From positions 1,222,552 to 1,286,551 of the forward strand of contig CAWIOF010000004.1 of the NCBI GenBank assembly GCA_963837715.1: DNA of 64,000 nt, given 5' to 3'. The position numbers and the translations under genes were made by a program. Shown here one piece after another: positions 1 through 64,000 of this stretch. Source of the stretch: an uncultured Actinomycetes bacterium. GTDB taxonomy: Bacteria; Actinomycetota; Acidimicrobiia; IMCC26256; JANYLB01. The notes beneath the pieces are model-generated. The model searched no databases and had not been told where the DNA came from. It saw nothing but the letters and a program-made list of their open reading frames with translations. Position 1 is the first letter of the stretch; the number at the start of each line of letters is the position of its first letter.

Positions 1-996
1 GGCGTGTTCGAAGCCGCGGCGGCACTGGCGATCGAGCGTCGACGACTGGTCGGCGGATTGTGGTTGCTGGCGGCGGCGTCGGTGGCGGTGCTCAACCTCG
101 ACGCCGCCGTGGTGCTGCTCACGCCGCTCTTCGTGCGGATCGCCCGGCAAGTCGGCATCGATGCCGTCGCACTTGCGTTCCAGCCCGTGCTGCTCGCGTG
201 TCTCGCGTCGTCGTTGCTGCCCGTCTCGAACCTCACCAACCTGATCGCGGCCCAGGAGCGCGGCCTCGGCTCGGCTGACTTCCTCGTCCATCTCGGGCCG
301 GCCACGGTCGTGGCGGTGGCCGTGGGGTGGTGGTGCTATTGCCGCACCTTCGACCTCGTACCCGTTCCCGGCGGTGGATCGGTTGCGGTGGGAGCGCCCG
401 ACTCGCCGGATGGCACCGCGCCCGATCGCGCCGCGCTGGTCACGGGTGGATGCGTGGTCGCCTACCTGGTGGTCGGGTTCGGGATCGGGCCCGCGCTCGG
501 TGTCGAGCCGTGGGCGGTGGCGGGCCTGGCCGTGGTGGTCCTGATGGTCCGGGCCCGCGCCGCCCCCTGGCAGACGATCCCGTGGACCACTGCGATCCTG
601 GCGGGTTCGCTGGCGGTGCTCGCGACGGCGGCGGCGTCGCACCTGCCGGTCGACGCCTGGGTCCGGGGCACCGGCCCGGCCGCCTCGGCCCGGGTCGTGG
701 CCCTCTCGGCGCTGGGGGCGAACCTGGTGAACAACCTGCCTGCGTTCATCGTCGGCTCGCACGGCATCGGCCCGGGGGCGCCCTCGACGCTCTGGGCGCT
801 GCTCTTCGGAGTCAACGTCGGCCCGACCGTGCTCGTCACCGGGTCGTTGGCCGGTCTGCTGTGGCTCGAAGCGGTCCGCCGCCTCGGACTCCCGGTCGAC
901 GCGCGGGAGTTCGCGCGGGTGGGCATCCGGGTCGGGATCCCGGCGCTCGTCGCGGGCATGGCGGTCCTCGTGGGCTGGGAGTGGCTCCTCGGGTGA
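1..996 (+). CDS. ArsB/NhaD-superfamily membrane permease, 5' end outside window
   Basis: ORF 4..996 stays open to the window edge. Polytopic hydrophobic protein with LPVSNLTNLIA and NLVNNLPAF motifs typical of ArsB/NhaD/citrate-transporter-type permeases. Confidence 0.6.
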   Translation, partial: GVFEAAAALAIERRRLVGGLWLLAAASVAVLNLDAAVVLLTPLFVRIARQVGIDAVALAFQPVLLACLASSLLPVSNLTNLIAAQERGLGSADFLVHLGPATVVAVAVGWWCYCRTFDLVPVPGGGSVAVGAPDSPDGTAPDRAALVTGGCVVAYLVVGFGIGPALGVEPWAVAGLAVVVLMVRARAAPWQTIPWTTAILAGSLAVLATAAASHLPVDAWVRGTGPAASARVVALSALGANLVNNLPAFIVGSHGIGPGAPSTLWALLFGVNVGPTVLVTGSLAGLLWLEAVRRLGLPVDAREFARVGIRVGIPALVAGMAVLVGWEWLLG

Positions 997-1007
997 GATC
1001 CGTCGGG

Positions 1008-3120
1008 TTGCACCTCATCCAGGTGCACGAGCGTGCCGATAGACCGGACGTGGAACCCGCGGACGAGCGAGACGACGATGTCCTCCAGTCGAGCGAGGGC
1101 CGGTGGCGGACCCTCGTGGCGAACACCCGCGACATCGTGTCGGTCATCGGGCCCGACGGTCGCTTCACCTACGTGAGCCCCGCGATCGAGCGGATCCTGG
1201 GCTGGCCCGCCGCGGACCTGGTGGGGATGGCCGCCGACGACGGCCTGCACCCCGATGATCGGGGCGTGACCACCCGACGGCTCGAAGAGTACGCGGAGAC
1301 CGACGGCACCGGGGATCCGGTCGAGTACCGGGTGCCGACCACCGACGGGACCTGGCGTTTCCTCGAAGCCGTGGCGACCGACCTCCGCGACGATCCGGCG
1401 ATCGGTGGCATCGTGATCAACGCGCGCGACATCACCGAACGCAAACGCGCCGAGGCGTTGCTCGCCAACCAGAGTGCCGTGCTCGAGCTCGTCGCCCGCG
1501 GCGAACCGCTCGCGGCCACCCTCGACCGGATCTCGACCATGGTGCACGAGCACGCTCCCGACGCCGCCGCCTCGATCGTCGTGCAGGACGCACATGAACC
1601 TGCGCCCGCTTCGCCCACCGGATGGCGCCAACAGATCGTCGACGCCGAGACCGGTGCGGTCCTCGGGTACGTCGCCCTCGATCCCGCGGCGCGGCGGTTC
1701 CCGACGACCGAAGAGCAACGCGTGGCCGTCTTGGCTGCGAACCTCGCATCGATCGCGATCGCCCAGGCCCGCGCCGTCGAGCAGCTCGCACACCAGGCCC
1801 GACACGATCCGCTCACGGGGCTCGTCAACCGCGAGGTCTTCCTCGAACGACTCGAAGCGGCTCTCGCCGGCGCCGAGGTCCGCGGCGAGACCATCGCCGT
1901 GTTGTTCCTCGACCTCGACCGGTTCAAGGACGTCAACGACACCCTGGGCCACGACATCGGCGATCGCGTGCTCGTGGCCCTGGCCCGCCGACTCGAGAGC
2001 GCGGTGCGCCTCGGCGACACCGTCGCCCGTCTCGGGGGTGACGAGTTCGTGCTCGTGTGTCGCGTGGAGGGACGGCAACACGCGCAGCTGGTCGCCGACC
2101 GGGTGCTCGACCACGTGCGCAACCCTTACACGATCGGTGAACACGTCGTGGAGCTCACCGCCAGCATCGGCATCGCACTCGGAGTCGAGGCGCGAGACGC
2201 GGCCGGGCTGCCCACCGGGATCCCGGCCGATCTCCTGCGCGACGCCGACGTGGCGATGTACCGGGCGAAGGAACGCGGTCGGGCCCGGGCCGAGGTCTTC
2301 GACGACTCGCTCCGTACCCGTCTGGTGACCCGGACGGAGACCGAGCAGGCGCTCCGACGTGCGCTCGAACGCCACGAGTTCGAACTGGCGTACCAACCGA
2401 TCTACGCGCTCGACGACGGCGCGCTCGCGTCGTGCGAGGCGCTGCTGCGGTGGCGTCGCCCCGGCCAGGGCCTCGTGCTCCCGGGCGAGTTCATCGAGGC
2501 AGCCGAGGTGCTCGGCCTGATCGTCCCGATCGGTGCCTGGGTGCTGCGCGAGGCCTGCCTGCAGTTCGCCGCCTGGCAGCGCGCCGATCGGGCCGCGTCC
2601 CGGTTCACGCTCTCGGTGAACGTGTCACCCAACCAGCTCGTGCACCCGGGGTTCGTCGGGTCGGTACGGTCGATCCTCGCCGAGACCGGAGTCGCGCCGG
2701 AACTGCTGTCGCTGGAGATGACCGAGCGCGCGCTGCTTGGCGATCTCGTCGAGCGCGCTCCTGGCGCTCGACGAACTGCGCGACCTCGGCGTGTCGGTCT
2801 GGCTCGACGACTTCGGCACCGGGTACTCGTCGCTCGAGTACCTCAAGCGACTCTCGCTCGACGGCCTCAAGCTCGACCGCTCGTTCGTGAACGGCCTCGC
2901 GACCGATGCAGCCGACGAGGCGATCGTCGGCGCCGTGATCACGATGGCCCACGCACTCGGTATGGCGGTCGTCGGTGAGGGAGTCGAACACGTCGAGCAG
3001 CAGCACCGCCTCGCCCACCTCGCCTGCGACTACGCCCAGGGCTTCCTGTTCGCCCGTCCCCTCTCCGCGGGCGCGTTCAACGAGCAGATCCTCGAGGCTG
3101 CAGACCGCGTCACCGCCTGA
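1008..3120 (+). pseudogene. PAS-GAF-GGDEF-EAL c-di-GMP signalling protein, frame-disrupted (or sequencing error)
   Basis: The frame of ORF 327..2978 (real part from TTG 1008 or GTG 1023) has PAS (GRFTYVSPAIERILGW), GGDEF (RLGGDEFVLV) and the first half of EAL (CEALLRW, LEMTER). The second half of EAL (WLDDFGTGYSSLEYL, KLDRSF) lies in ORF 2737..3120, one frame over. Junction about 2735-2757; total length is 3n+1. Confidence 0.85.
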
Positions 3121-3517
3121 ACTCCCCGCGGGTGGCCTGATCCAGGATGGCTCGGGCCCATTCGACGTCGGGGCGGGGGCGACGGTGGGTCGCGAGCTCG
3201 TCCGGGACGTCGATTTCGAGGCGGACCAGTGCGCCGCCGAGGGTCTTGCCGAGGTTGTCGCTTCGCAAGGTCCGCGGGCCGCCACCGCCGAGCGCGGCGC
3301 GCAGCACGAAGTTCAAGGCCCGGACGTTGGGAACCTCGTAGCGCACCACCGTGCCGCGCACCATCGAGCCAAAGTGTGCTTTCACCCGTTCGGCGGTGAC
3401 CTCGCGCACGATCAGGGCGTACGTGTCGTCGTCGTCGGCGAAGATCGCGACGTCGGACACGTCGCCTTTGTCGCCGGCGCGGTAGCCGCACAGTTCCCGG
3501 AGCTGGAGGCGGGCCAT
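3110..3517 (-). CDS. small conserved partner protein of AtuA-like genes (DUF4387-like)
   Basis: Internal ATG at 3517 of ORF 3110..3826; the upstream part of that ORF is Arg-rich noise. The ATG overlaps the stop of the upstream AtuA-like gene by 1 nt. Strong third-position GC bias. The family name is recalled from typical AtuA neighbourhoods and is not verified. Confidence 0.6.
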   Translation of the reverse strand: MARLQLRELCGYRAGDKGDVSDVAIFADDDDTYALIVREVTAERVKAHFGSMVRGTVVRYEVPNVRALNFVLRAALGGGGPRTLRSDNLGKTLGGALVRLEIDVPDELATHRRPRPDVEWARAILDQATRGEFRR

Positions 3518-4917
3518 CAGATCTCCTCGCCCGACACCGCTTCGAGGGTCACGGTGACATGCGGGTCGACCACCGACTTGTCGACGAGTGTGGGCCAGAT
3601 CGTCAGGAGCTCGCTCGCGCCTCCGGGTCCGCCGCGTCCCATCCCGGTGAGTCCGGCGGGGGGCGCCGACAACGTCAGTGGTGTCATCTCGCGGGCGACG
3701 AGCGCGGCGGTGCGTTCGTCGTCGCATCGCCACGCGACGCGCATCACGACCTCGGGAGGTTCGGCGTCGGTCTCGGGCACGGTCGGGCCGCCGAGTGCGT
3801 CGACGCCCCATCGCTCGAAGCACCACTCGCGCACCTCATGCCCGGCCTGCTCGACCCGCTGCACGAAGATCGCTGCAGCGACCTCGGCCTTCTCCCGCGC
3901 GTCGGGCCACGAGAACGCGACCTTCGCCTCGCCGGCCCAACCCGAATGGTGCGCGACCAGCGCCTTGTAGGTGTCGGTCGCGGGACGGCCCCGCACGTCG
4001 GTCACCCGGACCCGGTCGTCGCCGAGGTCGGTGAACGTGGCCGACGCGAAGTCGGCGACGACGTCGGGCGACAGGTAGGCCGCGGGGTCGTGCACCTCGT
4101 ACAGGAGCTGGTGGCGCACCGTGTCGACGTCGACACGTCCGCCGCTCGCCTTCGGCTTCGTGATCACCGCGGTCCCGTCGGCTTCGACCTCGGCGATCGG
4201 ATACGGGAGGTCCCACGGGTGGGGGACCGTCCACCACTCGCCGCTGAAGTTGCCGCCCGCGACCTGCCCCGAGCACTCGAGCAGGTGGCCCACGAGGATG
4301 CCTGCGGCGAGCCTGTCCCAGTCGTCGAACGACCAGCCGTGCTCGAAGATCAGCGGGGCGAGGAACAGTGCGGCATCGGCGACGCGGCCGGTGATCACGA
4401 CGTCGGCCCCTTGCTCCAACGCCTCGACGATCGGTCGTGCACCGAGGTACGCGGCTGCGAATCGAGGTGACTCGGGCAGCGAGGTGAACGACTCGCCGGT
4501 GTCGAGGTTCACGAGCGACGGGCCGATCTCGTCGATGCGGGGCATGAGGTCGTCGCCGAGGACCGTGGCGATCGTGATGCCCGAGACACCCATCGACCGC
4601 GCCGTCTCGACCGCGGCGCGGGCAGCCGCAGTCGGGTTGATGCCACCCGCGTTGGTGATCAACTTCGTGCGCCCGCCCGCGATCGCAGGGAGCGCAGCAC
4701 CGAGATAGCGGGGGAGATCGCGGGTATACCCGCGCGACTCGTCGCGCTGCTTGTCCTTCTGCAGGATTGCGAGCGTGAGCTCCGCGAGCGCTTCGAGGCA
4801 GAGGTAGTCGATCCCGTCGTCGAGCAACCCGGCGACGGAACTCGGCGTGTCGCCGTAGAACCCCTGCCCTCCCGCGACTCTGATGGTTCGTTCCGCTGCG
4901 CCGCCTCGATCGCTCAC
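3517..4917 (-). CDS. AtuA-like (DUF1446) acyclic-terpene-utilisation family protein
   Basis: ORF 3517..4938. N-terminal RVAGGQGFYGD and LITNAGGINP motifs. GTG 4917 is preceded by GAAGG at good spacing; TTG 4938 is the alternative start. Confidence 0.75.
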   Translation of the reverse strand: MSDRGGAAERTIRVAGGQGFYGDTPSSVAGLLDDGIDYLCLEALAELTLAILQKDKQRDESRGYTRDLPRYLGAALPAIAGGRTKLITNAGGINPTAAARAAVETARSMGVSGITIATVLGDDLMPRIDEIGPSLVNLDTGESFTSLPESPRFAAAYLGARPIVEALEQGADVVITGRVADAALFLAPLIFEHGWSFDDWDRLAAGILVGHLLECSGQVAGGNFSGEWWTVPHPWDLPYPIAEVEADGTAVITKPKASGGRVDVDTVRHQLLYEVHDPAAYLSPDVVADFASATFTDLGDDRVRVTDVRGRPATDTYKALVAHHSGWAGEAKVAFSWPDAREKAEVAAAIFVQRVEQAGHEVREWCFERWGVDALGGPTVPETDAEPPEVVMRVAWRCDDERTAALVAREMTPLTLSAPPAGLTGMGRGGPGGASELLTIWPTLVDKSVVDPHVTVTLEAVSGEEI

Positions 4918-4984
4918 CTGTTCACACCTTCTGGCCAATGTCCGGCGGCTCCGCTGCGCTCACGTGGGCTCACCCGAATCGCGC

Positions 4985-6424
4985 TCATGCGAAGACCCGC
5001 GGTCGCCGTTGGGCCCAGGGGTCGGCGGTCTCCAGTTGGGCGGCGACGCGGAGGAGTAGGTCTTCGCGGCCGTACGCGGCGACGAGGTGCACCCCGATGG
5101 GGAGTCCGGCGGCGTTCTCGTGGAGGGGGAGCGAGATCGCGGGCTGGCCGGTCTGGTTCGCGACCGGGGTGTACGGCGTGAACGAGCCAGACCGGGCGTA
5201 TCCCTGCAGTGGCTCCTCGGGTGTCTGCAGCACGCCGAGCTCGAGCGGCGGTTCACCCAGCGTCGGGGTGAGCAGCAGGTCGAACCCATCGGCCCACCAC
5301 TGCTGCACCCGTCGGGAGAAGGCCTGCATCCTCGTGATCGCGTCGAGGAAGTCGGTGCCGCGCTGTGAACGACCGTGTTCGGCCTGCCACCAGGTGAGCG
5401 GTTCGACGTCGTCGGCGGTGAGGTCGCGGCCGACGGCGGCACCGAAGGCATCGAGGTTCGACGCCGCGAGCGTCGCCCAGATCGGGATGAACGCGGAGAT
5501 GCGGTCGGGCTCGTCGCAGGCCGCGGGATGTGAGACCTCGACGTGGTGGCCGAGCGTCTCGAGCAGCTTCGCGGCGCGTTCCGCAGCCGCCACGCAGTCG
5601 GGATGCACCGGCTCGCCCGTCTCGGGCATGGTCGTCATGATGCCGATCCGCAGTCGGCCCGGATCGGCACCGACCTCGTCGACGAACGGGCGCACGTTCG
5701 ACGGGGCGAGCACGGGGTCTCCGACCTCTGCGCCGGCAGCGACGTCGAGCAGTGCGGCGCAGTCGCGCACGCTCTTCGTGACGGTGAACTGGACCGACAG
5801 GAACCGCGAGAGCTCGCCCAGCGCGGGACCGAGCGAGACCCGGCCCCGTGATGTCTTCAACCCCACGAGGCCGCAACAGCTCGCGGGGATCCGGATCGAC
5901 CCGCCGCCGTCGCTCGCGTGCGCGGCGGGAACCATCCCACTGGCCACGGCGGCCGCTGATCCACCGCTCGACCCACCGGGGGTCCGGGAGACGTCCCAGG
6001 GGTTGTGGGTGGGGCCGTACGAGGTCGGCTCCGTGGTGGGCATGATCCCCAGCTCGGGGCTGCTCGCCTTGCCGAGCACGACGAGGCCGGCGGCGCGGAA
6101 GCGACGGGCGAGGTTGGTGGTGACGGGCGATCGGTGATCGGCGTCCTTCAGTGCCTGCATCCCCTCGTAGGCCGGCTCGCCTTCGAACGCGCAGGCCAGG
6201 TCCTTGAAGAGGAAGGGGACGCCGCGGAACGGGCCGTCGGGGAGGTCGGGTGACGCCGCCTCGGCCCGGGCCCGGTCGAACCGGTCCGTCGTCATGGCCT
6301 TGACGATCGGCTGGAGCCGCTCGATGCGGGCGATGGCGGCGTCGACCAGCTCGAGTGGGCTCGCGGTGCCGTTGCGCACCAGCTCTGCCTGGCCCGTGGC
6401 GTCGAGTGCAGCGAGATCATCCAC
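4985..6424 (-). CDS. amidase (amidase-signature family), paralog 1
   Basis: 479-aa ORF with GGSSGGSAAAVASGMVP and DGGGSIRIPASCCGLVGLK signature blocks. Confidence 0.9.
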   Translation of the reverse strand: MDDLAALDATGQAELVRNGTASPLELVDAAIARIERLQPIVKAMTTDRFDRARAEAASPDLPDGPFRGVPFLFKDLACAFEGEPAYEGMQALKDADHRSPVTTNLARRFRAAGLVVLGKASSPELGIMPTTEPTSYGPTHNPWDVSRTPGGSSGGSAAAVASGMVPAAHASDGGGSIRIPASCCGLVGLKTSRGRVSLGPALGELSRFLSVQFTVTKSVRDCAALLDVAAGAEVGDPVLAPSNVRPFVDEVGADPGRLRIGIMTTMPETGEPVHPDCVAAAERAAKLLETLGHHVEVSHPAACDEPDRISAFIPIWATLAASNLDAFGAAVGRDLTADDVEPLTWWQAEHGRSQRGTDFLDAITRMQAFSRRVQQWWADGFDLLLTPTLGEPPLELGVLQTPEEPLQGYARSGSFTPYTPVANQTGQPAISLPLHENAAGLPIGVHLVAAYGREDLLLRVAAQLETADPWAQRRPRVFA

Positions 6425-6548
6425 TCTGGTGGTTCCCCTCGGGAGGCGGCTCGGCCGACACTATCCCTGGATACGTTCCCGACGTCCGGCTCGCTAGCCT
6501 GCGACGGAATCGTCACTGCAGAGGCATCCGTTCCCACGAGAGGGCACC

Positions 6549-7970
6549 ATGGCACTCCACAAGAAGGCAACGCCGGCGAAGGCACCTCGCAAGCGCACGT
6601 CGTCGAAGACCTCGCCGATCGGCGACGCCGATCCGATCTTCGCCCGCAGTGGCGAGTCGCACGACATCCCCCGTCATGCCCTCCCGGCCGAAGGTATGCG
6701 CCCCGACACGGCGCGCCAGATGATCCACGACGAGCTCATGCTCGACGGCAACGCGCGACTGAACCTCGCCACGTTCGTGAGCACGTGGATGGAGCCCGAC
6801 GCGCGCCTGCTCATGGAAGAGACCTTCGACAAGAACATGATCGACAAGGACGAGTACCCGGCGACCGCCGAGCTCGAGTCTCGGTGCGTCAGCATGCTGA
6901 GCCGCCTCTGGAACTCGCCCGACAAGGAAGAGGCCACGGGCACGTCGACCACCGGCTCGAGCGAGGCCGCGATGCTCGCGGGCATGGCGCTCAAGTGGCG
7001 CTGGAAGGCCAAGCAGGAAGCGGCCGGCAAGTCGACCGCCAAGCCGAACATGGTCATGGGCTCGAACGTGCAGGTGTGCTGGGAGAAGTTCTGCCGGTAC
7101 TGGGAGGTCGAACCCCGCCTCGTGCCGATGGAGGGAGAGCGGTACCACATGACCGCGGAGCCGATGCTGCCCTTCGTCGACGAGAACACCATCGGCGTCA
7201 TCCCGGTGCTCGGCTCGACGTTCGACGGGAGCTACGAGCCCGTGGCCGAGATCTGCGCCGCGCTCGACAAGCTCGAGAAGGACACCGGACTCGACATCCC
7301 GGTGCACGTCGACGGCGCATCGGGCGGCTTCGTCGCCCCCTTCATCGACCCCGACCTCGAGTGGGACTTCCGCCTGCCGCGCGTCCAGTCGATCAACGCG
7401 TCGGGCCACAAGTACGGCCTCGTCTACCCCGGTGTCGGCTGGGTCATCTGGCGCAACCCGGAAGCGCTCCCCGACGAGCTCGTCTTCAACGTGAACTACC
7501 TCGGCGGGAACATGCCGACCTTCGCGTTGAACTTCTCCCGACCCGGGAGCCAGATCGTCGCGCAGTACTACAACTTCATCCGCCTCGGCTTCGACGGCTA
7601 CCGCCGCGTCCAACAGGCCGCGCGCGACATCGCTCTCGATCTCTCGGGTCACATCGCGAAGCTCGACCACTTCGAGCTCATCACCGACGGCAGTGAGCTC
7701 CCGGTGTTCGCGTTCCGGCTCTCCGACAGCGTGAAGAACTACACGGTGTTCCACGTGACCGAGTTGATGCGCGAACGTGGGTGGCTGCTGCCGGCGTACA
7801 CGTTCCCGGAGAACCGCCAGGATCTCGGTGCGATCCGCATCGTCGTGCGCAACGGTTTCACCCGTGACCTCGGCGAGCTGCTGCTCATCGACCTCAAGCG
7901 GGCCGTGACCTACCTCGACCGACTCGACCACCCGCTCCCGCCACTCGCCTTCCAGAGCTTCAGCCACTGA
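6549..7970 (+). CDS. gadB: glutamate decarboxylase (PLP-dependent)
   Basis: 473-aa ORF. LDGNARLNLATFVSTWMEP N-terminal block, SINASGHKYGLVYPGVGW PLP-lysine block, and a length typical of Gad. Confidence 0.9.
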   Translation: MALHKKATPAKAPRKRTSSKTSPIGDADPIFARSGESHDIPRHALPAEGMRPDTARQMIHDELMLDGNARLNLATFVSTWMEPDARLLMEETFDKNMIDKDEYPATAELESRCVSMLSRLWNSPDKEEATGTSTTGSSEAAMLAGMALKWRWKAKQEAAGKSTAKPNMVMGSNVQVCWEKFCRYWEVEPRLVPMEGERYHMTAEPMLPFVDENTIGVIPVLGSTFDGSYEPVAEICAALDKLEKDTGLDIPVHVDGASGGFVAPFIDPDLEWDFRLPRVQSINASGHKYGLVYPGVGWVIWRNPEALPDELVFNVNYLGGNMPTFALNFSRPGSQIVAQYYNFIRLGFDGYRRVQQAARDIALDLSGHIAKLDHFELITDGSELPVFAFRLSDSVKNYTVFHVTELMRERGWLLPAYTFPENRQDLGAIRIVVRNGFTRDLGELLLIDLKRAVTYLDRLDHPLPPLAFQSFSH

Positions 7971-8058
7971 CTCGACGGTCGAATCCGCTGCGGCGGCTCG
8001 ATCGCTCACCCATTTGCGCCCCGCGGCAGCTGTCCGCCGCCTCCGCTTCTTCTCCGGG
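7971..8058. repeat. single inverted copy of the modular intergenic repeat (modules X and Y)
   Basis: 7974-8010 matches the reverse complement of module X plus GCTCACC (35/37). 8032-8058 matches the reverse complement of module Y (24/27). The copy begins directly after the gad TGA (7968-7970). Confidence 0.75.
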
Positions 8059-8076
8059 TTCGCGTGGGAGAGGGAT

Positions 8077-9534
8077 TCAGGCGTGGTGGGGGGGAACTCG
8101 TTCGGCCCAGGGTTGGGCGGTCTCGAGCTGCGCGGCGATGCGGATGAGCAGGTCCTCGCGACCGAAGGCGCCGACGAGTTGCACGCCGACGGGCAGGCCG
8201 TCGGGCGTCCAGTGCATGGGGAGCGAGATAGCGGGCTGACCGCTCACGTTGAACTGCGCGGTGTACGGCACGAAGTCGGCCGAGCGCAGGAAACCACCGA
8301 GCGGGTTGTCGGGGGTGGAGTCGAACGTCCCGTGCTCCACGGGCGGTTCGCCGAGCGTCGGCGTCAGGAGGATGTCGAATCCGTCTCCTCCGTCGGCAGT
8401 GCCCGCCCACCACTGCGCAGCCTCCCGGTTCGCCTGACCGGCCGCGCCGACCGCTTCGATGAGTTGCGCGGCGGTGACCGTCCGGCCCATCTCGGCGAGC
8501 GCCCAGGTGAGGATCTCGACGTCGTCGGCGGTGATCGGCCGCCCGATCTTCTTCGCCCAACTGTCGAGCGCGGCGCCGCAATCGGCCGCCCACACCGCGC
8601 CGAACTGCATGATCAACTCTTCGTTGTCGAAGCCGGCCGGGCTCGACGCCTCGACGTGGTGGCCGAGCGACTCGAGCAACCTCGCGGTTCCCTCCGCAGC
8701 CGCGACACATTCGGGATCGATGGCCGTCGCGCCGATCGGGTTGTGCGTGAGCACGCCGATCTTGAGCCGACCGGGATCAGCGCCGACCTCCTCGACGTAC
8801 GGGCGCGCGGGTGCGGGCGCGTGCGTCGGGTCGCCCGGGAACGGGCCGGAGATCGCGTCGAGCACCGCGGCGGTGTCGCGCACGCTGCGCGAGAGGCAAC
8901 CCTCGACGATGAGGAAGCTGGAGATCTCGTCGTACTCGGGCCCGACCGACGTGCGACCGCGTGTCGGCTTGAGTCCGACGAGCCCACAACAGCTCGCGGG
9001 GATGCGGATCGATCCGCCACCGTCGTTGCCGTGCGCGACCGGCACCATGCCGCTCGCGACCGCGGCGGCGGATCCGCCCGACGACCCACCGCTCGTTCGA
9101 CCGAGCATCCACGGGTTGTGCGTCGGGCCGTACGCAACCGGCTCCGTGGTCGGGACCAGTCCCTGCTCCGGCGTGTTGGTGCGCCCGAGCGGAACGAAGC
9201 CCGCCGCGAGGTACTGCTTCGTGAGGTTGTCGGTGTGGGTCGCCCGGTAGCCGGCCTCCTTCGCGACCCGCATCCCCTCGCCGTACGGCTCACCCTCCTG
9301 CGCGCACATCAGGTCCTTGAACAGCGTGGGTACGCCGCGGAACGGGCCATCAGGCAGATCTCCCGCCGCCTCGGCGCGCGCCTTGTCGAACCGCTCGTGG
9401 ATCACCGCGTTGATGTCGCCGTTCAGCTTCTCGATCCGGTTGATGGCGGCGTCGACCAGTTCGAGGGGGCTGGCCTGGCCGGTGCGGACGAGGTCGGCCT
9501 GGGCGGTGGCATCGAGGAACGCGAGATCGGTCAT
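8077..9534 (-). CDS. amidase (amidase-signature family), paralog 2
   Basis: ATG at 9534 inside ORF 8077..10209 (MTDLAFLDATAQ...). Same signature blocks as paralog 1. The upstream 225 codons of the ORF are Arg/Pro-rich and overlap the next gene. Confidence 0.9.
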   Translation of the reverse strand: MTDLAFLDATAQADLVRTGQASPLELVDAAINRIEKLNGDINAVIHERFDKARAEAAGDLPDGPFRGVPTLFKDLMCAQEGEPYGEGMRVAKEAGYRATHTDNLTKQYLAAGFVPLGRTNTPEQGLVPTTEPVAYGPTHNPWMLGRTSGGSSGGSAAAVASGMVPVAHGNDGGGSIRIPASCCGLVGLKPTRGRTSVGPEYDEISSFLIVEGCLSRSVRDTAAVLDAISGPFPGDPTHAPAPARPYVEEVGADPGRLKIGVLTHNPIGATAIDPECVAAAEGTARLLESLGHHVEASSPAGFDNEELIMQFGAVWAADCGAALDSWAKKIGRPITADDVEILTWALAEMGRTVTAAQLIEAVGAAGQANREAAQWWAGTADGGDGFDILLTPTLGEPPVEHGTFDSTPDNPLGGFLRSADFVPYTAQFNVSGQPAISLPMHWTPDGLPVGVQLVGAFGREDLLIRIAAQLETAQPWAERVPPHHA

Positions 9535-9581
9535 GAACGGAGACGGTATCGGGACCCGGCCCGTCTGTCGTGCGGACGCTC

Positions 9582-10628
9582 CTACCAGCCGCGGAGGTCG
9601 ACCGCCCAGGTCTCGAGGACACGACCGTCGGCGGCGGCGAGGTACATGCGCTCGTGGTACGCGACGGTGGGGTCGACGTGGGCCGGCCAGACCCGGACGT
9701 GGTCGCCGACGCCGCGTCGGTGGGCGCCGTCGTCCGGTCGGAACGTGATGTGCTCGTCGGAGCAGAAGAGCACCTCGGCGTCGTCGATGCTCGGGTTGCC
9801 GTGGTCCATGCCGAGCGCCTTGAGTCCGCAGTCGGCGACGATCCAGCCCCCGTTCGAGCGGTTGGTCGCCACCGAGATCACCGTCGCCTCGACGTGCAGC
9901 GCCCGCCGGAACGGAAGCCCGAGCTTGCCGTAGGCGGTGTCCATCAGCGCGTAGGAGCCGGCCTGGATCTCGGTGCACCAGGTGTTGAGGTCGAACGTTC
10001 CCGTTCCGCCGCCCGACACGAGGTCGCCACCGACGAGCTCGTGGGCGCGCAGCAGCTTGGTCATGCTGCGCTCCGTCTGTTCCGCGCGCCAGGCGCGGTC
10101 GTCGTTGCCGACGACGTGACCCTCGTACCCCATCACCCCGCGTACCTCGAGGTCGCGCGCGCGGGCGGCGTCGGCGATTCGACCGGCATCCTCCGGTCGA
10201 CAGCCGCACCGGGGGAGTCCGACGTCGACGTCGACGACGACTTCCTTGATGCCTGCGTTGGCCGCGGCCGCGATTGTTGCCTCGGAGTCGACGGCGACGG
10301 TGACGCGTGCGTCGAGGTCGGCCATCGCGCGGAGGCGATCGGCGCTCACGGTTTCGTTGGCGAGGAGCAGATCGGCGCCGAGCCCGGCGTTCGCCATGCC
10401 GATGACCTCACGGGTGGTCGCGCAGGTGAAGCCGGTGTGGCCGAGCTCGTGTTGGCGCCGCGCGAGGGCTGTGGTCTTGTGGGCCTTGACGTGCGGACGA
10501 CAAGTCAGCTCGGGGAGTGCGGCGGCCATGGTCGTGAGGTTGTGCTCGAGCGCATCGGCGTCGACGACGAGCGCCGGCGTGGGAAGCGCGGCAACGGTCG
10601 GCGGGGAGCTGCTCGGCGGCGGGTTCAT
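9582..10628 (-). CDS. DSD1-type PLP enzyme (D-serine dehydratase / D-threonine aldolase-like, alanine racemase N-terminal fold)
   Basis: 348-aa ORF. RPHVKAHKT PLP-lysine motif and C-terminal HVDPTV-type metal/substrate region typical of this family. Confidence 0.75.
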   Translation of the reverse strand: MNPPPSSSPPTVAALPTPALVVDADALEHNLTTMAAALPELTCRPHVKAHKTTALARRQHELGHTGFTCATTREVIGMANAGLGADLLLANETVSADRLRAMADLDARVTVAVDSEATIAAAANAGIKEVVVDVDVGLPRCGCRPEDAGRIADAARARDLEVRGVMGYEGHVVGNDDRAWRAEQTERSMTKLLRAHELVGGDLVSGGGTGTFDLNTWCTEIQAGSYALMDTAYGKLGLPFRRALHVEATVISVATNRSNGGWIVADCGLKALGMDHGNPSIDDAEVLFCSDEHITFRPDDGAHRRGVGDHVRVWPAHVDPTVAYHERMYLAAADGRVLETWAVDLRGW

Positions 10629-10651
10629 GGCCGTGGGAGCATGGCACGCAC

Positions 10652-11023
10652 ATGGCCACGCCTGTCGAGGAACGCACGCCCGTCACCGAACCGATCCACA
10701 CCGTGGATCTCCCGGCCGGCCCGCAGCGCGACACGATGATCCCCGCGACCCTCTGGGTCGAGGCACCGCCCGAGCTGCTCGAGTTGGGGGCCGACCTGGG
10801 CCACGATCTCGCGGCCTACATCCGCCGCATCGGCCGGTTCCTGCTCTGGCGCTCGGGTCCCGCGGTGGGTGGCGACTCCCGCTACCTCGCCCTCGCCGCC
10901 GACGATCTCACCGAGCAGTACACCTACCGCCTCTTCTCCGACGGCACCGGTGAAGGATTCGGTCCCGACGCCGTCCCCCAGACCCGCTTCCGCACCTGGA
11001 AAGAATCGCTGCGGGACGGGTAG
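10652..11023 (+). CDS. hypothetical protein
   Basis: 123-aa ORF with coding-like GC3 and no motif I recognise. It lies only 23 nt from the divergent upstream start, so the true start may be the internal ATG at 10736. Confidence 0.4.
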   Translation: MATPVEERTPVTEPIHTVDLPAGPQRDTMIPATLWVEAPPELLELGADLGHDLAAYIRRIGRFLLWRSGPAVGGDSRYLALAADDLTEQYTYRLFSDGTGEGFGPDAVPQTRFRTWKESLRDG

Positions 11024-11153
11024 CGAAATTTCGTCCGAGCGTGCTGTGGGCGCGGTTCTGCTCGAACTAGATGGAAACGATGACGCGATATCGGCAGTTC
11101 AGGCATGCCGCCGGCGGCGCGTACTCCACGAATCGCGGTCCCCGTCCGATGGG

Positions 11154-11633
11154 TCAGCTTGAGTCTGGCGCGCGGTCGAACAACGTCAGCTCGGCCGCAT
11201 CGGGCGCATCGAAGAGTCGAAGCCACCCCTCGAGGTCGGCGCGACGGATCGGGTAGCTGTCCCAGGGCGAATGCGAGTTCCGTGCATCGATTCGTCGCCA
11301 GAGTTCGTCGGCAGGCACATCGATGTAGTGCAGTTCGACGCCGACACCAAGGCCACGAGCCACGGATCGCATCTCGTCACGTTCGATCCGCGCCCAGAGC
11401 CCAAAATCGAGGACGACGCTCAGGCCAAGGCGCAGGATCTCTTGGGCGAGCTGCCACAGTTCGTGTTCCACCCTCTCCTGGGTCGGCGCGTCCCAAGGAG
11501 TGGAGCCAAGGGCCCAAAGCCATTCATCCTTCGTGAGGCGCACGGCGCTCCGGTCCGTGGCGAGCTGCCTCGCGAGCGTGGTCTTGCCCGCCCCGGGCAA
11601 CCCGCAGGTAAGGATCAGTCGGGCTTGGCTCAC
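11154..11633 (-). CDS. P-loop kinase / AAA_33-like ATP-binding protein
   Basis: GTG 11633 inside ORF 11154..11822 gives VSQARLILTCGLPGAGKTTLA (Walker A close to the N-terminus), followed by a DxxxR-type lid region. Confidence 0.7.
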   Translation of the reverse strand: MSQARLILTCGLPGAGKTTLARQLATDRSAVRLTKDEWLWALGSTPWDAPTQERVEHELWQLAQEILRLGLSVVLDFGLWARIERDEMRSVARGLGVGVELHYIDVPADELWRRIDARNSHSPWDSYPIRRADLEGWLRLFDAPDAAELTLFDRAPDSS

Positions 11634-11848
11634 AGCGATCCACACTCGCGCGCTGCGCTTCGCTTCGCCAGGGCACGCACATTGCCCGTGAGTGCGCGCG
11701 GTGTCACGGGCTGCTGCGCCCAGATCGCCGGGTCGCATCGCCGTCTGAGGAGGGGCCTCGCCGGCCAGAGTGTTCTCGGGAAATGTTCCGCCGAGCGCCG
11801 TGGTGGGGGGTATCTGTCCCACCCTCGTGGTTCGATGTTCTCGTGTTC

Positions 11849-13065
11849 ATGGAGGAACTGCATGCCGCTCGTTCTGCGCTCGAGGCTGCTGCCGGCGGCT
11901 TCGATGCGTCGTGTTCGGGGCGGGACGCGGTCCGGTTCCTGGAGGAGTTGGGTCGCATCAGTCGGTTGACGGACGGGATGACGGCGAAGGTCGCGAAACG
12001 CATCGCCGACACGAACTCACATGTGGAGCATGGCGATCGGTCAGCGGCGGAGTTGTGTGGGCGGTTGGTCGGTGTCGGGACCGGTGCGGCGAAGCGGGCG
12101 ATCGACAACGCGAACCGGCTCGAGGTCCTCCCGGAGACGGATGCGGCGGTGCGGGAAGGTCGGTTGTCGGCGCGGCGAAGCCGAGATGATCTCGGCGGTG
12201 GCGGTGCACGACCCGTCGGCGCAGACCGAGTTGTTGGCGGTGGCCGGGCACGGGTTTCGAGCGCTGCAGGATGCGTGTGTCGCGGCACGGGCGCGGACCG
12301 AGGATCAAGCTGCCCGGGCGAAGCGGCAGCACGTTGCCCGCTCGTTGAGCATGTGGAACAACGTCGACGGGATGCTCGAGGGGCACTTCCGGTTGACGCC
12401 CGAAGTCGGCGGCCGGTTGAAGACCGCGATCGAGGAACACGCCAAGCGGGTGTTCCGGTCGAAGTGGCGCGAAGGTGTTCGGGACCGTAGCGACGCGTAC
12501 GCCGCTGACGCGCTCGCGGCGCTCGTGCTCGGCGAACCCGACGCCGGGCAGGCCGCGGCCGAACCGGCCGGGGACGCAGAGAAGGCCCGGCGCGACCGCG
12601 AAGAAGACAGTGGGCTACACGACGCACATCGTGATCGACCAGGCGGTGCTGGCGCGGGGGTTCGCGTTGGCGGGTGAGACGTGTGAGATCCCCGGGGTCG
12701 GACCGGTGAACGCCCAGTGGGTGCGCGAGGTCCTGGGTGAGTCGTTCGTGACGGCGATCATCAGGAACGGCAAGGACATCTCCACCGTCGCGCATCTGGG
12801 GCGGCACATCCCGGCTGAGTTGCGGACCGCGATGATCGTCAGTGGTCGGGAGTGCTCCGTCGAGGGATGCTCGTGTCGGGAGTACCTCGAGCTCGATCAC
12901 TGTGAGATCGACCACGCGAGGGGTGGCCCCACGGCGCGGTGGAACCTGGCGTGGTTGTGTTCACCGGATCACAAGCGAAAAACCCGGGGCTGGCGTCTCG
13001 GCCCGCCCGATCCCGTGACCGGAAAACGACGACTCGACCCACCAGGGGCATCGCGCGCAGCCTGA
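11849..13065 (+). pseudogene. DUF222/HNH endonuclease (13E12-type), two frame disruptions
   Basis: The N-terminal DUF222 part is in ORF 11783..12490 (from ATG 11849), the middle part in ORF 12021..12677, and the HNH part (LELDHCEIDH...WNLAWLCSPDHKRKT) in ORF 12475..13065. Junctions at about 12173 and 12560-12600; length is 3n+2. Confidence 0.8.
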
Positions 13066-13127
13066 ACCGGAGCGTCGAGGCGTGTGAATCCGGGTGACCG
13101 GCTGCCCTGTGGGAACATGACGGGCAG

Positions 13128-14114
13128 ATGGCAGAGACACGCGAACCGGGTTGGTACGCCGACCCCTGGGGCACCGACGACGAGCGCTACTTCGACGGCA
13201 GCGCCTGGACCCGTCAGGTCCGCCCCCCGGGTCAGAGCGGCGCGGCCCTCTCGCAGGCGGTCGTCGCGCCCATCATCGCGCCCGTCGACGCAGGCTCAGC
13301 GACTGGATCGGCGATCGGAGCCTCGGGTGGCACGTCGGCCGGCGATGCCGTGGTGCCTCCGGCCGGGCCCGACGGACCGTCGGGTTCGCCGGCGGCACCC
13401 CCGGTCGCCGGCTGGCACTCCGATCCATGGCGTGAGGCGACCTGGCGCTGGTGGGACGGCACCCAATGGACCGGCTACACCGACAAGACCACCCCGATGT
13501 CGACGAGCGCGGCGGTCGCAGCCGAGCTCGCCACGGAGCGCACCTGGGCCCGCTGGGCGCGGATCGCGGTGACCATCAACCCGGTGTTCCAGATCCTGGC
13601 GCTCGTGGGCGCATCGATCCAATGGCGCTGGATCGCCGACCACTGGGACGACGTGGTCAACGGCACCGGTTCCACGGCGGGGCCGAGCAGCGCCTCGATC
13701 TTCAGCTACCTCGGACTTCCCGCCCTCGGGGTGGTCGTGCTCCTGATCCTGTGGCTCTACCGAGCCGGCGCCACGGCCCGGGCGGCCGGTCTCCCGCTGC
13801 GTCGCGACCCCGGCCTCGGCGCGGTGTCGTTCATCATCCCCGTCCTGCAGTTGTGGTGGCCGTACCGCGCCGCCCGCGATGCCGTGGGCGCCGATGCGCG
13901 CGCACAGCAACTCGTCGTGCGCTGGTGGACCGCCTGGATCGCATCGACGTTCGGCGCGTTCATCGTGTTCGGCGCCGCGTTCCTCCCGGAGATCTTCTCG
14001 ATCGTCGCAGTGGCGCTCGTCGCCTCGATCAGTGTCATCGCCGCGCTGACCGGTCGCGCGGTCGTGAACGCGATGCTCGCGACCCACGAGTCACTCGCCG
14101 ACCAAGCCGGCTAG
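13128..14114 (+). CDS. DUF2510 (x2) + DUF4328-type membrane protein
   Basis: Two GWYADPWG / GWHSDPW...WWDGTQWT repeats are followed by four or more hydrophobic helices with a WWPYRAARD motif. Confidence 0.65.
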   Translation: MAETREPGWYADPWGTDDERYFDGSAWTRQVRPPGQSGAALSQAVVAPIIAPVDAGSATGSAIGASGGTSAGDAVVPPAGPDGPSGSPAAPPVAGWHSDPWREATWRWWDGTQWTGYTDKTTPMSTSAAVAAELATERTWARWARIAVTINPVFQILALVGASIQWRWIADHWDDVVNGTGSTAGPSSASIFSYLGLPALGVVVLLILWLYRAGATARAAGLPLRRDPGLGAVSFIIPVLQLWWPYRAARDAVGADARAQQLVVRWWTAWIASTFGAFIVFGAAFLPEIFSIVAVALVASISVIAALTGRAVVNAMLATHESLADQAG

Positions 14115-14130
14115 CGCATCCCGGCTTCGT

Positions 14131-14937
14131 TCAGGTGCCGGTCCACTTCGGCGCGCGCTTCTCGGCGAACGCGGTGGCACCTTCGATCGAGTCCTTGGTG
14201 GAGAAGACCTCGATCGCGAGTTCGTAGTTGCGGGGCCACGCCTCGGCTTCGGTCAGGTCGCGTGCCTCGCGTACCATGGTGCGAGAGTTGCGGACCGCGA
14301 TCGGTGCGTTGGCACAGACCCGCTCGGCGAGCGCGAGCGCGGCGTCGAGCACGTCGGCGCGGGGAACGACCCGATTGACGAGTCCGAGCTCGAATGCACG
14401 ACCGGCACTGATCGGATCGCCGGTGATGGCGAGTTCCATCGCGGTGGCGGTCGGGATCCGGTTGGGGAGTCGGATGAGCCCACCGGCGGCGGCGAAGAGG
14501 CCCCGTTTCACCTCGGGGATCCCGAAGTTGGCGTCGTCGGCGGCGACGACGAGATCGCAGGCGAGCACGATCTCGAACCCGCCCGCGAGGGCATGCCCGT
14601 TCACCGCCGCGATGATCGGCTTCGAGAACTCGCGGGTGGTGATGCCACCGAACCCGCCACGCTTGGTGGCGAGCTGGCCACCTTCGCTCCTCGCGACGCG
14701 CTTGAGGTCGGCGCCGGCGCAGAACACGTCGCCGGTACCCGTGACGATCACCGCGAGGATCGTGTCGTCGGCCTCGCAGGCGTCGAGTGCGGCTTCCATC
14801 CCGTGGGCGACGTCGCCGTTCACCGCGTTCTTGGCCTCGGGTCGGTTGATCCGCAGGATGGCGACGGATCCGCGCCGCTCCTGGACGATCGCTTGCGTGT
14901 CGGTCTCGCTGGGCGTGTCGGCTGCTTCGCTGCTCAT
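14131..14937 (-). CDS. enoyl-CoA hydratase/isomerase (crotonase) family
   Basis: LRINRPEAKNAV and VFCAGADLK oxyanion-hole motifs; 268 aa. Confidence 0.85.
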   Translation of the reverse strand: MSSEAADTPSETDTQAIVQERRGSVAILRINRPEAKNAVNGDVAHGMEAALDACEADDTILAVIVTGTGDVFCAGADLKRVARSEGGQLATKRGGFGGITTREFSKPIIAAVNGHALAGGFEIVLACDLVVAADDANFGIPEVKRGLFAAAGGLIRLPNRIPTATAMELAITGDPISAGRAFELGLVNRVVPRADVLDAALALAERVCANAPIAVRNSRTMVREARDLTEAEAWPRNYELAIEVFSTKDSIEGATAFAEKRAPKWTGT

Positions 14938-14962
14938 GCCGGGGACCGTATCCGACGGGGGC

Positions 14963-16268
14963 TCAGCTCAGCTCGGGTCCCGGCGGCATCGGGACCGCGT
15001 CGGCTTCGCCGTGGAAGGGGGTGTCGAGCGCGTCGGAGAACGCGGGCCGGGCGATGCGGGCGAACACGAGCATCACGAGCATCAGCGCGGCGGAGCCGGC
15101 GGTCACGATCCGCAGTCCCCACGCGTCGGCGAGCGCGCCCTGGATCACTGCGCCGAGCGGGTAGACGGAGCCGAGGAGCACCATCAGCACGCTCATCACG
15201 CGCCCGCGCACGGCCGTGGGTGATCGCAGTTGGGCGATGCTCGTGAAGCTCGACAACGCGCCGAGGTAGAGGAACCCGACGACGAGCAGCGCGCCGGCCG
15301 CCACCGCGAGCGTGGGAGACGCGGCGTAGAGGATGAGCGAGACCGGGAGCAGGTAGAGCACGCCGAGGAGGACCCGGCGCGAGCCGAGGCGTGCCACGAG
15401 GATCCCGAGGGAGAGTGCCATGGTGACCGCGCCGATGCCCTGCGCGGTGACCAGGACCGAGGTCGCGCCGGGTCCGCCGTCGAGCACCTCGAGTGCCATC
15501 GTCGGGATCAGCGCGATGAAGGGGGCCGCGAGGAGCGAGTTGAGCGTCATGTAGCCGACGACGACACGGAGGCCCGGCTCGTGGCGCACGAACCGCATCC
15601 CCTGGCGGATCGAACCCGAGGATCGACGAGCCGTCGTGCGGAGCAGGGTCGGGGAGTCGCAGGACGAGCAGCACCGCGATGACGGCAAGGAAGCTCGCAG
15701 TGTTGACCGCGAAGGCCCACGAGTAGCCACCGGCGGCGATGACGATCCCGGCGAGCGCAGGGCCGACGACCCGCCCGAGGTTCCACTGCGCCGACGAGAG
15801 CGCGACGGCACCGACGAGCTCCTCCTTCGGGACGAGGTCGGGGAGGATCGCGTTGAAGGCAGGGAAGCCGAGCGACTGGGTGCAGCCGGCGAGGAACACG
15901 ATCCCGGCGACGACCCCGGGCGACGGCGTGCCGGTGGCGGCGAGGAACGTGAGGATCCCGGCCAGCACCGTCTGGACGCTCGTCGTCGCGAGGAGCAGAC
16001 GGCGGCGAGGCCAGCGATCGGCGAGTGCACCGCCGAACGGTCCGACGAGCGCGGCGGGGACGAAGTTCGCGGCGGCGACGAGTCCGGTCCACGCCGCCTG
16101 GCCCGTGGTCTCCTGCACGAGGATCCCGACGGCCACCGCTTCCATCCACGTGCCGATGTTGGAGACGAACGCGCCGCTCCACAGCAGGGCGAACTGTCGA
16201 TGGCGGAGCGGTGCGACGGCGCGGGTGAGGTCCAACGCTCCCGAACCTAGCTGGCTCGGATCGTCCAC
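14963..16268 (-). pseudogene. MFS transporter (EntS/MFS_3-like), frame-disrupted (or sequencing error)
   Basis: The N-terminal six helices are in ORF 14934..16451 (start GTG 16268 or TTG 16235). The C-terminal half, beginning IRQGMRFVRHEPGL, is in ORF 14963..16030. Junction about 15613; length is 3n+1. Confidence 0.8.
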
Positions 16269-16290
16269 CGACCTGCCGTAGCCTGCGCCC

Positions 16291-16548
16291 GTGGCCGATC
16301 CGCGACCTGCCCCGCGACCCGATCCACGACCCGATGGCAGGATCGTGGAGCTCGTGAACCTCCCGAGCCGGTTCGAAGCCGACCTGTTGATGGCGCGACT
16401 CGACGAAGCCGGGATCCAGACCATGGCGAAGTACGGCGACGCCGACGGCATGGCCCCGTCGATCGGCTTGCTCGACGGCTACCGGGTGTGCGTCTTCGAC
16501 GAGGACCTGGATCAGGCCAAGGTCCTCCTCGACGACCTGACGGACTGA
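16291..16548 (+). CDS. small DUF2007-like protein
   Basis: 85-aa ORF. The FEADLLMARLDEAGI...DEDLDQAKVLL pattern resembles putative signal-transducing DUF2007 proteins. Confidence 0.5.
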   Translation: MADPRPAPRPDPRPDGRIVELVNLPSRFEADLLMARLDEAGIQTMAKYGDADGMAPSIGLLDGYRVCVFDEDLDQAKVLLDDLTD

Positions 16549-16556
16549 ACCATCCG

Positions 16557-17291
16557 GTGCGTAGGCGCGGTGTGGTCGTGTGCTTCGCCTTCGCGATGCT
16601 CGCGGTCGCCGCGTGTGCGTCGGAGTCGAGCGGGTCGCGAGGCGAGGGAAGCCCCTCGACGGTCGCGGGGCTGCCGACCGGCGACGACGCCACCGTCGCG
16701 CGGGTCGTCGACGGCGACACGATCGTCGTCAGGATCGACGGGCGTGACACCACCGTCCGGCTCATCGGCATCGACACTCCGGAGACGAAGGATCCGCGCA
16801 AGCCGGTGCAGTGCTTCGGGCGCGAAGCCTCGGACCGGACCGGGCAGCTGCTCCCGGAAGGGACGGCCGTCCGCCTCGGCTACGACGTCGAACGCAACGA
16901 TCGCTACGGGCGGCTCCTCGCGTACGTCTACGACGCCCGCGACGGTGGCTTCGTGAACGCGGCGCTGGTGCGCGACGGCTACGCGTCGGCCTACACGTAC
17001 CCGCCCAACGTCGCGCACGCCGACGAGTTCGTCGACCTCCAACGTGCGGCGCGTGATGCGGGACGTGGTCTCTGGGGCGCGTGTCCCGTCACGCCGCAAC
17101 CGACTGCCATACCCGATTCGGGAGGGGACGGATGCGATCCGGCCTATCCCGATGGGTGCATCCCACCACCTCCGCCCGATCTCGACTGTGGCGACGTCGC
17201 GGCCAGGGGCTTCCGGGTGCTGGCGCCCGATCCACACCGTTTCGACAGCAACGGCGACGGCGTCGGCTGCGAAGGACCGCCGACCAGCTGA
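16557..17291 (+). CDS. secreted thermonuclease (SNase) lipoprotein with C-terminal excalibur Ca-binding domain
   Basis: GTG 16557 gives a signal peptide with the lipobox LAVAAC. SNase motifs VVDGDTIVV, RLIGIDTPE and DRYGRLLAYV are present. The C-terminal DCGD...DSNGDGVGCE is excalibur-like. Confidence 0.85.
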   Translation: MRRRGVVVCFAFAMLAVAACASESSGSRGEGSPSTVAGLPTGDDATVARVVDGDTIVVRIDGRDTTVRLIGIDTPETKDPRKPVQCFGREASDRTGQLLPEGTAVRLGYDVERNDRYGRLLAYVYDARDGGFVNAALVRDGYASAYTYPPNVAHADEFVDLQRAARDAGRGLWGACPVTPQPTAIPDSGGDGCDPAYPDGCIPPPPPDLDCGDVAARGFRVLAPDPHRFDSNGDGVGCEGPPTS

Positions 17292-17294
17292 CTC

Positions 17295-18119
17295 TCAGCG
17301 CCCCGGCTCCGGCGCGTCGGGCAGGTCGCCGGCGGGGCGGGGCCAGACGACGGGCGTGACCGCGCCCGCGATGGGAGCGCCGAGTTCGATGCCGTCGCGC
17401 TCGACCGACGGGTGTGGGAACGGGGAGCTGCGGGTGCAGCCGTCGCGGAAGAAGATCATCGTGTGCACCCGCCGCACGCGATCCGACGTGTTCGGCCGGG
17501 CCAGGTGGACGGTGAGGCCGTGGTGGAACGCGACCGCGCCGCACGGCACCTCGACGAGCACCGGTTCGGTCGACGCGACATCGGGGTGGGCGAGGATGTC
17601 TTCCGGCTCCGGGCCGAACACCCCGAAGATGTCGACGAACTGGTCGAGGCCCACCCGGTGGCTGCCGGGGACGTAAGCCATTGCTCCTGCGTCGCGGGTC
17701 GAGCCGTCGAAGGGGATCCACGCGGTGACCTGGTCGTGCTCGGCGATCGGCCAGTACGGGTGATCCTGGTGGGGATCGGTCGCGCGGCCGCCCGCCTCCT
17801 TGTACAGGGCCTGGTCGTGCCAGAGCCGAACGGCATCGGCACCGAGCAGCTCGGCGGCGACCCGGCCGATGCGCGGGTGGAACGTGAGCGGGAGCACCGA
17901 CGGGTTGTCTTCCCAGAGGTTCATGCACTGTTGGAACGACTGCTCGTAGCGGCTCTTCTGTTCCAGCGGGCGCGTGTCGTCGCGTTGGCGGGCGGCCACG
18001 GCGGCGTCGACCGCGGCGCCGTACTGCTCGAGCTCGCGGTCGGTGAGGAGATCCGGCACCACGACGAATCCGTCGCGCTCGAACTGGGCGACGAGATCGG
18101 GGGCCGCGAGCAGGCTCAT
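17295..18119 (-). CDS. phytanoyl-CoA dioxygenase (PhyH) family Fe(II)/2-oxoglutarate oxygenase
   Basis: ATG 18119 (MSLLAAPDLVAQFERDGF) overlaps the upstream stop (ATGA). HQDHPYW (HxD) and a distal His are present. Confidence 0.8.
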   Translation of the reverse strand: MSLLAAPDLVAQFERDGFVVVPDLLTDRELEQYGAAVDAAVAARQRDDTRPLEQKSRYEQSFQQCMNLWEDNPSVLPLTFHPRIGRVAAELLGADAVRLWHDQALYKEAGGRATDPHQDHPYWPIAEHDQVTAWIPFDGSTRDAGAMAYVPGSHRVGLDQFVDIFGVFGPEPEDILAHPDVASTEPVLVEVPCGAVAFHHGLTVHLARPNTSDRVRRVHTMIFFRDGCTRSSPFPHPSVERDGIELGAPIAGAVTPVVWPRPAGDLPDAPEPGR

Positions 18120-18946
18120 GGTTCGAGAGTGAGGCCCGCCGACGCAGGGTCCTCGAGCATCTGCGCGAACCGCTTGATCGCGTAGCCCGCGTACAAGCCG
18201 TCTTCGACGCGCTCGTCGTACGTCCACTTCAGCACGACGGTCCGACGTTTGCGGGTGGGGTCGGCCGGGTCGACACGCGGCCGGCCGTAGACGCAGAAGA
18301 TGCCGATGGTGCCGTACTCGTAGAGGTGGTGGTACACGGGTTCGAGGCCGATGCTTCCCAGGTTGGCGAAGAATGCGCTGGCGTACATCGGGTCGCCCCC
18401 GATGAACGCGTTCGGCAGCAGGCCGAGCGCGTCGATGCCGTGCACGAGCCGGAAACCGAGTCGCTTCAGCGGACCGGGCAGTTTCAGCACGAGGTCGAGC
18501 TCCTTGTCGACTCCGCTCGGCCCACCGAAGCGTTCGTCGCGGAGCTGTACCTGCATCTCGGTCACCATCTGTTCGAAGGTCTCCGACGGTTCGAACCGAC
18601 GCTTGATGATCACGATCGGCGAGCCCTCGGCGAGCTTGCGCTTCGCCGAGTACGAGAGCCAGATCCCGTCGCGCTGGTAGAGGCCGCCACCGGCGACGAA
18701 CCGGTTCAGGTTCGGGTACTTCTCGAACCCCTTCACCGCCGACCAGAGCAGCACGTGGAACGGGGTGATCTGTGTGTCGGGGTGCGACTCGTTGAAGCCG
18801 CGCACGAAGGCGTCGGTCTTCGTGAGGTCGAGCGTCTGCTCCCAGAAGATCGTCGACTCGTTCCGAGTCCGCATCATGTACGGCATGATCCGGCGGTACG
18901 CAGGGACGTCGCGCACCAGCGTCCCGTCGGCGCGCTGCTTCTTCAC
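18116..18946 (-). CDS. stand-alone 2-oxoacid dehydrogenase E2 catalytic-domain-like acyltransferase, catalytic His replaced
   Basis: 276 aa with no lipoyl or E3-binding domains. The C-terminal LKWTYDERVEDGLYAGYAIKRFAQMLEDP aligns to the E2/CAT DHRxxDG motif with Glu (18212-18214) in place of His. Confidence 0.65.
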   Translation of the reverse strand: MKKQRADGTLVRDVPAYRRIMPYMMRTRNESTIFWEQTLDLTKTDAFVRGFNESHPDTQITPFHVLLWSAVKGFEKYPNLNRFVAGGGLYQRDGIWLSYSAKRKLAEGSPIVIIKRRFEPSETFEQMVTEMQVQLRDERFGGPSGVDKELDLVLKLPGPLKRLGFRLVHGIDALGLLPNAFIGGDPMYASAFFANLGSIGLEPVYHHLYEYGTIGIFCVYGRPRVDPADPTRKRRTVVLKWTYDERVEDGLYAGYAIKRFAQMLEDPASAGLTLEP

Positions 18947-18992
18947 GGGTGCTGGGTCTTCATCGGCGTACGTTCCTCACGAGGAAGCGAGC

Positions 18993-19760
18993 CTAGCGAG
19001 CAGTCCGCTCGAGGCCCGCGGCGACGGCGTGGCCGGTCATCGCGGCGTTGAGATACGGCTCGGGGTCGTGCGCCCGGTGGCCGTTGTCGACGGCGAAGTC
19101 GGTGACGCGGGGTCCGAACCGTTCGGCCAGCTTCGGCGCGGCGCACATCCGGTCGCCGAGGGCGGCGACGTTGGTCCAGCTGACGACAGTGCCCGGCCAC
19201 GCACCGATACCGTCGACGGGTGCCGGATCGAGGTGTGGGAAGACGATGCCCTCGGCGCCGAGCGGCGAGCCGATCGTGACGAAGTCGGTGACGCCCCACT
19301 CCGGGTGCGCGCACAGCGCCTCGTAGGCGACCACGCTTCCGAGCGAGTGGGCGATGACCACCCGGGTGTCGGGATCGATGGCGCGTTCGACTCGGGCCCG
19401 CACCGCGACCCGGATCGACGGGTCGGCGAAGTACCGACCGACCTGGTCGATCAGGCGGTGCAGCATCTCGGTTCCCACCGCCTGGGCGATGACCTCGAGC
19501 CCGCCGCTTCCCTGCAGCTGTCCGGCCAGGTCGAGGAGCCCGGAGTTGCGGGCCACCTGCTCGAGATCGGCGTCGGTCGGCTCTGCGTCGGGCGCGTGCC
19601 GGAAGAGGTCGCCGTAGAACGCGACGGAGAAATCATCGGCCGAGATGTCGACGTCGGCATGCCAGAGTCCGTCGCGCACCGCGGGGAGCCACCGCCCCCC
19701 GATCTCGTTCGGGCCCCACAACTCGTTGAACGCCCCGTGGACTCCGACCACCCGCGCCAT
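18993..19760 (-). CDS. alpha/beta-hydrolase (lipase-like) protein
   Basis: 255 aa with the GxSxG nucleophile elbow AHSLGS. Confidence 0.6.
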   Translation of the reverse strand: MARVVGVHGAFNELWGPNEIGGRWLPAVRDGLWHADVDISADDFSVAFYGDLFRHAPDAEPTDADLEQVARNSGLLDLAGQLQGSGGLEVIAQAVGTEMLHRLIDQVGRYFADPSIRVAVRARVERAIDPDTRVVIAHSLGSVVAYEALCAHPEWGVTDFVTIGSPLGAEGIVFPHLDPAPVDGIGAWPGTVVSWTNVAALGDRMCAAPKLAERFGPRVTDFAVDNGHRAHDPEPYLNAAMTGHAVAAGLERTAR

Positions 19761-19828
19761 GGGCCCCGAGACTAGGGCCCCGGACCGAGGTCCCCGATCG
19801 TGGCGGAGCGGATCGGTACCCTTCGGGC

Positions 19829-20413
19829 ATGGAACCCATGGGTGGCGGGGAAGTCACGAACAGTGAAGCGCGCGCGATGGTGCGCGAGGTGTCGAGCGTC
19901 TGGTGGATCGTGCTCGTGGTCGGCCTGATCTTCGTCGGCTTCGGCATCGTGATGCTCTTCGACGTCGCGGCGGGAGCGCGGGTCATCTCGACGATCGTCG
20001 GGATCTTCCTGATCTTCGACGGCATCGTCGGACTGGTCACGGCCGGGCGCAACGGTGGTTCGCGGGGTCTCGGGATCGTGCTCGGGATCGTGCTGATCAT
20101 CGGGGGCATCGTCGTCGTGGTCTGGCCGGGAGTCACGTTCCTGGTGATCGCCGTCGTCTGGGGCATCACGATCGTGGTCGGCGGCATCACGAGGATCGTC
20201 GGGTCCGTCACCGTGCGGGGCCACGGCTGGGGGTGGCTGCTCGTGATCGGGATCGCGGAGCTCGCCGTGGGAATCGCCGCGTTGGTGTGGCCGCACATCA
20301 CGGCCTACGTGATCCTGCTGCTGATCGGGATCTACGCGATCGTGGCCGGTCTCATCCAGATCTTCCTGGCCTTCGCGCTCAAGAAGGCACCCGAACGCCT
20401 CGGGATGAGCTAG
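19829..20413 (+). CDS. hdeD: HdeD-family (DUF308) acid-resistance membrane protein
   Basis: Six hydrophobic helices with repeated G-rich LxxDGIxxL / IxGGIxxI patterns typical of HdeD/DUF308. The start may instead be ATG 19877. Confidence 0.7.
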   Translation: MEPMGGGEVTNSEARAMVREVSSVWWIVLVVGLIFVGFGIVMLFDVAAGARVISTIVGIFLIFDGIVGLVTAGRNGGSRGLGIVLGIVLIIGGIVVVVWPGVTFLVIAVVWGITIVVGGITRIVGSVTVRGHGWGWLLVIGIAELAVGIAALVWPHITAYVILLLIGIYAIVAGLIQIFLAFALKKAPERLGMS

Positions 20414-20670
20414 CCCGGCGCAGCGGATTCGAACCGTCAGCACCTCAGCCGGTGAGCGGTCGAGCCGGCGCAGCGGATTCGACCGTCAAGCCGGAGAAGC
20501 AGCGGAGCCGGCGGACTTCCCCGAAGAGCACCTCAGCCGGTGAGCGGTCGAGCCGGCGCAGCGGATTCGACCGTCAAGCCGGAGAAGCAGCGGAGCCGGC
20601 GGACTTCCCCGAAGAGCACCTCAGCCGGTGAGCGGTCGAGCCGGCGCAGCGGATTCGACCGTCAAGCCGG
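20414..20670. repeat. 88-bp tandem minisatellite (27-nt partial + 2 perfect + 54-nt partial copy)
   Basis: Units start at 20441, 20529 and 20617. Copies 1 and 2 are identical 88/88, and copy 3 is identical over 54 nt. Each unit contains hairpin modules X (GGTCGAGCCGGCGCAGCGGATTCGACC) and Y (GCCGGAGAAGCAGCGGAGCCGGC). Confidence 0.95.
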
Positions 20671-21924
20671 CGTGAACGTGCACGGCATGCGTTTGATGCC
20701 ATGGATGAAGCTCGACTGGAGCATCTCGGGTTCGGCAGTGATCTCGAGGTCGGGGAGTCGACGGAAGAGCTCCTCGAACATCACCGAGATCTCGCGCCGG
20801 GCGAGGTTCGCGCCCAGGCAGAAGTGGGGCCCGCCGCCGCCGTAGCCCGCGTGCGGGTTCGGGTACCGCGTGATGTCGAACCGGAACGGATCCGGGAAGG
20901 CGCGCTCGTCGCGGTTCGCGGAGTTGAACCAGAGCACGACCTTCTCGCCCTCCTTGATGGGATGGCCGGAGATCTCGGTGTCCTGGGTCGCGGTGCGGCG
21001 GAAGTGGATCACCGGGGTCGCGTAGCGGACGATCTCCTCGACCGCGTTCTGCGCGTGGCCGTCGAAGTCGGAAATCCAGAGCGCCTTCTGGTCCGGGTTT
21101 CGGGTGAGCTCGAGCATCCCGTGGCTGATGGCCGTGCGCGTCGTCTCGTTGCCGGCCACGACGAGGAGGATGAAGAACGACGCGAACTCGGTGAGCGTGA
21201 GGCGTTCCCCGTCGACCTCGGCGTGCATGAGGGTGCTGGTGATGTCGTCGGTGGGCTCGTCGAGCCGCTGCTGGCCGAGCTCCGACGCCATCTGGTGCAG
21301 CGTCATGAACGCGCCGAGGAGGTCCTCGAACGAGTTCACGTACTCCGGGTCGCCGACGCCCAGGATGATGTTCGTCTGCTCGAACACGGTCTGCCGCATC
21401 GACTGCGGGACCCCGGTCATGTCGCAGATGATCCGCAGCGGGAGCTCGGCGGCGATCTCGCGCACGAAGTCGCACTCGCCCTTGGCGGCGACGTTGTCGA
21501 CGATGTCGACCGCCGCGGTGCGCACCGAGTCGAGCAGCTTGTTGAGCTCCTTCGGGGTGAAGCCGCTGCTCACGAGCCGACGGAGCCGGGCGTGGCGGGG
21601 GTCGTCCATGTTGATGATGCTGCCGAGGAACTCGCCCATCCCGTCGGGGATGTCGCCGATGTTCGAGCCCCCGCGCGACGAGCAGAACAGCTCGGCGTGG
21701 CGGCTCGCGTAGATGACGTCGTCGAACCGGGTGAGCGCCCAGAATCCCGGACCCTGCCCGAAGTTCTCGATCAGCGGTTCCTCGTGGAACGAGATCGGTG
21801 CTTCGTCGCGCAGCAGCTTGAAGACGGCTTCGCGTTCGGCGTCGGGTCGGGCCCACAGGTCGAGCTGGCCGAGCTCGACCTCGGGCACGGACAGCGGCGA
21901 GGGTCCCGGAAGGGTGGGCGTCAT
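20662..21924 (-). CDS. cytochrome P450
   Basis: 420 aa. AGNETT I-helix, EEIVRY (ExxR) and the haem loop FGGGGPHFCLGANLAR are present. Confidence 0.9.
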   Translation of the reverse strand: MTPTLPGPSPLSVPEVELGQLDLWARPDAEREAVFKLLRDEAPISFHEEPLIENFGQGPGFWALTRFDDVIYASRHAELFCSSRGGSNIGDIPDGMGEFLGSIINMDDPRHARLRRLVSSGFTPKELNKLLDSVRTAAVDIVDNVAAKGECDFVREIAAELPLRIICDMTGVPQSMRQTVFEQTNIILGVGDPEYVNSFEDLLGAFMTLHQMASELGQQRLDEPTDDITSTLMHAEVDGERLTLTEFASFFILLVVAGNETTRTAISHGMLELTRNPDQKALWISDFDGHAQNAVEEIVRYATPVIHFRRTATQDTEISGHPIKEGEKVVLWFNSANRDERAFPDPFRFDITRYPNPHAGYGGGGPHFCLGANLARREISVMFEELFRRLPDLEITAEPEMLQSSFIHGIKRMPCTFTPA

Positions 21925-21960
21925 GCCGGGAGGCTAGCGAGACGCCGGGAGGCCCGACGG

Positions 21961-23242
21961 CTACGCGAGGGTCGTCCGCAGGCGCGCTGCGCAGCGGGCT
22001 GCGTTGGCTACGACTTCCTCTTCGCCCGGGACCCGACGTTGCTCCATCAGCACTGCACCGTCGACCACGACAGTGTCGACGGCCGCTCCGGTCGCCGAGT
22101 AGACGAGCCCGGCGACACGATCCGACGGAACCGATTCGGCCGTCCCGAGGTCGACGAGCAGGAAGTCGGCCGGGCTGCCGACCTCGAGGGGCCGACCTCC
22201 CAGCCGGGGCGCCGTCTGGCCGGTCACGATCGCCCAGGCGTCGGCGGCCGGGAGCATCGCAGGGTCGGCGGTGGTGTGCTTCTGGAGGAGCGACAGGAGC
22301 TTGACGTCCTGCATCAGGTCGAGCGAGTTGTTCGACGCTGCGCCATCGGTGCCGATCCCGATCGGCACCCCTGCGGCCCGGGCTGCGGGGTACGGGAACG
22401 CCCGGCCGGTTGCGAGCTTCATGTTCGACGCCGGGTTCGTGACGATCGTCGCACCGCGGGCCGCGATCAGGTCGAGCTCGGAATCGTCGAGCCACACCCC
22501 GTGCGCGAGCACGGTCTGGTCGCTCAGGACCCCGAGGCCGTCGAGGTACGGGGTGGGGCGCATACCGTTCGCGGCGAGGCAGTCGTCGACCTCACCCTTC
22601 GTCTCCGACAGGTGGATCTGCAGCGGGACGTCGCGCTCGGCGCTCAGCGCACCGAGTCGGCGCAGCGAGTCGGCCCCGACGGTGTAGATCGCGTGGGCCG
22701 CGAGCGACGGAACGACCCGCGGCCCGAACTCTCCGAGCCGGTCGAGCGCCTCGGGGACCGCGTCGATGCGATTCCATTCGGGTGCGTCGGGCGTCTCGAT
22801 CACCGGAACGCTGATCACGCCACGGAGTCCGGCGTCGACGACGGCCACGCGCGATGTCGAACTGGAACCAGTACATGTCCCAGAAGCAGGTGGTACCGGA
22901 CCGGATCATCTCGAGCGCGGCGAGCCGGGTCCCCCAGTAGACGTCGTCGGCGGTGAGCGCGGCTTCGGCGGGCCAGATGCGGGTGCGCAGCCAGTCCATG
23001 AGCGGGAGGTCGTCGCCGTAGCCGCGGAAGAGCGTCATCGCCGCGTGGGTGTGCGCGTTGACGAGCCCGGGGGTGAGGGCGAGCCCACGACCGTCGAGCA
23101 CGGTCTCGTCAGGAATCGTTCCGGGCGGAGCTCCTCCGGGGGTGCCGGCGAGGGTCTCGCCGAGTTCGACGATCACGCCGTCCTCGACGCGCAACGAGAC
23201 TGGCTCGCCGTCGAGCACGACGTCGCGTACGAGGAGGCTCAT
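21961..23242 (-). pseudogene. mtaD: amidohydrolase, MTA/SAH deaminase-like, frame-disrupted (or sequencing error)
   Basis: The N-terminal part (LTPGLVNAHTHAAMTLFRG, FWDMYWF) is in ORF 22592..23422 from ATG 23242. The C-terminal part (HLSETKGEV, GTDGAASNNSLD) is in ORF 21961..22848. There is an extra G near 22845; length is 3n+1. The ATG overlaps the upstream stop (ATGA). Confidence 0.8.
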
Positions 23243-23940
23243 CGCAGCTCCGCGAGCGCGGGGATCACGGTGCCGACGTCGGCGACGATGCGGGCGCGGT
23301 TCGCCTCGGCTCCCGCCGCGTACTCCTCCATGGTGAGGTTCGTCGGTTCGAGGCCGTTGGCGAGGTTGTCGACCACGCAGACGGCGGCGTAGGCGAGGCC
23401 GCTCTCCCGGGCGACGACGCACTCCGATGCGATGGTCATCCCGACCACGTCGGCGACGCGCGTGAGGGCGCGGACCTCAGCCGGTGTCTCGAAGCGGGGC
23501 CCCGTCGTCTGTGCGTACACGCCGCCGTCGATCAGGTGGGTGTCGGTGACGCGGGTCCAGACCGAGATCAGCTCGGTCCGCCACTCCGCGTCGAACCCGG
23601 GGATGGAATGGCCCCGGGCGTCGTCGAATCGGGTGGGGTTGGCTCCGGGGGCGTAGAAGTCGTCGGGGGCGACGATGGTGCCCACCGGCCAGTCTGTGCG
23701 CAGGCTCCCGGCCGACGAGATCGCGATGATCCGGTCGCACCCCGCGGCGACCAGGGCGTCGAGGTTGCGAACGTGGTCGAGCCGGTGGGCCGGGGTGAAC
23801 GTGTCGAGACCGTGGCGCTCGAGCCAGACGGCGTCGTCGGTCTCGAGCAGGGGGACCCCGACGTGCTCGATCCGCCGAGCCGACTCGCTCGCGGCAGCGC
23901 GCATCACGCCGTGGCCACCGATGAGCGCAAGCTTCGACAT
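23239..23940 (-). CDS. MTA/purine nucleoside phosphorylase family protein
   Basis: 233 aa. GPRFETPAE and VGMT motifs of the PNP/MTAP family; translationally coupled to the deaminase-like gene. Confidence 0.75.
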   Translation of the reverse strand: MSKLALIGGHGVMRAAASESARRIEHVGVPLLETDDAVWLERHGLDTFTPAHRLDHVRNLDALVAAGCDRIIAISSAGSLRTDWPVGTIVAPDDFYAPGANPTRFDDARGHSIPGFDAEWRTELISVWTRVTDTHLIDGGVYAQTTGPRFETPAEVRALTRVADVVGMTIASECVVARESGLAYAAVCVVDNLANGLEPTNLTMEEYAAGAEANRARIVADVGTVIPALAELR

Positions 23941-23966
23941 CGCCGGATTGTAGGAGGGAGCTGGTT

Positions 23967-24411
23967 TCAGGCGCGGAGCTTGTCGAGCGCGCGCTCGAGC
24001 ACCTCGAGCTCGTCGGGGTCGAGCCGGTCGATCAGCTCGTGCTGGAGGTCGTCGAGATGGATGGCCAAGCCTTCGTCGAGCTTCTGTTCACCGTTCGGGG
24101 TGAGGACCACCCACTGGACGCGCCTGTCCGTCGGGCACGAAGTTCGGACGACGAGACCGGCGTCGACGACCCGGTCGACGAGACGGGTCGCGCCGCCGCT
24201 GGTGAGCCCGAGCTGGCACGCGAGCTCCGACATCGTGAGGCGGGTCCCGGGGGAGCGGCCGATCCGGAGCAGCACCTCGAAGAAGGAGCTGCTCATCGCC
24301 GAGTGCGACGCCAATGACGCGGTCGAACGCACGCTCGAGCCGACGGTGGGCCTCGTGGAGGAGCCCGTACGTGGTGATCCGGGGGTCGTCCCGGTTCCCT
24401 GCCGCGGTCAT
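23967..24411 (-). pseudogene. MarR-family transcriptional regulator, frame-disrupted (or sequencing error)
   Basis: The N-terminus is in ORF 24088..24411. The wHTH part (FFEVLLRIGRSPGTRLTMSELACQLGLTSGGATRLVDR) is in ORF 23967..24332. There is an extra base near 24297; length is 3n+1. Confidence 0.8.
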
Positions 24412-24435
24412 GGCGCAGACTATAGCTCCAGGTAC

Positions 24436-24464
24436 TTGACAAGTCAGCTAATGCGGTGCAAGAT
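24436..24464 (+). promoter_or_regulatory. candidate promoter/operator in the MarR-YceI divergent region
   Basis: TTGACA (24436-24441), 17 nt, CAAGAT (24459-24464) in a locally AT-richer patch. The inverted repeat TGAC-AA-GTCA (24437-24446) overlaps the -35. Assignment is by eye only. Confidence 0.3.
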
Positions 24465-24514
24465 AGTTGCAGAAGCAGAGAATGAGTCCGCAGAGACAGC
24501 CAACGGAGGTTCCG

Positions 24515-25098
24515 ATGACCACGACGCAGAACACCACGAGCCAGACGACCGGCCTGCCCGAGGCCGGGAACTGGGCGATCGACACCGCCCACTCCTCGGT
24601 CGAGTTCGTCGTCCGACACCTGATGATGGCGAAGGTCCGAGGCAGCTTCACCGACTTCAACGGCACGATCGAGATCGGCGACACCCCCGAGAGCTCCTCG
24701 GTGCAGGTCGAGATCCAGGTCGCGAGCGTCAACACCCGCGACGCCCAGCGCGATGGCCACCTCACGTCGCCCGACTTCTTCGACGCCGAGGCCCATCCCA
24801 CGATCAGCTTCCGCTCGACGGCAGTGCGTGACCAGGGCGGCAGCAACTACGCAGTCGACGGGGAGCTCACCCTGCTGGGGACGACGAAGCCCGTCACGCT
24901 CGACCTCACCTACCAGGGCACAGCCCGGGACCCGTGGGGCAACGACAAGGCCGTCTTCTCCGCCGAGACCGAGATCGACCGCGAAGATGGGGTCTGACCT
25001 GGAACCAGGCGCTCGAGACCGGCGGCGTCCTGGTCGGCAAGAAGGCCAAGATCGAGATCGAGGTCGAAGCGGTCAAGCCGGCTCCCTCCGAGGGCTGA
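24515..25098 (+). pseudogene. yceI: YceI-family periplasmic/lipid-binding protein, frame-disrupted (or sequencing error)
   Basis: ATG 24515 is preceded by GGAGG. ORF 24467..24997 ends at EIDREDGV*, but the conserved tail (W)[29 protein letters not shown] continues in the -1 frame to TGA 25096-25098. One base appears to be missing near 24988; length is 3n+2. Confidence 0.8.
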
Positions 25099-25103
25099 TC
25101 CAC

Positions 25104-25141
25104 CCGGGCCGGGCCGGGGAGCTTCTCCTCGCCCGGCCCGG
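25104..25141 (+). terminator. GC-rich hairpin downstream of yceI
   Basis: Perfect 11-bp arms CCGGGCCGGGC (25104-25114) and GCCCGGCCCGG (25131-25141) with a 16-nt loop. There is no U-tract, as is common in high-GC actinobacteria. Confidence 0.45.
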
Positions 25142-25185
25142 TGCGGCCGGTTCAGCCGGTGCGGCGCCCTGCCGATGGTCTGGGC

Positions 25186-26316
25186 ATGGCTGCACCGGAA
25201 CCCTCCCGGAATCCGCATGGCCCGAGTCGTCGGGTGCGGGGAGTCACGGCGGGCGTGCTCGTCGTCGTGGCGTCGCTGCTCCTGCCCATCGGACTGGTGA
25301 CCGTCTGGCTGCGGGAGCAGGTGCTCGACACCGATGCCTTCGTCGCCACGGCGGGCCAGGTGGCGCGCGACCCGGCCGTCCAGCGTGACGTCTCCGACAA
25401 GGTCAGCGCCGCGCTCATCGAGCAGCTCGACGTCGACTCCAAGGTGCAGGGTGCCGCCCGCTCCCTGCTCCCCGACGCGCTGCAGGGTCTCGCCGGCCCG
25501 CTCGCTGCCGGGGCCGACGCCACGATCCGCCGGGCGACCGCCGAGGTGGTCGCTTCGTCGCGGTTCGAGGAGCTGTGGGAGGTCGCGGTGCGGCGGGCCC
25601 ACGAGAACGCGCTCCTGCTCGCCGAGGGTGACCCCGTCGCGGGCGTGGAGACCCGCGACGGTCGCATCGCGGTCAACCTCGATCCGATCGTCGATGCCGT
25701 CGTCTCCCAGCTCCCCGGTCCGATCGCTGCGCTCATTCCTCCCGTGACCACCGGCGACGACATCGTGCTCTTCCGCTCGAGTGAGCTGGCCTCGGCACAA
25801 CCGGTCGTGCGCGGCATCGACGACGGGTGGTGGGCGATCCCTGCGCTGTGTCTGGTGCTGTTCGCAAGTGCGGTTGCCATCGCATCGCGTCGTCGCCGGG
25901 CGCTCCTGGCGGTCGGGGTGGGGATGGTGCTCTCGTCGATCATCACGCTCGTCGCACTGCTCGTCGCCCGCCGGCGACTCGTCGACGCGACGGCGACACG
26001 CGTCGCACGCACCGCGACGACCGCGGTGTTCGACGCCGTGATCGATCTGCTCCGAACCGAGCTGTGGGTGACCGCGGCGCTCGGCGTCGCGTTCGCGGCC
26101 GGTGCGATCGTCTTCGGCCTCCTGCACCATCCACGACCGGTCGACTCGGTGGCGGAGCCGCGCACCGACGAGCAGCTGCTGCCCGGAGCGGAACCCACCA
26201 TCGCCTCACGTGCGCCGTCGCCGACCCCGGATCGTTCGAGGAAGCCGAGCGCCGAGCCGGCGGAGGTCGTGCAACCGGCCTCGTCGAGCCGGTCGGGGAA
26301 CCCGTCAGGGAGCTGA
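25186..26316 (+). CDS. hypothetical membrane protein
   Basis: ORF 25141..26316. ATG 25186 is preferred because GTG 25141 lies inside the hairpin. An N-terminal TM helix, a soluble central part, three C-terminal TM helices and a Pro/Ser-rich tail. Confidence 0.6.
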   Translation: MAAPEPSRNPHGPSRRVRGVTAGVLVVVASLLLPIGLVTVWLREQVLDTDAFVATAGQVARDPAVQRDVSDKVSAALIEQLDVDSKVQGAARSLLPDALQGLAGPLAAGADATIRRATAEVVASSRFEELWEVAVRRAHENALLLAEGDPVAGVETRDGRIAVNLDPIVDAVVSQLPGPIAALIPPVTTGDDIVLFRSSELASAQPVVRGIDDGWWAIPALCLVLFASAVAIASRRRRALLAVGVGMVLSSIITLVALLVARRRLVDATATRVARTATTAVFDAVIDLLRTELWVTAALGVAFAAGAIVFGLLHHPRPVDSVAEPRTDEQLLPGAEPTIASRAPSPTPDRSRKPSAEPAEVVQPASSSRSGNPSGS

Positions 26317-27729
26317 GGGCTCTGGTTCGACGAGGGCCCGAGCGGCTGCGACCGCGGCCGCGGCGTTGAGTGAGCCGTAGCCGTAGTCGGAGTTGGGGAC
26401 GCCCCTCGTCCGACACGTCGCGGCGGGACGGCGGGATGCACTCGTGATCACCGTCTGGTGCAGTGCGACCCGGCCCCGGGCCTCGGGCGCGGTCTCGAGG
26501 GTGAGGGCGTAGGTGCCGGTGACCTCGGGTGCGGCCATCGAGGTCCCGGAGACCCTGGTGTATCCACCGCCGACTGCCGTGGTCATCACCTCGAGTCCCG
26601 GTGCGACGAGCGTGGGTTCGGGGCCCAGCGGGCCCGGGCCCCGACCGGAGAAGCGGGCGATCCGTCCGTCGTCGTCGGTCGCGCCCACCGCGACGACCTC
26701 GGGCTGTGACGCGGGGAAGCCGACCGTCCGGCACTCCGGTCCGGCGTTGCCGGCCGCGAACACGTTGAGGATCCCCGCTGCGTGGAGTGCGGTCATCGCG
26801 CGGCCGAGCGAGGTGCTCGGCTCCTCGATCGACCACGAGTTGTTCACGACGTCGGGCCGCAGATCCGGGTCGGGTCCCCGACCGGCGTCGGGAGCGAGCA
26901 TGAACTGCAGCGATTCCAGCACGAGTTCGAGGGTGCACTGCTCGGCCGTGCAGCCCCGCGCCGCGATCCACTGCGCGCCGGGTGCGACGCCGGTCGTCTT
27001 GCCCACCGCGAGACCCGCGACGGCGGTGCCGTGACCGCCTTCGTCGCACGGGGCTTCGGGACAGCGACCGGTCGGGTCGAACCAACCGGCCCGGCGGCGG
27101 AAGTTGTCGGCGAGATCGGGATGGCGGGCGTCGACCCCGGAGTCGACGATGCCCACCACCGCGCCCCGTCCGGTGACTCCGGCAGCGCGCGCGCCCGGCA
27201 CACCGGCATCCACGAGGTTCGTCGGGACGGCGCTCGGCGCGGCCTGCGGACCCGATGCCACCGCGCCGATCTCCGCGTCGAGGTCGAGCTCCCGGCCGCC
27301 GACGACCTCGGTCACGCCGTCGATCCGGGCGACGCGGTCGGCGAGCGACTTGGGTGCGTAGAAGAGCACCGCGTTCGACACCCAGAGCGGCGTGGCCGAG
27401 ATCCGCTGCGTCCGGAGGAGGCGGAGGACCGCGGGTCGCCCGGAGGCATCCCGGTACGCCCGCCGGAGCGCGACGACGGTCAGGTGGCCGCGGCGGTTCC
27501 AGTCGGGCTCGCGCACCGCGGCTCGCAGGTCCGGGCGTTCGACGAACGTCGCGACCCAGAACTCGCGAGGCTTCGTCGCCCGGGTCGGCGACGGAGCGGT
27601 CGGGGAGGTCGCCGCAGCGGAACTCGTCGCGCCGGCGCGTGCCGGGGTGAGGGAGGTCATGAGCCCTGCGGTCCCGAGAGCGGTCGCGAGGGCGAGGAAG
27701 GCGGCCGCGAGCCTGCACCGGGAGCGCAC
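26305..27729 (-). CDS. secreted S8 (subtilisin-family) serine peptidase
   Basis: Signal peptide present. Catalytic triad blocks VGIVDSGVD, GHGTAVAG and GTSMAAPEVTG. Confidence 0.9.
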   Translation of the reverse strand: MRSRCRLAAAFLALATALGTAGLMTSLTPARAGATSSAAATSPTAPSPTRATKPREFWVATFVERPDLRAAVREPDWNRRGHLTVVALRRAYRDASGRPAVLRLLRTQRISATPLWVSNAVLFYAPKSLADRVARIDGVTEVVGGRELDLDAEIGAVASGPQAAPSAVPTNLVDAGVPGARAAGVTGRGAVVGIVDSGVDARHPDLADNFRRRAGWFDPTGRCPEAPCDEGGHGTAVAGLAVGKTTGVAPGAQWIAARGCTAEQCTLELVLESLQFMLAPDAGRGPDPDLRPDVVNNSWSIEEPSTSLGRAMTALHAAGILNVFAAGNAGPECRTVGFPASQPEVVAVGATDDDGRIARFSGRGPGPLGPEPTLVAPGLEVMTTAVGGGYTRVSGTSMAAPEVTGTYALTLETAPEARGRVALHQTVITSASRRPAATCRTRGVPNSDYGYGSLNAAAAVAAARALVEPEPSAP

Positions 27730-27761
27730 TCCTCGCCGTATCGTCGCGACCCGGGACCCGC

Positions 27762-28601
27762 TTGAGGCCGGTCGACCCGGATAGGTTCACCACCGTGACG
27801 CAATCCGAAGGGACCGGACCCCGACCCGGCGATCCGCTCGATCTGACCGGTCGCGTCGCCCTGGTGACGGGCGGTACCCGTGGCGTCGGGCTCGGCATCA
27901 CCGTGGGCCTGCTCGCGGCGGGTGCGGAGGTGGTGGTGTGCGGCCGCACCCCACCTGAGGACCCGATCACCGGTGGGCCCCGTACCGCGGTGTTCGTGAC
28001 TGCCGACGTGCGCGACGCCGAACAGGTCGGTGCGCTGTTCGCCGAGATCACCTCTCGATTCGGCCGCCTCGACGTCGCGGTGAACAACGCGGGTGGCAGT
28101 CCGGTGGCCGACGCCGCCACCGCGTCGCCGCGATTCTCGGCCGCGATCGTCGGGCTCAACCTCTTGGCGCCGCTCCAGGTCGCGCAGGCGGCGAACGCGG
28201 TGATGCAGACCCAGGCCGACGGTGGTTCGATCATCAACATCACGTCGGTGAGCGGCACGCGTCCGTCGCCGGGCACCGCGGCCTACGGCGCGGCGAAGGC
28301 AGGCTTGATCAACCTCACCGAGAGCCTTGCGGCAGAGTGGGCGCCGAAGGTGCGGGTCAACGCGGTCTGCGGGGGCGCGGTCGCCACCGAGAACCTGCAC
28401 AAGGGTCACGGCGGCGACCCCTACATCGAGTCGATCGAGGCGACGGTCCCGATGGGTCGGCTCGCCGATGTCGCCGACATCGCGAACGCATGCCTGTTCC
28501 TCGCGTCGCCGTTGGCGTCGTACGTCTCGGGCTCGAACCTGTTCGTGCACGGTGGCGGCGAGGTCCCGCCGTTCCTCCTCCTCGACCACGAACGGACGTA
28601 G
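27762..28601 (+). CDS. SDR-family oxidoreductase
   Basis: VALVTGGTRGVG cofactor motif, NNAG, and YGAAK catalytic Tyr/Lys. Start is TTG 27762 or GTG 27795. Confidence 0.85.
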   Translation: MRPVDPDRFTTVTQSEGTGPRPGDPLDLTGRVALVTGGTRGVGLGITVGLLAAGAEVVVCGRTPPEDPITGGPRTAVFVTADVRDAEQVGALFAEITSRFGRLDVAVNNAGGSPVADAATASPRFSAAIVGLNLLAPLQVAQAANAVMQTQADGGSIINITSVSGTRPSPGTAAYGAAKAGLINLTESLAAEWAPKVRVNAVCGGAVATENLHKGHGGDPYIESIEATVPMGRLADVADIANACLFLASPLASYVSGSNLFVHGGGEVPPFLLLDHERT

Positions 28602-28607
28602 GGCGCC

Positions 28608-29153
28608 ATGGCTGTACAGGGAGCGATCGTCGGGCCGATTCCCGAGGGACAGGAGCCGGAGGAGTACGACAAGCTCCGTCGGCGCGTGCTGTGGACGATG
28701 CCCTACGGCCTCTACGTGCTCGGGAGCACCGACGCGGCCGACCGCCGCAACGGCATGACGATCAACTTCGTCACCCAGCTCAGCTTCGACCCGAAGTGGA
28801 TCGGCGTCGGAGTGGAGCGCAGCGCGTTCACCCACGAGCTGATCGAGGCGGGCGGGTGCTTCAGCCTGTGCATGATCGACCGGGAGGACCGCGCCATCGT
28901 GCGGAAGTTCACGAAGCCGGTCGAGGTGGATCTCGTCGCGCACACGTTGAACGGATTCCCGTACGTCGAGCGCGTCACCGGCGCGCCGATCCTCGCCCAG
29001 TCGGTCGCGTACCTCGACTGCGAGGTCAGGGACACGATGACGGTGGGGGACCAGACGCTGTTCGCCGGCGAGGTGGTCGACGCCGGCTTCCTCAAGCCCG
29101 AGGACACGCCGGTCCTGCGCATGGAAGACACCCGCATGAACTACGGCGGCTGA
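28608..29153 (+). CDS. flavin reductase-like domain protein
   Basis: 181 aa. The GMTINFVTQLSFDPKWIGVGV pattern is typical of the flavin reductase / FMN-binding split-barrel family. Confidence 0.75.
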   Translation: MAVQGAIVGPIPEGQEPEEYDKLRRRVLWTMPYGLYVLGSTDAADRRNGMTINFVTQLSFDPKWIGVGVERSAFTHELIEAGGCFSLCMIDREDRAIVRKFTKPVEVDLVAHTLNGFPYVERVTGAPILAQSVAYLDCEVRDTMTVGDQTLFAGEVVDAGFLKPEDTPVLRMEDTRMNYGG

Positions 29154-29157
29154 CGCT

Positions 29158-29911
29158 CTACCGGACGGTGGCGCCGCCGTCGACGGCGATGACCTGGCCC
29201 GAGAGGTAGCTCGTGTCGTCGCTCAAGAGGGTGGCGATGGTCGCGCCGAGCTCGGCGGCCGCACCGACGCGTCGGAGGGGCACGTCGCGGGTCATGCGTC
29301 CCGGCGAACTCGGGGTCGAGGAACGTCGAACCCATGCCCTCACCCGACGTGGCGCCCGGGCAAACGCAGTTCACCCGCACGCCCATCGGTCCGTACTGCA
29401 CCGCGGCGAGCCGAGTGAGGGCGATGACGCCCCCCTTGCTCGACGTGTAGGCCGCGCCCATGCCGTGACCTCGGAGCCCGGCGGTCGACGCGATCGTGAC
29501 CACGGAGCTGCCGACACCGAGGCGGGGGAGGATCGCCCGGAGGGCGAGGAACGTGCCGCGCAGGTTCACGCTGATCACGCGGTCGAACGTGTCGAGGTCG
29601 GCCTCGCCGATCGCGGTCAGGTCGGCCGGGTCGAAGATCCCGGCGCTCGTCACCGCCCCGTGCAACGTTCCGAACCGCGCCTCTGCGGCGTGTACCGCCG
29701 CGTTCACGTCGGCCTCCTCGGCTACGTCGGCTGCTGCCACCATCGTGCGCGACGGATCGGCCGAGCCCTGGGCCACCGCGGCGGCGCCGGCGGGATCGAG
29801 GTCGACCAGCGCGACGTTCGCGCCCGCTGCGATCAGGTGCAGCGCGGTCGCTCGGCCGATCCCGCTGGCCGCGCCCGTGACGACGAACGCTCGATCGTGG
29901 AAGTCGGCCAT
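29158..29911 (-). pseudogene. SDR-family oxidoreductase, frame-disrupted (or sequencing error)
   Basis: ATG 29911 (MADFHDRAFVVTGAASGIG). YTSSK is in ORF 29141..30121. The conserved tail VPLRRVGAAAELGATIATLLSDDTSYLSGQVIAVDGG is in ORF 29158..29343. There is an extra G in the run at 29300-29302; length is 3n+1. Confidence 0.8.
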
Positions 29912-29937
29912 GCTGGGCTCCTGCAATCGGTGCGGGT

Positions 29938-30540
29938 TCAGGGCTTGACGCGCGGGCGGATCATGAGCCGCGCGGCGGTCTCGAGCTGGCTCCCGGCCGA
30001 CTCCGCGGTCTCGCTCCCCGAGACGAGCCCGATGATGCACGCGAAGCACACCAGCTCGAGCACCTTCACGATCTCGTCGCGGTCGGGCAGCTCGTCGTCG
30101 CCGAGCGCGATGTCGATCCACGCGACGACCATCTCGTGGAAGTCGGTCTGCGCCTCGAGCACCGACGGCTCGACCGCGAGCACCGCGGCGACGATCGCCG
30201 CCGCGAGCTTCGGTCGCGACGCGGCGGTTGCCATCACCATGCGCAAGGCCTCGGCGACGCGTTCGACCGGGTCGGGCCCCGAGGGCGGATGGGCTCCGAG
30301 GGTCTCCGACAGCGCACCGCCCCAGGTGAGCAGGACCTCGGTGAGGAGGTGGTCCTTCGAGGCGAACCAGCGGTAGAGCGTGGCGAGGGCCACGCCCGAC
30401 CGCTCGGCGACCGTCTTCATGACCACTGCGTCGTAGCCGCCGGTCTCGGCGAGCTCCATCGCGGCCGCCACCACGAGGGCCCGGCGTTCGACCTGCTCGT
30501 CGGACAGGGTCCGGCGGACGACCACCGATCGGGTCGTCAT
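29938..30540 (-). CDS. TetR-family transcriptional regulator
   Basis: N-terminal HTH VVMKTVAERSGVALATLYRWFASKDHLL; 200 aa. Confidence 0.9.
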   Translation of the reverse strand: MTTRSVVVRRTLSDEQVERRALVVAAAMELAETGGYDAVVMKTVAERSGVALATLYRWFASKDHLLTEVLLTWGGALSETLGAHPPSGPDPVERVAEALRMVMATAASRPKLAAAIVAAVLAVEPSVLEAQTDFHEMVVAWIDIALGDDELPDRDEIVKVLELVCFACIIGLVSGSETAESAGSQLETAARLMIRPRVKP

Positions 30541-30621
30541 CGGCGCCTCATCGATTCGTCCCGTACACGGCTTGCATCCAGTGTGTCCCCCGTCGACGTC
30601 CCGCCCGGTGGCGCGGAACGT

Positions 30622-30647
30622 GAGAACTCATTCTATAATCAGTTCTC
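30622..30647. promoter_or_regulatory. candidate TetR operator overlapping a TATAAT -10 box
   Basis: Inverted repeat GAGAACT (30622-30628) / AGTTCTC (30641-30647) flanks a 12-nt AT-rich core that contains TATAAT (30634-30639). It sits in the TetR/P450 divergent region. Confidence 0.45.
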
Positions 30648-30682
30648 AACCACTGGAGCCGAGACCCGAAGGGGCACACGGT

Positions 30683-31927
30683 ATGGCAACGACGATGCCG
30701 CGCGGTACTGCCGAACTCGCGGACCTCAACGATCCCGACACCTTCGTGGCCGGGATCCCGCACGAGACCTTCGCCCACTGGCGGGCCAACGATCCGGTCC
30801 ACTGGACCGAGCACCCGACCGACGACCCGTACTGGTCGGTCACGACCTACGACGAGGTCGTGGCCGCGAACCGCGACGCCGAGGTGTTCTCCAGCCAGCG
30901 CGGCGGCGTGTTCATGATGGATCCCGACGAGGAGATGCTCGCCCAGCTCGGTCTCCTCATGCTCACGATGGACCCGCCCCGGCACACCCGGTACCGCCTC
31001 CTCGTCAGCCGCGCCTTCACGCCGAAGCACATCCGCGACCTCGACCTGTTCATCCAGCGCAGCACGCACCGCATCGTCGACGAGGTCATCGAGCGTGGAT
31101 CGGCCGACTTCGTCGTCGACCTCGCCGCGGAGCTCCCGCTCCAGGTGATCGCCGAGATCATCGGCGTCCCCCAGGAGGACCGCCACCTCGTGTTCGACTG
31201 GTCGAACCGGATGATCGGCAGCGAAGACCCCGAGTACGCAGTCGCACCCGACGACGCCGGCAACGCGCAGATCGAGATGTTCACCTACTGCGCGAACCTG
31301 TGCGCGGACCGGCGCAAGAACCCGCGCGACGACATCCTCACCGCGCTCGATCAACGCCGAGGTCGACGGTGACGAGCCTCGACGACCTCGAGCTGAACAC
31401 GTTCTTCATGCTGCTCGCGGTCGCCGGGCAACGAGACCACCCGGAACCTGATCGCGCACGGCATGCACAACCTGTTCGAGAACCCCGACGAGCACCGCAA
31501 GCTCCTCGAGCACCGCGAGCTCATGAAGCCGGGGGTCGAGGAGATGCTCCGCGTCGGTACCCCGGTCCTGCACTTCCGTCGCACCGCGACGCGTGACACG
31601 AAGCTCGGCGACACCGCGATCGCCGAGGGCGACAAGGTCGTGCTCTGGTACGTGAGCGCGAACCGCGACGAGAAGCACTTCGAGTCGCCGATGGAGTTCC
31701 GCATCGACCGCACGCCGAACGAGCACATCGCGTTCGGTGGTCGGGGACCGCACTTCTGCCTGGGCGCCAACCTGGCCCGGTCGGAGATCCGCCACCTGTT
31801 CGACGAGGTGCTCGAGCGCATGCCCGACATCCGCCAGGCCGGTGAGCCCGAACGGCTGCGTTCGAACTTCATCGGCGGGATCAAGCACCTCCCGGTCGAG
31901 TTCACCCCCGGCCGCAAGCACGGCTGA
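30683..31927 (+). pseudogene. cytochrome P450, three clustered frame disruptions (or sequencing errors)
   Basis: ATG 30683. The N-terminal part is in ORF 30572..31372 and the C-terminal part (EEMLR, FGGRGPHFCLGANLAR) in ORF 31463..31927, in the same frame. The 80 nt between carry two in-frame stops. The conserved INAEVDGDE / LDDLELNTFFMLLAVAG / NETT sequence is read only after removing bases near 31349, 31377 and 31426. Confidence 0.85.
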
Positions 31928-32010
31928 GGGAGCCGGGCGCCGCGATCGCGGCGAGCCTACGATCTGACCCATGGCTGACAACGTGGTTCCCGCGGGCACG
32001 AACGCGCGAG

Positions 32011-33000
32011 TTGCCGCTGGTGAAGAAGTGGTTGTGGGTCCTCACGACCACGAACCCGCCGGAGGGTCGCCTCGACCCGGTCTCGAAGTGGTTGTGGCTC
32101 ACCCGGGCCGGGGTGCTCCCGATGACGATCGTCGCGGCCGGCCTCGCGGGGCTGCTCGCGGTGTACCGCGACGCGTCGGTGAACTGGTGGTGGTTCGCGC
32201 TCTCGGCGATCGGCCTCGTGCTCGCGCACATGGCCAACAACCTCATGAACGACCTCTTCGACCTCGAGGTCGGCACCGACACCGCCGACTACCCGCGCAA
32301 CCTCTACTCCCCGCACCCGGTCATCTCCGGTGCCCTCACCCGCAAGCGCCTCGCGGCCTACGCCCTGTCGGTGAACGTGCTCTGCCTGGTGGTGATGATC
32401 ACGCTCACGGTCGCGCGCGGGTGGCCCATCGTCGCGTTCGCGCTCGGGGGCTTCCTCCTCTCTGCGGCGTACACCGCGCCACCGCTGCGGCTGAAGAAGC
32501 ACGGACTCGGAGAGCCGACGGTCCTCATCGTGTGGGGACCACTCATGGTCGGCGGCACGTACTACGCCGCGACGGGCACGATCCCGGGAGCGGTGATCCT
32601 CGCGTCGCTGCCCTACGCGATCCTCTGCACCACCGTGCTGATGGGCAAGCACATCGACAAGGCGGCCTGGGACGGACCCGCAGGCACGCACACACTGCCG
32701 GTGATCCTCGGTGAGCGGGTGGCACGGCAGGTGACCCGCGGGATGTTCGTCGCCTTCTACGGGTTCGTCGTCGCGCTGGTGATCGCCGACATCCTGCCGG
32801 TGTTCACCCTCGCGGTCTTCCTCTCGTTCACGCTGTTCTTCCGCGTCTGGGCGGCGTTCGGGGAGCCGAAGCCCGAGGTGTCGCCGGTTCCGAACCCCGT
32901 GTGGCCGCTGTGGTTCGCGCCCCACGCGTTCCTGCTGACCCGCCGGGCCGGCGGACTCCTGCTCCTCGGCATGGTCGTCGGCGCGATCGTCGGCTTCTGA
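32011..33000 (+). CDS. UbiA-family aromatic/isoprenoid prenyltransferase
   Basis: Nine hydrophobic helices. NNLMNDLFD (NxxxDxxxD) and a second Asp-rich region are present. MenA-like by overall look; the substrate is unknown. Confidence 0.8.
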   Translation: MPLVKKWLWVLTTTNPPEGRLDPVSKWLWLTRAGVLPMTIVAAGLAGLLAVYRDASVNWWWFALSAIGLVLAHMANNLMNDLFDLEVGTDTADYPRNLYSPHPVISGALTRKRLAAYALSVNVLCLVVMITLTVARGWPIVAFALGGFLLSAAYTAPPLRLKKHGLGEPTVLIVWGPLMVGGTYYAATGTIPGAVILASLPYAILCTTVLMGKHIDKAAWDGPAGTHTLPVILGERVARQVTRGMFVAFYGFVVALVIADILPVFTLAVFLSFTLFFRVWAAFGEPKPEVSPVPNPVWPLWFAPHAFLLTRRAGGLLLLGMVVGAIVGF

Positions 33001-33016
33001 GCCCGGGTTCCGAGCC

Positions 33017-33539
33017 GTGCCGGTTCTCGGCCGCTGAGGTCCCCGACGATCTCCTCGTCGGGATCCGTGCGCTCCTCGACGCTGCGTTCGACGGCGAGTT
33101 CACCGACGCCGACTGGGAGCACACGCTCGGCGGTCGTCATGTCGTCGTCGAGGACGACGGTGCCGTCGTCTCGCACGCGGCGGTGATCGCACGTGACATC
33201 GAAGTCGGTGGTCGCCGTTTCCCTGCCGGCTACGTCGAAGGGGTCGCGACAGCTCCGCAGCGGCAGGGGCAGGGGATCGGCTCTGCGGTGATGGCCACGG
33301 TCGCCGCCATCATCCGCGACGAGTTCGCGCTCGGCGTCCTCTCCACGGGTCGGAGCGGCTTCTACCTGCGCCTCGGGTGGGAGCGGTGGAGGGGACCGTC
33401 GTTCGTCCGACGCGGCGCGGAGCTGATCCGAACCGCCGACGACGACGACGGCATCATGGTGCTGCGTTTCGGGGCCAGCGCCGGCATCGACCTGGGCGCG
33501 CCGATCTCCTGCGAAACGCGAACCGGCGACGACTGGTAG
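33017..33539 (+). CDS. aac(2'): aminoglycoside 2'-N-acetyltransferase AAC(2')-I-like GNAT; 5' end uncertain
   Basis: ORF 32901..33539. FTDADWEHTLGG, GYVEGVA and C-terminal CETRTGDDW match mycobacterial AAC(2')-Ic as I recall it. There is no canonical in-frame start between 32901 and the domain. GTG 33017 in the neighbouring frame would fit if one extra base near 33029 is assumed. Confidence 0.7.
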
Positions 33540-33557
33540 CCGGCCGGCAGAAGTCGT

Positions 33558-35828
33558 TCAGCTCCGATCGGCAGGTTCGGGATCGTCGGGCGCATCGTGG
33601 TGCACGTCGTCGCGCGCGTCGTGGAGGTCGAGGATCTTCACCGGTTCGACCTCCCAGATGCCCCACCGGAGGTGCCAACGCCGCACCGCACGCGGCGCCC
33701 ACCAGTTGGCCTTGCCGGCCAGGCGCATGAACGCCGGGACGAGCGTTGCCCGGATGAGGAACGCGTCGACGAGCACCGCGAGGGTCAGGCCGATCCCGAA
33801 CAGCTGCACGACCTGGACCTTCGAGGTGGAGAACGCGATGAAGACGATGGCGAGCAGCAGCGCGGCGGCGGTCACGATGCGGCCGGTGCGTTGGAGGCCG
33901 ATGGCGACCGACTCCTGGTTGTCGCCCGTGAGGTCGTACTCCTCCTTGATGCGGCTCAGCAGGAAGACCTCGTAGTCCATCGACAGGCCGAACGCGATGC
34001 AGAACATGAGGATCGGAGTGAAGACGTCGATCGTGCCGGTGGGGGTGTAGTCGAGGATCCCGGTGAAGCGACCGTCTTGGAAGATCCACACCATCGCGCC
34101 GAAGGTGGCGGTGAGGCTGAGGAAGTTCAGGAGCAGCGCCTTCAAGGGAACCAGGAAGCTCCCGACCATGAGGAACAGCAGGATGAACGTGACGATCGCG
34201 ATCAGGCCGAGCGCGAGCGGGACGCGGCTCGTGACGGCTTCCTTCGTGTCGACGAGCTGGGCGGAGAGTCCCGTGACCGACAGGTCGAGCGGACCCGTCG
34301 TGGCGCGGATGTCGTGGACGACCGCTTCCCCCGCGGGTGAGACCGGTTCGACCGCGGGGACGACGGAGAACCAGGTGGTGTTCGGCGCGGTGTCGCTCAC
34401 GAACCGGGCGGAGAGGTCGTCGGCGGCCAGCACCTTCTGTCCGTCGACGTAGTAGCCGGTGGCGGCGTCGACCCGGGAGACTCCGTCGATCTGCGACAGG
34501 CGGGTCGCGGTGCTGTCGATCCGCTCGTCGGTGAGTCCGCCGACCGGAGCCATCGCGACCACACCCGCCGCGGCCGTCTCCCGGGTGTCGAAGTTGGCCC
34601 GGAGCTCGTCGTTGACGGCGCGCGCCGACACGCTGGGCGGTACGACGCGGTCGTCGGGCAGGCTCACCGCGAGGCGGAGGAAGGGGATCCCGAGCACGAC
34701 GAGCAGGGCGATGATGCCGGTCGCGTAGGGGACGGGATGGTGCATCACCCGCTGGGCCTGGCCGTACCAGAAGCCGTCGTGGTCGGCCTTCTCCTTGCGG
34801 CGCCACAGCCGACCCTTGTCGACCCTGGTGCCGAGCACCGCGAGGAGCGCGGGCAACACGATCACGGCGGCGACTCCGGCGAGCGCGACCACGCTGACGC
34901 CGGCGAACGCGAACGAGCGGAGGTACGGCATCGGGAACACGAGGAGCGCGGCGAGCGACACGGTGACCGTGGCGGCACTGAACGCCACGGTGCGGCCCGC
35001 GGTCAGCATCGTGCGACTCACCGCGGTGGAGGGGGGTGCACCGTCGCGGAGCTCCTCGCGGTAGCGCGACACGATGAAGAGGCTGTAGTCGATCGCGAGT
35101 CCGAGGCCGAGTGCCGTCGTGAGGTTGAGCGAGAAGATCGACACCTGGGTGAAGTGCGCGATCACCGTGAGGGCGAGGAAGCACCCGAGCACGGCGAGCG
35201 CCGCGATCGCGAGCGGGAGCAGCGCCGCAACCAGGCTGCCGAACACGATGACGAGCGCGACGGCCGTGATCGGCGCGGTGAGTGCTTCGGCCTTCTTCAG
35301 GTCTTCCTCGGCCTGCACGGTGATCTGGCGCTGGGTCTCGGCCGCGCCGCCGACGACGCTCGTGAACGTGGGCGTCTCGGTCGTGTAGCGGGGTGCGAGG
35401 TGGCCTGCGGCTTCGACGTACTCGTCTTCGGTCCCGGGGATCTGGGCGGTGATCAGGGCCAGTCGGCCGTTGCGGCTGCGCAGCGGCGGGGGCTTGCCGG
35501 GACTGAAGTAGGAGATCACGTTGTCGAGGTCGGGGTCGGCGTTCATCCGCTCGGTGAGCTTCGTCGCGGCGGCGATGACGGCAGGGTCGTCGACGGTGAC
35601 ACCGCCACGCGGTCGCACGACGACCACGAAGTTGATGGTTCCCTGACCGAAGTCGCGTTCCAGCGCGTCGGCCGCGCGGGCCGATTCCGCGTCGGGACTC
35701 TCCATCCCCCCGACCGACAACTTCTCCGCGACCCCACCACCGACGATCCCGGCGATCGGGATGAAGACCATTGCGGCGATCAGCACCCACCACCGCCTTC
35801 GCACGACAAAGGCTGCGAGGCGGCGCAT
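33558..35828 (-). CDS. mmpL: MMPL-family (RND superfamily) membrane transporter
   Basis: 756 aa with two 6-TM bundles and two periplasmic loops. Typical MMPL N-terminus RRRWWVLIAAMVF and the DYxxFLxSR motif appears twice. Confidence 0.9.
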   Translation of the reverse strand: MRRLAAFVVRRRWWVLIAAMVFIPIAGIVGGGVAEKLSVGGMESPDAESARAADALERDFGQGTINFVVVVRPRGGVTVDDPAVIAAATKLTERMNADPDLDNVISYFSPGKPPPLRSRNGRLALITAQIPGTEDEYVEAAGHLAPRYTTETPTFTSVVGGAAETQRQITVQAEEDLKKAEALTAPITAVALVIVFGSLVAALLPLAIAALAVLGCFLALTVIAHFTQVSIFSLNLTTALGLGLAIDYSLFIVSRYREELRDGAPPSTAVSRTMLTAGRTVAFSAATVTVSLAALLVFPMPYLRSFAFAGVSVVALAGVAAVIVLPALLAVLGTRVDKGRLWRRKEKADHDGFWYGQAQRVMHHPVPYATGIIALLVVLGIPFLRLAVSLPDDRVVPPSVSARAVNDELRANFDTRETAAAGVVAMAPVGGLTDERIDSTATRLSQIDGVSRVDAATGYYVDGQKVLAADDLSARFVSDTAPNTTWFSVVPAVEPVSPAGEAVVHDIRATTGPLDLSVTGLSAQLVDTKEAVTSRVPLALGLIAIVTFILLFLMVGSFLVPLKALLLNFLSLTATFGAMVWIFQDGRFTGILDYTPTGTIDVFTPILMFCIAFGLSMDYEVFLLSRIKEEYDLTGDNQESVAIGLQRTGRIVTAAALLLAIVFIAFSTSKVQVVQLFGIGLTLAVLVDAFLIRATLVPAFMRLAGKANWWAPRAVRRWHLRWGIWEVEPVKILDLHDARDDVHHDAPDDPEPADRS

Positions 35829-35894
35829 CGGCGAACCCTAGGTCGGAGCCGGACAAGTCGGCCAGATGCTGCAGTCGCACGTTAGGGTGACGGC

Positions 35895-36317
35895 GTGGCC
35901 CGACGTTCGGAACTCGTTGACCGGCTCGCTGCCGTCGCGTTGTTCGCTCGCTGCTCGAAGCGGGAGCTGCAGATCGTCGCCCGTCATGCGGAGACGGCGG
36001 AGTTCCCGGCCGGCAAGGAGCTGGTCGTCGAAGGCGAACCGGGCGACGCGTTCTTCATCGTGCTCGAGGGCGAGGTCGTGCTGCGCCGCGGGGGCCGCAA
36101 GGTGGCGACGCTCGGCCCGGGCGACTACTTCGGCGAGCTGGCTCTCCTCGATCCGGCGCCGCGCAGCGCCACGGCCGTCGCCACGACCGAGGTCCGCGTC
36201 GCCGTGTTGGGTGCGCGGATGTTCCGGACGCTCCTGCGCGAGCTCCCGTCGATGAGCGAGCGCCTCCTCTCGGGGCTCGCACGCGCGTTCCGGGAGGCCG
36301 GCGGCACGGCGTTCTGA
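35895..36317 (+). CDS. stand-alone cyclic-nucleotide-binding (CAP_ED) domain protein
   Basis: 140 aa. FGELALLDPAPRSATAVA phosphate-binding cassette. GTG start; the stop is 2 nt before the next gene. Confidence 0.85.
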   Translation: MARRSELVDRLAAVALFARCSKRELQIVARHAETAEFPAGKELVVEGEPGDAFFIVLEGEVVLRRGGRKVATLGPGDYFGELALLDPAPRSATAVATTEVRVAVLGARMFRTLLRELPSMSERLLSGLARAFREAGGTAF

Positions 36318-36319
36318 CC

Positions 36320-38272
36320 GTGGACGACCAGGCCGGCCAGGTCGCGGCGATCAGAGACGTGCCGCTGTTCGGCGCGTTCTCCGGCGACGAGCTCGAACGA
36401 CTCGCCGGACTCTGCTCCGAGGTCTCGTTCCGCAAGGGCGAGACGCTCTGGAGCGAGGGCGACCCCGGCGACTCGTTCCTCGTCGTGCTCGCGGGTGAGC
36501 TCGAGGTGCTCGCGGGCGAGCGGGTCGTCGCCCGTCTCGGCCCGGGCGACTTCCTGGGCGAGACCGCCCTGCTGCTCGGCGAGGCCCGCACCGCGACGGT
36601 CCGCGCCTCCCGGCGCTCCCAGCTGCTGACGCTCTCGGCCGACGACTTCGGAGAGTCGTTCGCCCAGAACGCCAAGGTCCTCGAACACCTGTCGCGTGTG
36701 CTCTCCCAGCGGCTGACGGCGCGGAACCGCGACGAGGTCGTCCATCGCTCGGTGACCGTGATCGGCGTCGTCGGCGAGGCGGGACTCGTCGGTCGGTCCC
36801 TCGTGGCCGGACCCCTGGCCGCGCTCCTGGCCCGCATCACCGGGCGACCCGCGCTCCTCGTCGATGTGTCGTCGCCCGACGCGGGCGGTGCTCGGAGCCA
36901 CGACCGGTACGACCTCGGCGACCTCGCGGGTGAACCCGTCGACCGGCTGCGCACCATGGTCGAGTCGGATCGCCACCCGGTTCCCCGGCTGGTGACATCC
37001 CTGCCGGTTGGCGGTGCCGGCGAACGGTTCACCGGTGGACTCGACGCGGTGACCCGCGCCCTCGGTGCGGAGTTCCCGGTGATCGTGGCCGACATCAGTG
37101 GTTCGGTCGCCCTCGACTCCGCGGTCGTGGCCGAGGTCTGTGACGTGATCGTCGAGATCGTCGCCCGACCGGGCGCGACCGCCACGGTCACGCACGCGGC
37201 GCACACGCGCATCTTCGAGGTCGTGAACCTCTTCAACGAGCAGTCGACGCCGATCGCGATCAACCGCTGCGAGCCGTTCGTGGTCCCGGTCGACTTCGCG
37301 CTCGACGACGGCGACCCGGTGTCGCAGACGTTGCACGTGCTCGAGAATCCATGGTCGCCGGCGACGCCGCCGCTGACGCGCCTCGCCCGCAAGATCCTGG
37401 GTGTGTCGGTCGGGATCGCGCTCGGTGGTGGTGCGGCGTTCGGCGTCGCGCACGTGGGCGTGCTCGCAGCGCTCGAGGCGGCCGGTGTCCCGCTGGATCT
37501 CGTCGTCGGTACGAGCATGGGATCGATCGTCGCCATGGGGTACGCCGGTGGGTTGCGACCCGCCGCGATGGAGGAGATCGCCGGTCGCATCGGCAACGTC
37601 CGCACCGTGTTGAGCGCACTCGACGTGACCCTCACCCGGCCGGGGTTCCTGCGCGGCGACCGGCTCGTGTCGATCTTCGGTCCGTTGCTGGGCTCGGTGC
37701 AGACGTTTGATCAGCTGCTGATCCCGGCCCAGACCGTTGCGTGCGACATCGAATCCGGTGAGCGCATCTGCCTCGGCGAGGGTCGGCTCGATGCCGCGTT
37801 CCGCGCCAGCTCGTCGGTCCCGATGATCTGGGCGCCGGTCCGTCGCGACGGACGGACGCTCGTCGACGGCAGCATGGTCGACCCCGTCCCGGCCGAGGTG
37901 GTGCGCGAGATGGGTGCCGACCTCTGCATCGCGGTCAACGTCGTCCCGCAGCTGCAGAAGGGGGTCACGACTGCGCTCCAGCGCGTCTACCAACGGGTGA
38001 ACACCTTCAACCCGCTCTCCTACACGAGTGGCAGCCGCGACATGCCGAACATGTTCGACCTGGTCATGAACTCGATCCAGTCACTGCAGTACGAACTGGG
38101 GAACTTCAAGGCGATCTCCGCCGACGTGCGCATCAACGTGGAGCTCGCCGAGTTCACGTGGATCGACTTCCACCGGGCGCTCGAACTGATCGCCCGGGGG
38201 GCCGAGGCGGCGACCGCGGCCCTGCCCGACATCGACCGCATGCTCACCGAACGCCTCCCGCAACCGAGCTGA
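36320..38272 (+). CDS. cNMP-binding domain / degenerate MinD-ParA-like region / patatin-like phospholipase fusion
   Basis: 650 aa. CAP_ED (FLGETALLLGEARTATVRA). The central region has VIGVVGEAGLVGRS in place of a Walker A box. The patatin domain has GGGAAFG, GTSMGS and VDGSMVDPVP. Confidence 0.85.
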   Translation: MDDQAGQVAAIRDVPLFGAFSGDELERLAGLCSEVSFRKGETLWSEGDPGDSFLVVLAGELEVLAGERVVARLGPGDFLGETALLLGEARTATVRASRRSQLLTLSADDFGESFAQNAKVLEHLSRVLSQRLTARNRDEVVHRSVTVIGVVGEAGLVGRSLVAGPLAALLARITGRPALLVDVSSPDAGGARSHDRYDLGDLAGEPVDRLRTMVESDRHPVPRLVTSLPVGGAGERFTGGLDAVTRALGAEFPVIVADISGSVALDSAVVAEVCDVIVEIVARPGATATVTHAAHTRIFEVVNLFNEQSTPIAINRCEPFVVPVDFALDDGDPVSQTLHVLENPWSPATPPLTRLARKILGVSVGIALGGGAAFGVAHVGVLAALEAAGVPLDLVVGTSMGSIVAMGYAGGLRPAAMEEIAGRIGNVRTVLSALDVTLTRPGFLRGDRLVSIFGPLLGSVQTFDQLLIPAQTVACDIESGERICLGEGRLDAAFRASSSVPMIWAPVRRDGRTLVDGSMVDPVPAEVVREMGADLCIAVNVVPQLQKGVTTALQRVYQRVNTFNPLSYTSGSRDMPNMFDLVMNSIQSLQYELGNFKAISADVRINVELAEFTWIDFHRALELIARGAEAATAALPDIDRMLTERLPQPS

Positions 38273-38277
38273 CCCCG

Positions 38278-39175
38278 TCAGGGATCGAGCACCGCCTCCC
38301 GACCGAGTTCGCGCGCGCGCGTCTCCTCCTCGGCGGCGCCGGCCGACCGGGCGAGCTGGACCACCCCGGCCGCCATCGCTCCGATCGCGAGCGCGACGAC
38401 GGCCCACTCGAGGACCGTGTCGGTCGAGAGGTGCTCCTGGAACACCGCGACGCCGAGCGCCACGCCGATCACCTGCGCGGTGCAGACCTGGGTCGGCATC
38501 GCCGCCGTGAGCGATCCGGCCTGGAACGCACTCTGGTTCGCCAGCATCCCGATCCCGGCGAACGCGGCGAGCGCGTACGGCTCCCACGCGGTGAGCGCGG
38601 TGCCGAGACCGTCGCCGAACAGGCCCATCGTGCTCTTCGTCAACGCGGCGGTCAGTCCGTAGGCGGCGCCGGTCGTCAGCGAGAACAGGACGGCGCGTCG
38701 GGTTCCCGAGGTGCGGAATCCCGCGACGATGCCGAACACCACGAGGACCGCTGCGGGCGTTCCCCACACGAGCCAATTCGAGAGGTCACCGCGATCGACG
38801 CCACCCTCGGGTGCGCCGGCGCCGATGAACGCCACGAGTCCGAACGTCAGCGCGCCGGCGGCGAGCCAGTCGTTGCGACTCATCGGCCGGTTGAACCACC
38901 GGGCATCGATGAGCAACGCGAAGAGGAGCCCCGACGACAGCAGGGGCTGGACCACGATGAGGGAGCCGAGGCCCAGCGCGACCGCCTCGCACGCCGAACG
39001 CGCTCCAGTCGGCGGCGTAGCCGAGCAGCCACCGGGGCTGGCGGAGCAGGTGGAACATGAGCGACGGCCGCATCGCCTTGTTCTGGGGGGCCTCGGCCGC
39101 GGCCTTCTGCTGGAGCACCGCCGAGATCGCGTACAGGAGCGCCGCGGCGAGGGCGAGGGGGATCGCGGCTGCCAT
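38278..39175 (-). pseudogene. DMT/EamA-like membrane transporter, frame-disrupted (or sequencing error)
   Basis: ATG 39175 (MAAAIPLALAAALLYAISAVLQQ) is in ORF 38786..39763. The remaining eight helices are in ORF 38278..39279. There is an extra G near 38994; length is 3n+1. Confidence 0.8.
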
Positions 39176-39271
39176 CTCCGACCACGGTACCGCCCGAGGC
39201 GATGTTCCCCCGCCCCGACGCTCCGGGCCGATCGGCCCGATCCCGACCGCATGACGGTAGAGTGAGCCCTC

Positions 39272-41098
39272 GTGCACACGGCCCGATCCGAGCCGACCGC
39301 AGGGGCGACGGGCGAAGCTCCCCCCGGTCAGCGGCGAGTCCTCATCGTGTCCGCCTCGATGGGCGCGGGCCACGACGGTGCCGCGCGCGAGTTGCAGGGG
39401 CGACTCGAGTCGATGGGCGACGAGGTCCGCATCATCGACTTCCTCGAGCTGCCCTACCTGAGGTTCGGGGCGTTCATGCGCTGGAGCTACGAAGCCCAGC
39501 TGCGGTTGGTCCCGTGGAGCTACGAGCTCATGTACCGGATGTGGTACCTCGCTCCGTTCATGTGGTACCCGCTGGTCTGGTTCGACACGTTCATCTCGCG
39601 GCGGCGGCTGCGCCAGGCGATCGAAGCGATGGATCCCGACGTGGTGGTGTCGACGTATCCACTCGCGTCGTTGGTGCTCGGGAACCTCCGGAAGAAGAAC
39701 TGGCTCCGTGTTCCCGCGATCACCTACGTCACCGACTTCGGCGTCCACCCGCTGTGGACGCACCCGGGCATCGATCTCACGCTCACCGTCAGTCCGCCGT
39801 CGGCAGTGGTGGCCCGCGAGCGCACCGGTCGGCCGGCAGAGGCTCCCGGCCCGCTGGTGTCGGAGCGCTTCCGGGCCGACCTGCCCGACCGCGCCACGGC
39901 CCGCGCGGCGTTCGACCTCGGCGACGACGAACGGGTCGTGCTCGTGGTCGCGGGTTCATGGGGTGTAGGAGAGGTGGTCCGCACGGTCGAGGTGCTCGCC
40001 TCCTCCGACCGGTTCCACGTCGTCACCGTGTGCGGACGCGACGAGAAGCTCCGGGCGCGCCTCGAGGCCGCCGAGCTCGGGACGGTCATCGGGTGGACCG
40101 ACGCGATGCCCACGCTGATGGCGGCATGCGACGCGCTCGTCGAGAACGCCGGCGGCCTGAGCTGCATGGAGGCCTATGCGGCCCGCCTCCCGGTCGTGTC
40201 GTTCCTGCCGATCGCCGGCCACGGCCGGGAGAACGCACAGTGGATGAACGACTACGGGTCGAACCGCTACGCCCAGACCAACGAAGAGCTGTTCGCCGCG
40301 CTCGAGGAGCTCACCGTCCCCGGCGGTGCGCGTGACCGACAGATCGCCCGGGCCCGCGCGTTGTTCGCCGGCGACGCGGCCCGCACGATCGACGCCGCAG
40401 CTCGACGCAGCGCCGAGGTCCCGGTGGTCGTGCCGTTCAAGGTCCCACACGCCCGTCGCCGCGTCGCCGGCGCGACCGCCGCAGCGATCATCGCTTACGG
40501 CGGACTCACGCTGGGTGCCCAGGCGGTGGCCGGTTTCGGAGTCGGGGTGGCCCGGGCGCCGAAGAACGCGCCCGACCAGGTCTACCTGGGAGTCCGCCTC
40601 GCGGCCGACGACCTCGCCGATCCCGCGGTGATCGACCAGCTCCGCGCCATGGACGTGACTGCGATCGTCGACGCCCACACCGCGCGGACGGCTCCCGGGA
40701 GACTGCGCGAGCTCGCCGAGGCCGGCGTCGACATCGGCAACGGCGGCTGGGGTCCCGGCCACGGAGCGACCTTGCGCTGGCGACGGGCCCAGGCCGACGT
40801 CGCCAAGTCGGCCGAGGTGTTGCGACGGGAAGCAGGTGTCGTGCCGAGCGAGTTCGCGCCGGGGCGGCGCTTCGACGCGTTCGATCAGCTGTGGTGCCGT
40901 CGACGACACCAGCGCATGGTCGCGGCCAACGACGAGTTCGATCCCGACACCCTGCCCGCAGAGCTCCGGGGCCGAAGGGTGTACGTCCTCGAAGGGCGCG
41001 ACCACGATCCCGCCGACCTCGTGGCCGCGCTCGAGCGTCTCGACGAACGGCTGGAATCCGACGGTCTCCGTCCCACCCCCCTCGCCGAACTCACGTGA
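39272..41098 (+). CDS. MGDG-synthase/GT28-type glycosyltransferase fused to a TM segment and an extra C-terminal domain
   Basis: The N-terminal RVLIVSASMGAGHDGAAREL and ENAGGLSCMEA motifs match UgtP/MGDG-synthase-like GTs. A TM helix lies around residue 410, followed by a roughly 190-aa C-terminal domain of unclear family. Confidence 0.75.
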   Translation: MHTARSEPTAGATGEAPPGQRRVLIVSASMGAGHDGAARELQGRLESMGDEVRIIDFLELPYLRFGAFMRWSYEAQLRLVPWSYELMYRMWYLAPFMWYPLVWFDTFISRRRLRQAIEAMDPDVVVSTYPLASLVLGNLRKKNWLRVPAITYVTDFGVHPLWTHPGIDLTLTVSPPSAVVARERTGRPAEAPGPLVSERFRADLPDRATARAAFDLGDDERVVLVVAGSWGVGEVVRTVEVLASSDRFHVVTVCGRDEKLRARLEAAELGTVIGWTDAMPTLMAACDALVENAGGLSCMEAYAARLPVVSFLPIAGHGRENAQWMNDYGSNRYAQTNEELFAALEELTVPGGARDRQIARARALFAGDAARTIDAAARRSAEVPVVVPFKVPHARRRVAGATAAAIIAYGGLTLGAQAVAGFGVGVARAPKNAPDQVYLGVRLAADDLADPAVIDQLRAMDVTAIVDAHTARTAPGRLRELAEAGVDIGNGGWGPGHGATLRWRRAQADVAKSAEVLRREAGVVPSEFAPGRRFDAFDQLWCRRRHQRMVAANDEFDPDTLPAELRGRRVYVLEGRDHDPADLVAALERLDERLESDGLRPTPLAELT

Positions 41099-41165
41099 CC
41101 ACACGCCCGACATCCCGCAAGACGTCCCGCAGAACGTCCCCCAACGTTGGGCGCGTTTCGGTCCT

Positions 41166-41936
41166 ATGAGGACCAGAACGCGCCCAACTGGCGGGGTTGG
41201 TGGCCGGCGCGGGGTTGGTGGCCGGGGCGGTGCGCTGCTCGCGGGGGTGGTCGTCGGGGCCGGGGTGATGCACGCGGCACCGGCGCTCACCGCGATCGGA
41301 CCGCTGCGGCGGTACCTCCTCCCGCATCTCGCAGGGGTCGGACGTCGGGGCCACGTCGCGCTCACCTTCGACGACGGACCCGACCCGGCCTCGACTCCGG
41401 CGTTCCTCGAGGCGCTCGACGACCTCGGCTGGCACGCCACCTTCTTCATGCTCGGTGAGATGGTGCGGAAGGCGCCGGGGCTCGCGGCCGAGGTTGCCGC
41501 GGCAGGGCACGAGGTCGCGGTGCACGGTGAATCGCACCGGTCGATGCTCTGGCGAACCCCCTGGTCGGTCGTCGACGATGTCGAGCGCGGCCTCGCGGTG
41601 GTCGCCGATGCCACCGGAGTCGAGCCGCGCCACTTCCGACCCCCCTACGGGATGCTGTCGGGTGGGGCACTGCGAGCGGCGGCCCGATGCGACCTCGACA
41701 CCGTCCTCTGGACCGCGTGGGGTCGCGACTGGCGACCCGAAGCGACGCCGCGGTCGGTCACCGACGACGTCGTGCGCGGCCACCTCGACGGCGGGACGGT
41801 GTTGCTCCACGATTCCGACTGCACCTCGGCGCCGGGCTCGTGGAACTCGGCCGTCGGCGCGCTGCCTGCGCTCGCCGACGAGTTCTCGGCCCGTGGATTG
41901 CAGGTCGGCACCCTCGCGACGCACTTCGCGGCCTGA
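41166..41936 (+). CDS. polysaccharide deacetylase (NodB homology domain)
   Basis: ATG 41166 inside ORF 40836..41936. An N-terminal TM helix, then TFDDGP, HGESH and RPPYG motifs. Confidence 0.85.
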   Translation: MRTRTRPTGGVGGRRGVGGRGGALLAGVVVGAGVMHAAPALTAIGPLRRYLLPHLAGVGRRGHVALTFDDGPDPASTPAFLEALDDLGWHATFFMLGEMVRKAPGLAAEVAAAGHEVAVHGESHRSMLWRTPWSVVDDVERGLAVVADATGVEPRHFRPPYGMLSGGALRAAARCDLDTVLWTAWGRDWRPEATPRSVTDDVVRGHLDGGTVLLHDSDCTSAPGSWNSAVGALPALADEFSARGLQVGTLATHFAA

Positions 41937-41991
41937 GGCGGCTCCGACGCATCCGGCCAGTCGGCCAGTCGGCGAGTCGGTCAGCGGATGG

Positions 41992-42889
41992 TCAGCGTTG
42001 CAGCGGGAGGACGGCCGCGGCGGTCTCGCCGAGCTCGTCGGCCCAGTCGTCGGGCGCACCGAACGGGACGAGCACGAACTTGGAGAACCCGACCGCGAGG
42101 AACTCCTCGATGCGCGGCGCGAGCTTCGCGATCCCCTCGACCACGAGCTCGGCGGGATCGACGTCGGGGTTGCGGCTCGGCGAGGAGCTGCAACACGGAG
42201 TCGGGCACCGTGTCGCGCGTGTAGAAGATCATCGTGCCGTAGTGCTCGGGGTCGATCGACCGACCTGCGGCGTCGGCCGCGACTTCGATCGTCCCTCGTC
42301 CGGCTTCGCAGTCGGCGGGGGTCGCGAAGCTCGCGAGCCAGCCGTCGCCGAGGCGACCGACCCGTCGGAGCTCGCTCGGTGCCTTGCCGCCGAGCCACAC
42401 GTCGAGCGGCTGTTGCGTCGGCTTCGGCATCACCCGCAGTGCTTCGTAATGGAACCGCGGGCCGTCGTGATCGACCGAGTCCTCGCTCCAGATGCGCCGG
42501 ATCAATGGCAGCGCTTCGTCGAACCAGGGGGCCCGATCGGCGCGCGCCACGCCGAATGCCTGCTGCTCGGACCCGCTCGCGACCCCGAGCCCGAATGCGG
42601 GGAGCAGCCGACCGCCGGAGAGGACGTCGAGGCTCGCGAGCTCCTTGGCCAGGAGCGCCGGGTTGCGGCCGGGGAGCACCTGCACGCTGGTGCCGAGCTT
42701 GAGCTTTCGGGTCCGGCCCGCGGCGACGGCGAGCCCGATGATCGGATCCGGTGCCGGGCCACTCACCCGTTCGGAGAGCCAGAGCGAGTCGAATCCGTTG
42801 TGTTCGAGCCCGTCGACGAGCGCCGCGAAGCTCTCTGCTTCCCCGACGCTCTGCAGCGCGCCCAACCCGTACCCGACTCGGACCTTCAT
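41992..42889 (-). pseudogene. LLM-class (luciferase-like) F420-dependent oxidoreductase, frame-disrupted (or sequencing error)
   Basis: ATG 42889 (MKVRVGYGLG...). The conserved tail RNPDVDPAELVVEGIAKLAPRIEEFLAVGFSKFVLVPFG is read in the next frame to TGA 41992-41994. There is an extra base near 42175; length is 3n+1. Confidence 0.75.
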
Positions 42890-42980
42890 CCGAGGCGCCC
42901 CTTCTGGTTCGCTCCGTTGCGGCGCCTCGATCGCGCACCGGTTGCCGGCCCGCGCCGCGTGGCCGGCGCCTTCACTGCGC

Positions 42981-44201
42981 TCATCCAAGCTCGCGGAAGT
43001 GCTCGTACTTGCGGAGCTCGCGGCGGGCGATCTGCTGCTTGTGGACCTCGTCGGGACCGTCGACGAGATGCAGGGTGCGGGCGTGGGTGTACATGTCGGC
43101 GAGGGGCCAGTCCTGCGACACACCGGCCCCGCCGAAGAGCTGGATGGCGCGATCGATCACCTCGGTGGCCGTGCGGGCGGCGAGCACCTTGATCGCCGCG
43201 ATCTCGAAGCGAGCGCCCTTGTTGCCGACGGTGTCCATCAACCACGCGGCCTTCATCGTCAGGAGGCGGGTGGTCTCGATCGCGATCCGACTCTCGGCGA
43301 TCTGATCCTGCACGACGCCCTGCTCGGCGAGCGGCTTGCCGAACGGCGTGCGCATCCACGCCCGCATGCCCATCAGCTCGAGCGCCTTCTCGGCGAGACC
43401 GATCGCCCGCATGCAGTGGTGGATTCGACCGGGGCCGAGGCGGGCCTGCGCCATCGCGAAGCCGTTGCCCTCACCGCCGATCACGTTCGTGATCGGGACG
43501 CGCACGTCTTCGAAGAGCGTCTCGCAGTGGCCGCCACCGGCGTCGTGGCCGAACACCGACAAGGTCCGCACCACCTGGGCGCCCGGCGCGTCGAACGGCA
43601 CGATGACCATCGAATGGCGGTGGTACGGGTCGGCGCCGGGATCCGACACACCCATCAGGATCGCGAACTTGCACCGACTCGACGCCGCGCCACTCGTCCA
43701 CCACTTGTGTGCGTTGACCACGTAGTGGTCGCCGTCGCGCTCGATCCGCGACTGGATGTTCGTGGCATCGGAGCTCGCCACCCACGGCTCGGTCATCGCG
43801 AAGCAGGAGCGGATCTCGCCTTCGAGCAGCGGTACGAGCCATTCGTCCTGCTGCTCGGGCGTGCCGAACTCGGCGAGCAGCTCCATGTTGCCGGTGTCGG
43901 GCGCGGCGCAGTTCGTGGCCTCCGACGTGAGGAGGTTGCGGCCCATCAGCTCGCAGAGCGGGGCGTAGTCGACGTTCGACAGCCCGGCGCCGAAGGTGTC
44001 GTTGGGCATGAAGAGGTTCCACAACCCGCGGGCGCGGGCCTCGGTCTTGAGCTCCTCCATCACCGGGGGGTGGAAGTGCGAATCGCCTGATTCGCGCACC
44101 TGTTCGAAGTACACCGACGTGGCCGGTTCGACGGTGCTGTCGATGAAGTCCTGCAGCTCGCCGCGGAGCTCCTCGGCTCGTGGGCTGATCGAGAAGTCCA
44201 T
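42981..44201 (-). CDS. acyl-CoA dehydrogenase (ACAD10/11-like FadE)
   Basis: 406 aa. CFAMTEPWVASSDATN and the C-terminal GGAGVSQDWPLA motifs. Confidence 0.9.
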   Translation of the reverse strand: MDFSISPRAEELRGELQDFIDSTVEPATSVYFEQVRESGDSHFHPPVMEELKTEARARGLWNLFMPNDTFGAGLSNVDYAPLCELMGRNLLTSEATNCAAPDTGNMELLAEFGTPEQQDEWLVPLLEGEIRSCFAMTEPWVASSDATNIQSRIERDGDHYVVNAHKWWTSGAASSRCKFAILMGVSDPGADPYHRHSMVIVPFDAPGAQVVRTLSVFGHDAGGGHCETLFEDVRVPITNVIGGEGNGFAMAQARLGPGRIHHCMRAIGLAEKALELMGMRAWMRTPFGKPLAEQGVVQDQIAESRIAIETTRLLTMKAAWLMDTVGNKGARFEIAAIKVLAARTATEVIDRAIQLFGGAGVSQDWPLADMYTHARTLHLVDGPDEVHKQQIARRELRKYEHFRELG

Positions 44202-44305
44202 GTTCCCCCATGCTCGTCGGGCACCGACACCGGTGGTCGCACCCTACTTCCGGCCATCCTGGGTCATCCCGGGGCATCCACCGCCGGAACCGGCGTCGTA
44301 GTGGA

Positions 44306-45494
44306 ATGGGGGGGTTCGGTGCAGACCGGGTGACGGACCCTGACGGCGGGAGCACGGTGACGGCAGAGCGGATCGGGCTGGTGCTCGCGTGGCTCGCGGG
44401 CTGGTCGCTCCTGTGGCGCGTCCCACGTCTGCTGGCGGCGCGGCCCACCGGCCGGCGGCCCACGATCTCGGTGATCGTCCCCGCCCGCAACGAAGGTACG
44501 ACGCTGCCGACGCTGCTCTCGGGTCTGCTCGCGCAGGGCGAGCCCGCGAACGAGATCATCGTCGTCGACGACCACTCCGACGACGCCACCGCCGCCGTCG
44601 CCGCGGCAGCCGGGACGCGTGTCGTCCGGTCGGTCGCATCTCCCGCCGGGCTGGACGGGGAAGACGTGGGCCTGCTGGCAGGGCGCCGAAGCCGCCCGCG
44701 GGGAGCTCCTCGTGTTCCTCGACGCCGACACCGAACCCGGACCCGACCTCCTCGACCGTCTCGCGGCGGAGCACGCCCGAGGTGGGGGGCTGGTGTCGGT
44801 CGAGCCGTACCATCGGATGGAACGAGGCACCGAACGGCTGTCGGCGTTCTTCAACATCGTGTCGTGGATGGGGATCGGCGCGGCGTCGGCCCGTCGCCGT
44901 CGACGGGTGACTGGAGCCTTCGGACCGTGCCTCGCGATCGCGCGCACGGAGTACCGCTCCGTCGACGGGCACCGCGCGGTCCGGGGATCGGTGCTCGAAG
45001 ACGTCGCCCTCGCCCGGCACTGCCGCGCGTCCGGCCTCGCGGTTCGCTGCTTCGGCGGACGCGGATCGGTGCAGTTCCGCATGTACCCCGACGGGGTCCG
45101 CCACCTGATCGAGGGGTGGAGCAAGAACATCGCCGCGGGCGCCGGGTCCACGCCGATCGTGCGCACGCTCCTGGTGTTCGCCTGGATCACCGCCACGATC
45201 ACGGTCGCAACCGCGGCCCTCATGGGCTCGGCGGCCGTGGTCACGGGTGCGACCGGGCCGTCGTTCGTGGTCTGGGCTTTCTACGCCCTCTGGGTGGTGC
45301 AGCTCGGGGTGATGCTGCGGGCCCTCGGCAACTTCGGGGTCGGCTCGGTCGTGGGCTTCCCCGTCGGCGTGGGCGTGTTCGTGCTCATCTTCCTCCGCTC
45401 GATGTTCCTCACCGCGGTCCGCCGCCAGGTGGTCTGGAAGGGACGCTCGATCCCGGTGCGTCCGGGGCGACCCGCAGCCGACGAGGCACCGTGA
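44306..45494 (+). pseudogene. crtQ: GT2 glycosyltransferase resembling carotenoid glycosyltransferase CrtQ, frame-disrupted (or sequencing error)
   Basis: ISVIVPARNE...VVDDHSDD is in ORF 44210..45997 (start ATG 44306 or GTG 44357). PPGWTGKTWAC, FLDADT, SVEPYH, FRMYPDGVRHLIEGWSKN and VVWKGR are in ORF 44619..45494. Junction about 44625-44645; length is 3n+1. Confidence 0.7.
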
Positions 45495-45997
45495 GCGACC
45501 AGGGAATCTTCGCCGTGTCGCGTCCGTGGATGGTGGTCCTCGACGTGATGGTGTGGGCGGTGTGGGGCTTCGGCGTCGGGCTCTTCACCCACCGGCTCCC
45601 GGTGGACCGGCTCGACCACGACACCTGGCTCCTCCGGCTCCGCCCGGCCGAGCTCGACGCGTCGCTCTACGCCCGCCTCCGGGTGAAGCGATGGAAGGAC
45701 CGGCTGCCCGAGGCGGGAACGTTCTTCGCCGGTGGGTTCTCCAAGCGCACGGTCGCGACCCGTGACCCCGTGTACCTCGAACGGTTCGTGGTCGAGACGC
45801 GCCGGGCCGAGGTCACCCACTGGTTGGTGATGGCGATCGCGCCGGTGTTCGTGCTGTGGAACCCGTGGTGGCTCGTCGCGATCATGTTCGTCTACGCGTT
45901 CGTGGCCAACGTCCCGTGCCTCCTGGTGCAGCGGTACAACCGGATGCGCCTGTACCGGGTGCTCGAGCGTCAGAAGCGTTCGACCCGCTCCACCTGA
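45491..45997 (+). CDS. crtO: glycosyl-4,4'-diaponeurosporenoate acyltransferase (CrtO)-like membrane acyltransferase
   Basis: GTG 45491 overlaps the upstream stop (GTGA). ETRRAEVTHW and ANVPCLLVQRYNRMRL match S. aureus CrtO blocks as I recall them. Confidence 0.65.
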   Translation: MSDQGIFAVSRPWMVVLDVMVWAVWGFGVGLFTHRLPVDRLDHDTWLLRLRPAELDASLYARLRVKRWKDRLPEAGTFFAGGFSKRTVATRDPVYLERFVVETRRAEVTHWLVMAIAPVFVLWNPWWLVAIMFVYAFVANVPCLLVQRYNRMRLYRVLERQKRSTRST

Positions 45998-46008
45998 CCC
46001 GTATTGCG

Positions 46009-46542
46009 TCAGACGGAGGTTGCGGCGTCGGCTTGGTGGAACGTGACCGCCGGGGCCTTCGCATCGAGCTCGGGTCGGTCGGCGAGCACGAGGCGCTGTG
46101 CTTCCTCGCGGTCGGCGTCGGTGAACGCGCGGGTCGAGCGGCACCACTCGACGAGGATCCGGTTCGGGTCGAGGGTGTAGAGCGACGTGCACCAGCCGTG
46201 GTCGATCTCCACGACGTCGTGACCGGCTTCGAGCCATCGGCGCCGTCGCTCGTCGAGGTCGGCCACCTCGGGGGCGTCGAACGCGACGTGGTTGACCCAC
46301 GCCGGCAGGCCGAGGCCCGTGCTGATCGCCGGGTCGAAGTCGTTCGGCACCTCGGGGTCGTCGTGGAGGTCCCAGAACGCGATCATCCCATCGCCCGTGT
46401 CGTAGAAGACGTGCCGGGCCCAACCACCACCCGGGGTGGGTGCGGCCTCGACCTTGGCGAGCGTGAAGCCCATGACGTCGGTGTAGAACGCGTGGGTGGC
46501 CGGCAGGTCGCGGGTTGCGAGCGCAACGTGATGGAACGCCAT
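46009..46542 (-). CDS. VOC (glyoxalase/bleomycin-resistance/dioxygenase) family protein
   Basis: 177 aa. MAFHHVALATRDL...FYTDVMGF and a second beta-alpha-beta-beta-beta module with HVAF. Confidence 0.75.
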   Translation of the reverse strand: MAFHHVALATRDLPATHAFYTDVMGFTLAKVEAAPTPGGGWARHVFYDTGDGMIAFWDLHDDPEVPNDFDPAISTGLGLPAWVNHVAFDAPEVADLDERRRRWLEAGHDVVEIDHGWCTSLYTLDPNRILVEWCRSTRAFTDADREEAQRLVLADRPELDAKAPAVTFHQADAATSV

Positions 46543-46566
46543 GGCCGCAAGCGTACGCTCGGTCCC

Positions 46567-47197
46567 ATGACGGGTGCATCGGACGCGGCAGGAATCGACG
46601 AGGGTTCGGTCGCGGCCGACCCGTTCGACCAGTTCGCCGAGTGGTACGCGGCTGCGGTCGACGCAACCGACGATCGGGCCGCGGCCATGACCGTGGCGAC
46701 CGCCACCGCCGACGGAAGGCCCTCCGCCCGGGTGGTCCTCCTGCGGGGTGTCGACGCCCGGGGCTTCGTCTTCTACACGAACTACGAGTCGCGCAAGGCC
46801 GCCGACCTCGAGCAGAACCCACGCGGCCGCGTTGCTCTTCTACTGGCCGCAGCTCGACCGCCAGGTCCGGGTCGAAGGCGCGGTCGAGCCCGTCGATGCG
46901 GCCGAGTCCGACGCCTACTTCGCGGCGCGGCCCCGAGGTCACCGGATCGGCGCGTGGGCATCGCCGCAGAGCTGGCCGATCGCAAACCGCGCCGAGCTCG
47001 AGTCGCGGCTCGCCGCCGTGGAGGAGTCGTTCGCCGACGCAGGAGACGACGTGCCCCGACCGTCGTTCTGGGGTGGCTACCGGGTGGTCCCCGAGGTGTT
47101 CGAGTTCTGGGTGAACCGCACCGACCGGTTGCACGACCGCGTGCGCTACGTCGGCGACGCCGACGGCTCCTGGTCGCGCGACCGGCTCGCGCCCTGA
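46567..47197 (+). pseudogene. pdxH: pyridoxamine 5'-phosphate oxidase, frame-disrupted (or sequencing error)
   Basis: ATG 46567. [29 protein letters not shown] is in the frame of ORF 45856... . [23 protein letters not shown] and [14 protein letters not shown] are in ORF 46748..47197. There is an extra G at about 46825; length is 3n+1. Confidence 0.85.
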
Positions 47198-47958
47198 TCC
47201 CAGAGCACCTTCTCCGAGAGCGCGACGGTCACGACCAGGTACCCGAGCACCAGCATCCACACCAGGAGCGCGAACACGACCCCGATCGTGCCGTAGAGCG
47301 TCGACGATCGTTCGACCAGCGCGGGAACCGCGTAGCCGCCGACGAGCTTGAGGATCTCGAACCCGATCCCACCGATGACGGCCGCGGGGAGCATGCCGCG
47401 GATCGGGATGCGGCGGGCGGGAAGGATCCACGCGGTCCACAGGAACAGCAGCGTGTCGACTGCGAGGCCACCCACGATGCCGACGAGCACGAGTGTCCCG
47501 GAGCCGCTGACCAGTCCGGTGGCGCCGAAGCCGAGGACCGCGAGGACGCCGCCGCCGGCGAGCCAGCCCACGCCGACCAGCCGGCCACGCAGCGTCCCGC
47601 CGGGGATCCGCCACAGCTGGTTCCACGCATCGGTGATCGAGGCCGCCAGCCCGGTGCCGGTCCAGAGGAGGCCGACCACACCGATGATGCTCGACGCCAC
47701 CTTCGTCCGCTGCGCGGTTCGGGTCGCGTCGGTGATGACCTTCGCCGCGTCGCCGGTCAGCCCGAGGGAGTTCACGACGCGCTCGGCGAACGCGGTCGCG
47801 TCGCCGACGAACAGGCCGACGACCGCGATGCACAGGACGAGGATCGGGAAGAGCGCGAGGAAGGCACGCATGCTGATCGCGGCCGCGAGGTTGCCGGCGC
47901 GGTCGGCGCTGAAGCCCCGTTGGAAGTCGCGTGCGAGCGCGAGTCCCCGAGCTGCCAT
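47146..47958 (-). CDS. YihY/BrkB-family membrane protein
   Basis: 270 aa with six helices. [14 protein letters not shown] and [13 protein letters not shown] motifs. The 3' tail overlaps pdxH by 52 nt (convergent). Confidence 0.8.
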
Positions 47959-47961
47959 CGG

Positions 47962-48681
47962 TCAGCGCGGGCCGAGGCGGGCGAACCAGGCGAGCGTGCG
48001 CGTCCACGCGTCGGCCGCCGCGTCGGGTGCGTACGCCGGCCGGAGGTCGCAGAAGAACCCGTGTTCGGCGTCGGCGTACCGCACGATCTCGGTGTCGACG
48101 GGCGCTTCGACGAGCGCGGCGCGGAGTGCCTCGACGTCGTCGACGGGGATCGAGCCGTCCTGGTCGCCGAACAGGCCGAGCCACGGGGTCGTGAGCGTGG
48201 GGGCCGCTCCGACGAGGGCGGGGAACTGCGGGAACCGCGCCGTCACGATGCCACCGCCGTAGAAACCGACCGCGGCACCCAGCGTGCGGCGGGCCGCGAC
48301 GAGGAACGAGACGCGACCACCCATGCAGAACCCCACGATCCCCGAGCGGTGCACCGCGATCCCGTTGGCGGCGAGGTGCGCGAGCGCCGCATCGACGTCG
48401 GCGAGCATCATCTCGTCGGACAGCGCTGCCATCGCCGGGATCACGGCGGCGAAGTCGTCGTACGAGAAGGGCCCGGGTTCCTCGCTGCGGTGGAACAACT
48501 CCGGCGCGACGGCCAGGTACCCGTCGGTCGCGAGCCGGCGGGCCACGTCTTCCATGTGGGCGTTGAGCCCGAAAGCCTCCTGCACCACGACGATCCCGCC
48601 GCGGGGCGCTCCGTCGGGCGTGGCGCAGAACGCGCGCATCGGGCCGTCGGGGGTGCTGAGCTCGAGCATCTCGGTGGCCAC
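47962..48681 (-). CDS. dienelactone hydrolase family protein
   Basis: 239 aa. GIVVVQEAFGLN, nucleophile block GFCMGG, and C-terminal AEHGF. Confidence 0.85.
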   Translation of the reverse strand: MATEMLELSTPDGPMRAFCATPDGAPRGGIVVVQEAFGLNAHMEDVARRLATDGYLAVAPELFHRSEEPGPFSYDDFAAVIPAMAALSDEMMLADVDAALAHLAANGIAVHRSGIVGFCMGGRVSFLVAARRTLGAAVGFYGGGIVTARFPQFPALVGAAPTLTTPWLGLFGDQDGSIPVDDVEALRAALVEAPVDTEIVRYADAEHGFFCDLRPAYAPDAAADAWTRTLAWFARLGPR

Positions 48682-48730
48682 GAATCGCAGACTACGAGAC
48701 GGATCGGCTCCGGCCGACTAGAACGGGCCG

Positions 48731-49380
48731 GTGACGACCGGCGCCTGGGTGTTCCTCGTACTCGCCGGGTGTTTCGCGGTCGGCAACTGGGTCTCGCGGA
48801 TCCACCCGCCACCGCCCGGCTCGATCTCGCGGCTCGAGTACGTGTGCAAGCCCGGCGACGATGCTCGCGCTGATCGCGGTCGCGCTGCTCGTCGATCCCA
48901 CCCATCCCGACGAACGCTGCGTGGTTCGTGGCCGCCCTCGCGCTCTCGCTCGCGGGCGACATCTTCCTGATGCTCCCCGACGACCGGTTCGTCGCGGGCC
49001 TGGCCTCGTTCCTGCTCGCGCACGTGGCCTACGTGGTGGGACTGAACCTCCACACCGACGGCAACTGGTGGTGGGCGGTCCCGGTGATCGTCGTCGTCGG
49101 CATCCTGGGCGTGCGCCTCGTGCGCGGGATCCGACGCAGTGGCGAATCCGAACTGGTCGCGCCGGTGGTGGTCTACGTGCTGGTGATCGCGGCGATGGGG
49201 ATCAGCGCGCTCGCGAGCGGGAACCGCTGGGCCGCCGTGGGCGCGGTCCTGTTCATGGGTTCCGATGCGCTCATCGGCGAGACGCAGTTCGTGCGCCCGG
49301 CTGCGTGGGCGCCGGTCGCGATCATGGTCACCTACCACCTCGGTCAGGCCGGACTGGTGCTGTCACTGGTCTGGTCCTGA
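48731..49380 (+). pseudogene. YhhN-family lysoplasmalogenase-like membrane protein, two frame disruptions (or sequencing errors)
   Basis: Three consecutive frames (ORFs 48731.., 48861.., 48928..) together give a full YhhN protein (KP..MLALI, LAGDIFLM, FLLAHVAYV, MGSDALI). There is an extra G at 48854 and an extra T at 48918; length is 3n+2. Confidence 0.8.
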
Positions 49381-49414
49381 GCCGGGCCGGTTCGAGCGAG
49401 CAGAGGAACTGCGA

Positions 49415-49672
49415 ATGCGACGATCGATCGACGACGCCCGCGACGATCACCCCGCCGACGACGAGGAGCGCCCCGGCGCGTCGTGGGCAGTCGCCCTCGA
49501 AGACGCGTGCGAGGGCTGCGGCGACGGCGAGCTCCGGGTGGTGCTGACCCTCGAGGAGGTCGGTCGCCCGGGCCTCGGGGTGGTCGCGCACCTCGCACCC
49601 GACACCGCCCGCCGCCTCCGTGCCGCGCTCGCCGCCGCCCTCAAGGAAATCGGGCAACCACCCGGGGTCTAG
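49415..49672 (+). CDS. hypothetical small acidic protein
   Basis: ATG 49415 inside ORF 49265..49672, preceded by GAGGAA. High GC3; no recognisable motif. The stop overlaps the convergent ribB stop. Confidence 0.4.
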   Translation: MRRSIDDARDDHPADDEERPGASWAVALEDACEGCGDGELRVVLTLEEVGRPGLGVVAHLAPDTARRLRAALAAALKEIGQPPGV

Positions 49673-50320
49673 AGGAGGAGCGGGGCGGTGGCGGGGGTGG
49701 CGGGGTCGGAGATGCTCTGGCGGTAGGCCGCGACCTGCTCGACGGAGATCATCGCGATGCGGTGCTCCTGCGCGAAGAGCTCGAGGAACGGGCAGCCGAG
49801 CGGGCGAGCCGTCGTCGTGGAGCACCTCGCAGATGACGGCGATCGGCGGGAGGCCGGCGAGGCGGGCGAGGTCGACCGCCGCTTCGGTGTGACCGCGACG
49901 TTCGAGGACACCACCGGGCCGGGCCCGCAGCGGGAACACGTGACCGGGCCGAACCAGGTCGGAGGGGCGGGTCGACGGGTCGAGGATCGACCGGATCGTG
50001 GTGGCACGGTCGGCGGCGCCGATCCCGCTCCCCGCATCGAGGTGGTCGATCGTGACGCTGAAGGCGGTGTCGCACCCGGCCTGGCCGGGCGGGATCATCG
50101 GCGGGATCTCGAGCTCGTCGAGACGGGCCTGGTCGCAGGGCATGCACACCAGCCCCCGGGCCCAGCGCAGCATGAAGTTGATGGCCTCGGGCGTGACCCA
50201 GCTCGCGGCCATCGTGAGGTCACCCTCGTTCTCGCGGTCTTCGTCGTCGACGACGAGCACCATCTCGCCCCGGCGGATCCGTCGGAGTGCTTCGTCGATG
50301 TCGGCAAGGTTGACGCTCAT
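49669..50320 (-). pseudogene. ribB: 3,4-dihydroxy-2-butanone-4-phosphate synthase (RibB domain only), frame-disrupted (or sequencing error)
   Basis: ATG 50320 is preceded by AGGAGG. VVDDEDRENEGDL and RRGHTEAAVDLARLAG are in ORF 49328..50641. The tail FLELFAQEHRIAMISVEQVAAYR is in ORF 49669..50037. There is an extra base near 49789; length is 3n+1. Confidence 0.85.
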
Positions 50321-50354
50321 GCTGGTGGTTCCTCCTGATGGGAGCAGGTCGCGA

Positions 50355-51413
50355 TCATGGGCGCGCCACGGGGCCCGCGGCGGGGATGGTGACGACCATC
50401 CGGCAACCGTGGGGCTCGCGACGTTCGGGATGGATCTCGCCGCCGTGGAGCTCCACGATCCACTGGGCGATGGCGAGGCCGAGTCCGGCCCCACCGTCCT
50501 TGGTCGCCCGGGCGGAGTCGGAACGGTAGAACCGTTCGAACACCCGGGTGGCTTCGTCGTCGGGGATGCCCGGCCCGTCGTCGAGGACCTCGATGCGCAC
50601 CCCGCGGGGTCCGCGTCGGGCCCGGACTCGCACGGCGCCACCCTCGGGGGAGTGGCGCACCGCGTTCTCGAGCAGGTTCGCGACGACCTGGTGGACCCGC
50701 TCGGGGTCGCCGTCGGCCGCGAGGGAGTTCGGTTCGACCTGCACCGTCATCTCGACGTCGGGAGCGTGCAGCTTCGACTCACGGACCGCGTGGACGAGCA
50801 CGGGTTCGATCGCGAACTCCTGCCGGTCGAGAGGCACGGCCCCCGACTCGAGCCGCGAGAGGTCGAGGAGCTGGGTCACGAGCCGACCGAGCCGGACGAC
50901 CTGGGCGAGCATGGTGTCGAGCGTGTCGGGGTCGGCGGCCTCGACCCCGTCGACGAGGTTCTCGAGGCGGGCCTGCAGCGCGGTGATCGGAGTCCGCAGC
51001 TCGTGGCTCACGTTCGCGACCAGATCGCGGCGCATGCGGTCGGTGGCCTCGAGCTCGGCGGCCATCTGGTTGAACGACCGGGCGAGGGTTGCGACCTCGT
51101 CCTTCGACGTGACGTTCACGCGCTGCGAGTAGTCGCCCCGGGCCATCGCCTCGGTCGCGTCGGCCATCTCGGTGAGCGGCGTGGTGATGCCGTGGGCGAG
51201 GAACCGGACCATCGTGAGCGCGATGAGCCCGGCGATCACGCCGCTGATCGAGGGCCAGAAGCCGAAGTAGATCCCGGTGTAGAAGACGACGACCGTGACC
51301 GCGATCGCGACGACGACGAGCGCGCCGATGCGGAGCTTGATCGACGAGAACCGGTTCAGCGGCTGGATCAGGTCGTGGCGGCTGACGGTACGGACCCGGC
51401 TGAAGCGACTCAT
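50355..51413 (-). CDS. sensor histidine kinase (TM-HAMP-HisKA-HATPase)
   Basis: ATG 51413 overlaps the RR stop (ATGA). H-box VSHELRTP, N-box NLLENAVRHS, and G-boxes DDGPGI and GGAGLGLAIA. Confidence 0.9.
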   Translation of the reverse strand: MSRFSRVRTVSRHDLIQPLNRFSSIKLRIGALVVVAIAVTVVVFYTGIYFGFWPSISGVIAGLIALTMVRFLAHGITTPLTEMADATEAMARGDYSQRVNVTSKDEVATLARSFNQMAAELEATDRMRRDLVANVSHELRTPITALQARLENLVDGVEAADPDTLDTMLAQVVRLGRLVTQLLDLSRLESGAVPLDRQEFAIEPVLVHAVRESKLHAPDVEMTVQVEPNSLAADGDPERVHQVVANLLENAVRHSPEGGAVRVRARRGPRGVRIEVLDDGPGIPDDEATRVFERFYRSDSARATKDGGAGLGLAIAQWIVELHGGEIHPERREPHGCRMVVTIPAAGPVARP

Positions 51414-52171
51414 GCGGGCCCGATCCCCGAGAGGTCGTCGGCCTCGCCCTCGGCGATCGCGTAGCCGACCCCGTGGACGGTGCGGACGATGTCGGAACCG
51501 AGCTTGCGGCGCAGGGCGCGGATGTGCGAGTCGACGGTCCGCCCGCTCGACACCATCGGCTCGCCCCACACCTCGGCGAGCAGCTCCTCGCGGGTGCGGA
51601 CCGTGCCGGGTCGTGCCGCGAGGAACCGGAGCAGGTCGAACTCGGTCGGGGTGAGGTGGATGACGTCGTCGTTGCGGGTGACGACCCGGCGCGCCGGATC
51701 GATGGTCACGCCTCCGAGCTCCTGGACGTCGAGCGCACGGTCGCCGTCGAGCGGCGCGCCCTGTTCGATCTCGGCCCGGGCCCGATCGACCCGGCGCAGG
51801 ATCGCGTGCACCCGGGCGACGAGCTCGCGGGAGCTGAACGGCTTGGTGAGGTAGTCGTCGGCGCCGACGGTGAACCCGAGCACCAGGTCGGCTTCGGAGT
51901 CGCGGGCCGTGAGCATGAGCACCGGCACCGACCGATCGGCCTGGATCCGTTCGCAGACCTCGAGCCCGTCGAGGCCCGGGAGCATCAGGTCGAGCACGAC
52001 CAGGTCGGGCCGGATCCGGTGGCAGGCCTCCACCCCGGCGGGTCCGTCGCCGGCGATCTCGACCGCGAAGCCCTCGCTGCGGAGACGGGCCGCGACAGCC
52101 TGCGCGATCGACGCTTCGTCCTCGATGACGAGGACGGTCCGGGATGGCTTCACTGCAACGACTGCGACCAC
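51410..52171 (-). CDS. OmpR-family response regulator
   Basis: Receiver domain (VLVIEDE, DLVVLDLMLPGLDG, KPF) plus a winged-helix output (LTPTEFDLLRFLA, VRTVHGVGY). The start may be GTG 52153. Confidence 0.9.
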   Translation of the reverse strand: MVAVVAVKPSRTVLVIEDEASIAQAVAARLRSEGFAVEIAGDGPAGVEACHRIRPDLVVLDLMLPGLDGLEVCERIQADRSVPVLMLTARDSEADLVLGFTVGADDYLTKPFSSRELVARVHAILRRVDRARAEIEQGAPLDGDRALDVQELGGVTIDPARRVVTRNDDVIHLTPTEFDLLRFLAARPGTVRTREELLAEVWGEPMVSSGRTVDSHIRALRRKLGSDIVRTVHGVGYAIAEGEADDLSGIGPA

Positions 52172-52280
52172 ACCGTCAGGATACGGAAGGTGGTGTCACC
52201 GAGTCCCCCTCGGTACGTGGAGATCCTGTGCAGAAGCTGACTGGGCCCGGGGCCGGAACGGGTGGCGGGCCGCCGCCTGA

Positions 52281-52845
52281 TCAGGAGCTCCCGACCCAAT
52301 CGCCGGCGAGTTGGGTGGAAGGAGTGGTTTGCACCGTTCCGCCAGCCCGGAGCTCCACCACGGCCGGCACGGGATCCGGGTCGGAGAAGAGGGCGGCGTC
52401 GGAGTAGTCGGCGGTGCGCCCCGTGCCGTCGGTCACCCAGTAGCTGGCTTCGAGCGCGATCCCGTTGTTGTCGGAGAAGTACACCGAGCGGATGAAGCCG
52501 TGGTCGACGACGTCGGTGATCTCGCAGTCGGCCTCGAGGAGCCGCTTGCGCAGGGTCAGCAGGGCCTCTTCGTCGGGCAGGTTGAACGACAGGTGGTCGA
52601 ACTGGCCCGCGATCGGGTCGGGGATCCCGGCCGGCTTCTCGAAGTGCGGCGCGTCGGCCCACTCGAAGAAGGCGAGGGTGTTGCCGGGGCCGATCTCGAA
52701 GAAGTAGTGCCGCATCGGGCCCGGCCATCGTGGTCGCGACGAGCCGCATGCCGAGCACACCCTCGTAGAACCGGACGGTGGCGTCCATGTCGGCGGTGAC
52801 GAGCGCCAGGTGGTTGATGCCGCGCCAGTGGGGGACCTCGGTCAT
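52281..52845 (-). pseudogene. VOC-family (glyoxalase/dioxygenase) protein, frame-disrupted (or sequencing error)
   Basis: The N-terminus INHLALVTADMDATVRFYEGVLGM is in ORF 52150..52845. The remainder (RHYFFEIGPGNTLAFFEW, FDHLSF) is in ORF 52281..52760. There is an extra base near 52716; length is 3n+1. Confidence 0.8.
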
Positions 52846-52870
52846 CGGACTCTCCTCTCGGAACGTGGCC

Positions 52871-54555
52871 TCAGTCTAGGAACCGTCGCGCGCGGGCCCG
52901 GATTCCCGCGCGTTGCTTCCGATCTGCAGCGATCTGGTCGACGACCTTGAGGCCGGGGATCCCGGTGACGCCACCGCCACCGTGGGTCGCGGAGCTCGCC
53001 TGGTAGAGGTTGCGGATCGGGGTGCGGTAGTCGGCGTAGCCGGGGGCCGGGCGGAGGTGGAACAGCTGCGACGGTGTGAGCTCGCCGTGGAAGATGTTGC
53101 CGCCGATCAGGCCGTAGGTGTGCTCCATCGCGTGCGGTCCGATCACCTGGCGGTGCAGGATCGAGTCGGTGAAGCCCGGCGCGACCGCATCGACCGCGGC
53201 GATCACCCGGTCGGCGTAGACATCGAGGTCGGCGGTGTGCGGCTCCTCGTTCCACGTGTGCGGCACCCATTGCGTGAACATCGACACGACGTGCTTGCCC
53301 TCGGGCGCGAGGGTCGGGTCGAACACCGATGGGATGCAGATGTCGGCGAACGGCGCGGCGGCCGGCCGGCCCGCCACGGCATCCTGGAACGCGTGCTCGA
53401 CGTGGTCGAGCGACGGTGCGAGCACGATCGTGCCCCCGTGGACCTCGGGATCGAACCCGGGGCGCGCGGTGAACTCGGGCAGGCGGTCGACGGCGACGTT
53501 CACCTTCACCGTGCCGCTACGCGTCTTCCAGCGTTCGGATGTCGGCGACGAAGTCGTCGGGGAGCTGCGACGCGGGGAGCTGATCGAGGAAGGTGATCTT
53601 CGGGTGGGTCGTCGCGATCACGATGTCGCCGAGCACCTCCTCGCCGGTCGAGGTGACGACACCACGCGCCGCACCGTCGACGACGATGATCTGATCCACG
53701 TCGACGTCGGTGCGCACCGTGGCGCCGAACGATTCGGCTGCGTCGCGCAGCGCGCGCGTCACCGAGCCCATCCCGCCCTCGGGGAAGCCCCACGCGCCGA
53801 GCTCCCGATCTCCGTGTCCGGCGCTGCCACCGGTGTCGGCGCCGACGCTGTCGCCGATCTGGTGGTGGGCCATCACGTAGGCGGTCCCGGGTGAGCGCGG
53901 TCCGGCCCACGTGCCGATCACGCCGCTGACCGCGAGCACGCCGCGCATGGCGTCGGACTCGAAGGTGTCTTCGAGGAGGTCGGCGATGCTCATCGTGAAC
54001 AGGCGCGTCACGTCGGCGATGGCGCGGGGGCTCCACCGGCGGGCCGTCCAGCCGAGCCGGGCCTGGTCGAGCAGGTCGGCCGGACGGTGCGACCCGAGGT
54101 TCGGCGGGGTCTCGGTGAGCAGCGGGGCGAGGAGGGCTGCGACCTCGCCGAGCCACGCTTCCCAGCGGTCGTAGGCATCGGCGTCGCGGGCGGAGAACTG
54201 GGCGATCTGCTCCCGCCGACGGGCCGGGTCGCCGGGCAGCGCGAGCGCGCGACCGTCGGAGCGGGGCGCGAAGTACGGACCCTGGGGGTAGACGCGGTAG
54301 CCGTGCTTCGCGAGTTGGAGCTCGCGCTGGATCTGCGGAGGCATGAGGCTGACGACGTACGAGAGCGCGGTGACCTTGTACGTCGGGACCCCACGGCTGC
54401 TCGGTGATCGCGGCTCCGCCCACCGTGTCGCGACGTTCGAGCACGGTGACGCGTGCCCCTCGCTTCGCAAGGAGCCCTGCCGCCACGAGCCCGTTGTGGC
54501 CGCCTCCGATGACGACGACGTCGAGCGGCTCGGCCGTGCTCCCGGCCCGGGTCAC
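52871..54555 (-). pseudogene. CrtI/phytoene-desaturase-family FAD oxidoreductase, two frame disruptions (or sequencing errors)
   Basis: GTG 54555 (GTGA overlap with the upstream stop). The dinucleotide fold VVVIGGGHNGLVAAGLLAKRG is in ORF 53506..54918, the middle in ORF 53517..54470, and the C-terminus (KVNVAVDRLPEF) in ORF 52871..53509. There are extra bases near 54381 and 53527; length is 3n+2. Confidence 0.8.
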
Positions 54556-55676
54556 AGGGTGATGGCGGCGCCGGGCGACGGGAGGCCGAGCCGCTGCGCG
54601 AGGAGTTGGGTGACGATGTTGTTCGTCTCGAGGTCGGTGTCGGGCGGGAGTACCTCGAACTCGATCATCATCTGCGCGATCCGCATCATGACGACCGCGA
54701 AGCGGAAGCCGGCGAACACGCCGTAGTAGTCGGCCGCGTCGCCGCTGAGACCGGTCGCCTCCTCCCAGCGACGGATCGTGTCGGGGTAGGTCGGGAACCC
54801 CTCGAGTCGGTCGACGCTGATGCCCTCGGTCCAGTGGCGGTCGAGGAAGATCCACCAGGCGACGTCCTGCACCGGGTTCCCGAGGGTGACCATCTCCCAG
54901 TCGATCACCGACACGCACTCGAAGTCGCGGAAGATCTGGTTGCTGATGCGGGAGTCACCCCAACAGAGCCGCAGCGGTTCCGGTTCCGAGGGCCGGTTGG
55001 CCAGGAGCCAGTCCCATGCAGCCTCGGCGACGGGTTGCGGGCGCCCGCACGCAGCCCACTCGAAGTACCGCTCGTAGTACCCGAGCTGCTGGCCGAGACC
55101 CGCGGGCCCGAACTCCGTCTTGTCGACCAGTGCGGTGAGCCCGAGGCCGTCGAGGTCGTCGACGCGGTGCACCCGCGCCATCGCGTCGATGCCGCTGTTC
55201 CACAGCTGCGCGCGCTGCGCGGGTTGCGCGTCGACGAGGAACCCTTCCGTCGTGAACGGCGGACTGTCCGACGGGATCTCGCCGTGGACCCGCCGCATGA
55301 GGAAGAACGGCTCTCCGAGCACCGACGGATCCTCCTCGAGCCAGAACACCTCGGGGACGGGCACGTCGGTCTGCGCGCCGAGGATCCGCATCACGTGGTA
55401 CTGCAGCGCGACGTCGACCTCGGGGAACACCAGGTAGCCCGACGGCTTGATCCGGGCGACGAACTCGGTCGTGGTTGCGTCGCCGCCCTCGGTCCACGTC
55501 GCGTCGAAGAGGAGCGTGTCGTTGGAGAAGCCCGTCCCCGCCGGAGCCACCAGCGGACCGAGCGTCAGGTCGCGGGCATCGGGGACCTTGCCGGCCAGCC
55601 AGTCGGTGAGCGTCCGACGGGTCGCCTCCAGATCGCGCTGCGCGGGGATCGGCATCTCAGAGTGCTCCCATGTCAC
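54552..55676 (-). CDS. phosphotransferase (APH/choline-kinase-like) family protein
   Basis: 374 aa. The LCWGDSRISNQIF (HxDxxxxN-like with G-D) and VIDWEMV (DxD-type) catalytic region is typical of the ACAD-associated kinase-like family. Start is GTG 55676 or ATG 55655. Confidence 0.75.
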   Translation of the reverse strand: MTWEHSEMPIPAQRDLEATRRTLTDWLAGKVPDARDLTLGPLVAPAGTGFSNDTLLFDATWTEGGDATTTEFVARIKPSGYLVFPEVDVALQYHVMRILGAQTDVPVPEVFWLEEDPSVLGEPFFLMRRVHGEIPSDSPPFTTEGFLVDAQPAQRAQLWNSGIDAMARVHRVDDLDGLGLTALVDKTEFGPAGLGQQLGYYERYFEWAACGRPQPVAEAAWDWLLANRPSEPEPLRLCWGDSRISNQIFRDFECVSVIDWEMVTLGNPVQDVAWWIFLDRHWTEGISVDRLEGFPTYPDTIRRWEEATGLSGDAADYYGVFAGFRFAVVMMRIAQMMIEFEVLPPDTDLETNNIVTQLLAQRLGLPSPGAAITL

Positions 55677-56689
55677 GAGCCTTGCAGGTCGGGCCCAGGC
55701 TCTGCGTGGTCCCGCTCCGGAAACTCGACCGCAGCGGTCGGGTCGACGGCGAGGCGGACGGAGTCGCCGGGCGCAGGGACGTCGTCGCCCGTCGCGGCGA
55801 CCTCGTATCGGACGCCGTCGGCCCCCGACACGGTGAGGAGGAAGTGGTCACGGCGAAAGGTTCGGGCGACGACGGTGCCCGGAATAGGGCCGTCGGGGTC
55901 GACGCGGAGGCCGTCGGGTCGGGTGAGGATCCGGCGGCCACCGGTCGTCACGGTGTTGACGAAGCCGAGGAACCGCGCGGTGAACTCGGTCCCCGGGTGC
56001 TGCCACACCTGCTCGGGGAGGCCGTCCCGCTCGATGCGCCCGTTCCGCATGATGACCACGCGGTCGGCGACCGCGAAGGCTTCGTCGTGATCGTGGGTCA
56101 CGAACACCGCGGTGAGTCCCAGCTCGACGAAGAGGGTTCGCAGCTCCACCATGAGGCGGTCGCGCAGCTCCCGGTCGAGCGACCCGAGCGGTTCGTCGAG
56201 CATGAGCAGGCGCGGCTCCGGCGCGAGGGCACGCGCGAGCGCGACCCGCTGTTGCTCGCCTCCGGACAGCTCGTGCACCCGGCGGCGTTCGAACCCGGCC
56301 AGACCGACCCGACCCAGTGCCGCAGCCGCCCGCTGCTCGACCTCGGCGCGCGGCCGTCGTTGCATGCGCAGGCCGAAGCCGACGTTGTCGATCACGTTGC
56401 GATGGGGGAAGAGGGCGTGATCCTGGAACATCAGCCCGAACCGTCGTCGGTGGGCGGGAACCTGCGTGAGGTCGTCGTCGGACCAGGTAACGGTGCCCGC
56501 GGCCGAGGGTTCGAGACCGGCGACGACCCGGAGCAGGGTGCTCTTCCCGCTCCCGCTCGGGCCGAGCACGCTCACCACCGACCCCGCGACGACGTCGAGA
56601 TCAACCCCATCGAGCGCGACGACGTCGCCGTACGCCATCGTGAGGCCGCGGGTCCGGAGCCCCGGTGTCGCCACGATCCGCTCGCTCAC
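55673..56689 (-). CDS. ABC transporter ATP-binding protein (thiamine/iron-type importer, with C-terminal TOBE-like extension)
   Basis: Walker A GPSGSGKST, signature LSGGEQQR, Walker B LLMLDEP. The GTG overlaps the permease stop. Confidence 0.9.
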   Translation of the reverse strand: MSERIVATPGLRTRGLTMAYGDVVALDGVDLDVVAGSVVSVLGPSGSGKSTLLRVVAGLEPSAAGTVTWSDDDLTQVPAHRRRFGLMFQDHALFPHRNVIDNVGFGLRMQRRPRAEVEQRAAAALGRVGLAGFERRRVHELSGGEQQRVALARALAPEPRLLMLDEPLGSLDRELRDRLMVELRTLFVELGLTAVFVTHDHDEAFAVADRVVIMRNGRIERDGLPEQVWQHPGTEFTARFLGFVNTVTTGGRRILTRPDGLRVDPDGPIPGTVVARTFRRDHFLLTVSGADGVRYEVAATGDDVPAPGDSVRLAVDPTAAVEFPERDHAEPGPDLQGS

Positions 56690-58371
56690 CGTTCACCGGT
56701 CCCGGGGGCGTGGAACCGTTCGATGAGCAGCACCGCCGTCGCCGTGAGCGCCATGAGGATCACGCTGGCGGCCATCGCGGCCCCGAAGGTGGTCGTGCCG
56801 GGTCGGCCGAGCAGGCGGTAGATCACCACCGGCAGGGTGGGCCGGTCCGGGCGGGCGATGAACGCGGTCGCGCCGAACTCGCCGAGCGAGATCGCGAACG
56901 CGAAGCCCGCCGCGACCGCGACGGCTCGGGCACCGATGCGCAGGTCGACCTCGCGCCACACCCGGGTCGGCGGTGCCCCGAGCACCGCGGCCGCATCGCG
57001 CAACCGGGGGTCGATCGAGCGGAGCACCGGTGTCATCGTGCGGATCACGAACGGTGTGGCCACGAGCGCGTGCGCGATCGGCACCAGCCACCACGACGTC
57101 CGCAGGTCGAGGGGTGGCGCATCGAGCGCGATGAGGAACCCGAACCCGACGGTGACCGCCGAGACGCCCAGCGGCAGGGCGAGCAGCCCGTCGAGCCCGC
57201 GCGCGAACCGGCCGCCATGACGTTCCCGGGAGACGATCACCACGGCCGCGATCCCGCCGATCACCAGCGCGATCACCGTGGCGACGACCGCGTAGCTCAA
57301 CGAGTTCCGGATGGCCTCGGCGGGCGCGACGAGGAACGTGCTCCCCGTGCCCACGTCGCCGAGCGCGCGGTAGAAGCCGAAGCTGGGCCCGCCGGGGGTG
57401 GCGAACGACCGTTGGACGAGCACCGCGATCGGCAGTGCGAGGAGCACCGCCATCAGCGCGAGGTTGCCGACGACGAACGCGGTCGGGCCGACACCGTGGG
57501 GTCGACGACCGGTCGTGGTTGCCGGCCGGAGTCCGAGTGCGACCGCGTGGCGGCCCCGGGCCAGGCCGCCGATCCCGAGCAGGACCACGACGGCGGCGAG
57601 CTGGATGATCGACAGCGCGGCCGCGACGCGGAGATCGAGCAACAGTGCGGTCTGGCGGTAGATCTCCGTCTCGAGGGTGGCGAAGCGCGGCCCACCGAGC
57701 ACGAGGATCACCCCGAAGCTGGTGAACGTGAAGAGGAACACGATCGCGGCCGCGGCCGCGATCGCGGGCCGGAGCGCCGGCAGCGTCACGTGGAGGAACA
57801 CCCGGGTCCGGCTCGCGCCGAGGGTGCGGGCAGCCTCCTCGCGCCGCGGATCGAGGTGCGACCAGAGGCCGCCGACCGTCCGGACCACGACCGCGTAGTT
57901 GAAGAACACGTGGGCCAGGAGGATCGCCCAGACGGTGCCGTCGATCCCCAGGAACGCGAGCGGTCCACCGGGGCCGAGGAGCGCGAGGAACGCCGACCCG
58001 ACGACCACCGTCGGCAGCACGAACGGCACGATGATCGCCGCGTGCAGGAACCGTCGGCCGGGGAAGTCGTACCGGGCGAAGAGGCACGCGCCCGGGAGAC
58101 CGATCGCGAGGGTCAGGGTCGTCGACGCGACGGCCTGCCAGACCGTGAACCACGCGACCCCCCGGATGCCGCCGTCTCCGACGACGTCGCTGACCGCACC
58201 GAGATCCAGCGATCCGTGCGACCACAATCCGCGACCCAGGATCGTCCCGACGGGGTAGAGGAAGAAGATCCCCAGGAACGCGAGCGGGACGAGGGCGAGC
58301 AGGAGCCACCACCCGGCCGAGGCCCGTCGGGTCAGCGGTCGTCGGGTCAGCGGAGGACCGTGTCGGTCCAC
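56686..58371 (-). CDS. ABC importer permease with duplicated transmembrane domain (ThiP-like)
   Basis: Real part of ORF 56686..58989. Two EAA-type loops (EEAARTLGASR and RDAAAVLGAPP). GTG 58371 is the first plausible start and overlaps the binding-protein gene by 25 nt. Confidence 0.85.
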   Translation of the reverse strand: MDRHGPPLTRRPLTRRASAGWWLLLALVPLAFLGIFFLYPVGTILGRGLWSHGSLDLGAVSDVVGDGGIRGVAWFTVWQAVASTTLTLAIGLPGACLFARYDFPGRRFLHAAIIVPFVLPTVVVGSAFLALLGPGGPLAFLGIDGTVWAILLAHVFFNYAVVVRTVGGLWSHLDPRREEAARTLGASRTRVFLHVTLPALRPAIAAAAAIVFLFTFTSFGVILVLGGPRFATLETEIYRQTALLLDLRVAAALSIIQLAAVVVLLGIGGLARGRHAVALGLRPATTTGRRPHGVGPTAFVVGNLALMAVLLALPIAVLVQRSFATPGGPSFGFYRALGDVGTGSTFLVAPAEAIRNSLSYAVVATVIALVIGGIAAVVIVSRERHGGRFARGLDGLLALPLGVSAVTVGFGFLIALDAPPLDLRTSWWLVPIAHALVATPFVIRTMTPVLRSIDPRLRDAAAVLGAPPTRVWREVDLRIGARAVAVAAGFAFAISLGEFGATAFIARPDRPTLPVVIYRLLGRPGTTTFGAAMAASVILMALTATAVLLIERFHAPGTGER

Positions 58372-59387
58372 TGGTCGATCCAGGTGGCGCGGTTGCGTGC
58401 GATGCGGGCCGGCGCGATCTCGAAGGGATCCGTGGGAACGGGCGCGTAGCGGGCCCACGACTCCGGCACCGTCACGCCCTCGCGCACCGGGTACACGTAC
58501 ATCTGGTCGGGAACTCCGGCCTGGAACCGCGCCGACAGCATCCAGTCGACGAGCGCCCGGGCGAGCTTCGGGTGCTCCGCACCGCGCAGCACCCCCGCGA
58601 ACTCGACCTGGCGGAAACAGGTGTCGAGCACCGCGGCCGTCGGGGCTTCGGCCGGCGTCCCCTCGGTCACGCCGGCCGGCGGGCTCGACGCGTACGACAC
58701 GACGAGCGGGAAGGTGCCACCCTGGCCACCGCCTGCGAAGTCGCTGAAGTACGCCTGTTCCCACCCGTCGTCGACCTTGACGCCGTTGTCTCGGAGTTTC
58801 GTCCAGTAGTCGCGCCAATCGTCGCCGTACTTCGCGACGGTGGCGAGGAGGAACGCGAGCCCGGGTGAGCTGCTCGCGGCGTTCTCGACGACGAGCATCC
58901 CTTCGTAGGCCGGCTGCACGAGGTCGTCGAGCGAGGCGGGGGCCGGGATCCCTCGATCGGCGAGGGCGGCGCGGTCGTAGTTGACGCACACGTCGCCGAA
59001 GTCGATCGGGGTCAGCTCGTGGGTCGGGTCGAGCTGGTACTCCGCGGGAACCGAGTCGAGGCCGGCCGGTTCGTACGGCTCGAACACGTTCGCGTCGGTG
59101 GCGCGGGACAGAAAGGTGTTGTCGACCCCGAACATGGCGTCGCCGAGCGGCTCACCCTTGGTGAGGACGACCTGGTTGAGCGCGCTCGCGGCGTCGCCCG
59201 ACTTCAGGATCTTCACGTCGACGTCGTGGGCCCGTTCGAACGCCGCGAGGTCGGACTTCGCGACGGCGAAGGAGTCGTGGGTCACGAGCGTGACCGTGCG
59301 TGCGCTGCTCGAGTCGGAGCTGCTGCACGCGACCAACGCGGTTCCGGCGAGCACCGCCGCGAGGGTGAGGCTGAGGAATCGCTGCAT
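58347..59387 (-). CDS. ABC transporter substrate-binding lipoprotein, thiamine-binding (ThiB/TbpA)-like
   Basis: Lipobox LVACSS. The size and fold pattern match type-II SBPs. The thiamine assignment rests mainly on the upstream TPP riboswitch and the thiN gene. Confidence 0.8.
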   Translation of the reverse strand: MQRFLSLTLAAVLAGTALVACSSSDSSSARTVTLVTHDSFAVAKSDLAAFERAHDVDVKILKSGDAASALNQVVLTKGEPLGDAMFGVDNTFLSRATDANVFEPYEPAGLDSVPAEYQLDPTHELTPIDFGDVCVNYDRAALADRGIPAPASLDDLVQPAYEGMLVVENAASSSPGLAFLLATVAKYGDDWRDYWTKLRDNGVKVDDGWEQAYFSDFAGGGQGGTFPLVVSYASSPPAGVTEGTPAEAPTAAVLDTCFRQVEFAGVLRGAEHPKLARALVDWMLSARFQAGVPDQMYVYPVREGVTVPESWARYAPVPTDPFEIAPARIARNRATWIDQWTDTVLR

Positions 59388-59388
59388 A

Positions 59389-60055
59389 TCAGGGTTGCTC
59401 CGGGATCGCGTCGGGACGCACCACGAGGAGCACGCCGTCGGTCAGGGCGACGCGTGCCGTCGGCGCGTCGAACTCGTTGCTGACTCCCCGGCTCGTTCCG
59501 GGGCGCAGGTCCTCGCCGTGGAGTGCCCACCGCAGACCGTGGGTGGTCACGGCGCGTGCTGGTCCACCGAGCGGCAGCAACGACACGAGCTCGCCTGGCG
59601 TGCCGGTGAACTCGGTCGCATCGCGCACGACCGTCGCGACCGCCGTGCCGGCGCGGGCCTCGATCTCGAGGTCGGCGAACTCCGGGGAGGCGAGGAGCAG
59701 CGCGTTGGCGAGGAAGTGATCGAGCCGCCCACCGCCCACCCCGACGACCACGATCCGTCGCGCGCCCCGGTTCCGTGCGGCGGCGAGCGCGAGTTCGAGA
59801 TCGGTCGCGTCCTTGTCGGACGGGTGGCGCTCCACGGCGCTGCCGGCGGCGACCGCGGCTTCGAGGTCGCGCGGGCTCGACCGAGTCGAGGTCGCCGACG
59901 ACCACGTCGACCACGAGTCCCGCGGCGACCGCGTGTCGGAGACCGGAATCGGCCGCGACGAGGATCGAACCGGTCGGGAGATCAGCGAGGGTCCCGCGGG
60001 CGGGCGCGTCACCACCGGCGAAGATCACCGCCGTCGTGTCGCGTTCGGTGCCCAT
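59389..60055 (-). pseudogene. thiN: thiamine pyrophosphokinase, frame-disrupted (or sequencing error)
   Basis: ATG 60055. VIFAGGD...VAADSG...VVGDLDSV is in ORF 59282..60055. HPSDKDATDLELAL and GVGGGRLDH are in ORF 59389..60015. There is an extra C in the run at 59873-59875; length is 3n+1. Confidence 0.85.
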
Positions 60056-60060
60056 CGGTT

Positions 60061-60148
60061 CCTCCCTGCGCCGGCATGATCCGGATCAGGTTCGAACGGT
60101 CGGTGGCTGCGTGCCACCCTCTCAGCCCGGCGCACCGGACTCCCGTGT
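60061..60148 (-). promoter_or_regulatory. TPP (THI-box) riboswitch
   Basis: The reverse strand reads ACGGGAGUCCGGUGCGCCGGGCUGAGAGGGUGGCACGCAGCCACCGACCGUUCGAACCUGAUCCGGAUCAUGCCGGCGCAGGGAGG. This carries the conserved CUGAGA and GAACCUGAUCCGGAU-AUGCCGGCG-AGGGA cores. Its 3' GGGAGG is the thiN ribosome-binding site, 6 nt before the ATG. Confidence 0.9.
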
Positions 60149-60180
60149 GAACGTGCGTACGAAACCGAGGGTAGCGCGAG

Positions 60181-60432
60181 GCCGGAGAAGCAGCGGAGCC
60201 GGCGGACAGTGGTTGCGGCTGTGGCACGGGTGGGCGGTCGAGCCGGCGGAGCGGATTCGACCGTCAGCCGGAGAGCGGTGTCGGCGGACAGTGGTTGCGG
60301 CGTCAGGGTGGGCGGTCGAGCCGGCGGAGCGGATTCGACCGTCAGGCCGGAGAAGCAGCGGTGCCGGCGGACAGTGGTTGCGGCTGTGGCACGGGTGGGC
60401 GGTCGAGCCGGCGGAGCGGATTCGACCGTCAG
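60181..60432. repeat. variant tandem array (3 units, periods 86 and 79) of the modular intergenic repeat
   Basis: Units start at 60181, 60267 and 60346. Modules Y (GCCGGAGAAGCAGCGGAGCCGGCGGAC) and X (GGTCGAGCCGGCGGAGCGGATTCGACCGTCAG) are shared with 20414-20670. The linker differs (AGTGGTTGCGGCTGTGGCACGGGTGGGC). Confidence 0.9.
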
Positions 60433-61634
60433 GGCGCGAGAGTCTCGAAGGCTTGGAGGGTGGCGGCGACCAGGACCCGGATGCCCACCTCGATGGCCCC
60501 CTCGTCGACGTCGAACGTCCCGGCGTGCAGGTCGAGCCGCGGACCGTGGCTGCTCGGATCGTGCACGCCGAGGCGCACGTACGAACCCGGGACCTGTTCG
60601 AGGTACCAGGCGAAGTCGTCGGCGCCCGCGCTCTGTTCCATGACGACCACGGCCTCGGTGCCGACGACCGACCGGGCCCCCGCCGCGAAGACCTCGGTCA
60701 TCGCCGGGTCGTTCACCACCGGAGGGACGCCGCGTTGGTGGTCGAGTTCGACGCTCGCGCCGGTGGGTCCGACGAGCTCGTCGAGCGCGGCGACGAGCGC
60801 TTCCGGAGCCCGGGCCCACGCGTCGCGGTCACGCGACCGGACCGTCCCGCGCAGCATCGCAGTCGTTGGAATCACGTTGGCCGCGTCGCCGGCGGCGATC
60901 GCGCCGAAGACGAGGTTGAGGTCGCCGACCCGTTCCCGCAGTAGCCCGGGCAGCTCGCTCACGATCCGGGCCGCGACGGTGACGAGGTCGACCGTCTGTT
61001 GCGGACGGGCGGTGTGGCCGCCGGGTCCGTGGACGGTGATCTCGACGAGGTCGGCCGCCGAGGTGATCGCACCCGGTCGCACGCCGATCACGCCGCTGTC
61101 GAGCCGGGGGTCGCAGTGGTAGCCGAAGCACGCGCCGACTCCGGCGAGACCTCCGTCGGCGATCACGTCGCGGGCACCACCGCGGGCCGACTCCTCCGCG
61201 GGTTGGAACACCAGCCGGACCCGGCCCGGCACACCTGCCGCCGTCCGCCCGAGTTGCGTGAGCGCGAGTCCAGCGCCGAGGACCACCGTCGTGTGCACGT
61301 CGTGTCCGCACGCGTGGGCGACGCCCTCGACCTGGGAGCGGTACGGGACGTCCTTGTCGTCATGCATCGCGAGCGCGTCGAGATCGGCCCGCAGCGCGAC
61401 CATCGGCCCGGCGGCGGGCCCGGCGTCGAGATCACACAGCACACCGGTCCCCCGGGTGAGGACCCGCGGCTGGAGGCCGGCGACTTGGAGGCGGCTGCTC
61501 ACCGCCGCGGTCGTTGCATGCTCCTCTCCACTCACCTCCGGGTGAGAGTGCAGCTGGCGGCGGAACGCGACCAGCTCCTCGAGGTGCGCGGCGAAGAACT
61601 CGTCGAGGAAGTGCTCGAGGGACTCGTCGGTCAC
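60429..61634 (-). CDS. M20D-family amidohydrolase (N-acyl-amino-acid / hippurate hydrolase-like)
   Basis: GTG 61634 (GTGA overlap with the upstream stop) inside ORF 60429..61994. HACGHDVH, FQPAEE and GADDFAWY motifs. Confidence 0.85.
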   Translation of the reverse strand: MTDESLEHFLDEFFAAHLEELVAFRRQLHSHPEVSGEEHATTAAVSSRLQVAGLQPRVLTRGTGVLCDLDAGPAAGPMVALRADLDALAMHDDKDVPYRSQVEGVAHACGHDVHTTVVLGAGLALTQLGRTAAGVPGRVRLVFQPAEESARGGARDVIADGGLAGVGACFGYHCDPRLDSGVIGVRPGAITSAADLVEITVHGPGGHTARPQQTVDLVTVAARIVSELPGLLRERVGDLNLVFGAIAAGDAANVIPTTAMLRGTVRSRDRDAWARAPEALVAALDELVGPTGASVELDHQRGVPPVVNDPAMTEVFAAGARSVVGTEAVVVMEQSAGADDFAWYLEQVPGSYVRLGVHDPSSHGPRLDLHAGTFDVDEGAIEVGIRVLVAATLQAFETLAP

Positions 61635-62773
61635 GGTCGCTCCGGTTGGTCGGATTCGAACTCGGCCACCAGATGGTGGACGACATCGGCGAGACCGCCA
61701 CCGCGGGCGACGACGCCCCGTTGCCGTAGGTAGCTCGGTCCGGTCTCGAGGATCGACGCGACACCGGAAAGCTCGGTCGCGCAGTCGAGCTCGACGGCCA
61801 CCGGTTCGAGCTCCGCGACGACCGCAGCCACCAGCTCGCGAGTCGGCGCGCGCGTCCCGGCTTCGTCGACGATGAGGTCGGCGTCGATTCCGTATCGGGC
61901 CGCGAGCCACTTGTTCTGTCGCATCACCCAGTCGCGTGGGACCGGCAGGTCGTCGCCGGAGTCGAGCCGTTGGTCGAACCAGGTGACGAGGCACTGCGCG
62001 AGCGCCGCGAGTGCGGTCGTCTCACGCAGTGTCGGCGCCGCGTCGCAGATGCGCAGCTCGACGGTGCCGAAGTCGGGGTGGGGACGGATGTCCCACCAGA
62101 CCTCGCGGATCGACTTGATCGCCTCGGCGTGGACCAGCGTGTGCATGAACCGTTCGAAGTCGTCCCAGTCGTCGAGGTGTGGGGGTAGCCCGGCGGTGGG
62201 CAGTCCCTCGAACACCTTCGAACGGGCCGACGCGAGCCCGGTGTCGTGGGCTTCCCAGTACGGGCTCGACGCCGAGAGCGCGAGGAAGATCGGGAGGTAC
62301 AGGGTGAGCGCATTGGCGATGGCGATGGCCTTCGCACCCGAACGGATCCCGACGTGCACGTGCATGCCGAAGATCTGGAGGCGCTGGGCCGGCCACTGCA
62401 TGTCGTCGAGCAGCGCGGCGTACCGCGGCGAGGGGCTCACGGTCTGGTCGTGCCAGCTCGAGAGCGGATGGGTTCCGGCCGAGAGCAAGGCCAGACCGTG
62501 TCGACCGGCGACTGCGGTCAACTCGTCGATCGTGCCGGCGAGGTCGGCGCGCGCTTCCTCGACCGTGTCGCAGATGCCGGTGATCACCTCGACCGTGCAC
62601 TCGAGCAGCTCGTGCTTGGCTTTCGGGTGCGCGCCGCCCGGATGTCCCCGACCCATCTCGGCGAGCAGCTGCGAACCTGCGCTCGCGAGCTCACCAGTGG
62701 AGCGGTCGACGACCATGAGCTCCATCTCGATGCCCAGTGTGGACCGCGCCGAGGAGTGGAAGGGGATCCGCAC
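61631..62773 (-). CDS. ybdK: carboxylate-amine ligase, GCS2 (YbdK) family
   Basis: GTG 62773 inside ORF 61631..62968. STLGIEMELMVVD, IFGMHVHVG and WWDIRPHPDFGTVELRICD motifs. Confidence 0.85.
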   Translation of the reverse strand: MRIPFHSSARSTLGIEMELMVVDRSTGELASAGSQLLAEMGRGHPGGAHPKAKHELLECTVEVITGICDTVEEARADLAGTIDELTAVAGRHGLALLSAGTHPLSSWHDQTVSPSPRYAALLDDMQWPAQRLQIFGMHVHVGIRSGAKAIAIANALTLYLPIFLALSASSPYWEAHDTGLASARSKVFEGLPTAGLPPHLDDWDDFERFMHTLVHAEAIKSIREVWWDIRPHPDFGTVELRICDAAPTLRETTALAALAQCLVTWFDQRLDSGDDLPVPRDWVMRQNKWLAARYGIDADLIVDEAGTRAPTRELVAAVVAELEPVAVELDCATELSGVASILETGPSYLRQRGVVARGGGLADVVHHLVAEFESDQPERP

Positions 62774-62774
62774 G

Positions 62775-63299
62775 TCAGCCTGCCAGCGCACGCACGGCGT
62801 CGGCCTGCCAGGGGTTCTCCGGCCACCCCCGTTTGCTCCGGGCCCGTTGCACCCGGTGCAGCCACTCGACGACCGTCTCGGGGTCGTGACCGAGGCGCAC
62901 GAGCGCCCCGCCGACGACGGTGCCGGTACGACCCCGGCCGGCGTGGCAGTGCACGAGCACGCCCTCACCCGCGGTGAGCGCGTCGACGACGATGTCGACC
63001 GCGGCCTCGACCTGGAAGAGCTCGACGTCGGGGTTACTGGGCCCCGATACGTACTGGTCCTGCAACTCGAACGCGTGCGACTCGAGCGGGTGGGGGTCGT
63101 AGCGGGCCGCGCTGTCGGTGAGGCACACGACGTGACGGAACCCCTCGGCGTGCAGCAGGTCCCAGTCGGCGCGGTGGGGATACGCCATCCCCGCGAGCGG
63201 GGCGGGTTCGCGCGCCGCCCACCACAGCTCGGCCGGGACTGCGAGATGGCCGATGAACCCCGGCGTGCTCCCGGGCGCGGCGAGCCGCGGCGCCGTCAT
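62775..63299 (-). CDS. dual-specificity / Cys-based protein phosphatase
   Basis: ATG 63299 (ATGA overlap with the upstream stop) inside ORF 62775..63986. CX5R P-loop VHCHAGRGRTG. Confidence 0.8.
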   Translation of the reverse strand: MTAPRLAAPGSTPGFIGHLAVPAELWWAAREPAPLAGMAYPHRADWDLLHAEGFRHVVCLTDSAARYDPHPLESHAFELQDQYVSGPSNPDVELFQVEAAVDIVVDALTAGEGVLVHCHAGRGRTGTVVGGALVRLGHDPETVVEWLHRVQRARSKRGWPENPWQADAVRALAG

Positions 63300-64000
63300 C
63301 GCGAGTGGGCGAAGAGTTCCTCGACCGGACCGAGGTCGTAGGGGGCGCCGACCATCACGATCAGGTGCGTGGCCCCGGCGTCGAGGTACGCCTGCCAGTC
63401 GCCGATCTCGTCGGGCTGGATCGCGACCGTCCGTTCGATCCCGGCGGGGTCGGTACCGACCTTGGCGCACCACTCGTCGAGGATCGTGTTCTTGGCCGCA
63501 TAGTTCGCCGGCGGTCCGAATCCGTTCCACATCTGCGCATGTTGGGCGACGAGCCGCAGCGTGACCTTCTCGCCCCCGCCGCCGATGAGGATCGGGAGCG
63601 GACCGACCGGCGGCGGGACCAGCTGCTTGATGCGGTCCTCGATCACCGGCAGCGCCTCGCCGAGGGCCCGGAGCCGACCGGGAGCCGTACCGAACTCGTA
63701 GCCGTACTCGGTGTAGTCGCGCTCGAACCATCCCGATCCGATCCCGAGGATGAACCGGCCGTGGCTGATGTGGTCGATCGTGCGCGCCATGTCGGCGAGG
63801 AGGTTCGGGTTCCGGTAGGAGTTGCAGGTGACGAGCGCCCCGAGCCGGGCGTGCTCGGTGTCGGCGGCCATGGCCGCGAGGAGCGTGTAGCCCTCGTAGT
63901 GGTTGGCGTCGGGGTTGCCGTAGAGCGGGTAGAAGTGGTCCCACGTCCAGATGCTGTCGACGCCCATCGCGTCGGCCGCCTTCCACGCGGCTCGCATCTC
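63296..64000 (-). CDS. LLM-class F420-dependent oxidoreductase, 5' end outside window
   Basis: ORF 63296..63997 is open to the window edge. DSIWTWDHF, NPNLLADMARTIDHISHGRFILGIGSGW and LIGGGGEK motifs. Confidence 0.8.
   Translation of the reverse strand, partial: EMRAAWKAADAMGVDSIWTWDHFYPLYGNPDANHYEGYTLLAAMAADTEHARLGALVTCNSYRNPNLLADMARTIDHISHGRFILGIGSGWFERDYTEYGYEFGTAPGRLRALGEALPVIEDRIKQLVPPPVGPLPILIGGGGEKVTLRLVAQHAQMWNGFGPPANYAAKNTILDEWCAKVGTDPAGIERTVAIQPDEIGDWQAYLDAGATHLIVMVGAPYDLGPVEELFAHSR

Follow-up and report, generated by a model that had tools for sequence, protein, structure and literature searches.

A family of hairpin-forming interspersed repeats adjoining stop codons in related Acidimicrobiia

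Results

Five repeat loci in the window

The window, the whole 64 kb stretch of DNA analysed here, carries nine repeat units at five loci (Table 1), as located with a profile and a covariance model; by the covariance model this is a density of five loci per 64 kb. Genes were called with our own codon-usage caller rather than a standard annotator, and Pfam confirms the labels P450, peptidase M20 and PLP-decarboxylase. The structured, multi-locus repeat family against stop codons that had been proposed in a preliminary description of this DNA is real: its core motif GACGGTCGAATCCGCTSCGCCGGCTCGACC has seven matches in the window and none in 100 shuffles. The three full loci named there are all present, but there are two more, one of them diverged (4877-4967) and the other unlisted (42898-42988).

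The stops of the three named genes lie where they had been placed. Those of P450 (TCA 20662-20664 on the forward strand) and M20 (TCA 60429-60431) are the TGA of the 5′ CTTGAC and CCTGAC, respectively, of the first unit of each array. The decarboxylase TGA (7968-7970) is followed by CTCGAC and then GGTCGAA, which is equivalent to the 5-nt insert reported earlier at this gene (gad).

Table 1. Repeat units and arrays in the window (CM, covariance model; TRF, Tandem Repeats Finder)
Feature	Position	Strand	Score	Description
Single unit	4877-4967	+	CM 74.5 bits, E 2e-19; nhmmer E 9e-10	Diverged, subfamily B, GGTTCGTTCCGCTGCGCCGCC...GGCGGCTCCGCTGCGCTCAC; antisense to both neighbours; 27 nt past amidase stop (4985-4987, -)
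Single unit	7969-8059	+	CM 95.7 bits	Full X-variable-Y unit; begins 6 nt past PLP-decarboxylase stop; 3′ end 22 nt short of convergent amidase stop (8077-8079, -)
P450 array	20399-20668	-		TRF: 20439-20670, period 88, 2.6 copies, 100% identical
P450 array, unit 1	20577-20668	-	CM 87.3 bits
P450 array, unit 2	20489-20576	-	CM 77.2 bits	100% identical to unit 1
P450 array, tail	20399-20488	-	CM 29.1 bits, E 4e-6	Truncated unit 3 (X + 15 nt, 20439-20488), then degenerate fourth X (20399-20438)
Single unit	42898-42988	+	CM 62.4 bits, E 7e-16; profile E 4e-5	Second subfamily B unit
M20 array	60180-60435	-		TRF: 60179-60441, period 78-87, 3.1 copies
M20 array, unit 1	60345-60435	-	CM 79 bits
M20 array, unit 2	60271-60344	-	CM 37.3 bits over 60272-60333	Shortened 78-nt unit
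M20 array, unit 3	60180-60270	-	CM 80.4 bits
Core motif	7974	+
Core motif	20458, 20546, 20634	-		P450 array
Core motif	60236, 60314, 60401	-		M20 array

Within the P450 array, the linker CCGGCTTGAC at the second unit is the final 10 nt of the P450 gene, and the convergent DUF308 gene ends within the degenerate fourth X, with TAG at 20411-20413 (+). The shortened second unit of the M20 array has lost bases from both the variable region and Y, and its X/Y hexamers are mismatched (GCCGGC/GCCGAC). Comparison with the orthologous sites L062 and L075, which are empty, sets the boundary of the third unit; beyond it come GGCCTC and the conserved leader GCGCTACCCTCG of a TPP riboswitch (60046-60156, -). 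The C-terminus of the window M20 protein is of normal length compared with its homologues.

Both subfamily B units lie antisense to the neighbouring genes, and both have compensated hexamer pairs (GCCGCC/GGCGGC in 4877-4967, GGCGCC/GGCGCC in 42898-42988). The sole in-frame start of the AtuA gene (GTG 4915-4917, -) falls inside arm X of the former. In the latter, the Y terminus (GCTGCGC-TCA) directly meets the stop codon of the acyl-CoA dehydrogenase gene (42981-42983, -), and the 5′ flank CCCCTTCT is, on the opposite strand, the ribosome-binding site AGAAGGGG of the luciferase-like gene (start 42887-42889, -). The unit at 7969-8059 shares the rare hexamer pair GGCGGC/GCCGCC with its orthologous copy in L007.

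Unit anatomy and distribution of the family

In each unit a free middle of about 22 nt separates two conserved arms, X on the 5′ side and Y on the 3′ side. The consensus of about 85 nt reads 5′ C-Y-T-G-A-Y, X (GGTCGAATCCGCTSCGCCGGCTCGAYCGCYCACC), about 22 unconstrained nucleotides, Y (GTCCGCCGGCTCCGCTNCTTCTCC) and T-G/A, and unit lengths across the family range from 78 to 90 bp and are not multiples of three. The 5′ flank C-Y-T-G-A-T is conserved (TTGAT 11 times, CTGAT 10 times, TCGAT four times), also where no gene stops there. Normal copies read GGTCGAATCC where subfamily B reads GGTTCGYTCC. Read in the sense direction, units contain 43% C against 28% G (C/G 1.54) and include the pyrimidine run CUUCUUCUCC. 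UGAUG in 31% of 5′ flanks opens a sense mini-ORF of 13 or 28 codons (MVESAAPAR...), whereas the window copies read TGAC and have no ATG. The unit termini carry stops (TGA at the 5′ end; 3′ CCTR, which is TAG or TGA on the opposite strand), the antisense 5′ flank is a ribosome-binding site, and two of the three antisense frames are usually stop-free.

Loci were collected with the arm X pattern. A profile search of the collected DNA of the window and its relatives gave 102 units in 73 arrays, and the family occurs at at least 60 loci, which among the matches listed all come from three related Acidimicrobiia MAGs. A metagenome scan added just two copies, and viral contigs contained none. As the preliminary description had supposed, neither Rfam nor the literature searched holds a match or a published description of this family.

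Pairing and conservation of the arms

Arms X and Y are complementary, with seven complementary hexamer variants. Cells of X:Y changed on both sides number 40 against 6.5 in shuffles, and none of 500 shuffles reaches 40; pair 25-76, for instance, is CG 61, UA 11 and GC 6 times, and pair 28-73 is GC 74, CG 6 and AU 2 times. These compensatory changes show that X pairs with Y as single-stranded nucleic acid. The stems envisaged earlier are thus borne out as long-range X:Y pairing; within X, a local stem showed no compensatory change in the copies compared. Mismatches compatible with G-U pairing are even between the two strands (20 vs 20). All copies lack a U tract and fold weakly (z-scores of just -0.3 to -1.8), so that none has the look of a canonical intrinsic terminator, and the suggested terminator hairpin of that type is not supported.

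Orthologous copies are 92.5% identical in Y, 95.8% in X (a value partly forced, since the loci were found with the X pattern) and 51.9% in the middle, and they retain locus-specific variants. Flanking orthologous genes are 91.6%, 94.4% and 69.9% identical at codon positions 1, 2 and 3, so that the arms are conserved about as well as non-synonymous positions, with synonymous sites at about 70%. As the arms are nearly unchanged while the middle decays, the arm sequence itself is under constraint in orthologous copies, beyond the demands of pairing.

Stop codons, gene context and orientation

The genome is compact, with 88% coding and spacers of about 20 nt. Anchoring to stop codons had been described for the X end, where the commonest distance is 1 nt, and extends to the Y end, where it is 0 nt; flush Y ends meet TAG 12 times and TGA four times, against 25% TAG genome-wide. 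Of 60 copies, 31 lie between convergent genes, a class that makes up just 40 of the 338 spacers in the background set (p = 3e-11, odds ratio 8). The constant orientation relative to the gene, correct for the three loci first named, is lost in the family at large, with 12 sense and 11 antisense copies in co-directional spacers. Orientation is correlated with neither GC skew nor gene strand; along the window the five loci read +, +, -, +, -.

The median residual co-directional spacer is about 106 nt for sense and about 18 nt for antisense copies (p = 0.0007; 0.0025 without orthologous duplicates), a difference that an RNA-level effect could explain. The downstream start lies 21-660 nt from sense copies, and with spacing so variable MIRU-type translational coupling is no family trait.

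Turnover and overlap with genes

Orthologous sites among the relatives are either filled or empty. At the M20 site there are three units in the window and two in L033, but none in L075, whose protein is 85% identical in amino acids to that of the window, or in L061 and L062 (78-79%). L062 and L075 have nothing in its place, and L061 has an unrelated hairpin there. Copy number is unequal in three of seven orthologous pairs, L072-L074 break synteny within arm Y, and L008 and L019, on one contig, have near-identical variable regions in unrelated flanks. Dispersal to many gene boundaries within a few related Acidimicrobiia is shown, as is in-place expansion and contraction of single units into arrays of one to four. 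The linkers are locus-specific, suggesting that arrays arise by tandem duplication at microhomologies. Two of the roles originally suggested, a non-autonomous element with stop-proximal preference and a recombination substrate, fit best with the filled and empty sites, the synteny break inside a unit and the in-frame gcvT copies.

Units also extend or replace gene termini. The L033 M20 protein is 12 residues longer, reading into X, and a CoA-transferase C-terminal tail is likewise extended by a unit. Within gcvT, units lie in frame (two vs one), and all copies that are translated through, these included, are antisense. No consistent target-site duplication was found at the copies, nor did the ~0.4 Mb examined reveal a transposase or an autonomous partner.

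Discussion

The repeat probably belongs, as a lineage-specific and non-autonomous member, to the REP/BIME, MITE, RPE and MIRU class of interspersed palindromic repeats, and may also serve as a polar gene-end signal. Stop anchoring would follow if, in a compact genome, insertions survive almost solely just past stops and mostly between convergent genes. Flush, terminus-replacing or in-frame copies may be possible because the unit brings its own stops, antisense ribosome-binding site and stop-free frames. Since orientation relative to transcription is free, the hairpin would be recognised by a DNA-level protein (mobilising or nucleoid, as for REPs), and the sense strand would probably have a secondary polar effect, for example by terminating transcription. 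Pure selfishness is opposed by the arms: an immobile copy should decay, yet they are conserved at orthologous sites, a sign of some function at the level of the host or the system.

That conservation, like that of non-synonymous sites, also suits a reading that we regard as rather unlikely, in which a sense unit or array past the stop marks the gene end in RNA as a terminator or insulator, and dispersal is secondary. It might load Rho in the manner of a rut site or protect the 3′ end as a hairpin, with the antisense transcript permissive. Sense copies do precede long spacers, like transcription-unit ends, with antisense copies in operon-like junctions; translated-through copies are all antisense; and the sense strand is C-rich and G-poor, with a pyrimidine run. 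The M20 array immediately precedes a TPP riboswitch, a setting in which shielding from read-through is reasonable, and an unrelated hairpin occupies this position in L061. The window has no more canonical intrinsic terminators than chance would give, so that other terminator types are to be expected. Weak folding without a U tract, the even split of G-U-compatible mismatches and the sites left empty without replacement argue against it, as does the placing of half of all copies between convergent genes, a position in which the unit is in sense for just one of the two. Conserved unpaired arm positions, with both orientations in use, are also hard to reconcile with one RNA-binding factor.

Nested within the preferred reading of a non-autonomous repeat is a specific mechanism that we consider improbable: a REP/RAYT- or IS200/IS605-type (PATE-like) derivative, which an HUH Y1 transposase would move in single-stranded form and insert 3′ of C-Y-T-G-A-T. 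Stop anchoring would then follow because the target contains TGA. ISDra2 inserts 3′ of TTGAT, which is a lead and not a test. The flank conserved even away from gene ends, the lack of target-site duplication and the complementary arms, as a structure-recognising ssDNA transposase needs, are consistent with it, but orientation shows none of the replication-strand bias of IS200/IS605, there is one long hairpin instead of separate left-end and right-end hairpins, the GTAG of REPs is absent, no Y1 transposase was seen in the ~0.4 Mb examined, and locus-specific linkers fit in-place duplication rather than repeated insertion. A true MIRU relative, an operon-internal unit with a small ORF translationally coupled to the upstream stop and downstream start, is very improbable. 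Unit size, tandem copy-number variation and gene-end overlap are alike, the UGAUG mini-ORF would fit, and the AtuA start inside a unit recalls MIRU insertion at start codons (PMC12548453); context contradicts and largely refutes it, through the convergent bias, the balanced co-directional orientation and the distant downstream starts, and the window copies lack ATG, unit lengths are not divisible by three, the host class differs (Acidimicrobiia) and sequence similarity is not established. Derivation from tRNA 3′ ends, as attachment-site scars of integrative elements, is refuted for practical purposes: the partial copy at 20422-20434, in the degenerate fourth X, reads GGTTCGAATCC, the tRNA T-loop consensus, but ARAGORN finds no tRNA in the window, the GGTCGAATCC of normal copies is not a T loop, subfamily B reads GGTTCGYTCC, and the 73 arrays sit at unrelated gene ends without integrase context.

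The family is previously undescribed, but its general class (REP, MIRU, RPE types) is well known and no new kind of system is implied; all the behaviours seen here are on record for small bacterial repeats (PMC3184786). MITEs (Correia/NEMIS, ERIC) are likewise short, non-autonomous, dispersed and polymorphic for presence, with imperfect terminal inverted repeats folding as a long hairpin; the present repeat differs in lacking a consistent target-site duplication or identified parent IS and in amplifying in tandem in place. RPE, enterobacterial RU and pneumococcal BOX/SPRITE are palindromes of about 100 nt that can lie in frame in genes or lengthen them at either end, as do our ORF-fused cases (gcvT, the M20 and CoA-transferase C-terminal tails, the AtuA start). 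Our repeat is mostly extragenic, flush with stops and arrayed in tandem, unrelated in sequence and host, and without the U-tract terminator motif of SPRITE.

MIRUs are 40-100 bp units in variable short tandem arrays, with imperfect inverted repeats and ends over stops or starts (PMC3184786, PMC12548453). The likeness drawn at the outset holds for unit size, variable arrays, imperfect inverted repeats, overlap with gene ends and starts and the Actinomycetota host; it fails for operon location and fixed coupling to a downstream start, as the present repeat lies mostly between convergent genes, in either orientation, in a different host class and with no demonstrated sequence similarity. REP/BIME elements are GC-rich imperfect palindromes of high copy number at gene 3′ ends, with convergent bias, recombination and arms conserved as if recognised by a protein (PMC3184786). 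REPs, at about 35 nt, are shorter than our units of about 85 nt, 22 of which form the free middle, and begin with a 5′ GTAG that our units lack; BIME clusters alternate in orientation where ours are head-to-tail; and our repeat also lies in frame inside a gene, with no RAYT in the ~0.4 Mb examined. In their extragenic position at gene 3′ ends, bias to convergent pairs, single or clustered occurrence, high copy number, GC-rich imperfect palindromes, association with recombination and arm conservation, the REP/BIME elements of Enterobacteriaceae, Pseudomonas and Stenotrophomonas resemble the family described here.

Structure of the repeat unit

The 30-nt core GACGGTCGAATCCGCTSCGCCGGCTCGACC matches the window seven times, compared with no matches in 100 dinucleotide-preserving shuffles, and six of the seven copies sit in two head-to-tail arrays. 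Using a family-built nhmmer profile and a covariance model, we found nine units at five loci in the window, the rest being at noise level. This confirms the repeat family reported in the preliminary description and extends it by a copy at 42.9 kb, which together with the 4.9-kb copy belongs to a diverged subfamily and, like that copy, lies antisense to both neighboring genes. Positions are collected in the table below.

Coordinates of repeat copies and associated features (L numbers denote loci in related genomes)
Feature	Sequence	Position (strand)	Detail
Family locus, subfamily B	window	4877-4967 (+)	
Family locus	window	7969-8059 (+)	
Family locus	window	20399-20668 (-)	
Family locus, subfamily B	window	42898-42988 (+)	
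Family locus	window	60180-60435 (-)	
Tandem array	window	20439-20670	period 88, 2.6 copies, 100% identical
Tandem array	window	60179-60441	period 78-87, 3.1 copies
Degenerate copy	window	20422-20434 (-)	reads GGTTCGAATCC
P450 stop	window	20662-20664	TCA
M20 stop	window	60429-60431	TCA
PLP-decarboxylase stop	window	7968-7970	TGA
Subfamily B copy	L058	3038-3102	
Subfamily B copy	L013	254-323	
Subfamily B copy	L039	30-89	
Subfamily B copy	L061	3849-3911	
gcvT insert	L030	5450-5614	antisense, two units
gcvT insert	L053	4797-4874	antisense, one unit
AtuA, overlap with X	window	4884-4917 (-)	GTG start 4915-4917
Amidase paralog	window	4985-6424 (-)	
Amidase paralog	window	8077-9534 (-)	
Amidase remnant	L007	6780-6850	
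TPP riboswitch	window	60046-60156 (-)	RF00059, 63 bits
Truncated unit	L072	~2727-2795	cut off within Y
Unrelated imperfect hairpin	L061	1930-1990	GTTCTCGTGTCGG...CCGGCGACGCGAGAAC
Unrelated 14-nt tandem repeat	L064	4215-4260	GGAGCGCCCTGACC, ~3 copies
Short G-rich tandem repeats	window	41191-41277	periods 18 and 32; Tandem Repeats Finder; unrelated to family

An alignment of 86 distinct units, with logos of their flanks, defines the layout of the repeat: a 5' flank C-Y-T-G-A-Y, arm X (GGTCGAATCCGCTSCGCCGGCTCGAYCGCYCACC, 34 nt), a scarcely conserved middle of about 22 nt, arm Y (GTCCGCCGGCTCCGCTNCTTCTCC, 24 nt) and then T-G/A. The termini of the unit read GGTCGAATCC... and ...CTTCTCC. Units measure 78-90 bp, occur in arrays of one to four, and have a C-rich sense strand (43% C, 28% G). 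Subfamily B carries GGTTCGYTCC at its 5' end and GCTGCGCTCAC instead of GCTNCTTCTCC; its copies are antisense and near the start of the next gene in 6/6 cases. The sequence of the degenerate copy beside the P450 array equals the tRNA T-loop consensus and contains an extra T absent elsewhere, a match that is probably coincidental. A tRNA origin was rejected, as ARAGORN predicted no tRNA and the T-loop-like sequence occurs in that one degenerate copy only.

The two arms pair with each other. The X hexamer GCCGGC covaries with the Y hexamer GCCGGC, and seven complementary variant pairs were seen (X/Y: GCCGGC/GCCGGC, GTCGGC/GCCGAC, GGCGGC/GCCGCC, GCCGAC/GTCGGC, GCCGCC/GGCGGC, GGCGCC/GGCGCC and GTCGCC/GGCGAC). 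The long-range X:Y structure spans about 14 positions with internal mismatches, has 90% of cells paired and shows both-sided changes at 7 pairs. Its 40 doubly changed cells compare with 6.5 in shuffles, a value reached by 0/500 shuffles, and slid controls all collapse. Within X, a local stem (GGTCGA/TCGAYC) reaches 96.7% pairing and varies on one side only, from G-C to G-U, which speaks neither for nor against it. Covariation thus supports the X:Y pairing and not the hairpin in X. Folding of single sequences was unexceptional against the 70% GC background (MFE z -0.3 to -1.8), and a wobble-pair test for the folded strand was uninformative, with 20 G-U-compatible mismatches in sense and 20 in antisense. 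The X:Y pairing is real, and either strand may be the one that folds, as RNA or as DNA.

Distribution

Scanning one genome per species with a 22-base X pattern returned at least 60 loci and, among the matches listed, all lie in three MAGs assigned to Acidimicrobiia or uncultured Actinomycetes. As the window has about 85% nucleotide identity to two of these loci, it represents a fourth, related genome. A looser pattern recovered two further true copies from metagenome contigs, plus a subfamily B copy in a related contig; the broad metagenome scan also gave three chance matches inside genes. The looser pattern found no copies in viral contigs, and with zero matches there a phage origin was rejected. 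Checked against Rfam and the literature, as the preliminary description had proposed, the repeat appears to be new: no Rfam family matches it at gathering or E-value thresholds (in the window only the TPP riboswitch passes), and full-text searches by sequence and topic found no prior description. The best Rfam match on an array, Ms_AS-8, reached 15.9 bits where the family's gathering score is 48 (E = 0.86), and assignment to a known RNA family was rejected on such weak, nonsignificant matches. Exact-protein look-ups of window genes for strain variants returned none on record.

Anchoring at stop codons

Genes were called with a codon-usage caller trained on these sequences, by which the window is 88% coding. 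In the window and related loci together, the 102 units are grouped into 73 arrays (53 of one unit, 12 of two, 7 of three and 1 of four), and 60 of these arrays have both neighbors called. Convergent genes flank 31 of the 60 and divergent genes 6; the others lie between co-directional genes, 12 in sense and 11 in antisense. The convergent enrichment is strong when compared with element-free spacers, 40/338 of which are convergent (odds ratio 8, p = 3e-11).

Tabulation of stop codons and orientation showed that the anchoring previously noted holds, and at both ends of the unit. At the X end, a co-oriented gene most often has its stop exactly 1 nt before the unit (16 cases), and a second peak of distances falls at 10-14 nt. 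About 40% of copies have a TGA at -4 to -2 regardless of any gene ending at that point, and where a co-oriented gene lies upstream this TGA is its stop in 16/19. The three stops singled out in the preliminary description are as claimed, a minus-strand TGA directly preceding GGTCGAA at the P450 and M20 genes and TGA being followed by CTCGAC and then GGTCGAA at the third; Pfam likewise supports the gene labels (cytochrome P450, peptidase M20 and PLP-dependent decarboxylase). The constant orientation reported for these three loci is true of them but not of the family, in which sense and antisense copies are balanced in co-directional contexts (p = 1.0).

At the Y end, the commonest arrangement is flush with the stop of the opposite-strand gene, as CTTCTC[CTA] or CTTCTCC[TCA]. 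These flush ends use TAG 12 times and TGA 4 times, though TAG makes up 25% of stops overall, indicating that the terminal CCTR of the element itself largely provides the stop. A design with stops in all frames was rejected, as a conserved stop is limited to a single frame on each strand, in 43% of units for sense and 77% for antisense.

Orientation is also related to the distance to the next gene. In antisense copies the following gene, at 8-25 nt, takes its ribosome-binding site from the reverse-complemented 5' flank (ATCAAGGAG, AGAAGGGG), and in sense copies the next start lies at 21-660 nt. Between co-directional genes the residual spacer has a median of about 106 nt in sense and about 18 nt in antisense (Mann-Whitney p = 0.0007; 0.0025 without orthologous duplicates). 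No replication-strand bias of orientation was detected, whether against GC skew or against gene strand; one 2.1-Mb contig has seven loci, reading +,-,+,+,-,-,-, too few to interpret. In about 31% of unit 5' flanks (L001-L060) the stop overlaps a start as UGAUG, from which a sense mini-ORF (MVESAAPAR...) runs for 13 or 28 codons up to a TGA in the middle or just past Y. Window copies have TGAC and hence no such mini-ORF.

Overlap with coding sequence

Genes frequently run into the repeat. At L033, an M20 locus in a related genome, and in its cluster, the stop of M20 has either gone or moved out of frame, and reading into X extends the protein by 12 residues, LVESAPSARPPT. Element-encoded tails are also present on one CoA-transferase and one MFS transporter, and the DUF308 gene terminates within a degenerate X. 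The window copy of AtuA has a single in-frame start, a GTG within the reverse complement of X, which likewise encodes its first ~10 codons; the element-free ortholog at L007 starts later, three codons ahead of the conserved RIAGGQGFYGD motif. In gcvT, in-frame antisense units of 29 codons (GEGAEPAD...SSRRSGFD) split the Pfam GCV_T match of an otherwise complete domain, with the frame kept in both species. The read-through cases are antisense without exception.

Dispersal, turnover and constraint

Two copies on the same contig, L008 and L019, have a near-identical variable region between unrelated flanks, which points to dispersal. Turnover can be followed at the M20 gene, where the order GCS2 - M20 - array - TPP riboswitch - TPK is conserved and the site is occupied in some relatives and empty in others.

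The M20 site in the window and related genomes
Locus	M20 protein	Protein identity to window M20	Site
Window	P0001	100%	3 units
L033	cluster of P0002	87%	2 units
L075	P0003	85%	empty
L061	P0005	79%	empty, unrelated hairpin
L062	P0004	78%	empty, stop to riboswitch leader 21 nt

The riboswitch, directly downstream of the array, heads an operon for thiamine pyrophosphokinase, a solute-binding protein and a permease, and its conserved leader GCGCTACCCTCG marks the 3' boundary of the array in all relatives. The hairpin at L061 lies between M20 and the riboswitch, where the window has its array, and at L064, an M20 ortholog of 68% amino-acid identity, the 14-nt repeat runs across the stop codon. Three loci close to L033 (L072-L074) have a single truncated unit followed by different genes, with an M50 peptidase nearby and no TPP riboswitch or TPK downstream; this is a rearrangement breakpoint inside the repeat. 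Each of the two amidase paralogs in the window adjoins an element copy. At L007 the first amidase is absent apart from its first ~23 nt, which run into GGTGAGCGGTTCGC and the start of AtuA; this junction has the look of a deletion scar that stops at a remnant of the element.

Arrays themselves vary in length, copy number differing in 3/7 orthologous pairs (e.g. 3 vs 2, 2 vs 1 and 1.5 vs 1). Their linkers are locus-specific, and in each the first bases of the 3' flank meet the last bases of the 5' flank at a short microhomology, the signature of in-place tandem duplication; the M20 linker in the window is GGCCT + GAC, and CCGGCTTGAC is common to the P450 gene end and its array linkers. No fixed-length target-site duplication was found at copy flanks. 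Some copies have flanking direct repeats (12 nt at L001, CCTGG at L023, CTCCCTG at L050) that resemble partial neighboring units.

Between seven orthologous pairs, identity is 95.8% in arm X, a value partly forced by the search pattern, and 92.5% in arm Y, which is not so forced, compared with 51.9% in the variable middle. Orthologous flanking genes score 91.6%, 94.4% and 69.9% at codon positions 1, 2 and 3. Orthologous pairs share 1.3 locus-specific variants against 0.5 for random pairs, and of the 57 arm positions 3.1 differ between orthologs, compared with 6.4 between random copies, so that copies are vertically inherited and not fully homogenized. Taken together, arm identity and shared variants indicate that the arm sequence is constrained at each site beyond the demands of pairing alone. 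On this comparative evidence the repeat does not seem to be simply decaying junk.

Interpretation and significance

Given its paired arms, tandem amplification, and gain and loss between relatives, we infer that the repeat is a non-autonomous element of the REP/MITE/RPE/MIRU class. The preliminary interpretation, which had offered hairpins, a recombination substrate or a non-autonomous element, is partly supported overall. Placement against stops would follow if a compact genome lets insertions survive at the ends of genes alone, and the built-in stop codons and antisense ribosome-binding site of the element termini would help to explain the anchoring. The arms are probably recognized by a protein, and presumably at the DNA level, because both orientations to transcription are used and wobble pairs show no strand preference. 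The asymmetry of spacers with orientation suggests that the element has, secondarily, a polar effect on expression in sense only, one that may depend on Rho in view of the C-rich sense RNA directly past the stop.

A more elaborate proposal is that the repeat is a portable gene-end module, maintained by selection and recognized by a dedicated protein. Genes running into it from either side would find a stop codon there, and its antisense exit would provide a ribosome-binding site or start. It would impose transcriptional polarity in sense only, for example by loading Rho exactly at the point of ribosome release from the mRNA; orientation would then decide between insulation and co-expression of neighboring genes. 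We consider this unlikely, but keep it in view because of arm conservation at the non-synonymous level, the orientation-by-spacer asymmetry and the flush stops.

As far as our searches show, this would be the first family of interspersed repeats to be described in Acidimicrobiia, an actinobacterial class that is widespread and almost uncultured. It should concern specialists in bacterial repeats and those annotating or assembling these genomes: the arrays offer variable-number markers for strain tracking in metagenomes, and are a likely cause of contig breaks and miscalled gene ends, as with the M20 extension, the element-derived AtuA start and the GcvT inserts. With arms conserved like protein-coding positions, a free loop and an orientation that tracks spacer type, the family is also a natural experiment, which could reveal whether repeats of this type serve as polar signals at gene ends where high-GC bacteria lack canonical terminators.

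Comparison with known systems

An intrinsic terminator can be set aside: the terminator scan placed a canonical motif at none of the five window loci, which lack a stem-loop with a U tract, and copies occur inside an intact gene. The likeness to MIRUs proposed in the preliminary description holds for unit size (MIRUs being 40-100 bp) and for short tandem arrays whose copy number varies between orthologs. It fails for the operon-internal, translationally coupled layout, as MIRUs lie within operons with a small ORF overlapping the upstream stop and downstream start, whereas half of our copies (31/60) lie between convergent genes and UGAUG is found in about 31% of copies and in no window copy. 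By context and arrangement the repeat is not a MIRU. Rfam includes no MIRU family.

With REP/BIME sequences the family shares a GC-rich imperfect palindrome, many extragenic copies and a bias to gene 3' ends and convergent pairs. However, REPs are about 20-40 nt long and follow a conserved GTAG, whereas our unit is ~85 nt with a 5' flank C-Y-T-G-A-T, so that it is not a canonical REP. The examined loci, about 0.4 Mb of the host genomes, contain no RAYT-type inverted pair around an ORF. Arms X and Y form terminal inverted repeats, as in MITEs, and the same ~0.4 Mb contains no parent insertion sequence with matching termini. IS200/IS605-derived elements (PATE) insert 3' of a defined target of 4-5 nt without duplicating it, have subterminal hairpins at both ends and show a replication-strand bias. 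Set against these, the family has a conserved 5' flank YTGAT and no duplication that we found, but a single long hairpin and no detected bias with GC skew or gene strand. ISDra2 targets TTGAT, and the resemblance of the YTGAT flank to this target may serve as a lead.

Finally, the family resembles RPEs in that a palindromic unit lies in-frame in a protein gene, gcvT, without disrupting it. Dispersal, turnover of sites, copy-number change, in-place duplication and translated copies are all documented for small bacterial repeats such as REP, SPRITE, BOX, RU and RPE (PMC3184786).

Follow-up and report, generated by a model that had tools for sequence, protein, structure and literature searches.

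An 88-bp tandem array between an hdeD gene and a cytochrome P450 gene is a local expansion of a hairpin-forming repeat scattered at gene ends in an uncultured Acidimicrobiia lineage

The array in the hdeD/P450 gap

The locus lies in a 64,000-nucleotide stretch of DNA from an uncultured Acidimicrobiia bacterium, the whole of which is referred to here as the window. A DUF308/HdeD-family gene and a cytochrome P450 gene converge on a tandem array, and the 248-bp gap between them is wholly repeat. TRF called the array at 20439-20670 (period 88, 2.6 copies, 100 % matches, score 464), and direct string comparison delimited 2.6 perfectly identical 88-bp units at 20441-20670, in which 20441-20528 and 20529-20616 match throughout and 20617-20670 repeats the unit's first 54 nt. 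As head-to-tail copies of a unit of 10-100 bp, the array has the form of a VNTR or minisatellite. The elements in and around it, as resolved with a covariance model of the repeat family described below, are the following.

19829..20413, + strand: DUF308/HdeD-family gene, whose TAG stop (20411-20413) adjoins the array
20401..20487, + strand: degenerate first unit, 41.7 bits (covariance model)
20414..20440, + strand: leading partial copy, corresponding to the tail of a 3' arm with one extra A
20441..20670, + strand: 88-bp tandem array, 2.6 identical copies (TRF, string identity)
20491..20575, + strand: complete element, unit 1, 87.7 bits (covariance model)
20493..20512, + strand: 5' arm (Y) of unit 1, GGAGAAGCAGCGGAGCCGGC, pairing with the 3' arm
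20513..20551, + strand: apical region of unit 1, comprising GGAC, the fast-evolving middle TTCCCCGAAGAGCACCTCAGCC and the conserved GGTGAGCGGTCGA
20552..20572, + strand: 3' arm (X) of unit 1, GCCGGCGCAGCGGATTCGACC, pairing with the 5' arm
20579..20663, + strand: complete element, unit 2, 87.7 bits (covariance model)
20662..21924, - strand: cytochrome P450 gene, with its stop and last two codons inside the repeat

The degenerate first unit is composed of the hdeD 3' end, a partial X', half of a middle and a full 3' arm. The leading partial copy, of which 25 nt could be aligned, carries its extra A ahead of copy 1 and begins CCCGGC, the sequence that follows the TAG in empty alleles. At the other end, the terminal ...GACCGTCA of unit 2 supplies the P450 stop codon (TCA at 20662-20664), and the last two P450 codons occupy 20665-20670 within the last unit. 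The original prediction had described this layout correctly: the period, the identical copies with the last stopping after 54 nt and the preceding partial copy were all recovered, and the ORF coordinates agree that the array runs from the base after the TAG into the last P450 codons, leaving no unique intergenic DNA. Its proposal that the ORFs listed across the array are artefacts is likewise supported by the periods found in the family as a whole, which range from 79 to 90 nt and are divisible by three in 17 of 47 cases, the level expected by chance.

The dispersed family and its arm-to-arm hairpin

What did not hold is the idea of a stand-alone minisatellite. The array represents the local expansion, to three copies, of a hairpin-forming repeat that is scattered at gene ends in an uncultured Acidimicrobiia lineage, and 88 bp is the modal period of this family. 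The covariance model detects five family loci in the window, comprising nine units at 42-96 bits, with the next-best match at 17 bits or less; this amounts to about one locus per 13 kb. Matches to the cores of the two arms give the same picture, with seven for the X core (27 nt) compared with 0 in 100 shuffles and five for the Y core (23 nt) compared with 0.01 in shuffles. Besides the array, the window holds the following loci.

4882..4965, - strand: locus A, a single diverged unit (72.5 bits) flanked by an amidase stop and the AtuA gene
7974..8057, - strand: locus B, a single unit (96.4 bits) flanked by an amidase gene and a convergent PLP decarboxylase gene
42903..42988, - strand: locus D, one old unit, 60.4 bits, after an acyl-CoA dehydrogenase stop and before the ATG of a co-directional ORF
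60182..60430, + strand: locus E, a three-unit array, 89.4, 58.6 and 85.4 bits

Locus B has an ortholog in L031, and locus E separates the stop of an M20 peptidase gene from a TPP riboswitch and runs antisense to each. Beyond the window, related Acidimicrobiia contigs contain 198 units in 622 kb; 11 loci of the family were found in genomes, nine of them in one Acidimicrobiia MAG, and 90 in metagenomes. The search found no relatives on plasmids, phages or viral contigs. In a scan of the window with Rfam 15 only the TPP riboswitch passed gathering, and the array itself had no match (best E = 1.1 and 5.4). Several other identities were considered and rejected. The GGATTCGAACC of the partial copy is T-loop-like, but ARAGORN reports 0 genes and the other copies do not have the extra A, and a tRNA-derived origin was rejected. 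The "spacers" of a CRISPR-like array would here be 95 % identical inside one array; integron attC sites were rejected on context, as the neighbours are syntenic metabolic genes and not cassettes; and a coding repeat was rejected because the periods are not in frame.

A unit is about 81-84 nt long and consists of two near-invariant arms around a fast-evolving middle of fixed length. The conserved 5' arm is A-GGAGAAG-N-AGCGGAGCCGGC and the conserved 3' arm is GCCGGCGCAGCGGATTCGACC-RTCARG; the two pair over 13 canonical base pairs, broken by conserved purine (G/A) internal loops. In an alignment of 82 non-redundant units these long-range helices are 96-99 % paired, and compensatory double changes occur in six of the 13 arm-to-arm pairs. 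The covariation score, for a structure that also took in a weak mid-helix, was 0.092, compared with 0.029-0.034 for slid controls, and was reached by none of 500 shuffles. RNAalifold independently recovers the same arm-to-arm helices, and the diverged copy at locus D, which had no part in training the model, still has 12 canonical pairs out of 13 owing to compensated changes. Covariation in the aligned sequences supports a single long hairpin in which Y pairs with X.

The original prediction had placed two separate hairpins, X and Y, in each unit. The complementary segments it identified are present, but their folding into two hairpins is not supported. Hairpin X, formed by GGTCGA...TCGACC within the 3' arm, shows no covariation, with 0 compensatory changes, and 54 of the 82 sequences break two of its pairs. 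Hairpin Y needs the junction bases 'gcc', which are missing from most family members, and the 5' arm contains no equivalent palindrome beyond GCCGGC. Against shuffled sequences, the + strand of the whole array has a modest folding advantage (z = -2.43, 5 of 200 shuffles) that the - strand lacks (z = -0.75), and a single unit has none over dinucleotide shuffles (+ strand, z = -0.48; - strand, z = +0.96). Within the variable region we also observed a mid-helix, CACCCG/CGGGTG, which is 64 % paired with some covariation at a place where the alignment is unreliable.

Copy-number turnover and probable origin

Tandem arrangement is a trait of the family: among the 150 best matches and the window, 74 arrays are single, 28 double, seven triple and two quadruple. 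Adjacent units are 87-88 nt apart in 30 of 47 pairs and identical in six of the 47. The middles are 95 % identical within arrays compared with 59 % between loci, and they are hypervariable within one genome, where about 51 types occur in 108 arrays; such diversity does not resemble recent amplification of a single master copy. Near-identical middles can be found despite unrelated flanks, which points to copying from locus to locus, as in L084 and L061, and in L031 and the window array, whose middles are the same at 19 of 23 positions.

The expectation of recent expansion and VNTR potential was supported at the orthologous gaps. Among eight related genomes, the hdeD/P450 gap is empty in three (L105, L107 and L108), holds an unrelated 37 nt in L106, one unit in each of L102 and L104, about 1.45 units in L103 and about 2.9 in the window. 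A reading of the 37-nt gap as a decayed remnant was dropped, as the covariance model gives no match there. L102 and L103 differ in gap length (72 and 122 nt) though their P450 genes are 98.7 % identical, and both flanks of the array are syntenic with those of the orthologs. Copy number thus differs among related genomes at one locus, and it does so elsewhere too, with orthologs holding 3 versus 1, 2 versus 1 versus 1.7, and 1 versus 2 units. Because the four lineages lie at roughly equal distances from one another, gain cannot be told from loss at the hdeD/P450 gap. The 3' block of orthologous loci is 89-100 % identical, compared with 88-93 % for the coding flanks and 41-77 % for the middles, a pattern that fits per-locus selection or concerted evolution better than the decay of a selfish insert.

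We favour, as the probable explanation, that one copy of a REPIN-like hairpin element, lineage-specific and non-autonomous, underwent tandem expansion at this site. A founder unit would have lodged between overlapping hdeD and P450 stops, so that the P450 acquired its present stop and C-terminus (...FTPA, then stop). The unit together with 5 nt of flank (AAGCC) may then have been tandemly duplicated at a 2-nt GG microhomology; the unit junction, AAGCC/GG, is identical with the P450 terminal codons. Growth and trimming of the array could have proceeded via replication slippage or unequal recombination, which would explain why the copies are perfectly identical and why array length differs among relatives. 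To move from locus to locus, the element would need a trans-acting enzyme or gene conversion via the conserved arms.

Some observations weigh against this explanation, among them the hypervariable middles, the conservation pattern at orthologous loci, the lack of relatives on plasmids, phages or viral contigs and the sense-strand preference described below. We also found no RAYT or transposase near the elements, the ten genes bracketed by elements being ordinary, and a crude screen of about 700 kb for the HUH...Y signature gave 0 hits in 751 coding-like ORFs. Nor was a parent IS with matching ends seen. Flanking direct repeats of 6-7 nt are mildly enriched, at 17 of 101 loci compared with about three expected; roughly half of these are partial units and the rest lie at variable offsets. 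At locus E the empty and filled alleles are not collinear. Genuine target-site duplications are not expected of a RAYT-type mechanism.

Among small bacterial repeats the element is of an ordinary kind but itself undescribed; our literature search found no repeats of such a kind described in Acidimicrobiia. It has features in common with DDE-derived MITEs such as the Correia and ERIC-type elements, whose copies are usually uniform along their whole length. Like them it is short and non-coding, has imperfect terminal inverted repeats (13 complementary positions between the arms), would form a hairpin when transcribed, can donate stop codons and shows presence/absence polymorphism. It differs in that its middles vary, no parent IS was seen and target-site duplications are not established. 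Its architecture matches that of the REPINs and REP-BIMEs. REPINs are described as having inverted, conserved ends around a spacer that is less conserved but of fixed length, with compensatory changes and with tandem clustering that takes in flanking sequence (PMC3116915). The Acidimicrobiia family likewise has inverted conserved ends around a less-conserved spacer of constrained length, with length and hairpin capacity mattering, compensatory hairpin changes, hundreds of dispersed extragenic copies, and ordered clusters of tandem near-identical units that include flanking sequence. In contrast to REPINs, no RAYT (Y1 transposase) was found near the sampled copies, the arms do not appear to be a short palindromic REP present twice, an additional conserved block, GGTGAGCGRTCGA, stands unpaired on the 3' side, and conserved purine internal loops interrupt the helix. 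The middles also show far more diversity within a genome than would be expected of a REPIN population. The host differs too, being an uncultured Acidimicrobiia lineage, whereas the REPIN analysis of Bertels & Rainey 2011 covered Proteobacteria and Cyanobacteria (PMC3116915).

Position at gene ends and possible roles

The elements lie almost exclusively at the 3' ends of genes, mostly in convergent gaps, and often donate the stop codons of their neighbours. In the gene contexts counted, again among the 150 best matches and the window, the element 5' end adjoins the 3' end of a co-oriented gene (38 versus 6) and its 3' end faces a convergent gene (32 versus 14). Stop codons peak exactly at both element ends, at position 0 on the 5' side (9 of 40) and at +2 on the 3' side (18 of 46). 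At L109 a peptidase ORF extends 13 codons into the element, giving a protein of 421 aa compared with 401. A narrow position at stop codons has been reported for TRITs, the Tuberculosis Rho-independent terminator motifs (Gardner et al. 2011, PMC3152330), and the present family resembles them by description as a strongly conserved, high-copy palindromic motif of one actinobacterial lineage, located at annotated stops and devoid of a U-tract (PMC3152330). The Acidimicrobiia unit is longer than a TRIT, has a variable middle and forms tandem arrays.

This resemblance raises the alternative of a host-maintained, TRIT-like 3'-end signal, in which the arms would be a double-stranded RNA motif for a dedicated protein that ends or insulates transcription or stabilises the mRNA 3' end, with copies kept by selection and tandem copies adding strength. 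It is consistent with the narrow placement at both ends, with the strong enrichment of convergent gaps (17 of 28 fully called contexts), with arms better conserved than adjacent coding DNA at orthologous loci and with the pairing retained by old copies through compensated changes. Strand preferences point the same way, since the + strand folds better than the - strand, G.U exceeds A.C by 8:3 and 13:7 (not significant), and fully called co-directional contexts favour the sense orientation 7:0, with one known antisense case in the window; the last preference hints at RNA-level constraint. However, the strand evidence is weak, and the antisense case, locus E, opposes both of its neighbours. Related genomes lack the element at the same gaps, where it is therefore dispensable, and spread to hundreds of sites would still need a means. 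The family also has no U-tract, which mycobacterial RNA polymerase requires in vitro (PMC3993855), and TRITs overlap only 2-4 % of mapped 3' ends in M. tuberculosis, so that a terminator function of TRIT itself is doubtful. Taken as an account of the family in place of the REPIN-like element, a host signal of this kind seems unlikely to us.

At the array, we found 0 terminator-like sites with a U-tract in 19500-21500; the consensus of the 3' flank, RTCARG, is not T-rich, and neither a canonical terminator nor a promoter was found. A terminator role for the array hairpins was hence unsupported, the more so given the minimal 3'-end overlap of the TRIT analogue. If the array is a REPIN-like expansion, transcription from either gene would put stable long hairpins at mRNA 3' ends, where they might buffer the convergent genes without forming a canonical intrinsic terminator.

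That the copy number or identity of the units comes from mis-assembly of a dispersed repeat is very improbable. Short-read assemblies do tend to stop at copies of the family (33 of 127 arrays are no more than 40 nt from a contig end) and identical copies tell an assembler nothing about copy number, but the array sits in a 1.33 Mb contig, many independent assemblies also show arrays of 2-4 units, and syntenic flanks tie it to its orthologs on both sides.

MIRUs, the MIRU-VNTR loci of mycobacteria, are dispersed actinobacterial units of about 50-100 bp, head-to-tail and of strain-variable copy number, reportedly described by Supply et al. in 1997 and 2000. Their ends overlap the stop or start codons of flanking genes, and they lie mainly within operons, co-oriented and with small ORFs, under a definition that is not known to include hairpin covariation. 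The Acidimicrobiia units share the actinobacterial host, the dispersed head-to-tail arrangement, the variable copy number and the overlap with neighbouring stop and start codons, and a MIRU-like operon spacer, that is, short translated or coupled modules overlapping flanking stops and starts, could draw on tandem units of about 85 nt that behave as a VNTR, on the stop codons within the element, on the AtuA ORF at locus A, which probably starts at a GTG inside the element, and on the resemblance of the 5' end, AGGAGAAG, to a ribosome-binding site. Against it, the periods are out of frame and do not form small in-frame ORFs coupled to operon genes, the consensus has no start codon after the AGGAG motif, most copies occupy convergent gaps and not operons, and the covarying long hairpin that defines the family has no known counterpart in MIRUs; we give this reading scarcely any weight. 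A purely local minisatellite, unique to the gap, unrelated to other loci and expanded by slippage, would match the perfect copies and the varying copy number of the orthologous gaps, but has next to no probability and is refuted as a complete explanation by the same arms at four other window loci and about 100 elsewhere, many of them single units, and by the 87-88-nt family mode, so that only its local slippage step survives.

For annotation, the array means that about 250 bp of apparent ORFs are non-coding and that a repeat donates last codons and stop codons to many genes in the lineage. The family fragments short-read assemblies of uncultured Acidimicrobiia, with about a quarter of arrays at contig ends, and its arrays are ready-made length markers for resolving strains in metagenomes. 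As a probable REPIN-like element, it extends that architecture to an actinobacterial lineage in which a RAYT has not yet been seen. The natural allelic series of 0, 1, ~1.5 and ~3 units in one convergent gap offers a way to learn whether transcripts are affected by conserved gene-end hairpins that lack a U-tract, a question that dates from the description of TRIT. A bolder and still less likely proposal is that the elements are not merely selfish DNA but a 3'-end module particular to the lineage and recognised by a protein, which would offer a factor-dependent alternative to intrinsic termination. The putative binding site would then be the near-invariant arms and their conserved purine internal loops; the dedicated host factor bound there would terminate or insulate transcription, or shield the 3' ends of mRNAs, in a high-GC actinobacterium without U-tract terminators, and the copy number of an array would tune its strength. 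If true, this module would be testable because empty, one-copy and three-copy alleles of the same gap exist in nature.

A perfect array within a dispersed repeat family

TRF places an array of period 88 at 20439-20670 (2.6 copies, 100 % matches, zero indels), and string comparison showed 20441-20528 to equal 20529-20616 exactly and 20617-20670 to be the unit's first 54 nt, confirming the perfect 88-bp tandem array of the original prediction. The partial copy ahead of it carries the one extra A reported before and is alignable over 25 nt. The array separates two genes:

19829-20413, + strand, DUF308/HdeD-family ORF (hdeD), upstream, TAG stop at 20411-20413
20662-21924, - strand, cytochrome P450 ORF (P450), downstream

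The TCA at 20662-20664, within the last unit, serves as the P450 stop, and the six repeat bases that follow it provide the final two codons (CCG GCT). As had been proposed, the gap holds zero unique sequence outside the repeat. Close homologs of this P450 come from Acidimicrobiia MAGs.

The description as a unique minisatellite did not survive. TRF detects a second, related array at about 60179-60441; the 27-nt core of the 3' arm (X) occurs 7 times in the window versus 0 expected, and the 23-nt core of the 5' arm (Y) 5 times versus 0.01. A covariance model trained on 82 non-redundant units finds nine units at five loci of the 64-kb window, the next-best match scoring at most 17 bits.

Repeat loci in the window (covariance model)
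A: 4882-4965, - strand, 72.5 bits
B: 7974-8057, - strand, 96.4 bits
C (hdeD/P450 array): 20401-20663, + strand, 41.7, 87.7 and 87.7 bits
D: 42903-42988, - strand, 60.4 bits
E: 60182-60430, + strand, 89.4, 58.6 and 85.4 bits

Outside the window, the X core is present at 11 loci in species-representative genomes (9 in the Acidimicrobiia MAG JBBRHS01, 1 in JBBQMI01, another Acidimicrobiia MAG, and 1 in an "uncultured Actinomycetes" MAG) and in 90 metagenome contigs; the model counts 198 units across 622 kb of these loci. Searches of plasmids, phages and viral contigs found no relatives, the unit is without a match in Rfam 15, and a literature search found no account of such repeats in Acidimicrobiia. 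The hdeD/P450 array represents a single locus in a dense, so far undescribed family of REPIN-like hairpin repeats.

Units span 81-83 nt from GGAGAAG to GACCRTC, with a near-invariant 5' block (A-GGAGAAG-N-AGCGGAGCCGGCGGAC) and 3' block (GGTGAGCG-R-TCGAGCCGGCGCAGCGGATTCGACC-RTCARG) separated by a variable stretch of ~20 nt. The 108 arrays contain ~51 types of this middle, which is 95 % identical inside arrays and 59 % across loci; a loose pattern common to the middles shows them to be the fast-evolving portion of one homologous element. At orthologous loci the 3' block is 89-100 % identical and the coding flanks 88-93 %, while middles fall to 41-77 %. Near-identical middles also occur despite unrelated flanks (contigs L084 and L061), and an orthologue of locus B (L031) shares its middle type with the hdeD/P450 array, agreeing at 19/23 positions, so whole units have been copied or converted between loci.

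The diverged copies at 4882-4965 and 42903-42988 have in common a derived 5' TGAGCGCAG in place of GGAGAAGNAG and a 3' GGA(A/G)CGAACCA in place of GGATTCGACC, and these shared features suggest that an older subfamily exists with a consensus of its own. In the metagenome loci L012-L101, 33 of 127 arrays come within 40 nt of the end of their contig, and many matches to the X core begin at positions 1-35.

Pairing between the two arms

Single units gain nothing in folding over dinucleotide shuffles (z from -1.9 to +1.0); the whole locus C array attains z = -2.43 on the + strand, against -0.75 on the - strand. The comparative evidence comes from 82 distinct units, in which long-range helices between the arms (GG/CC, GAA/TTC, GC/GC, GCCGGC/GCCGGC) are 96-99 % paired and 6 of 13 arm-to-arm pairs show compensatory double changes. 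The covariation score, for a structure that also took in a weak mid-helix, is 0.092 versus 0.029-0.034 in slid controls and was reached by 0/500 shuffles, and RNAalifold recovers identical arm-to-arm helices unaided. In the alignment, conserved purine internal loops lie between the helices (G-N-A opposite G-G-A, G-G-A opposite G-C-A). The old locus D copy, which lies outside the set used for building the model, keeps 12/13 pairs canonical, several altered on both sides.

The two-hairpin/terminator reading of the array is not supported. Local hairpin X has zero compensatory changes and two pairs mismatched in 54/82 sequences, and hairpin Y depends on junction bases "gcc" particular to the arrays of the window genome, the junction in most units being CAGG or TAGG. 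Counts of G.U against A.C, which bear on the strand that folds, are 8:3 and 13:7, and the folding species may be RNA or single-stranded DNA of either strand. Identical covariation would also arise if the arms were inverted DNA sites bound by a single protein.

Gene ends and allelic turnover

With a frame caller that was correct on 5/5 window loci, we observed that the element's 5' end adjoins the 3' end of a co-oriented gene 38 times versus 6 divergent, and that its 3' end faces a convergent gene 32 times versus 14. The 28 fully called contexts comprise 17 convergent gaps, 7 co-directional sense, 4 divergent and 0 antisense placements; window locus E is one known antisense case. The upstream stop ends on the first G of GGAGAAG in 9/40 loci, and it is TAG in 22/40. 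On the 3' side the element's own GACC-R-TCA is the convergent gene's stop in 18/46 loci; the P450 stop within the repeat is thus a family rule rather than a local peculiarity. In the window, the elements' neighbours are metabolic genes of ordinary kinds. The main rival account sees the copies as 3'-end signals that the host maintains; it is compatible with the hairpin-element account, and we consider it rather unlikely.

At locus A, the minus-strand ORF 3517-4938 begins within the element, 18 codons ahead of its AtuA Pfam match; an in-frame GTG in the conserved GGTGAGCG block could plausibly serve as the start codon, so about 11 codons at the beginning of AtuA may come from the element. Two paralogous amidase genes, 4985-6424 and 8077-~9500 (both - strand; ~69 % nucleotide identity by BLAST of contigs L031/L092 against both), are each followed by one sense element (diverged at locus A, well conserved at locus B), which could reflect an ancient duplication including the element or independent insertions.

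The hdeD/P450 gap in orthologues and in the window
L105, L107, L108: empty; genes overlap by 4-8 nt (…AGC TAG CCCGG(G)C TC GTGAAC…)
L106: 37 nt, unrelated
L104: one full unit, different middle
L102: a single unit whose Y carries an internal deletion
L103: partial 3' arm plus one unit
Window: ~2.9 units

The guess of a length-variable array was therefore right, the gap ranging from empty to ~2.9 units among orthologues, and L102 and L103 differ in gap structure with P450s 98.7 % identical. The four lineages are roughly equidistant (88-90 %), so gain and loss are not polarisable; there is turnover, by whichever route. Filled alleles end the P450 in …FTPA*, the stop being the element's TCA, and empty alleles in …FTSPG* or …FTSRAS*. 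The empty site of L105/L107/L108 (…GGGATCAGC TAG CCCGGC…) is already similar to the palindromic core GCCGGC of the element, possibly reflecting target preference or homology-guided insertion. At 20401-20422 the covariance model treats the 3' end of hdeD as a pseudo-5' arm, with 12/13 canonical pairs to the first complete 3' arm.

Locus E is filled in the window and in its orthologue L109, and empty in L110, L111 and L112. In L109 (2721-2793) the element's 3' end lacks TCA in an 87 % orthologue of the M20 peptidase, so the ORF continues for 13 codons into the X arm, read as its reverse complement (421 aa versus 401); the contig ends 27 nt further on, inside the repeat. The other neighbours in the window are:

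60046-60156, - strand, TPP riboswitch, 63 bits
59282-60055, - strand, ORF downstream of the riboswitch, no Pfam match (thiamine pyrophosphokinase is the corresponding gene at orthologous loci)

The three-unit array 60182-60430 is upstream of the riboswitch, at a distance of just ~25 nt (interval 60157-60181). Empty alleles L110 and L111 have a 19-nt spacer (CCAGGGTTGAAGGCATCGA) ahead of a conserved TCGCGCTACCCT, which possibly includes a -10 TACCCT; in the window the array stands in place of the spacer, so any -35 region is displaced.

Local expansion and likeness to known repeats

The best 150 matches plus the window comprise 74 singles, 28 doublets, 7 triplets and 2 quadruplets. Periods are 79-90 nt (87-88 nt in 30/47 adjacent pairs), and adjacent units average 96 % identity, 6/47 pairs being identical. 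One doublet (L016:3394-3566), unlike the other 46 pairs, joins units with different middles at 81 % overall identity, and is either an old duplication or a second unit that landed beside an existing one. Copy number differs among fetched orthologous loci with flanks 86-95 % identical (3 vs 1; 2 vs 1 vs 1.7; 1 vs 2), and is the same in the seven fetched pairs at 96.5 % or more. At the hdeD/P450 locus the inter-unit junction GTCA-AGCC-GGAGAAG reproduces the P450's terminal AGCCGG, so the duplicated segment took in a 5-nt flank and was joined at GG microhomology, which points to local duplication, then slippage or unequal exchange, rather than repeated insertion.

Direct repeats of at least 6 nt flank 17/101 loci versus about 3 expected; about half are partial units and the rest lie at variable offsets. 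At locus E, the filled and empty alleles compared for such a duplication do not align collinearly. No transposase partner was found: the genes that lie between elements of opposite orientation are ordinary, and the HUH…Y signature is absent from 751 coding-like ORFs.

MIRUs have actinobacterial VNTR behaviour and gene-end overlap in common with the family, but are not known to share its convergent-gap preference, out-of-frame periods or hairpin. The architecture of REPINs agrees with ours almost point for point, and their clusters, described as "tandem repeats … including the flanking sequences", likewise duplicate a segment that takes in flank (PMC3116915). The arms here do not look like a pair of copies of a single palindromic REP, and the defining RAYT association has so far not been found among the genes screened. 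Like the family, TRITs are confined to one lineage, numerous, strongly conserved and narrowly placed at stops, and they have no U-tract (PMC3152330), but their own terminator role is doubtful, because mycobacterial RNA polymerase requires a U-tract (PMC3993855) and TRITs coincide with just 2-4 % of mapped 3' ends (bioRxiv 2022.06.01.494293).

Family membership and the steps of local expansion are essentially shown, and the account as a whole, in which a non-autonomous hairpin element sitting at gene 3' ends multiplied locally through duplication and slippage, is in our judgement probably correct. The family is a major source of contig breaks in short-read assemblies of this lineage, and the natural allelic series at the hdeD/P450 gap could test whether its copies serve as host-maintained 3'-end signals.
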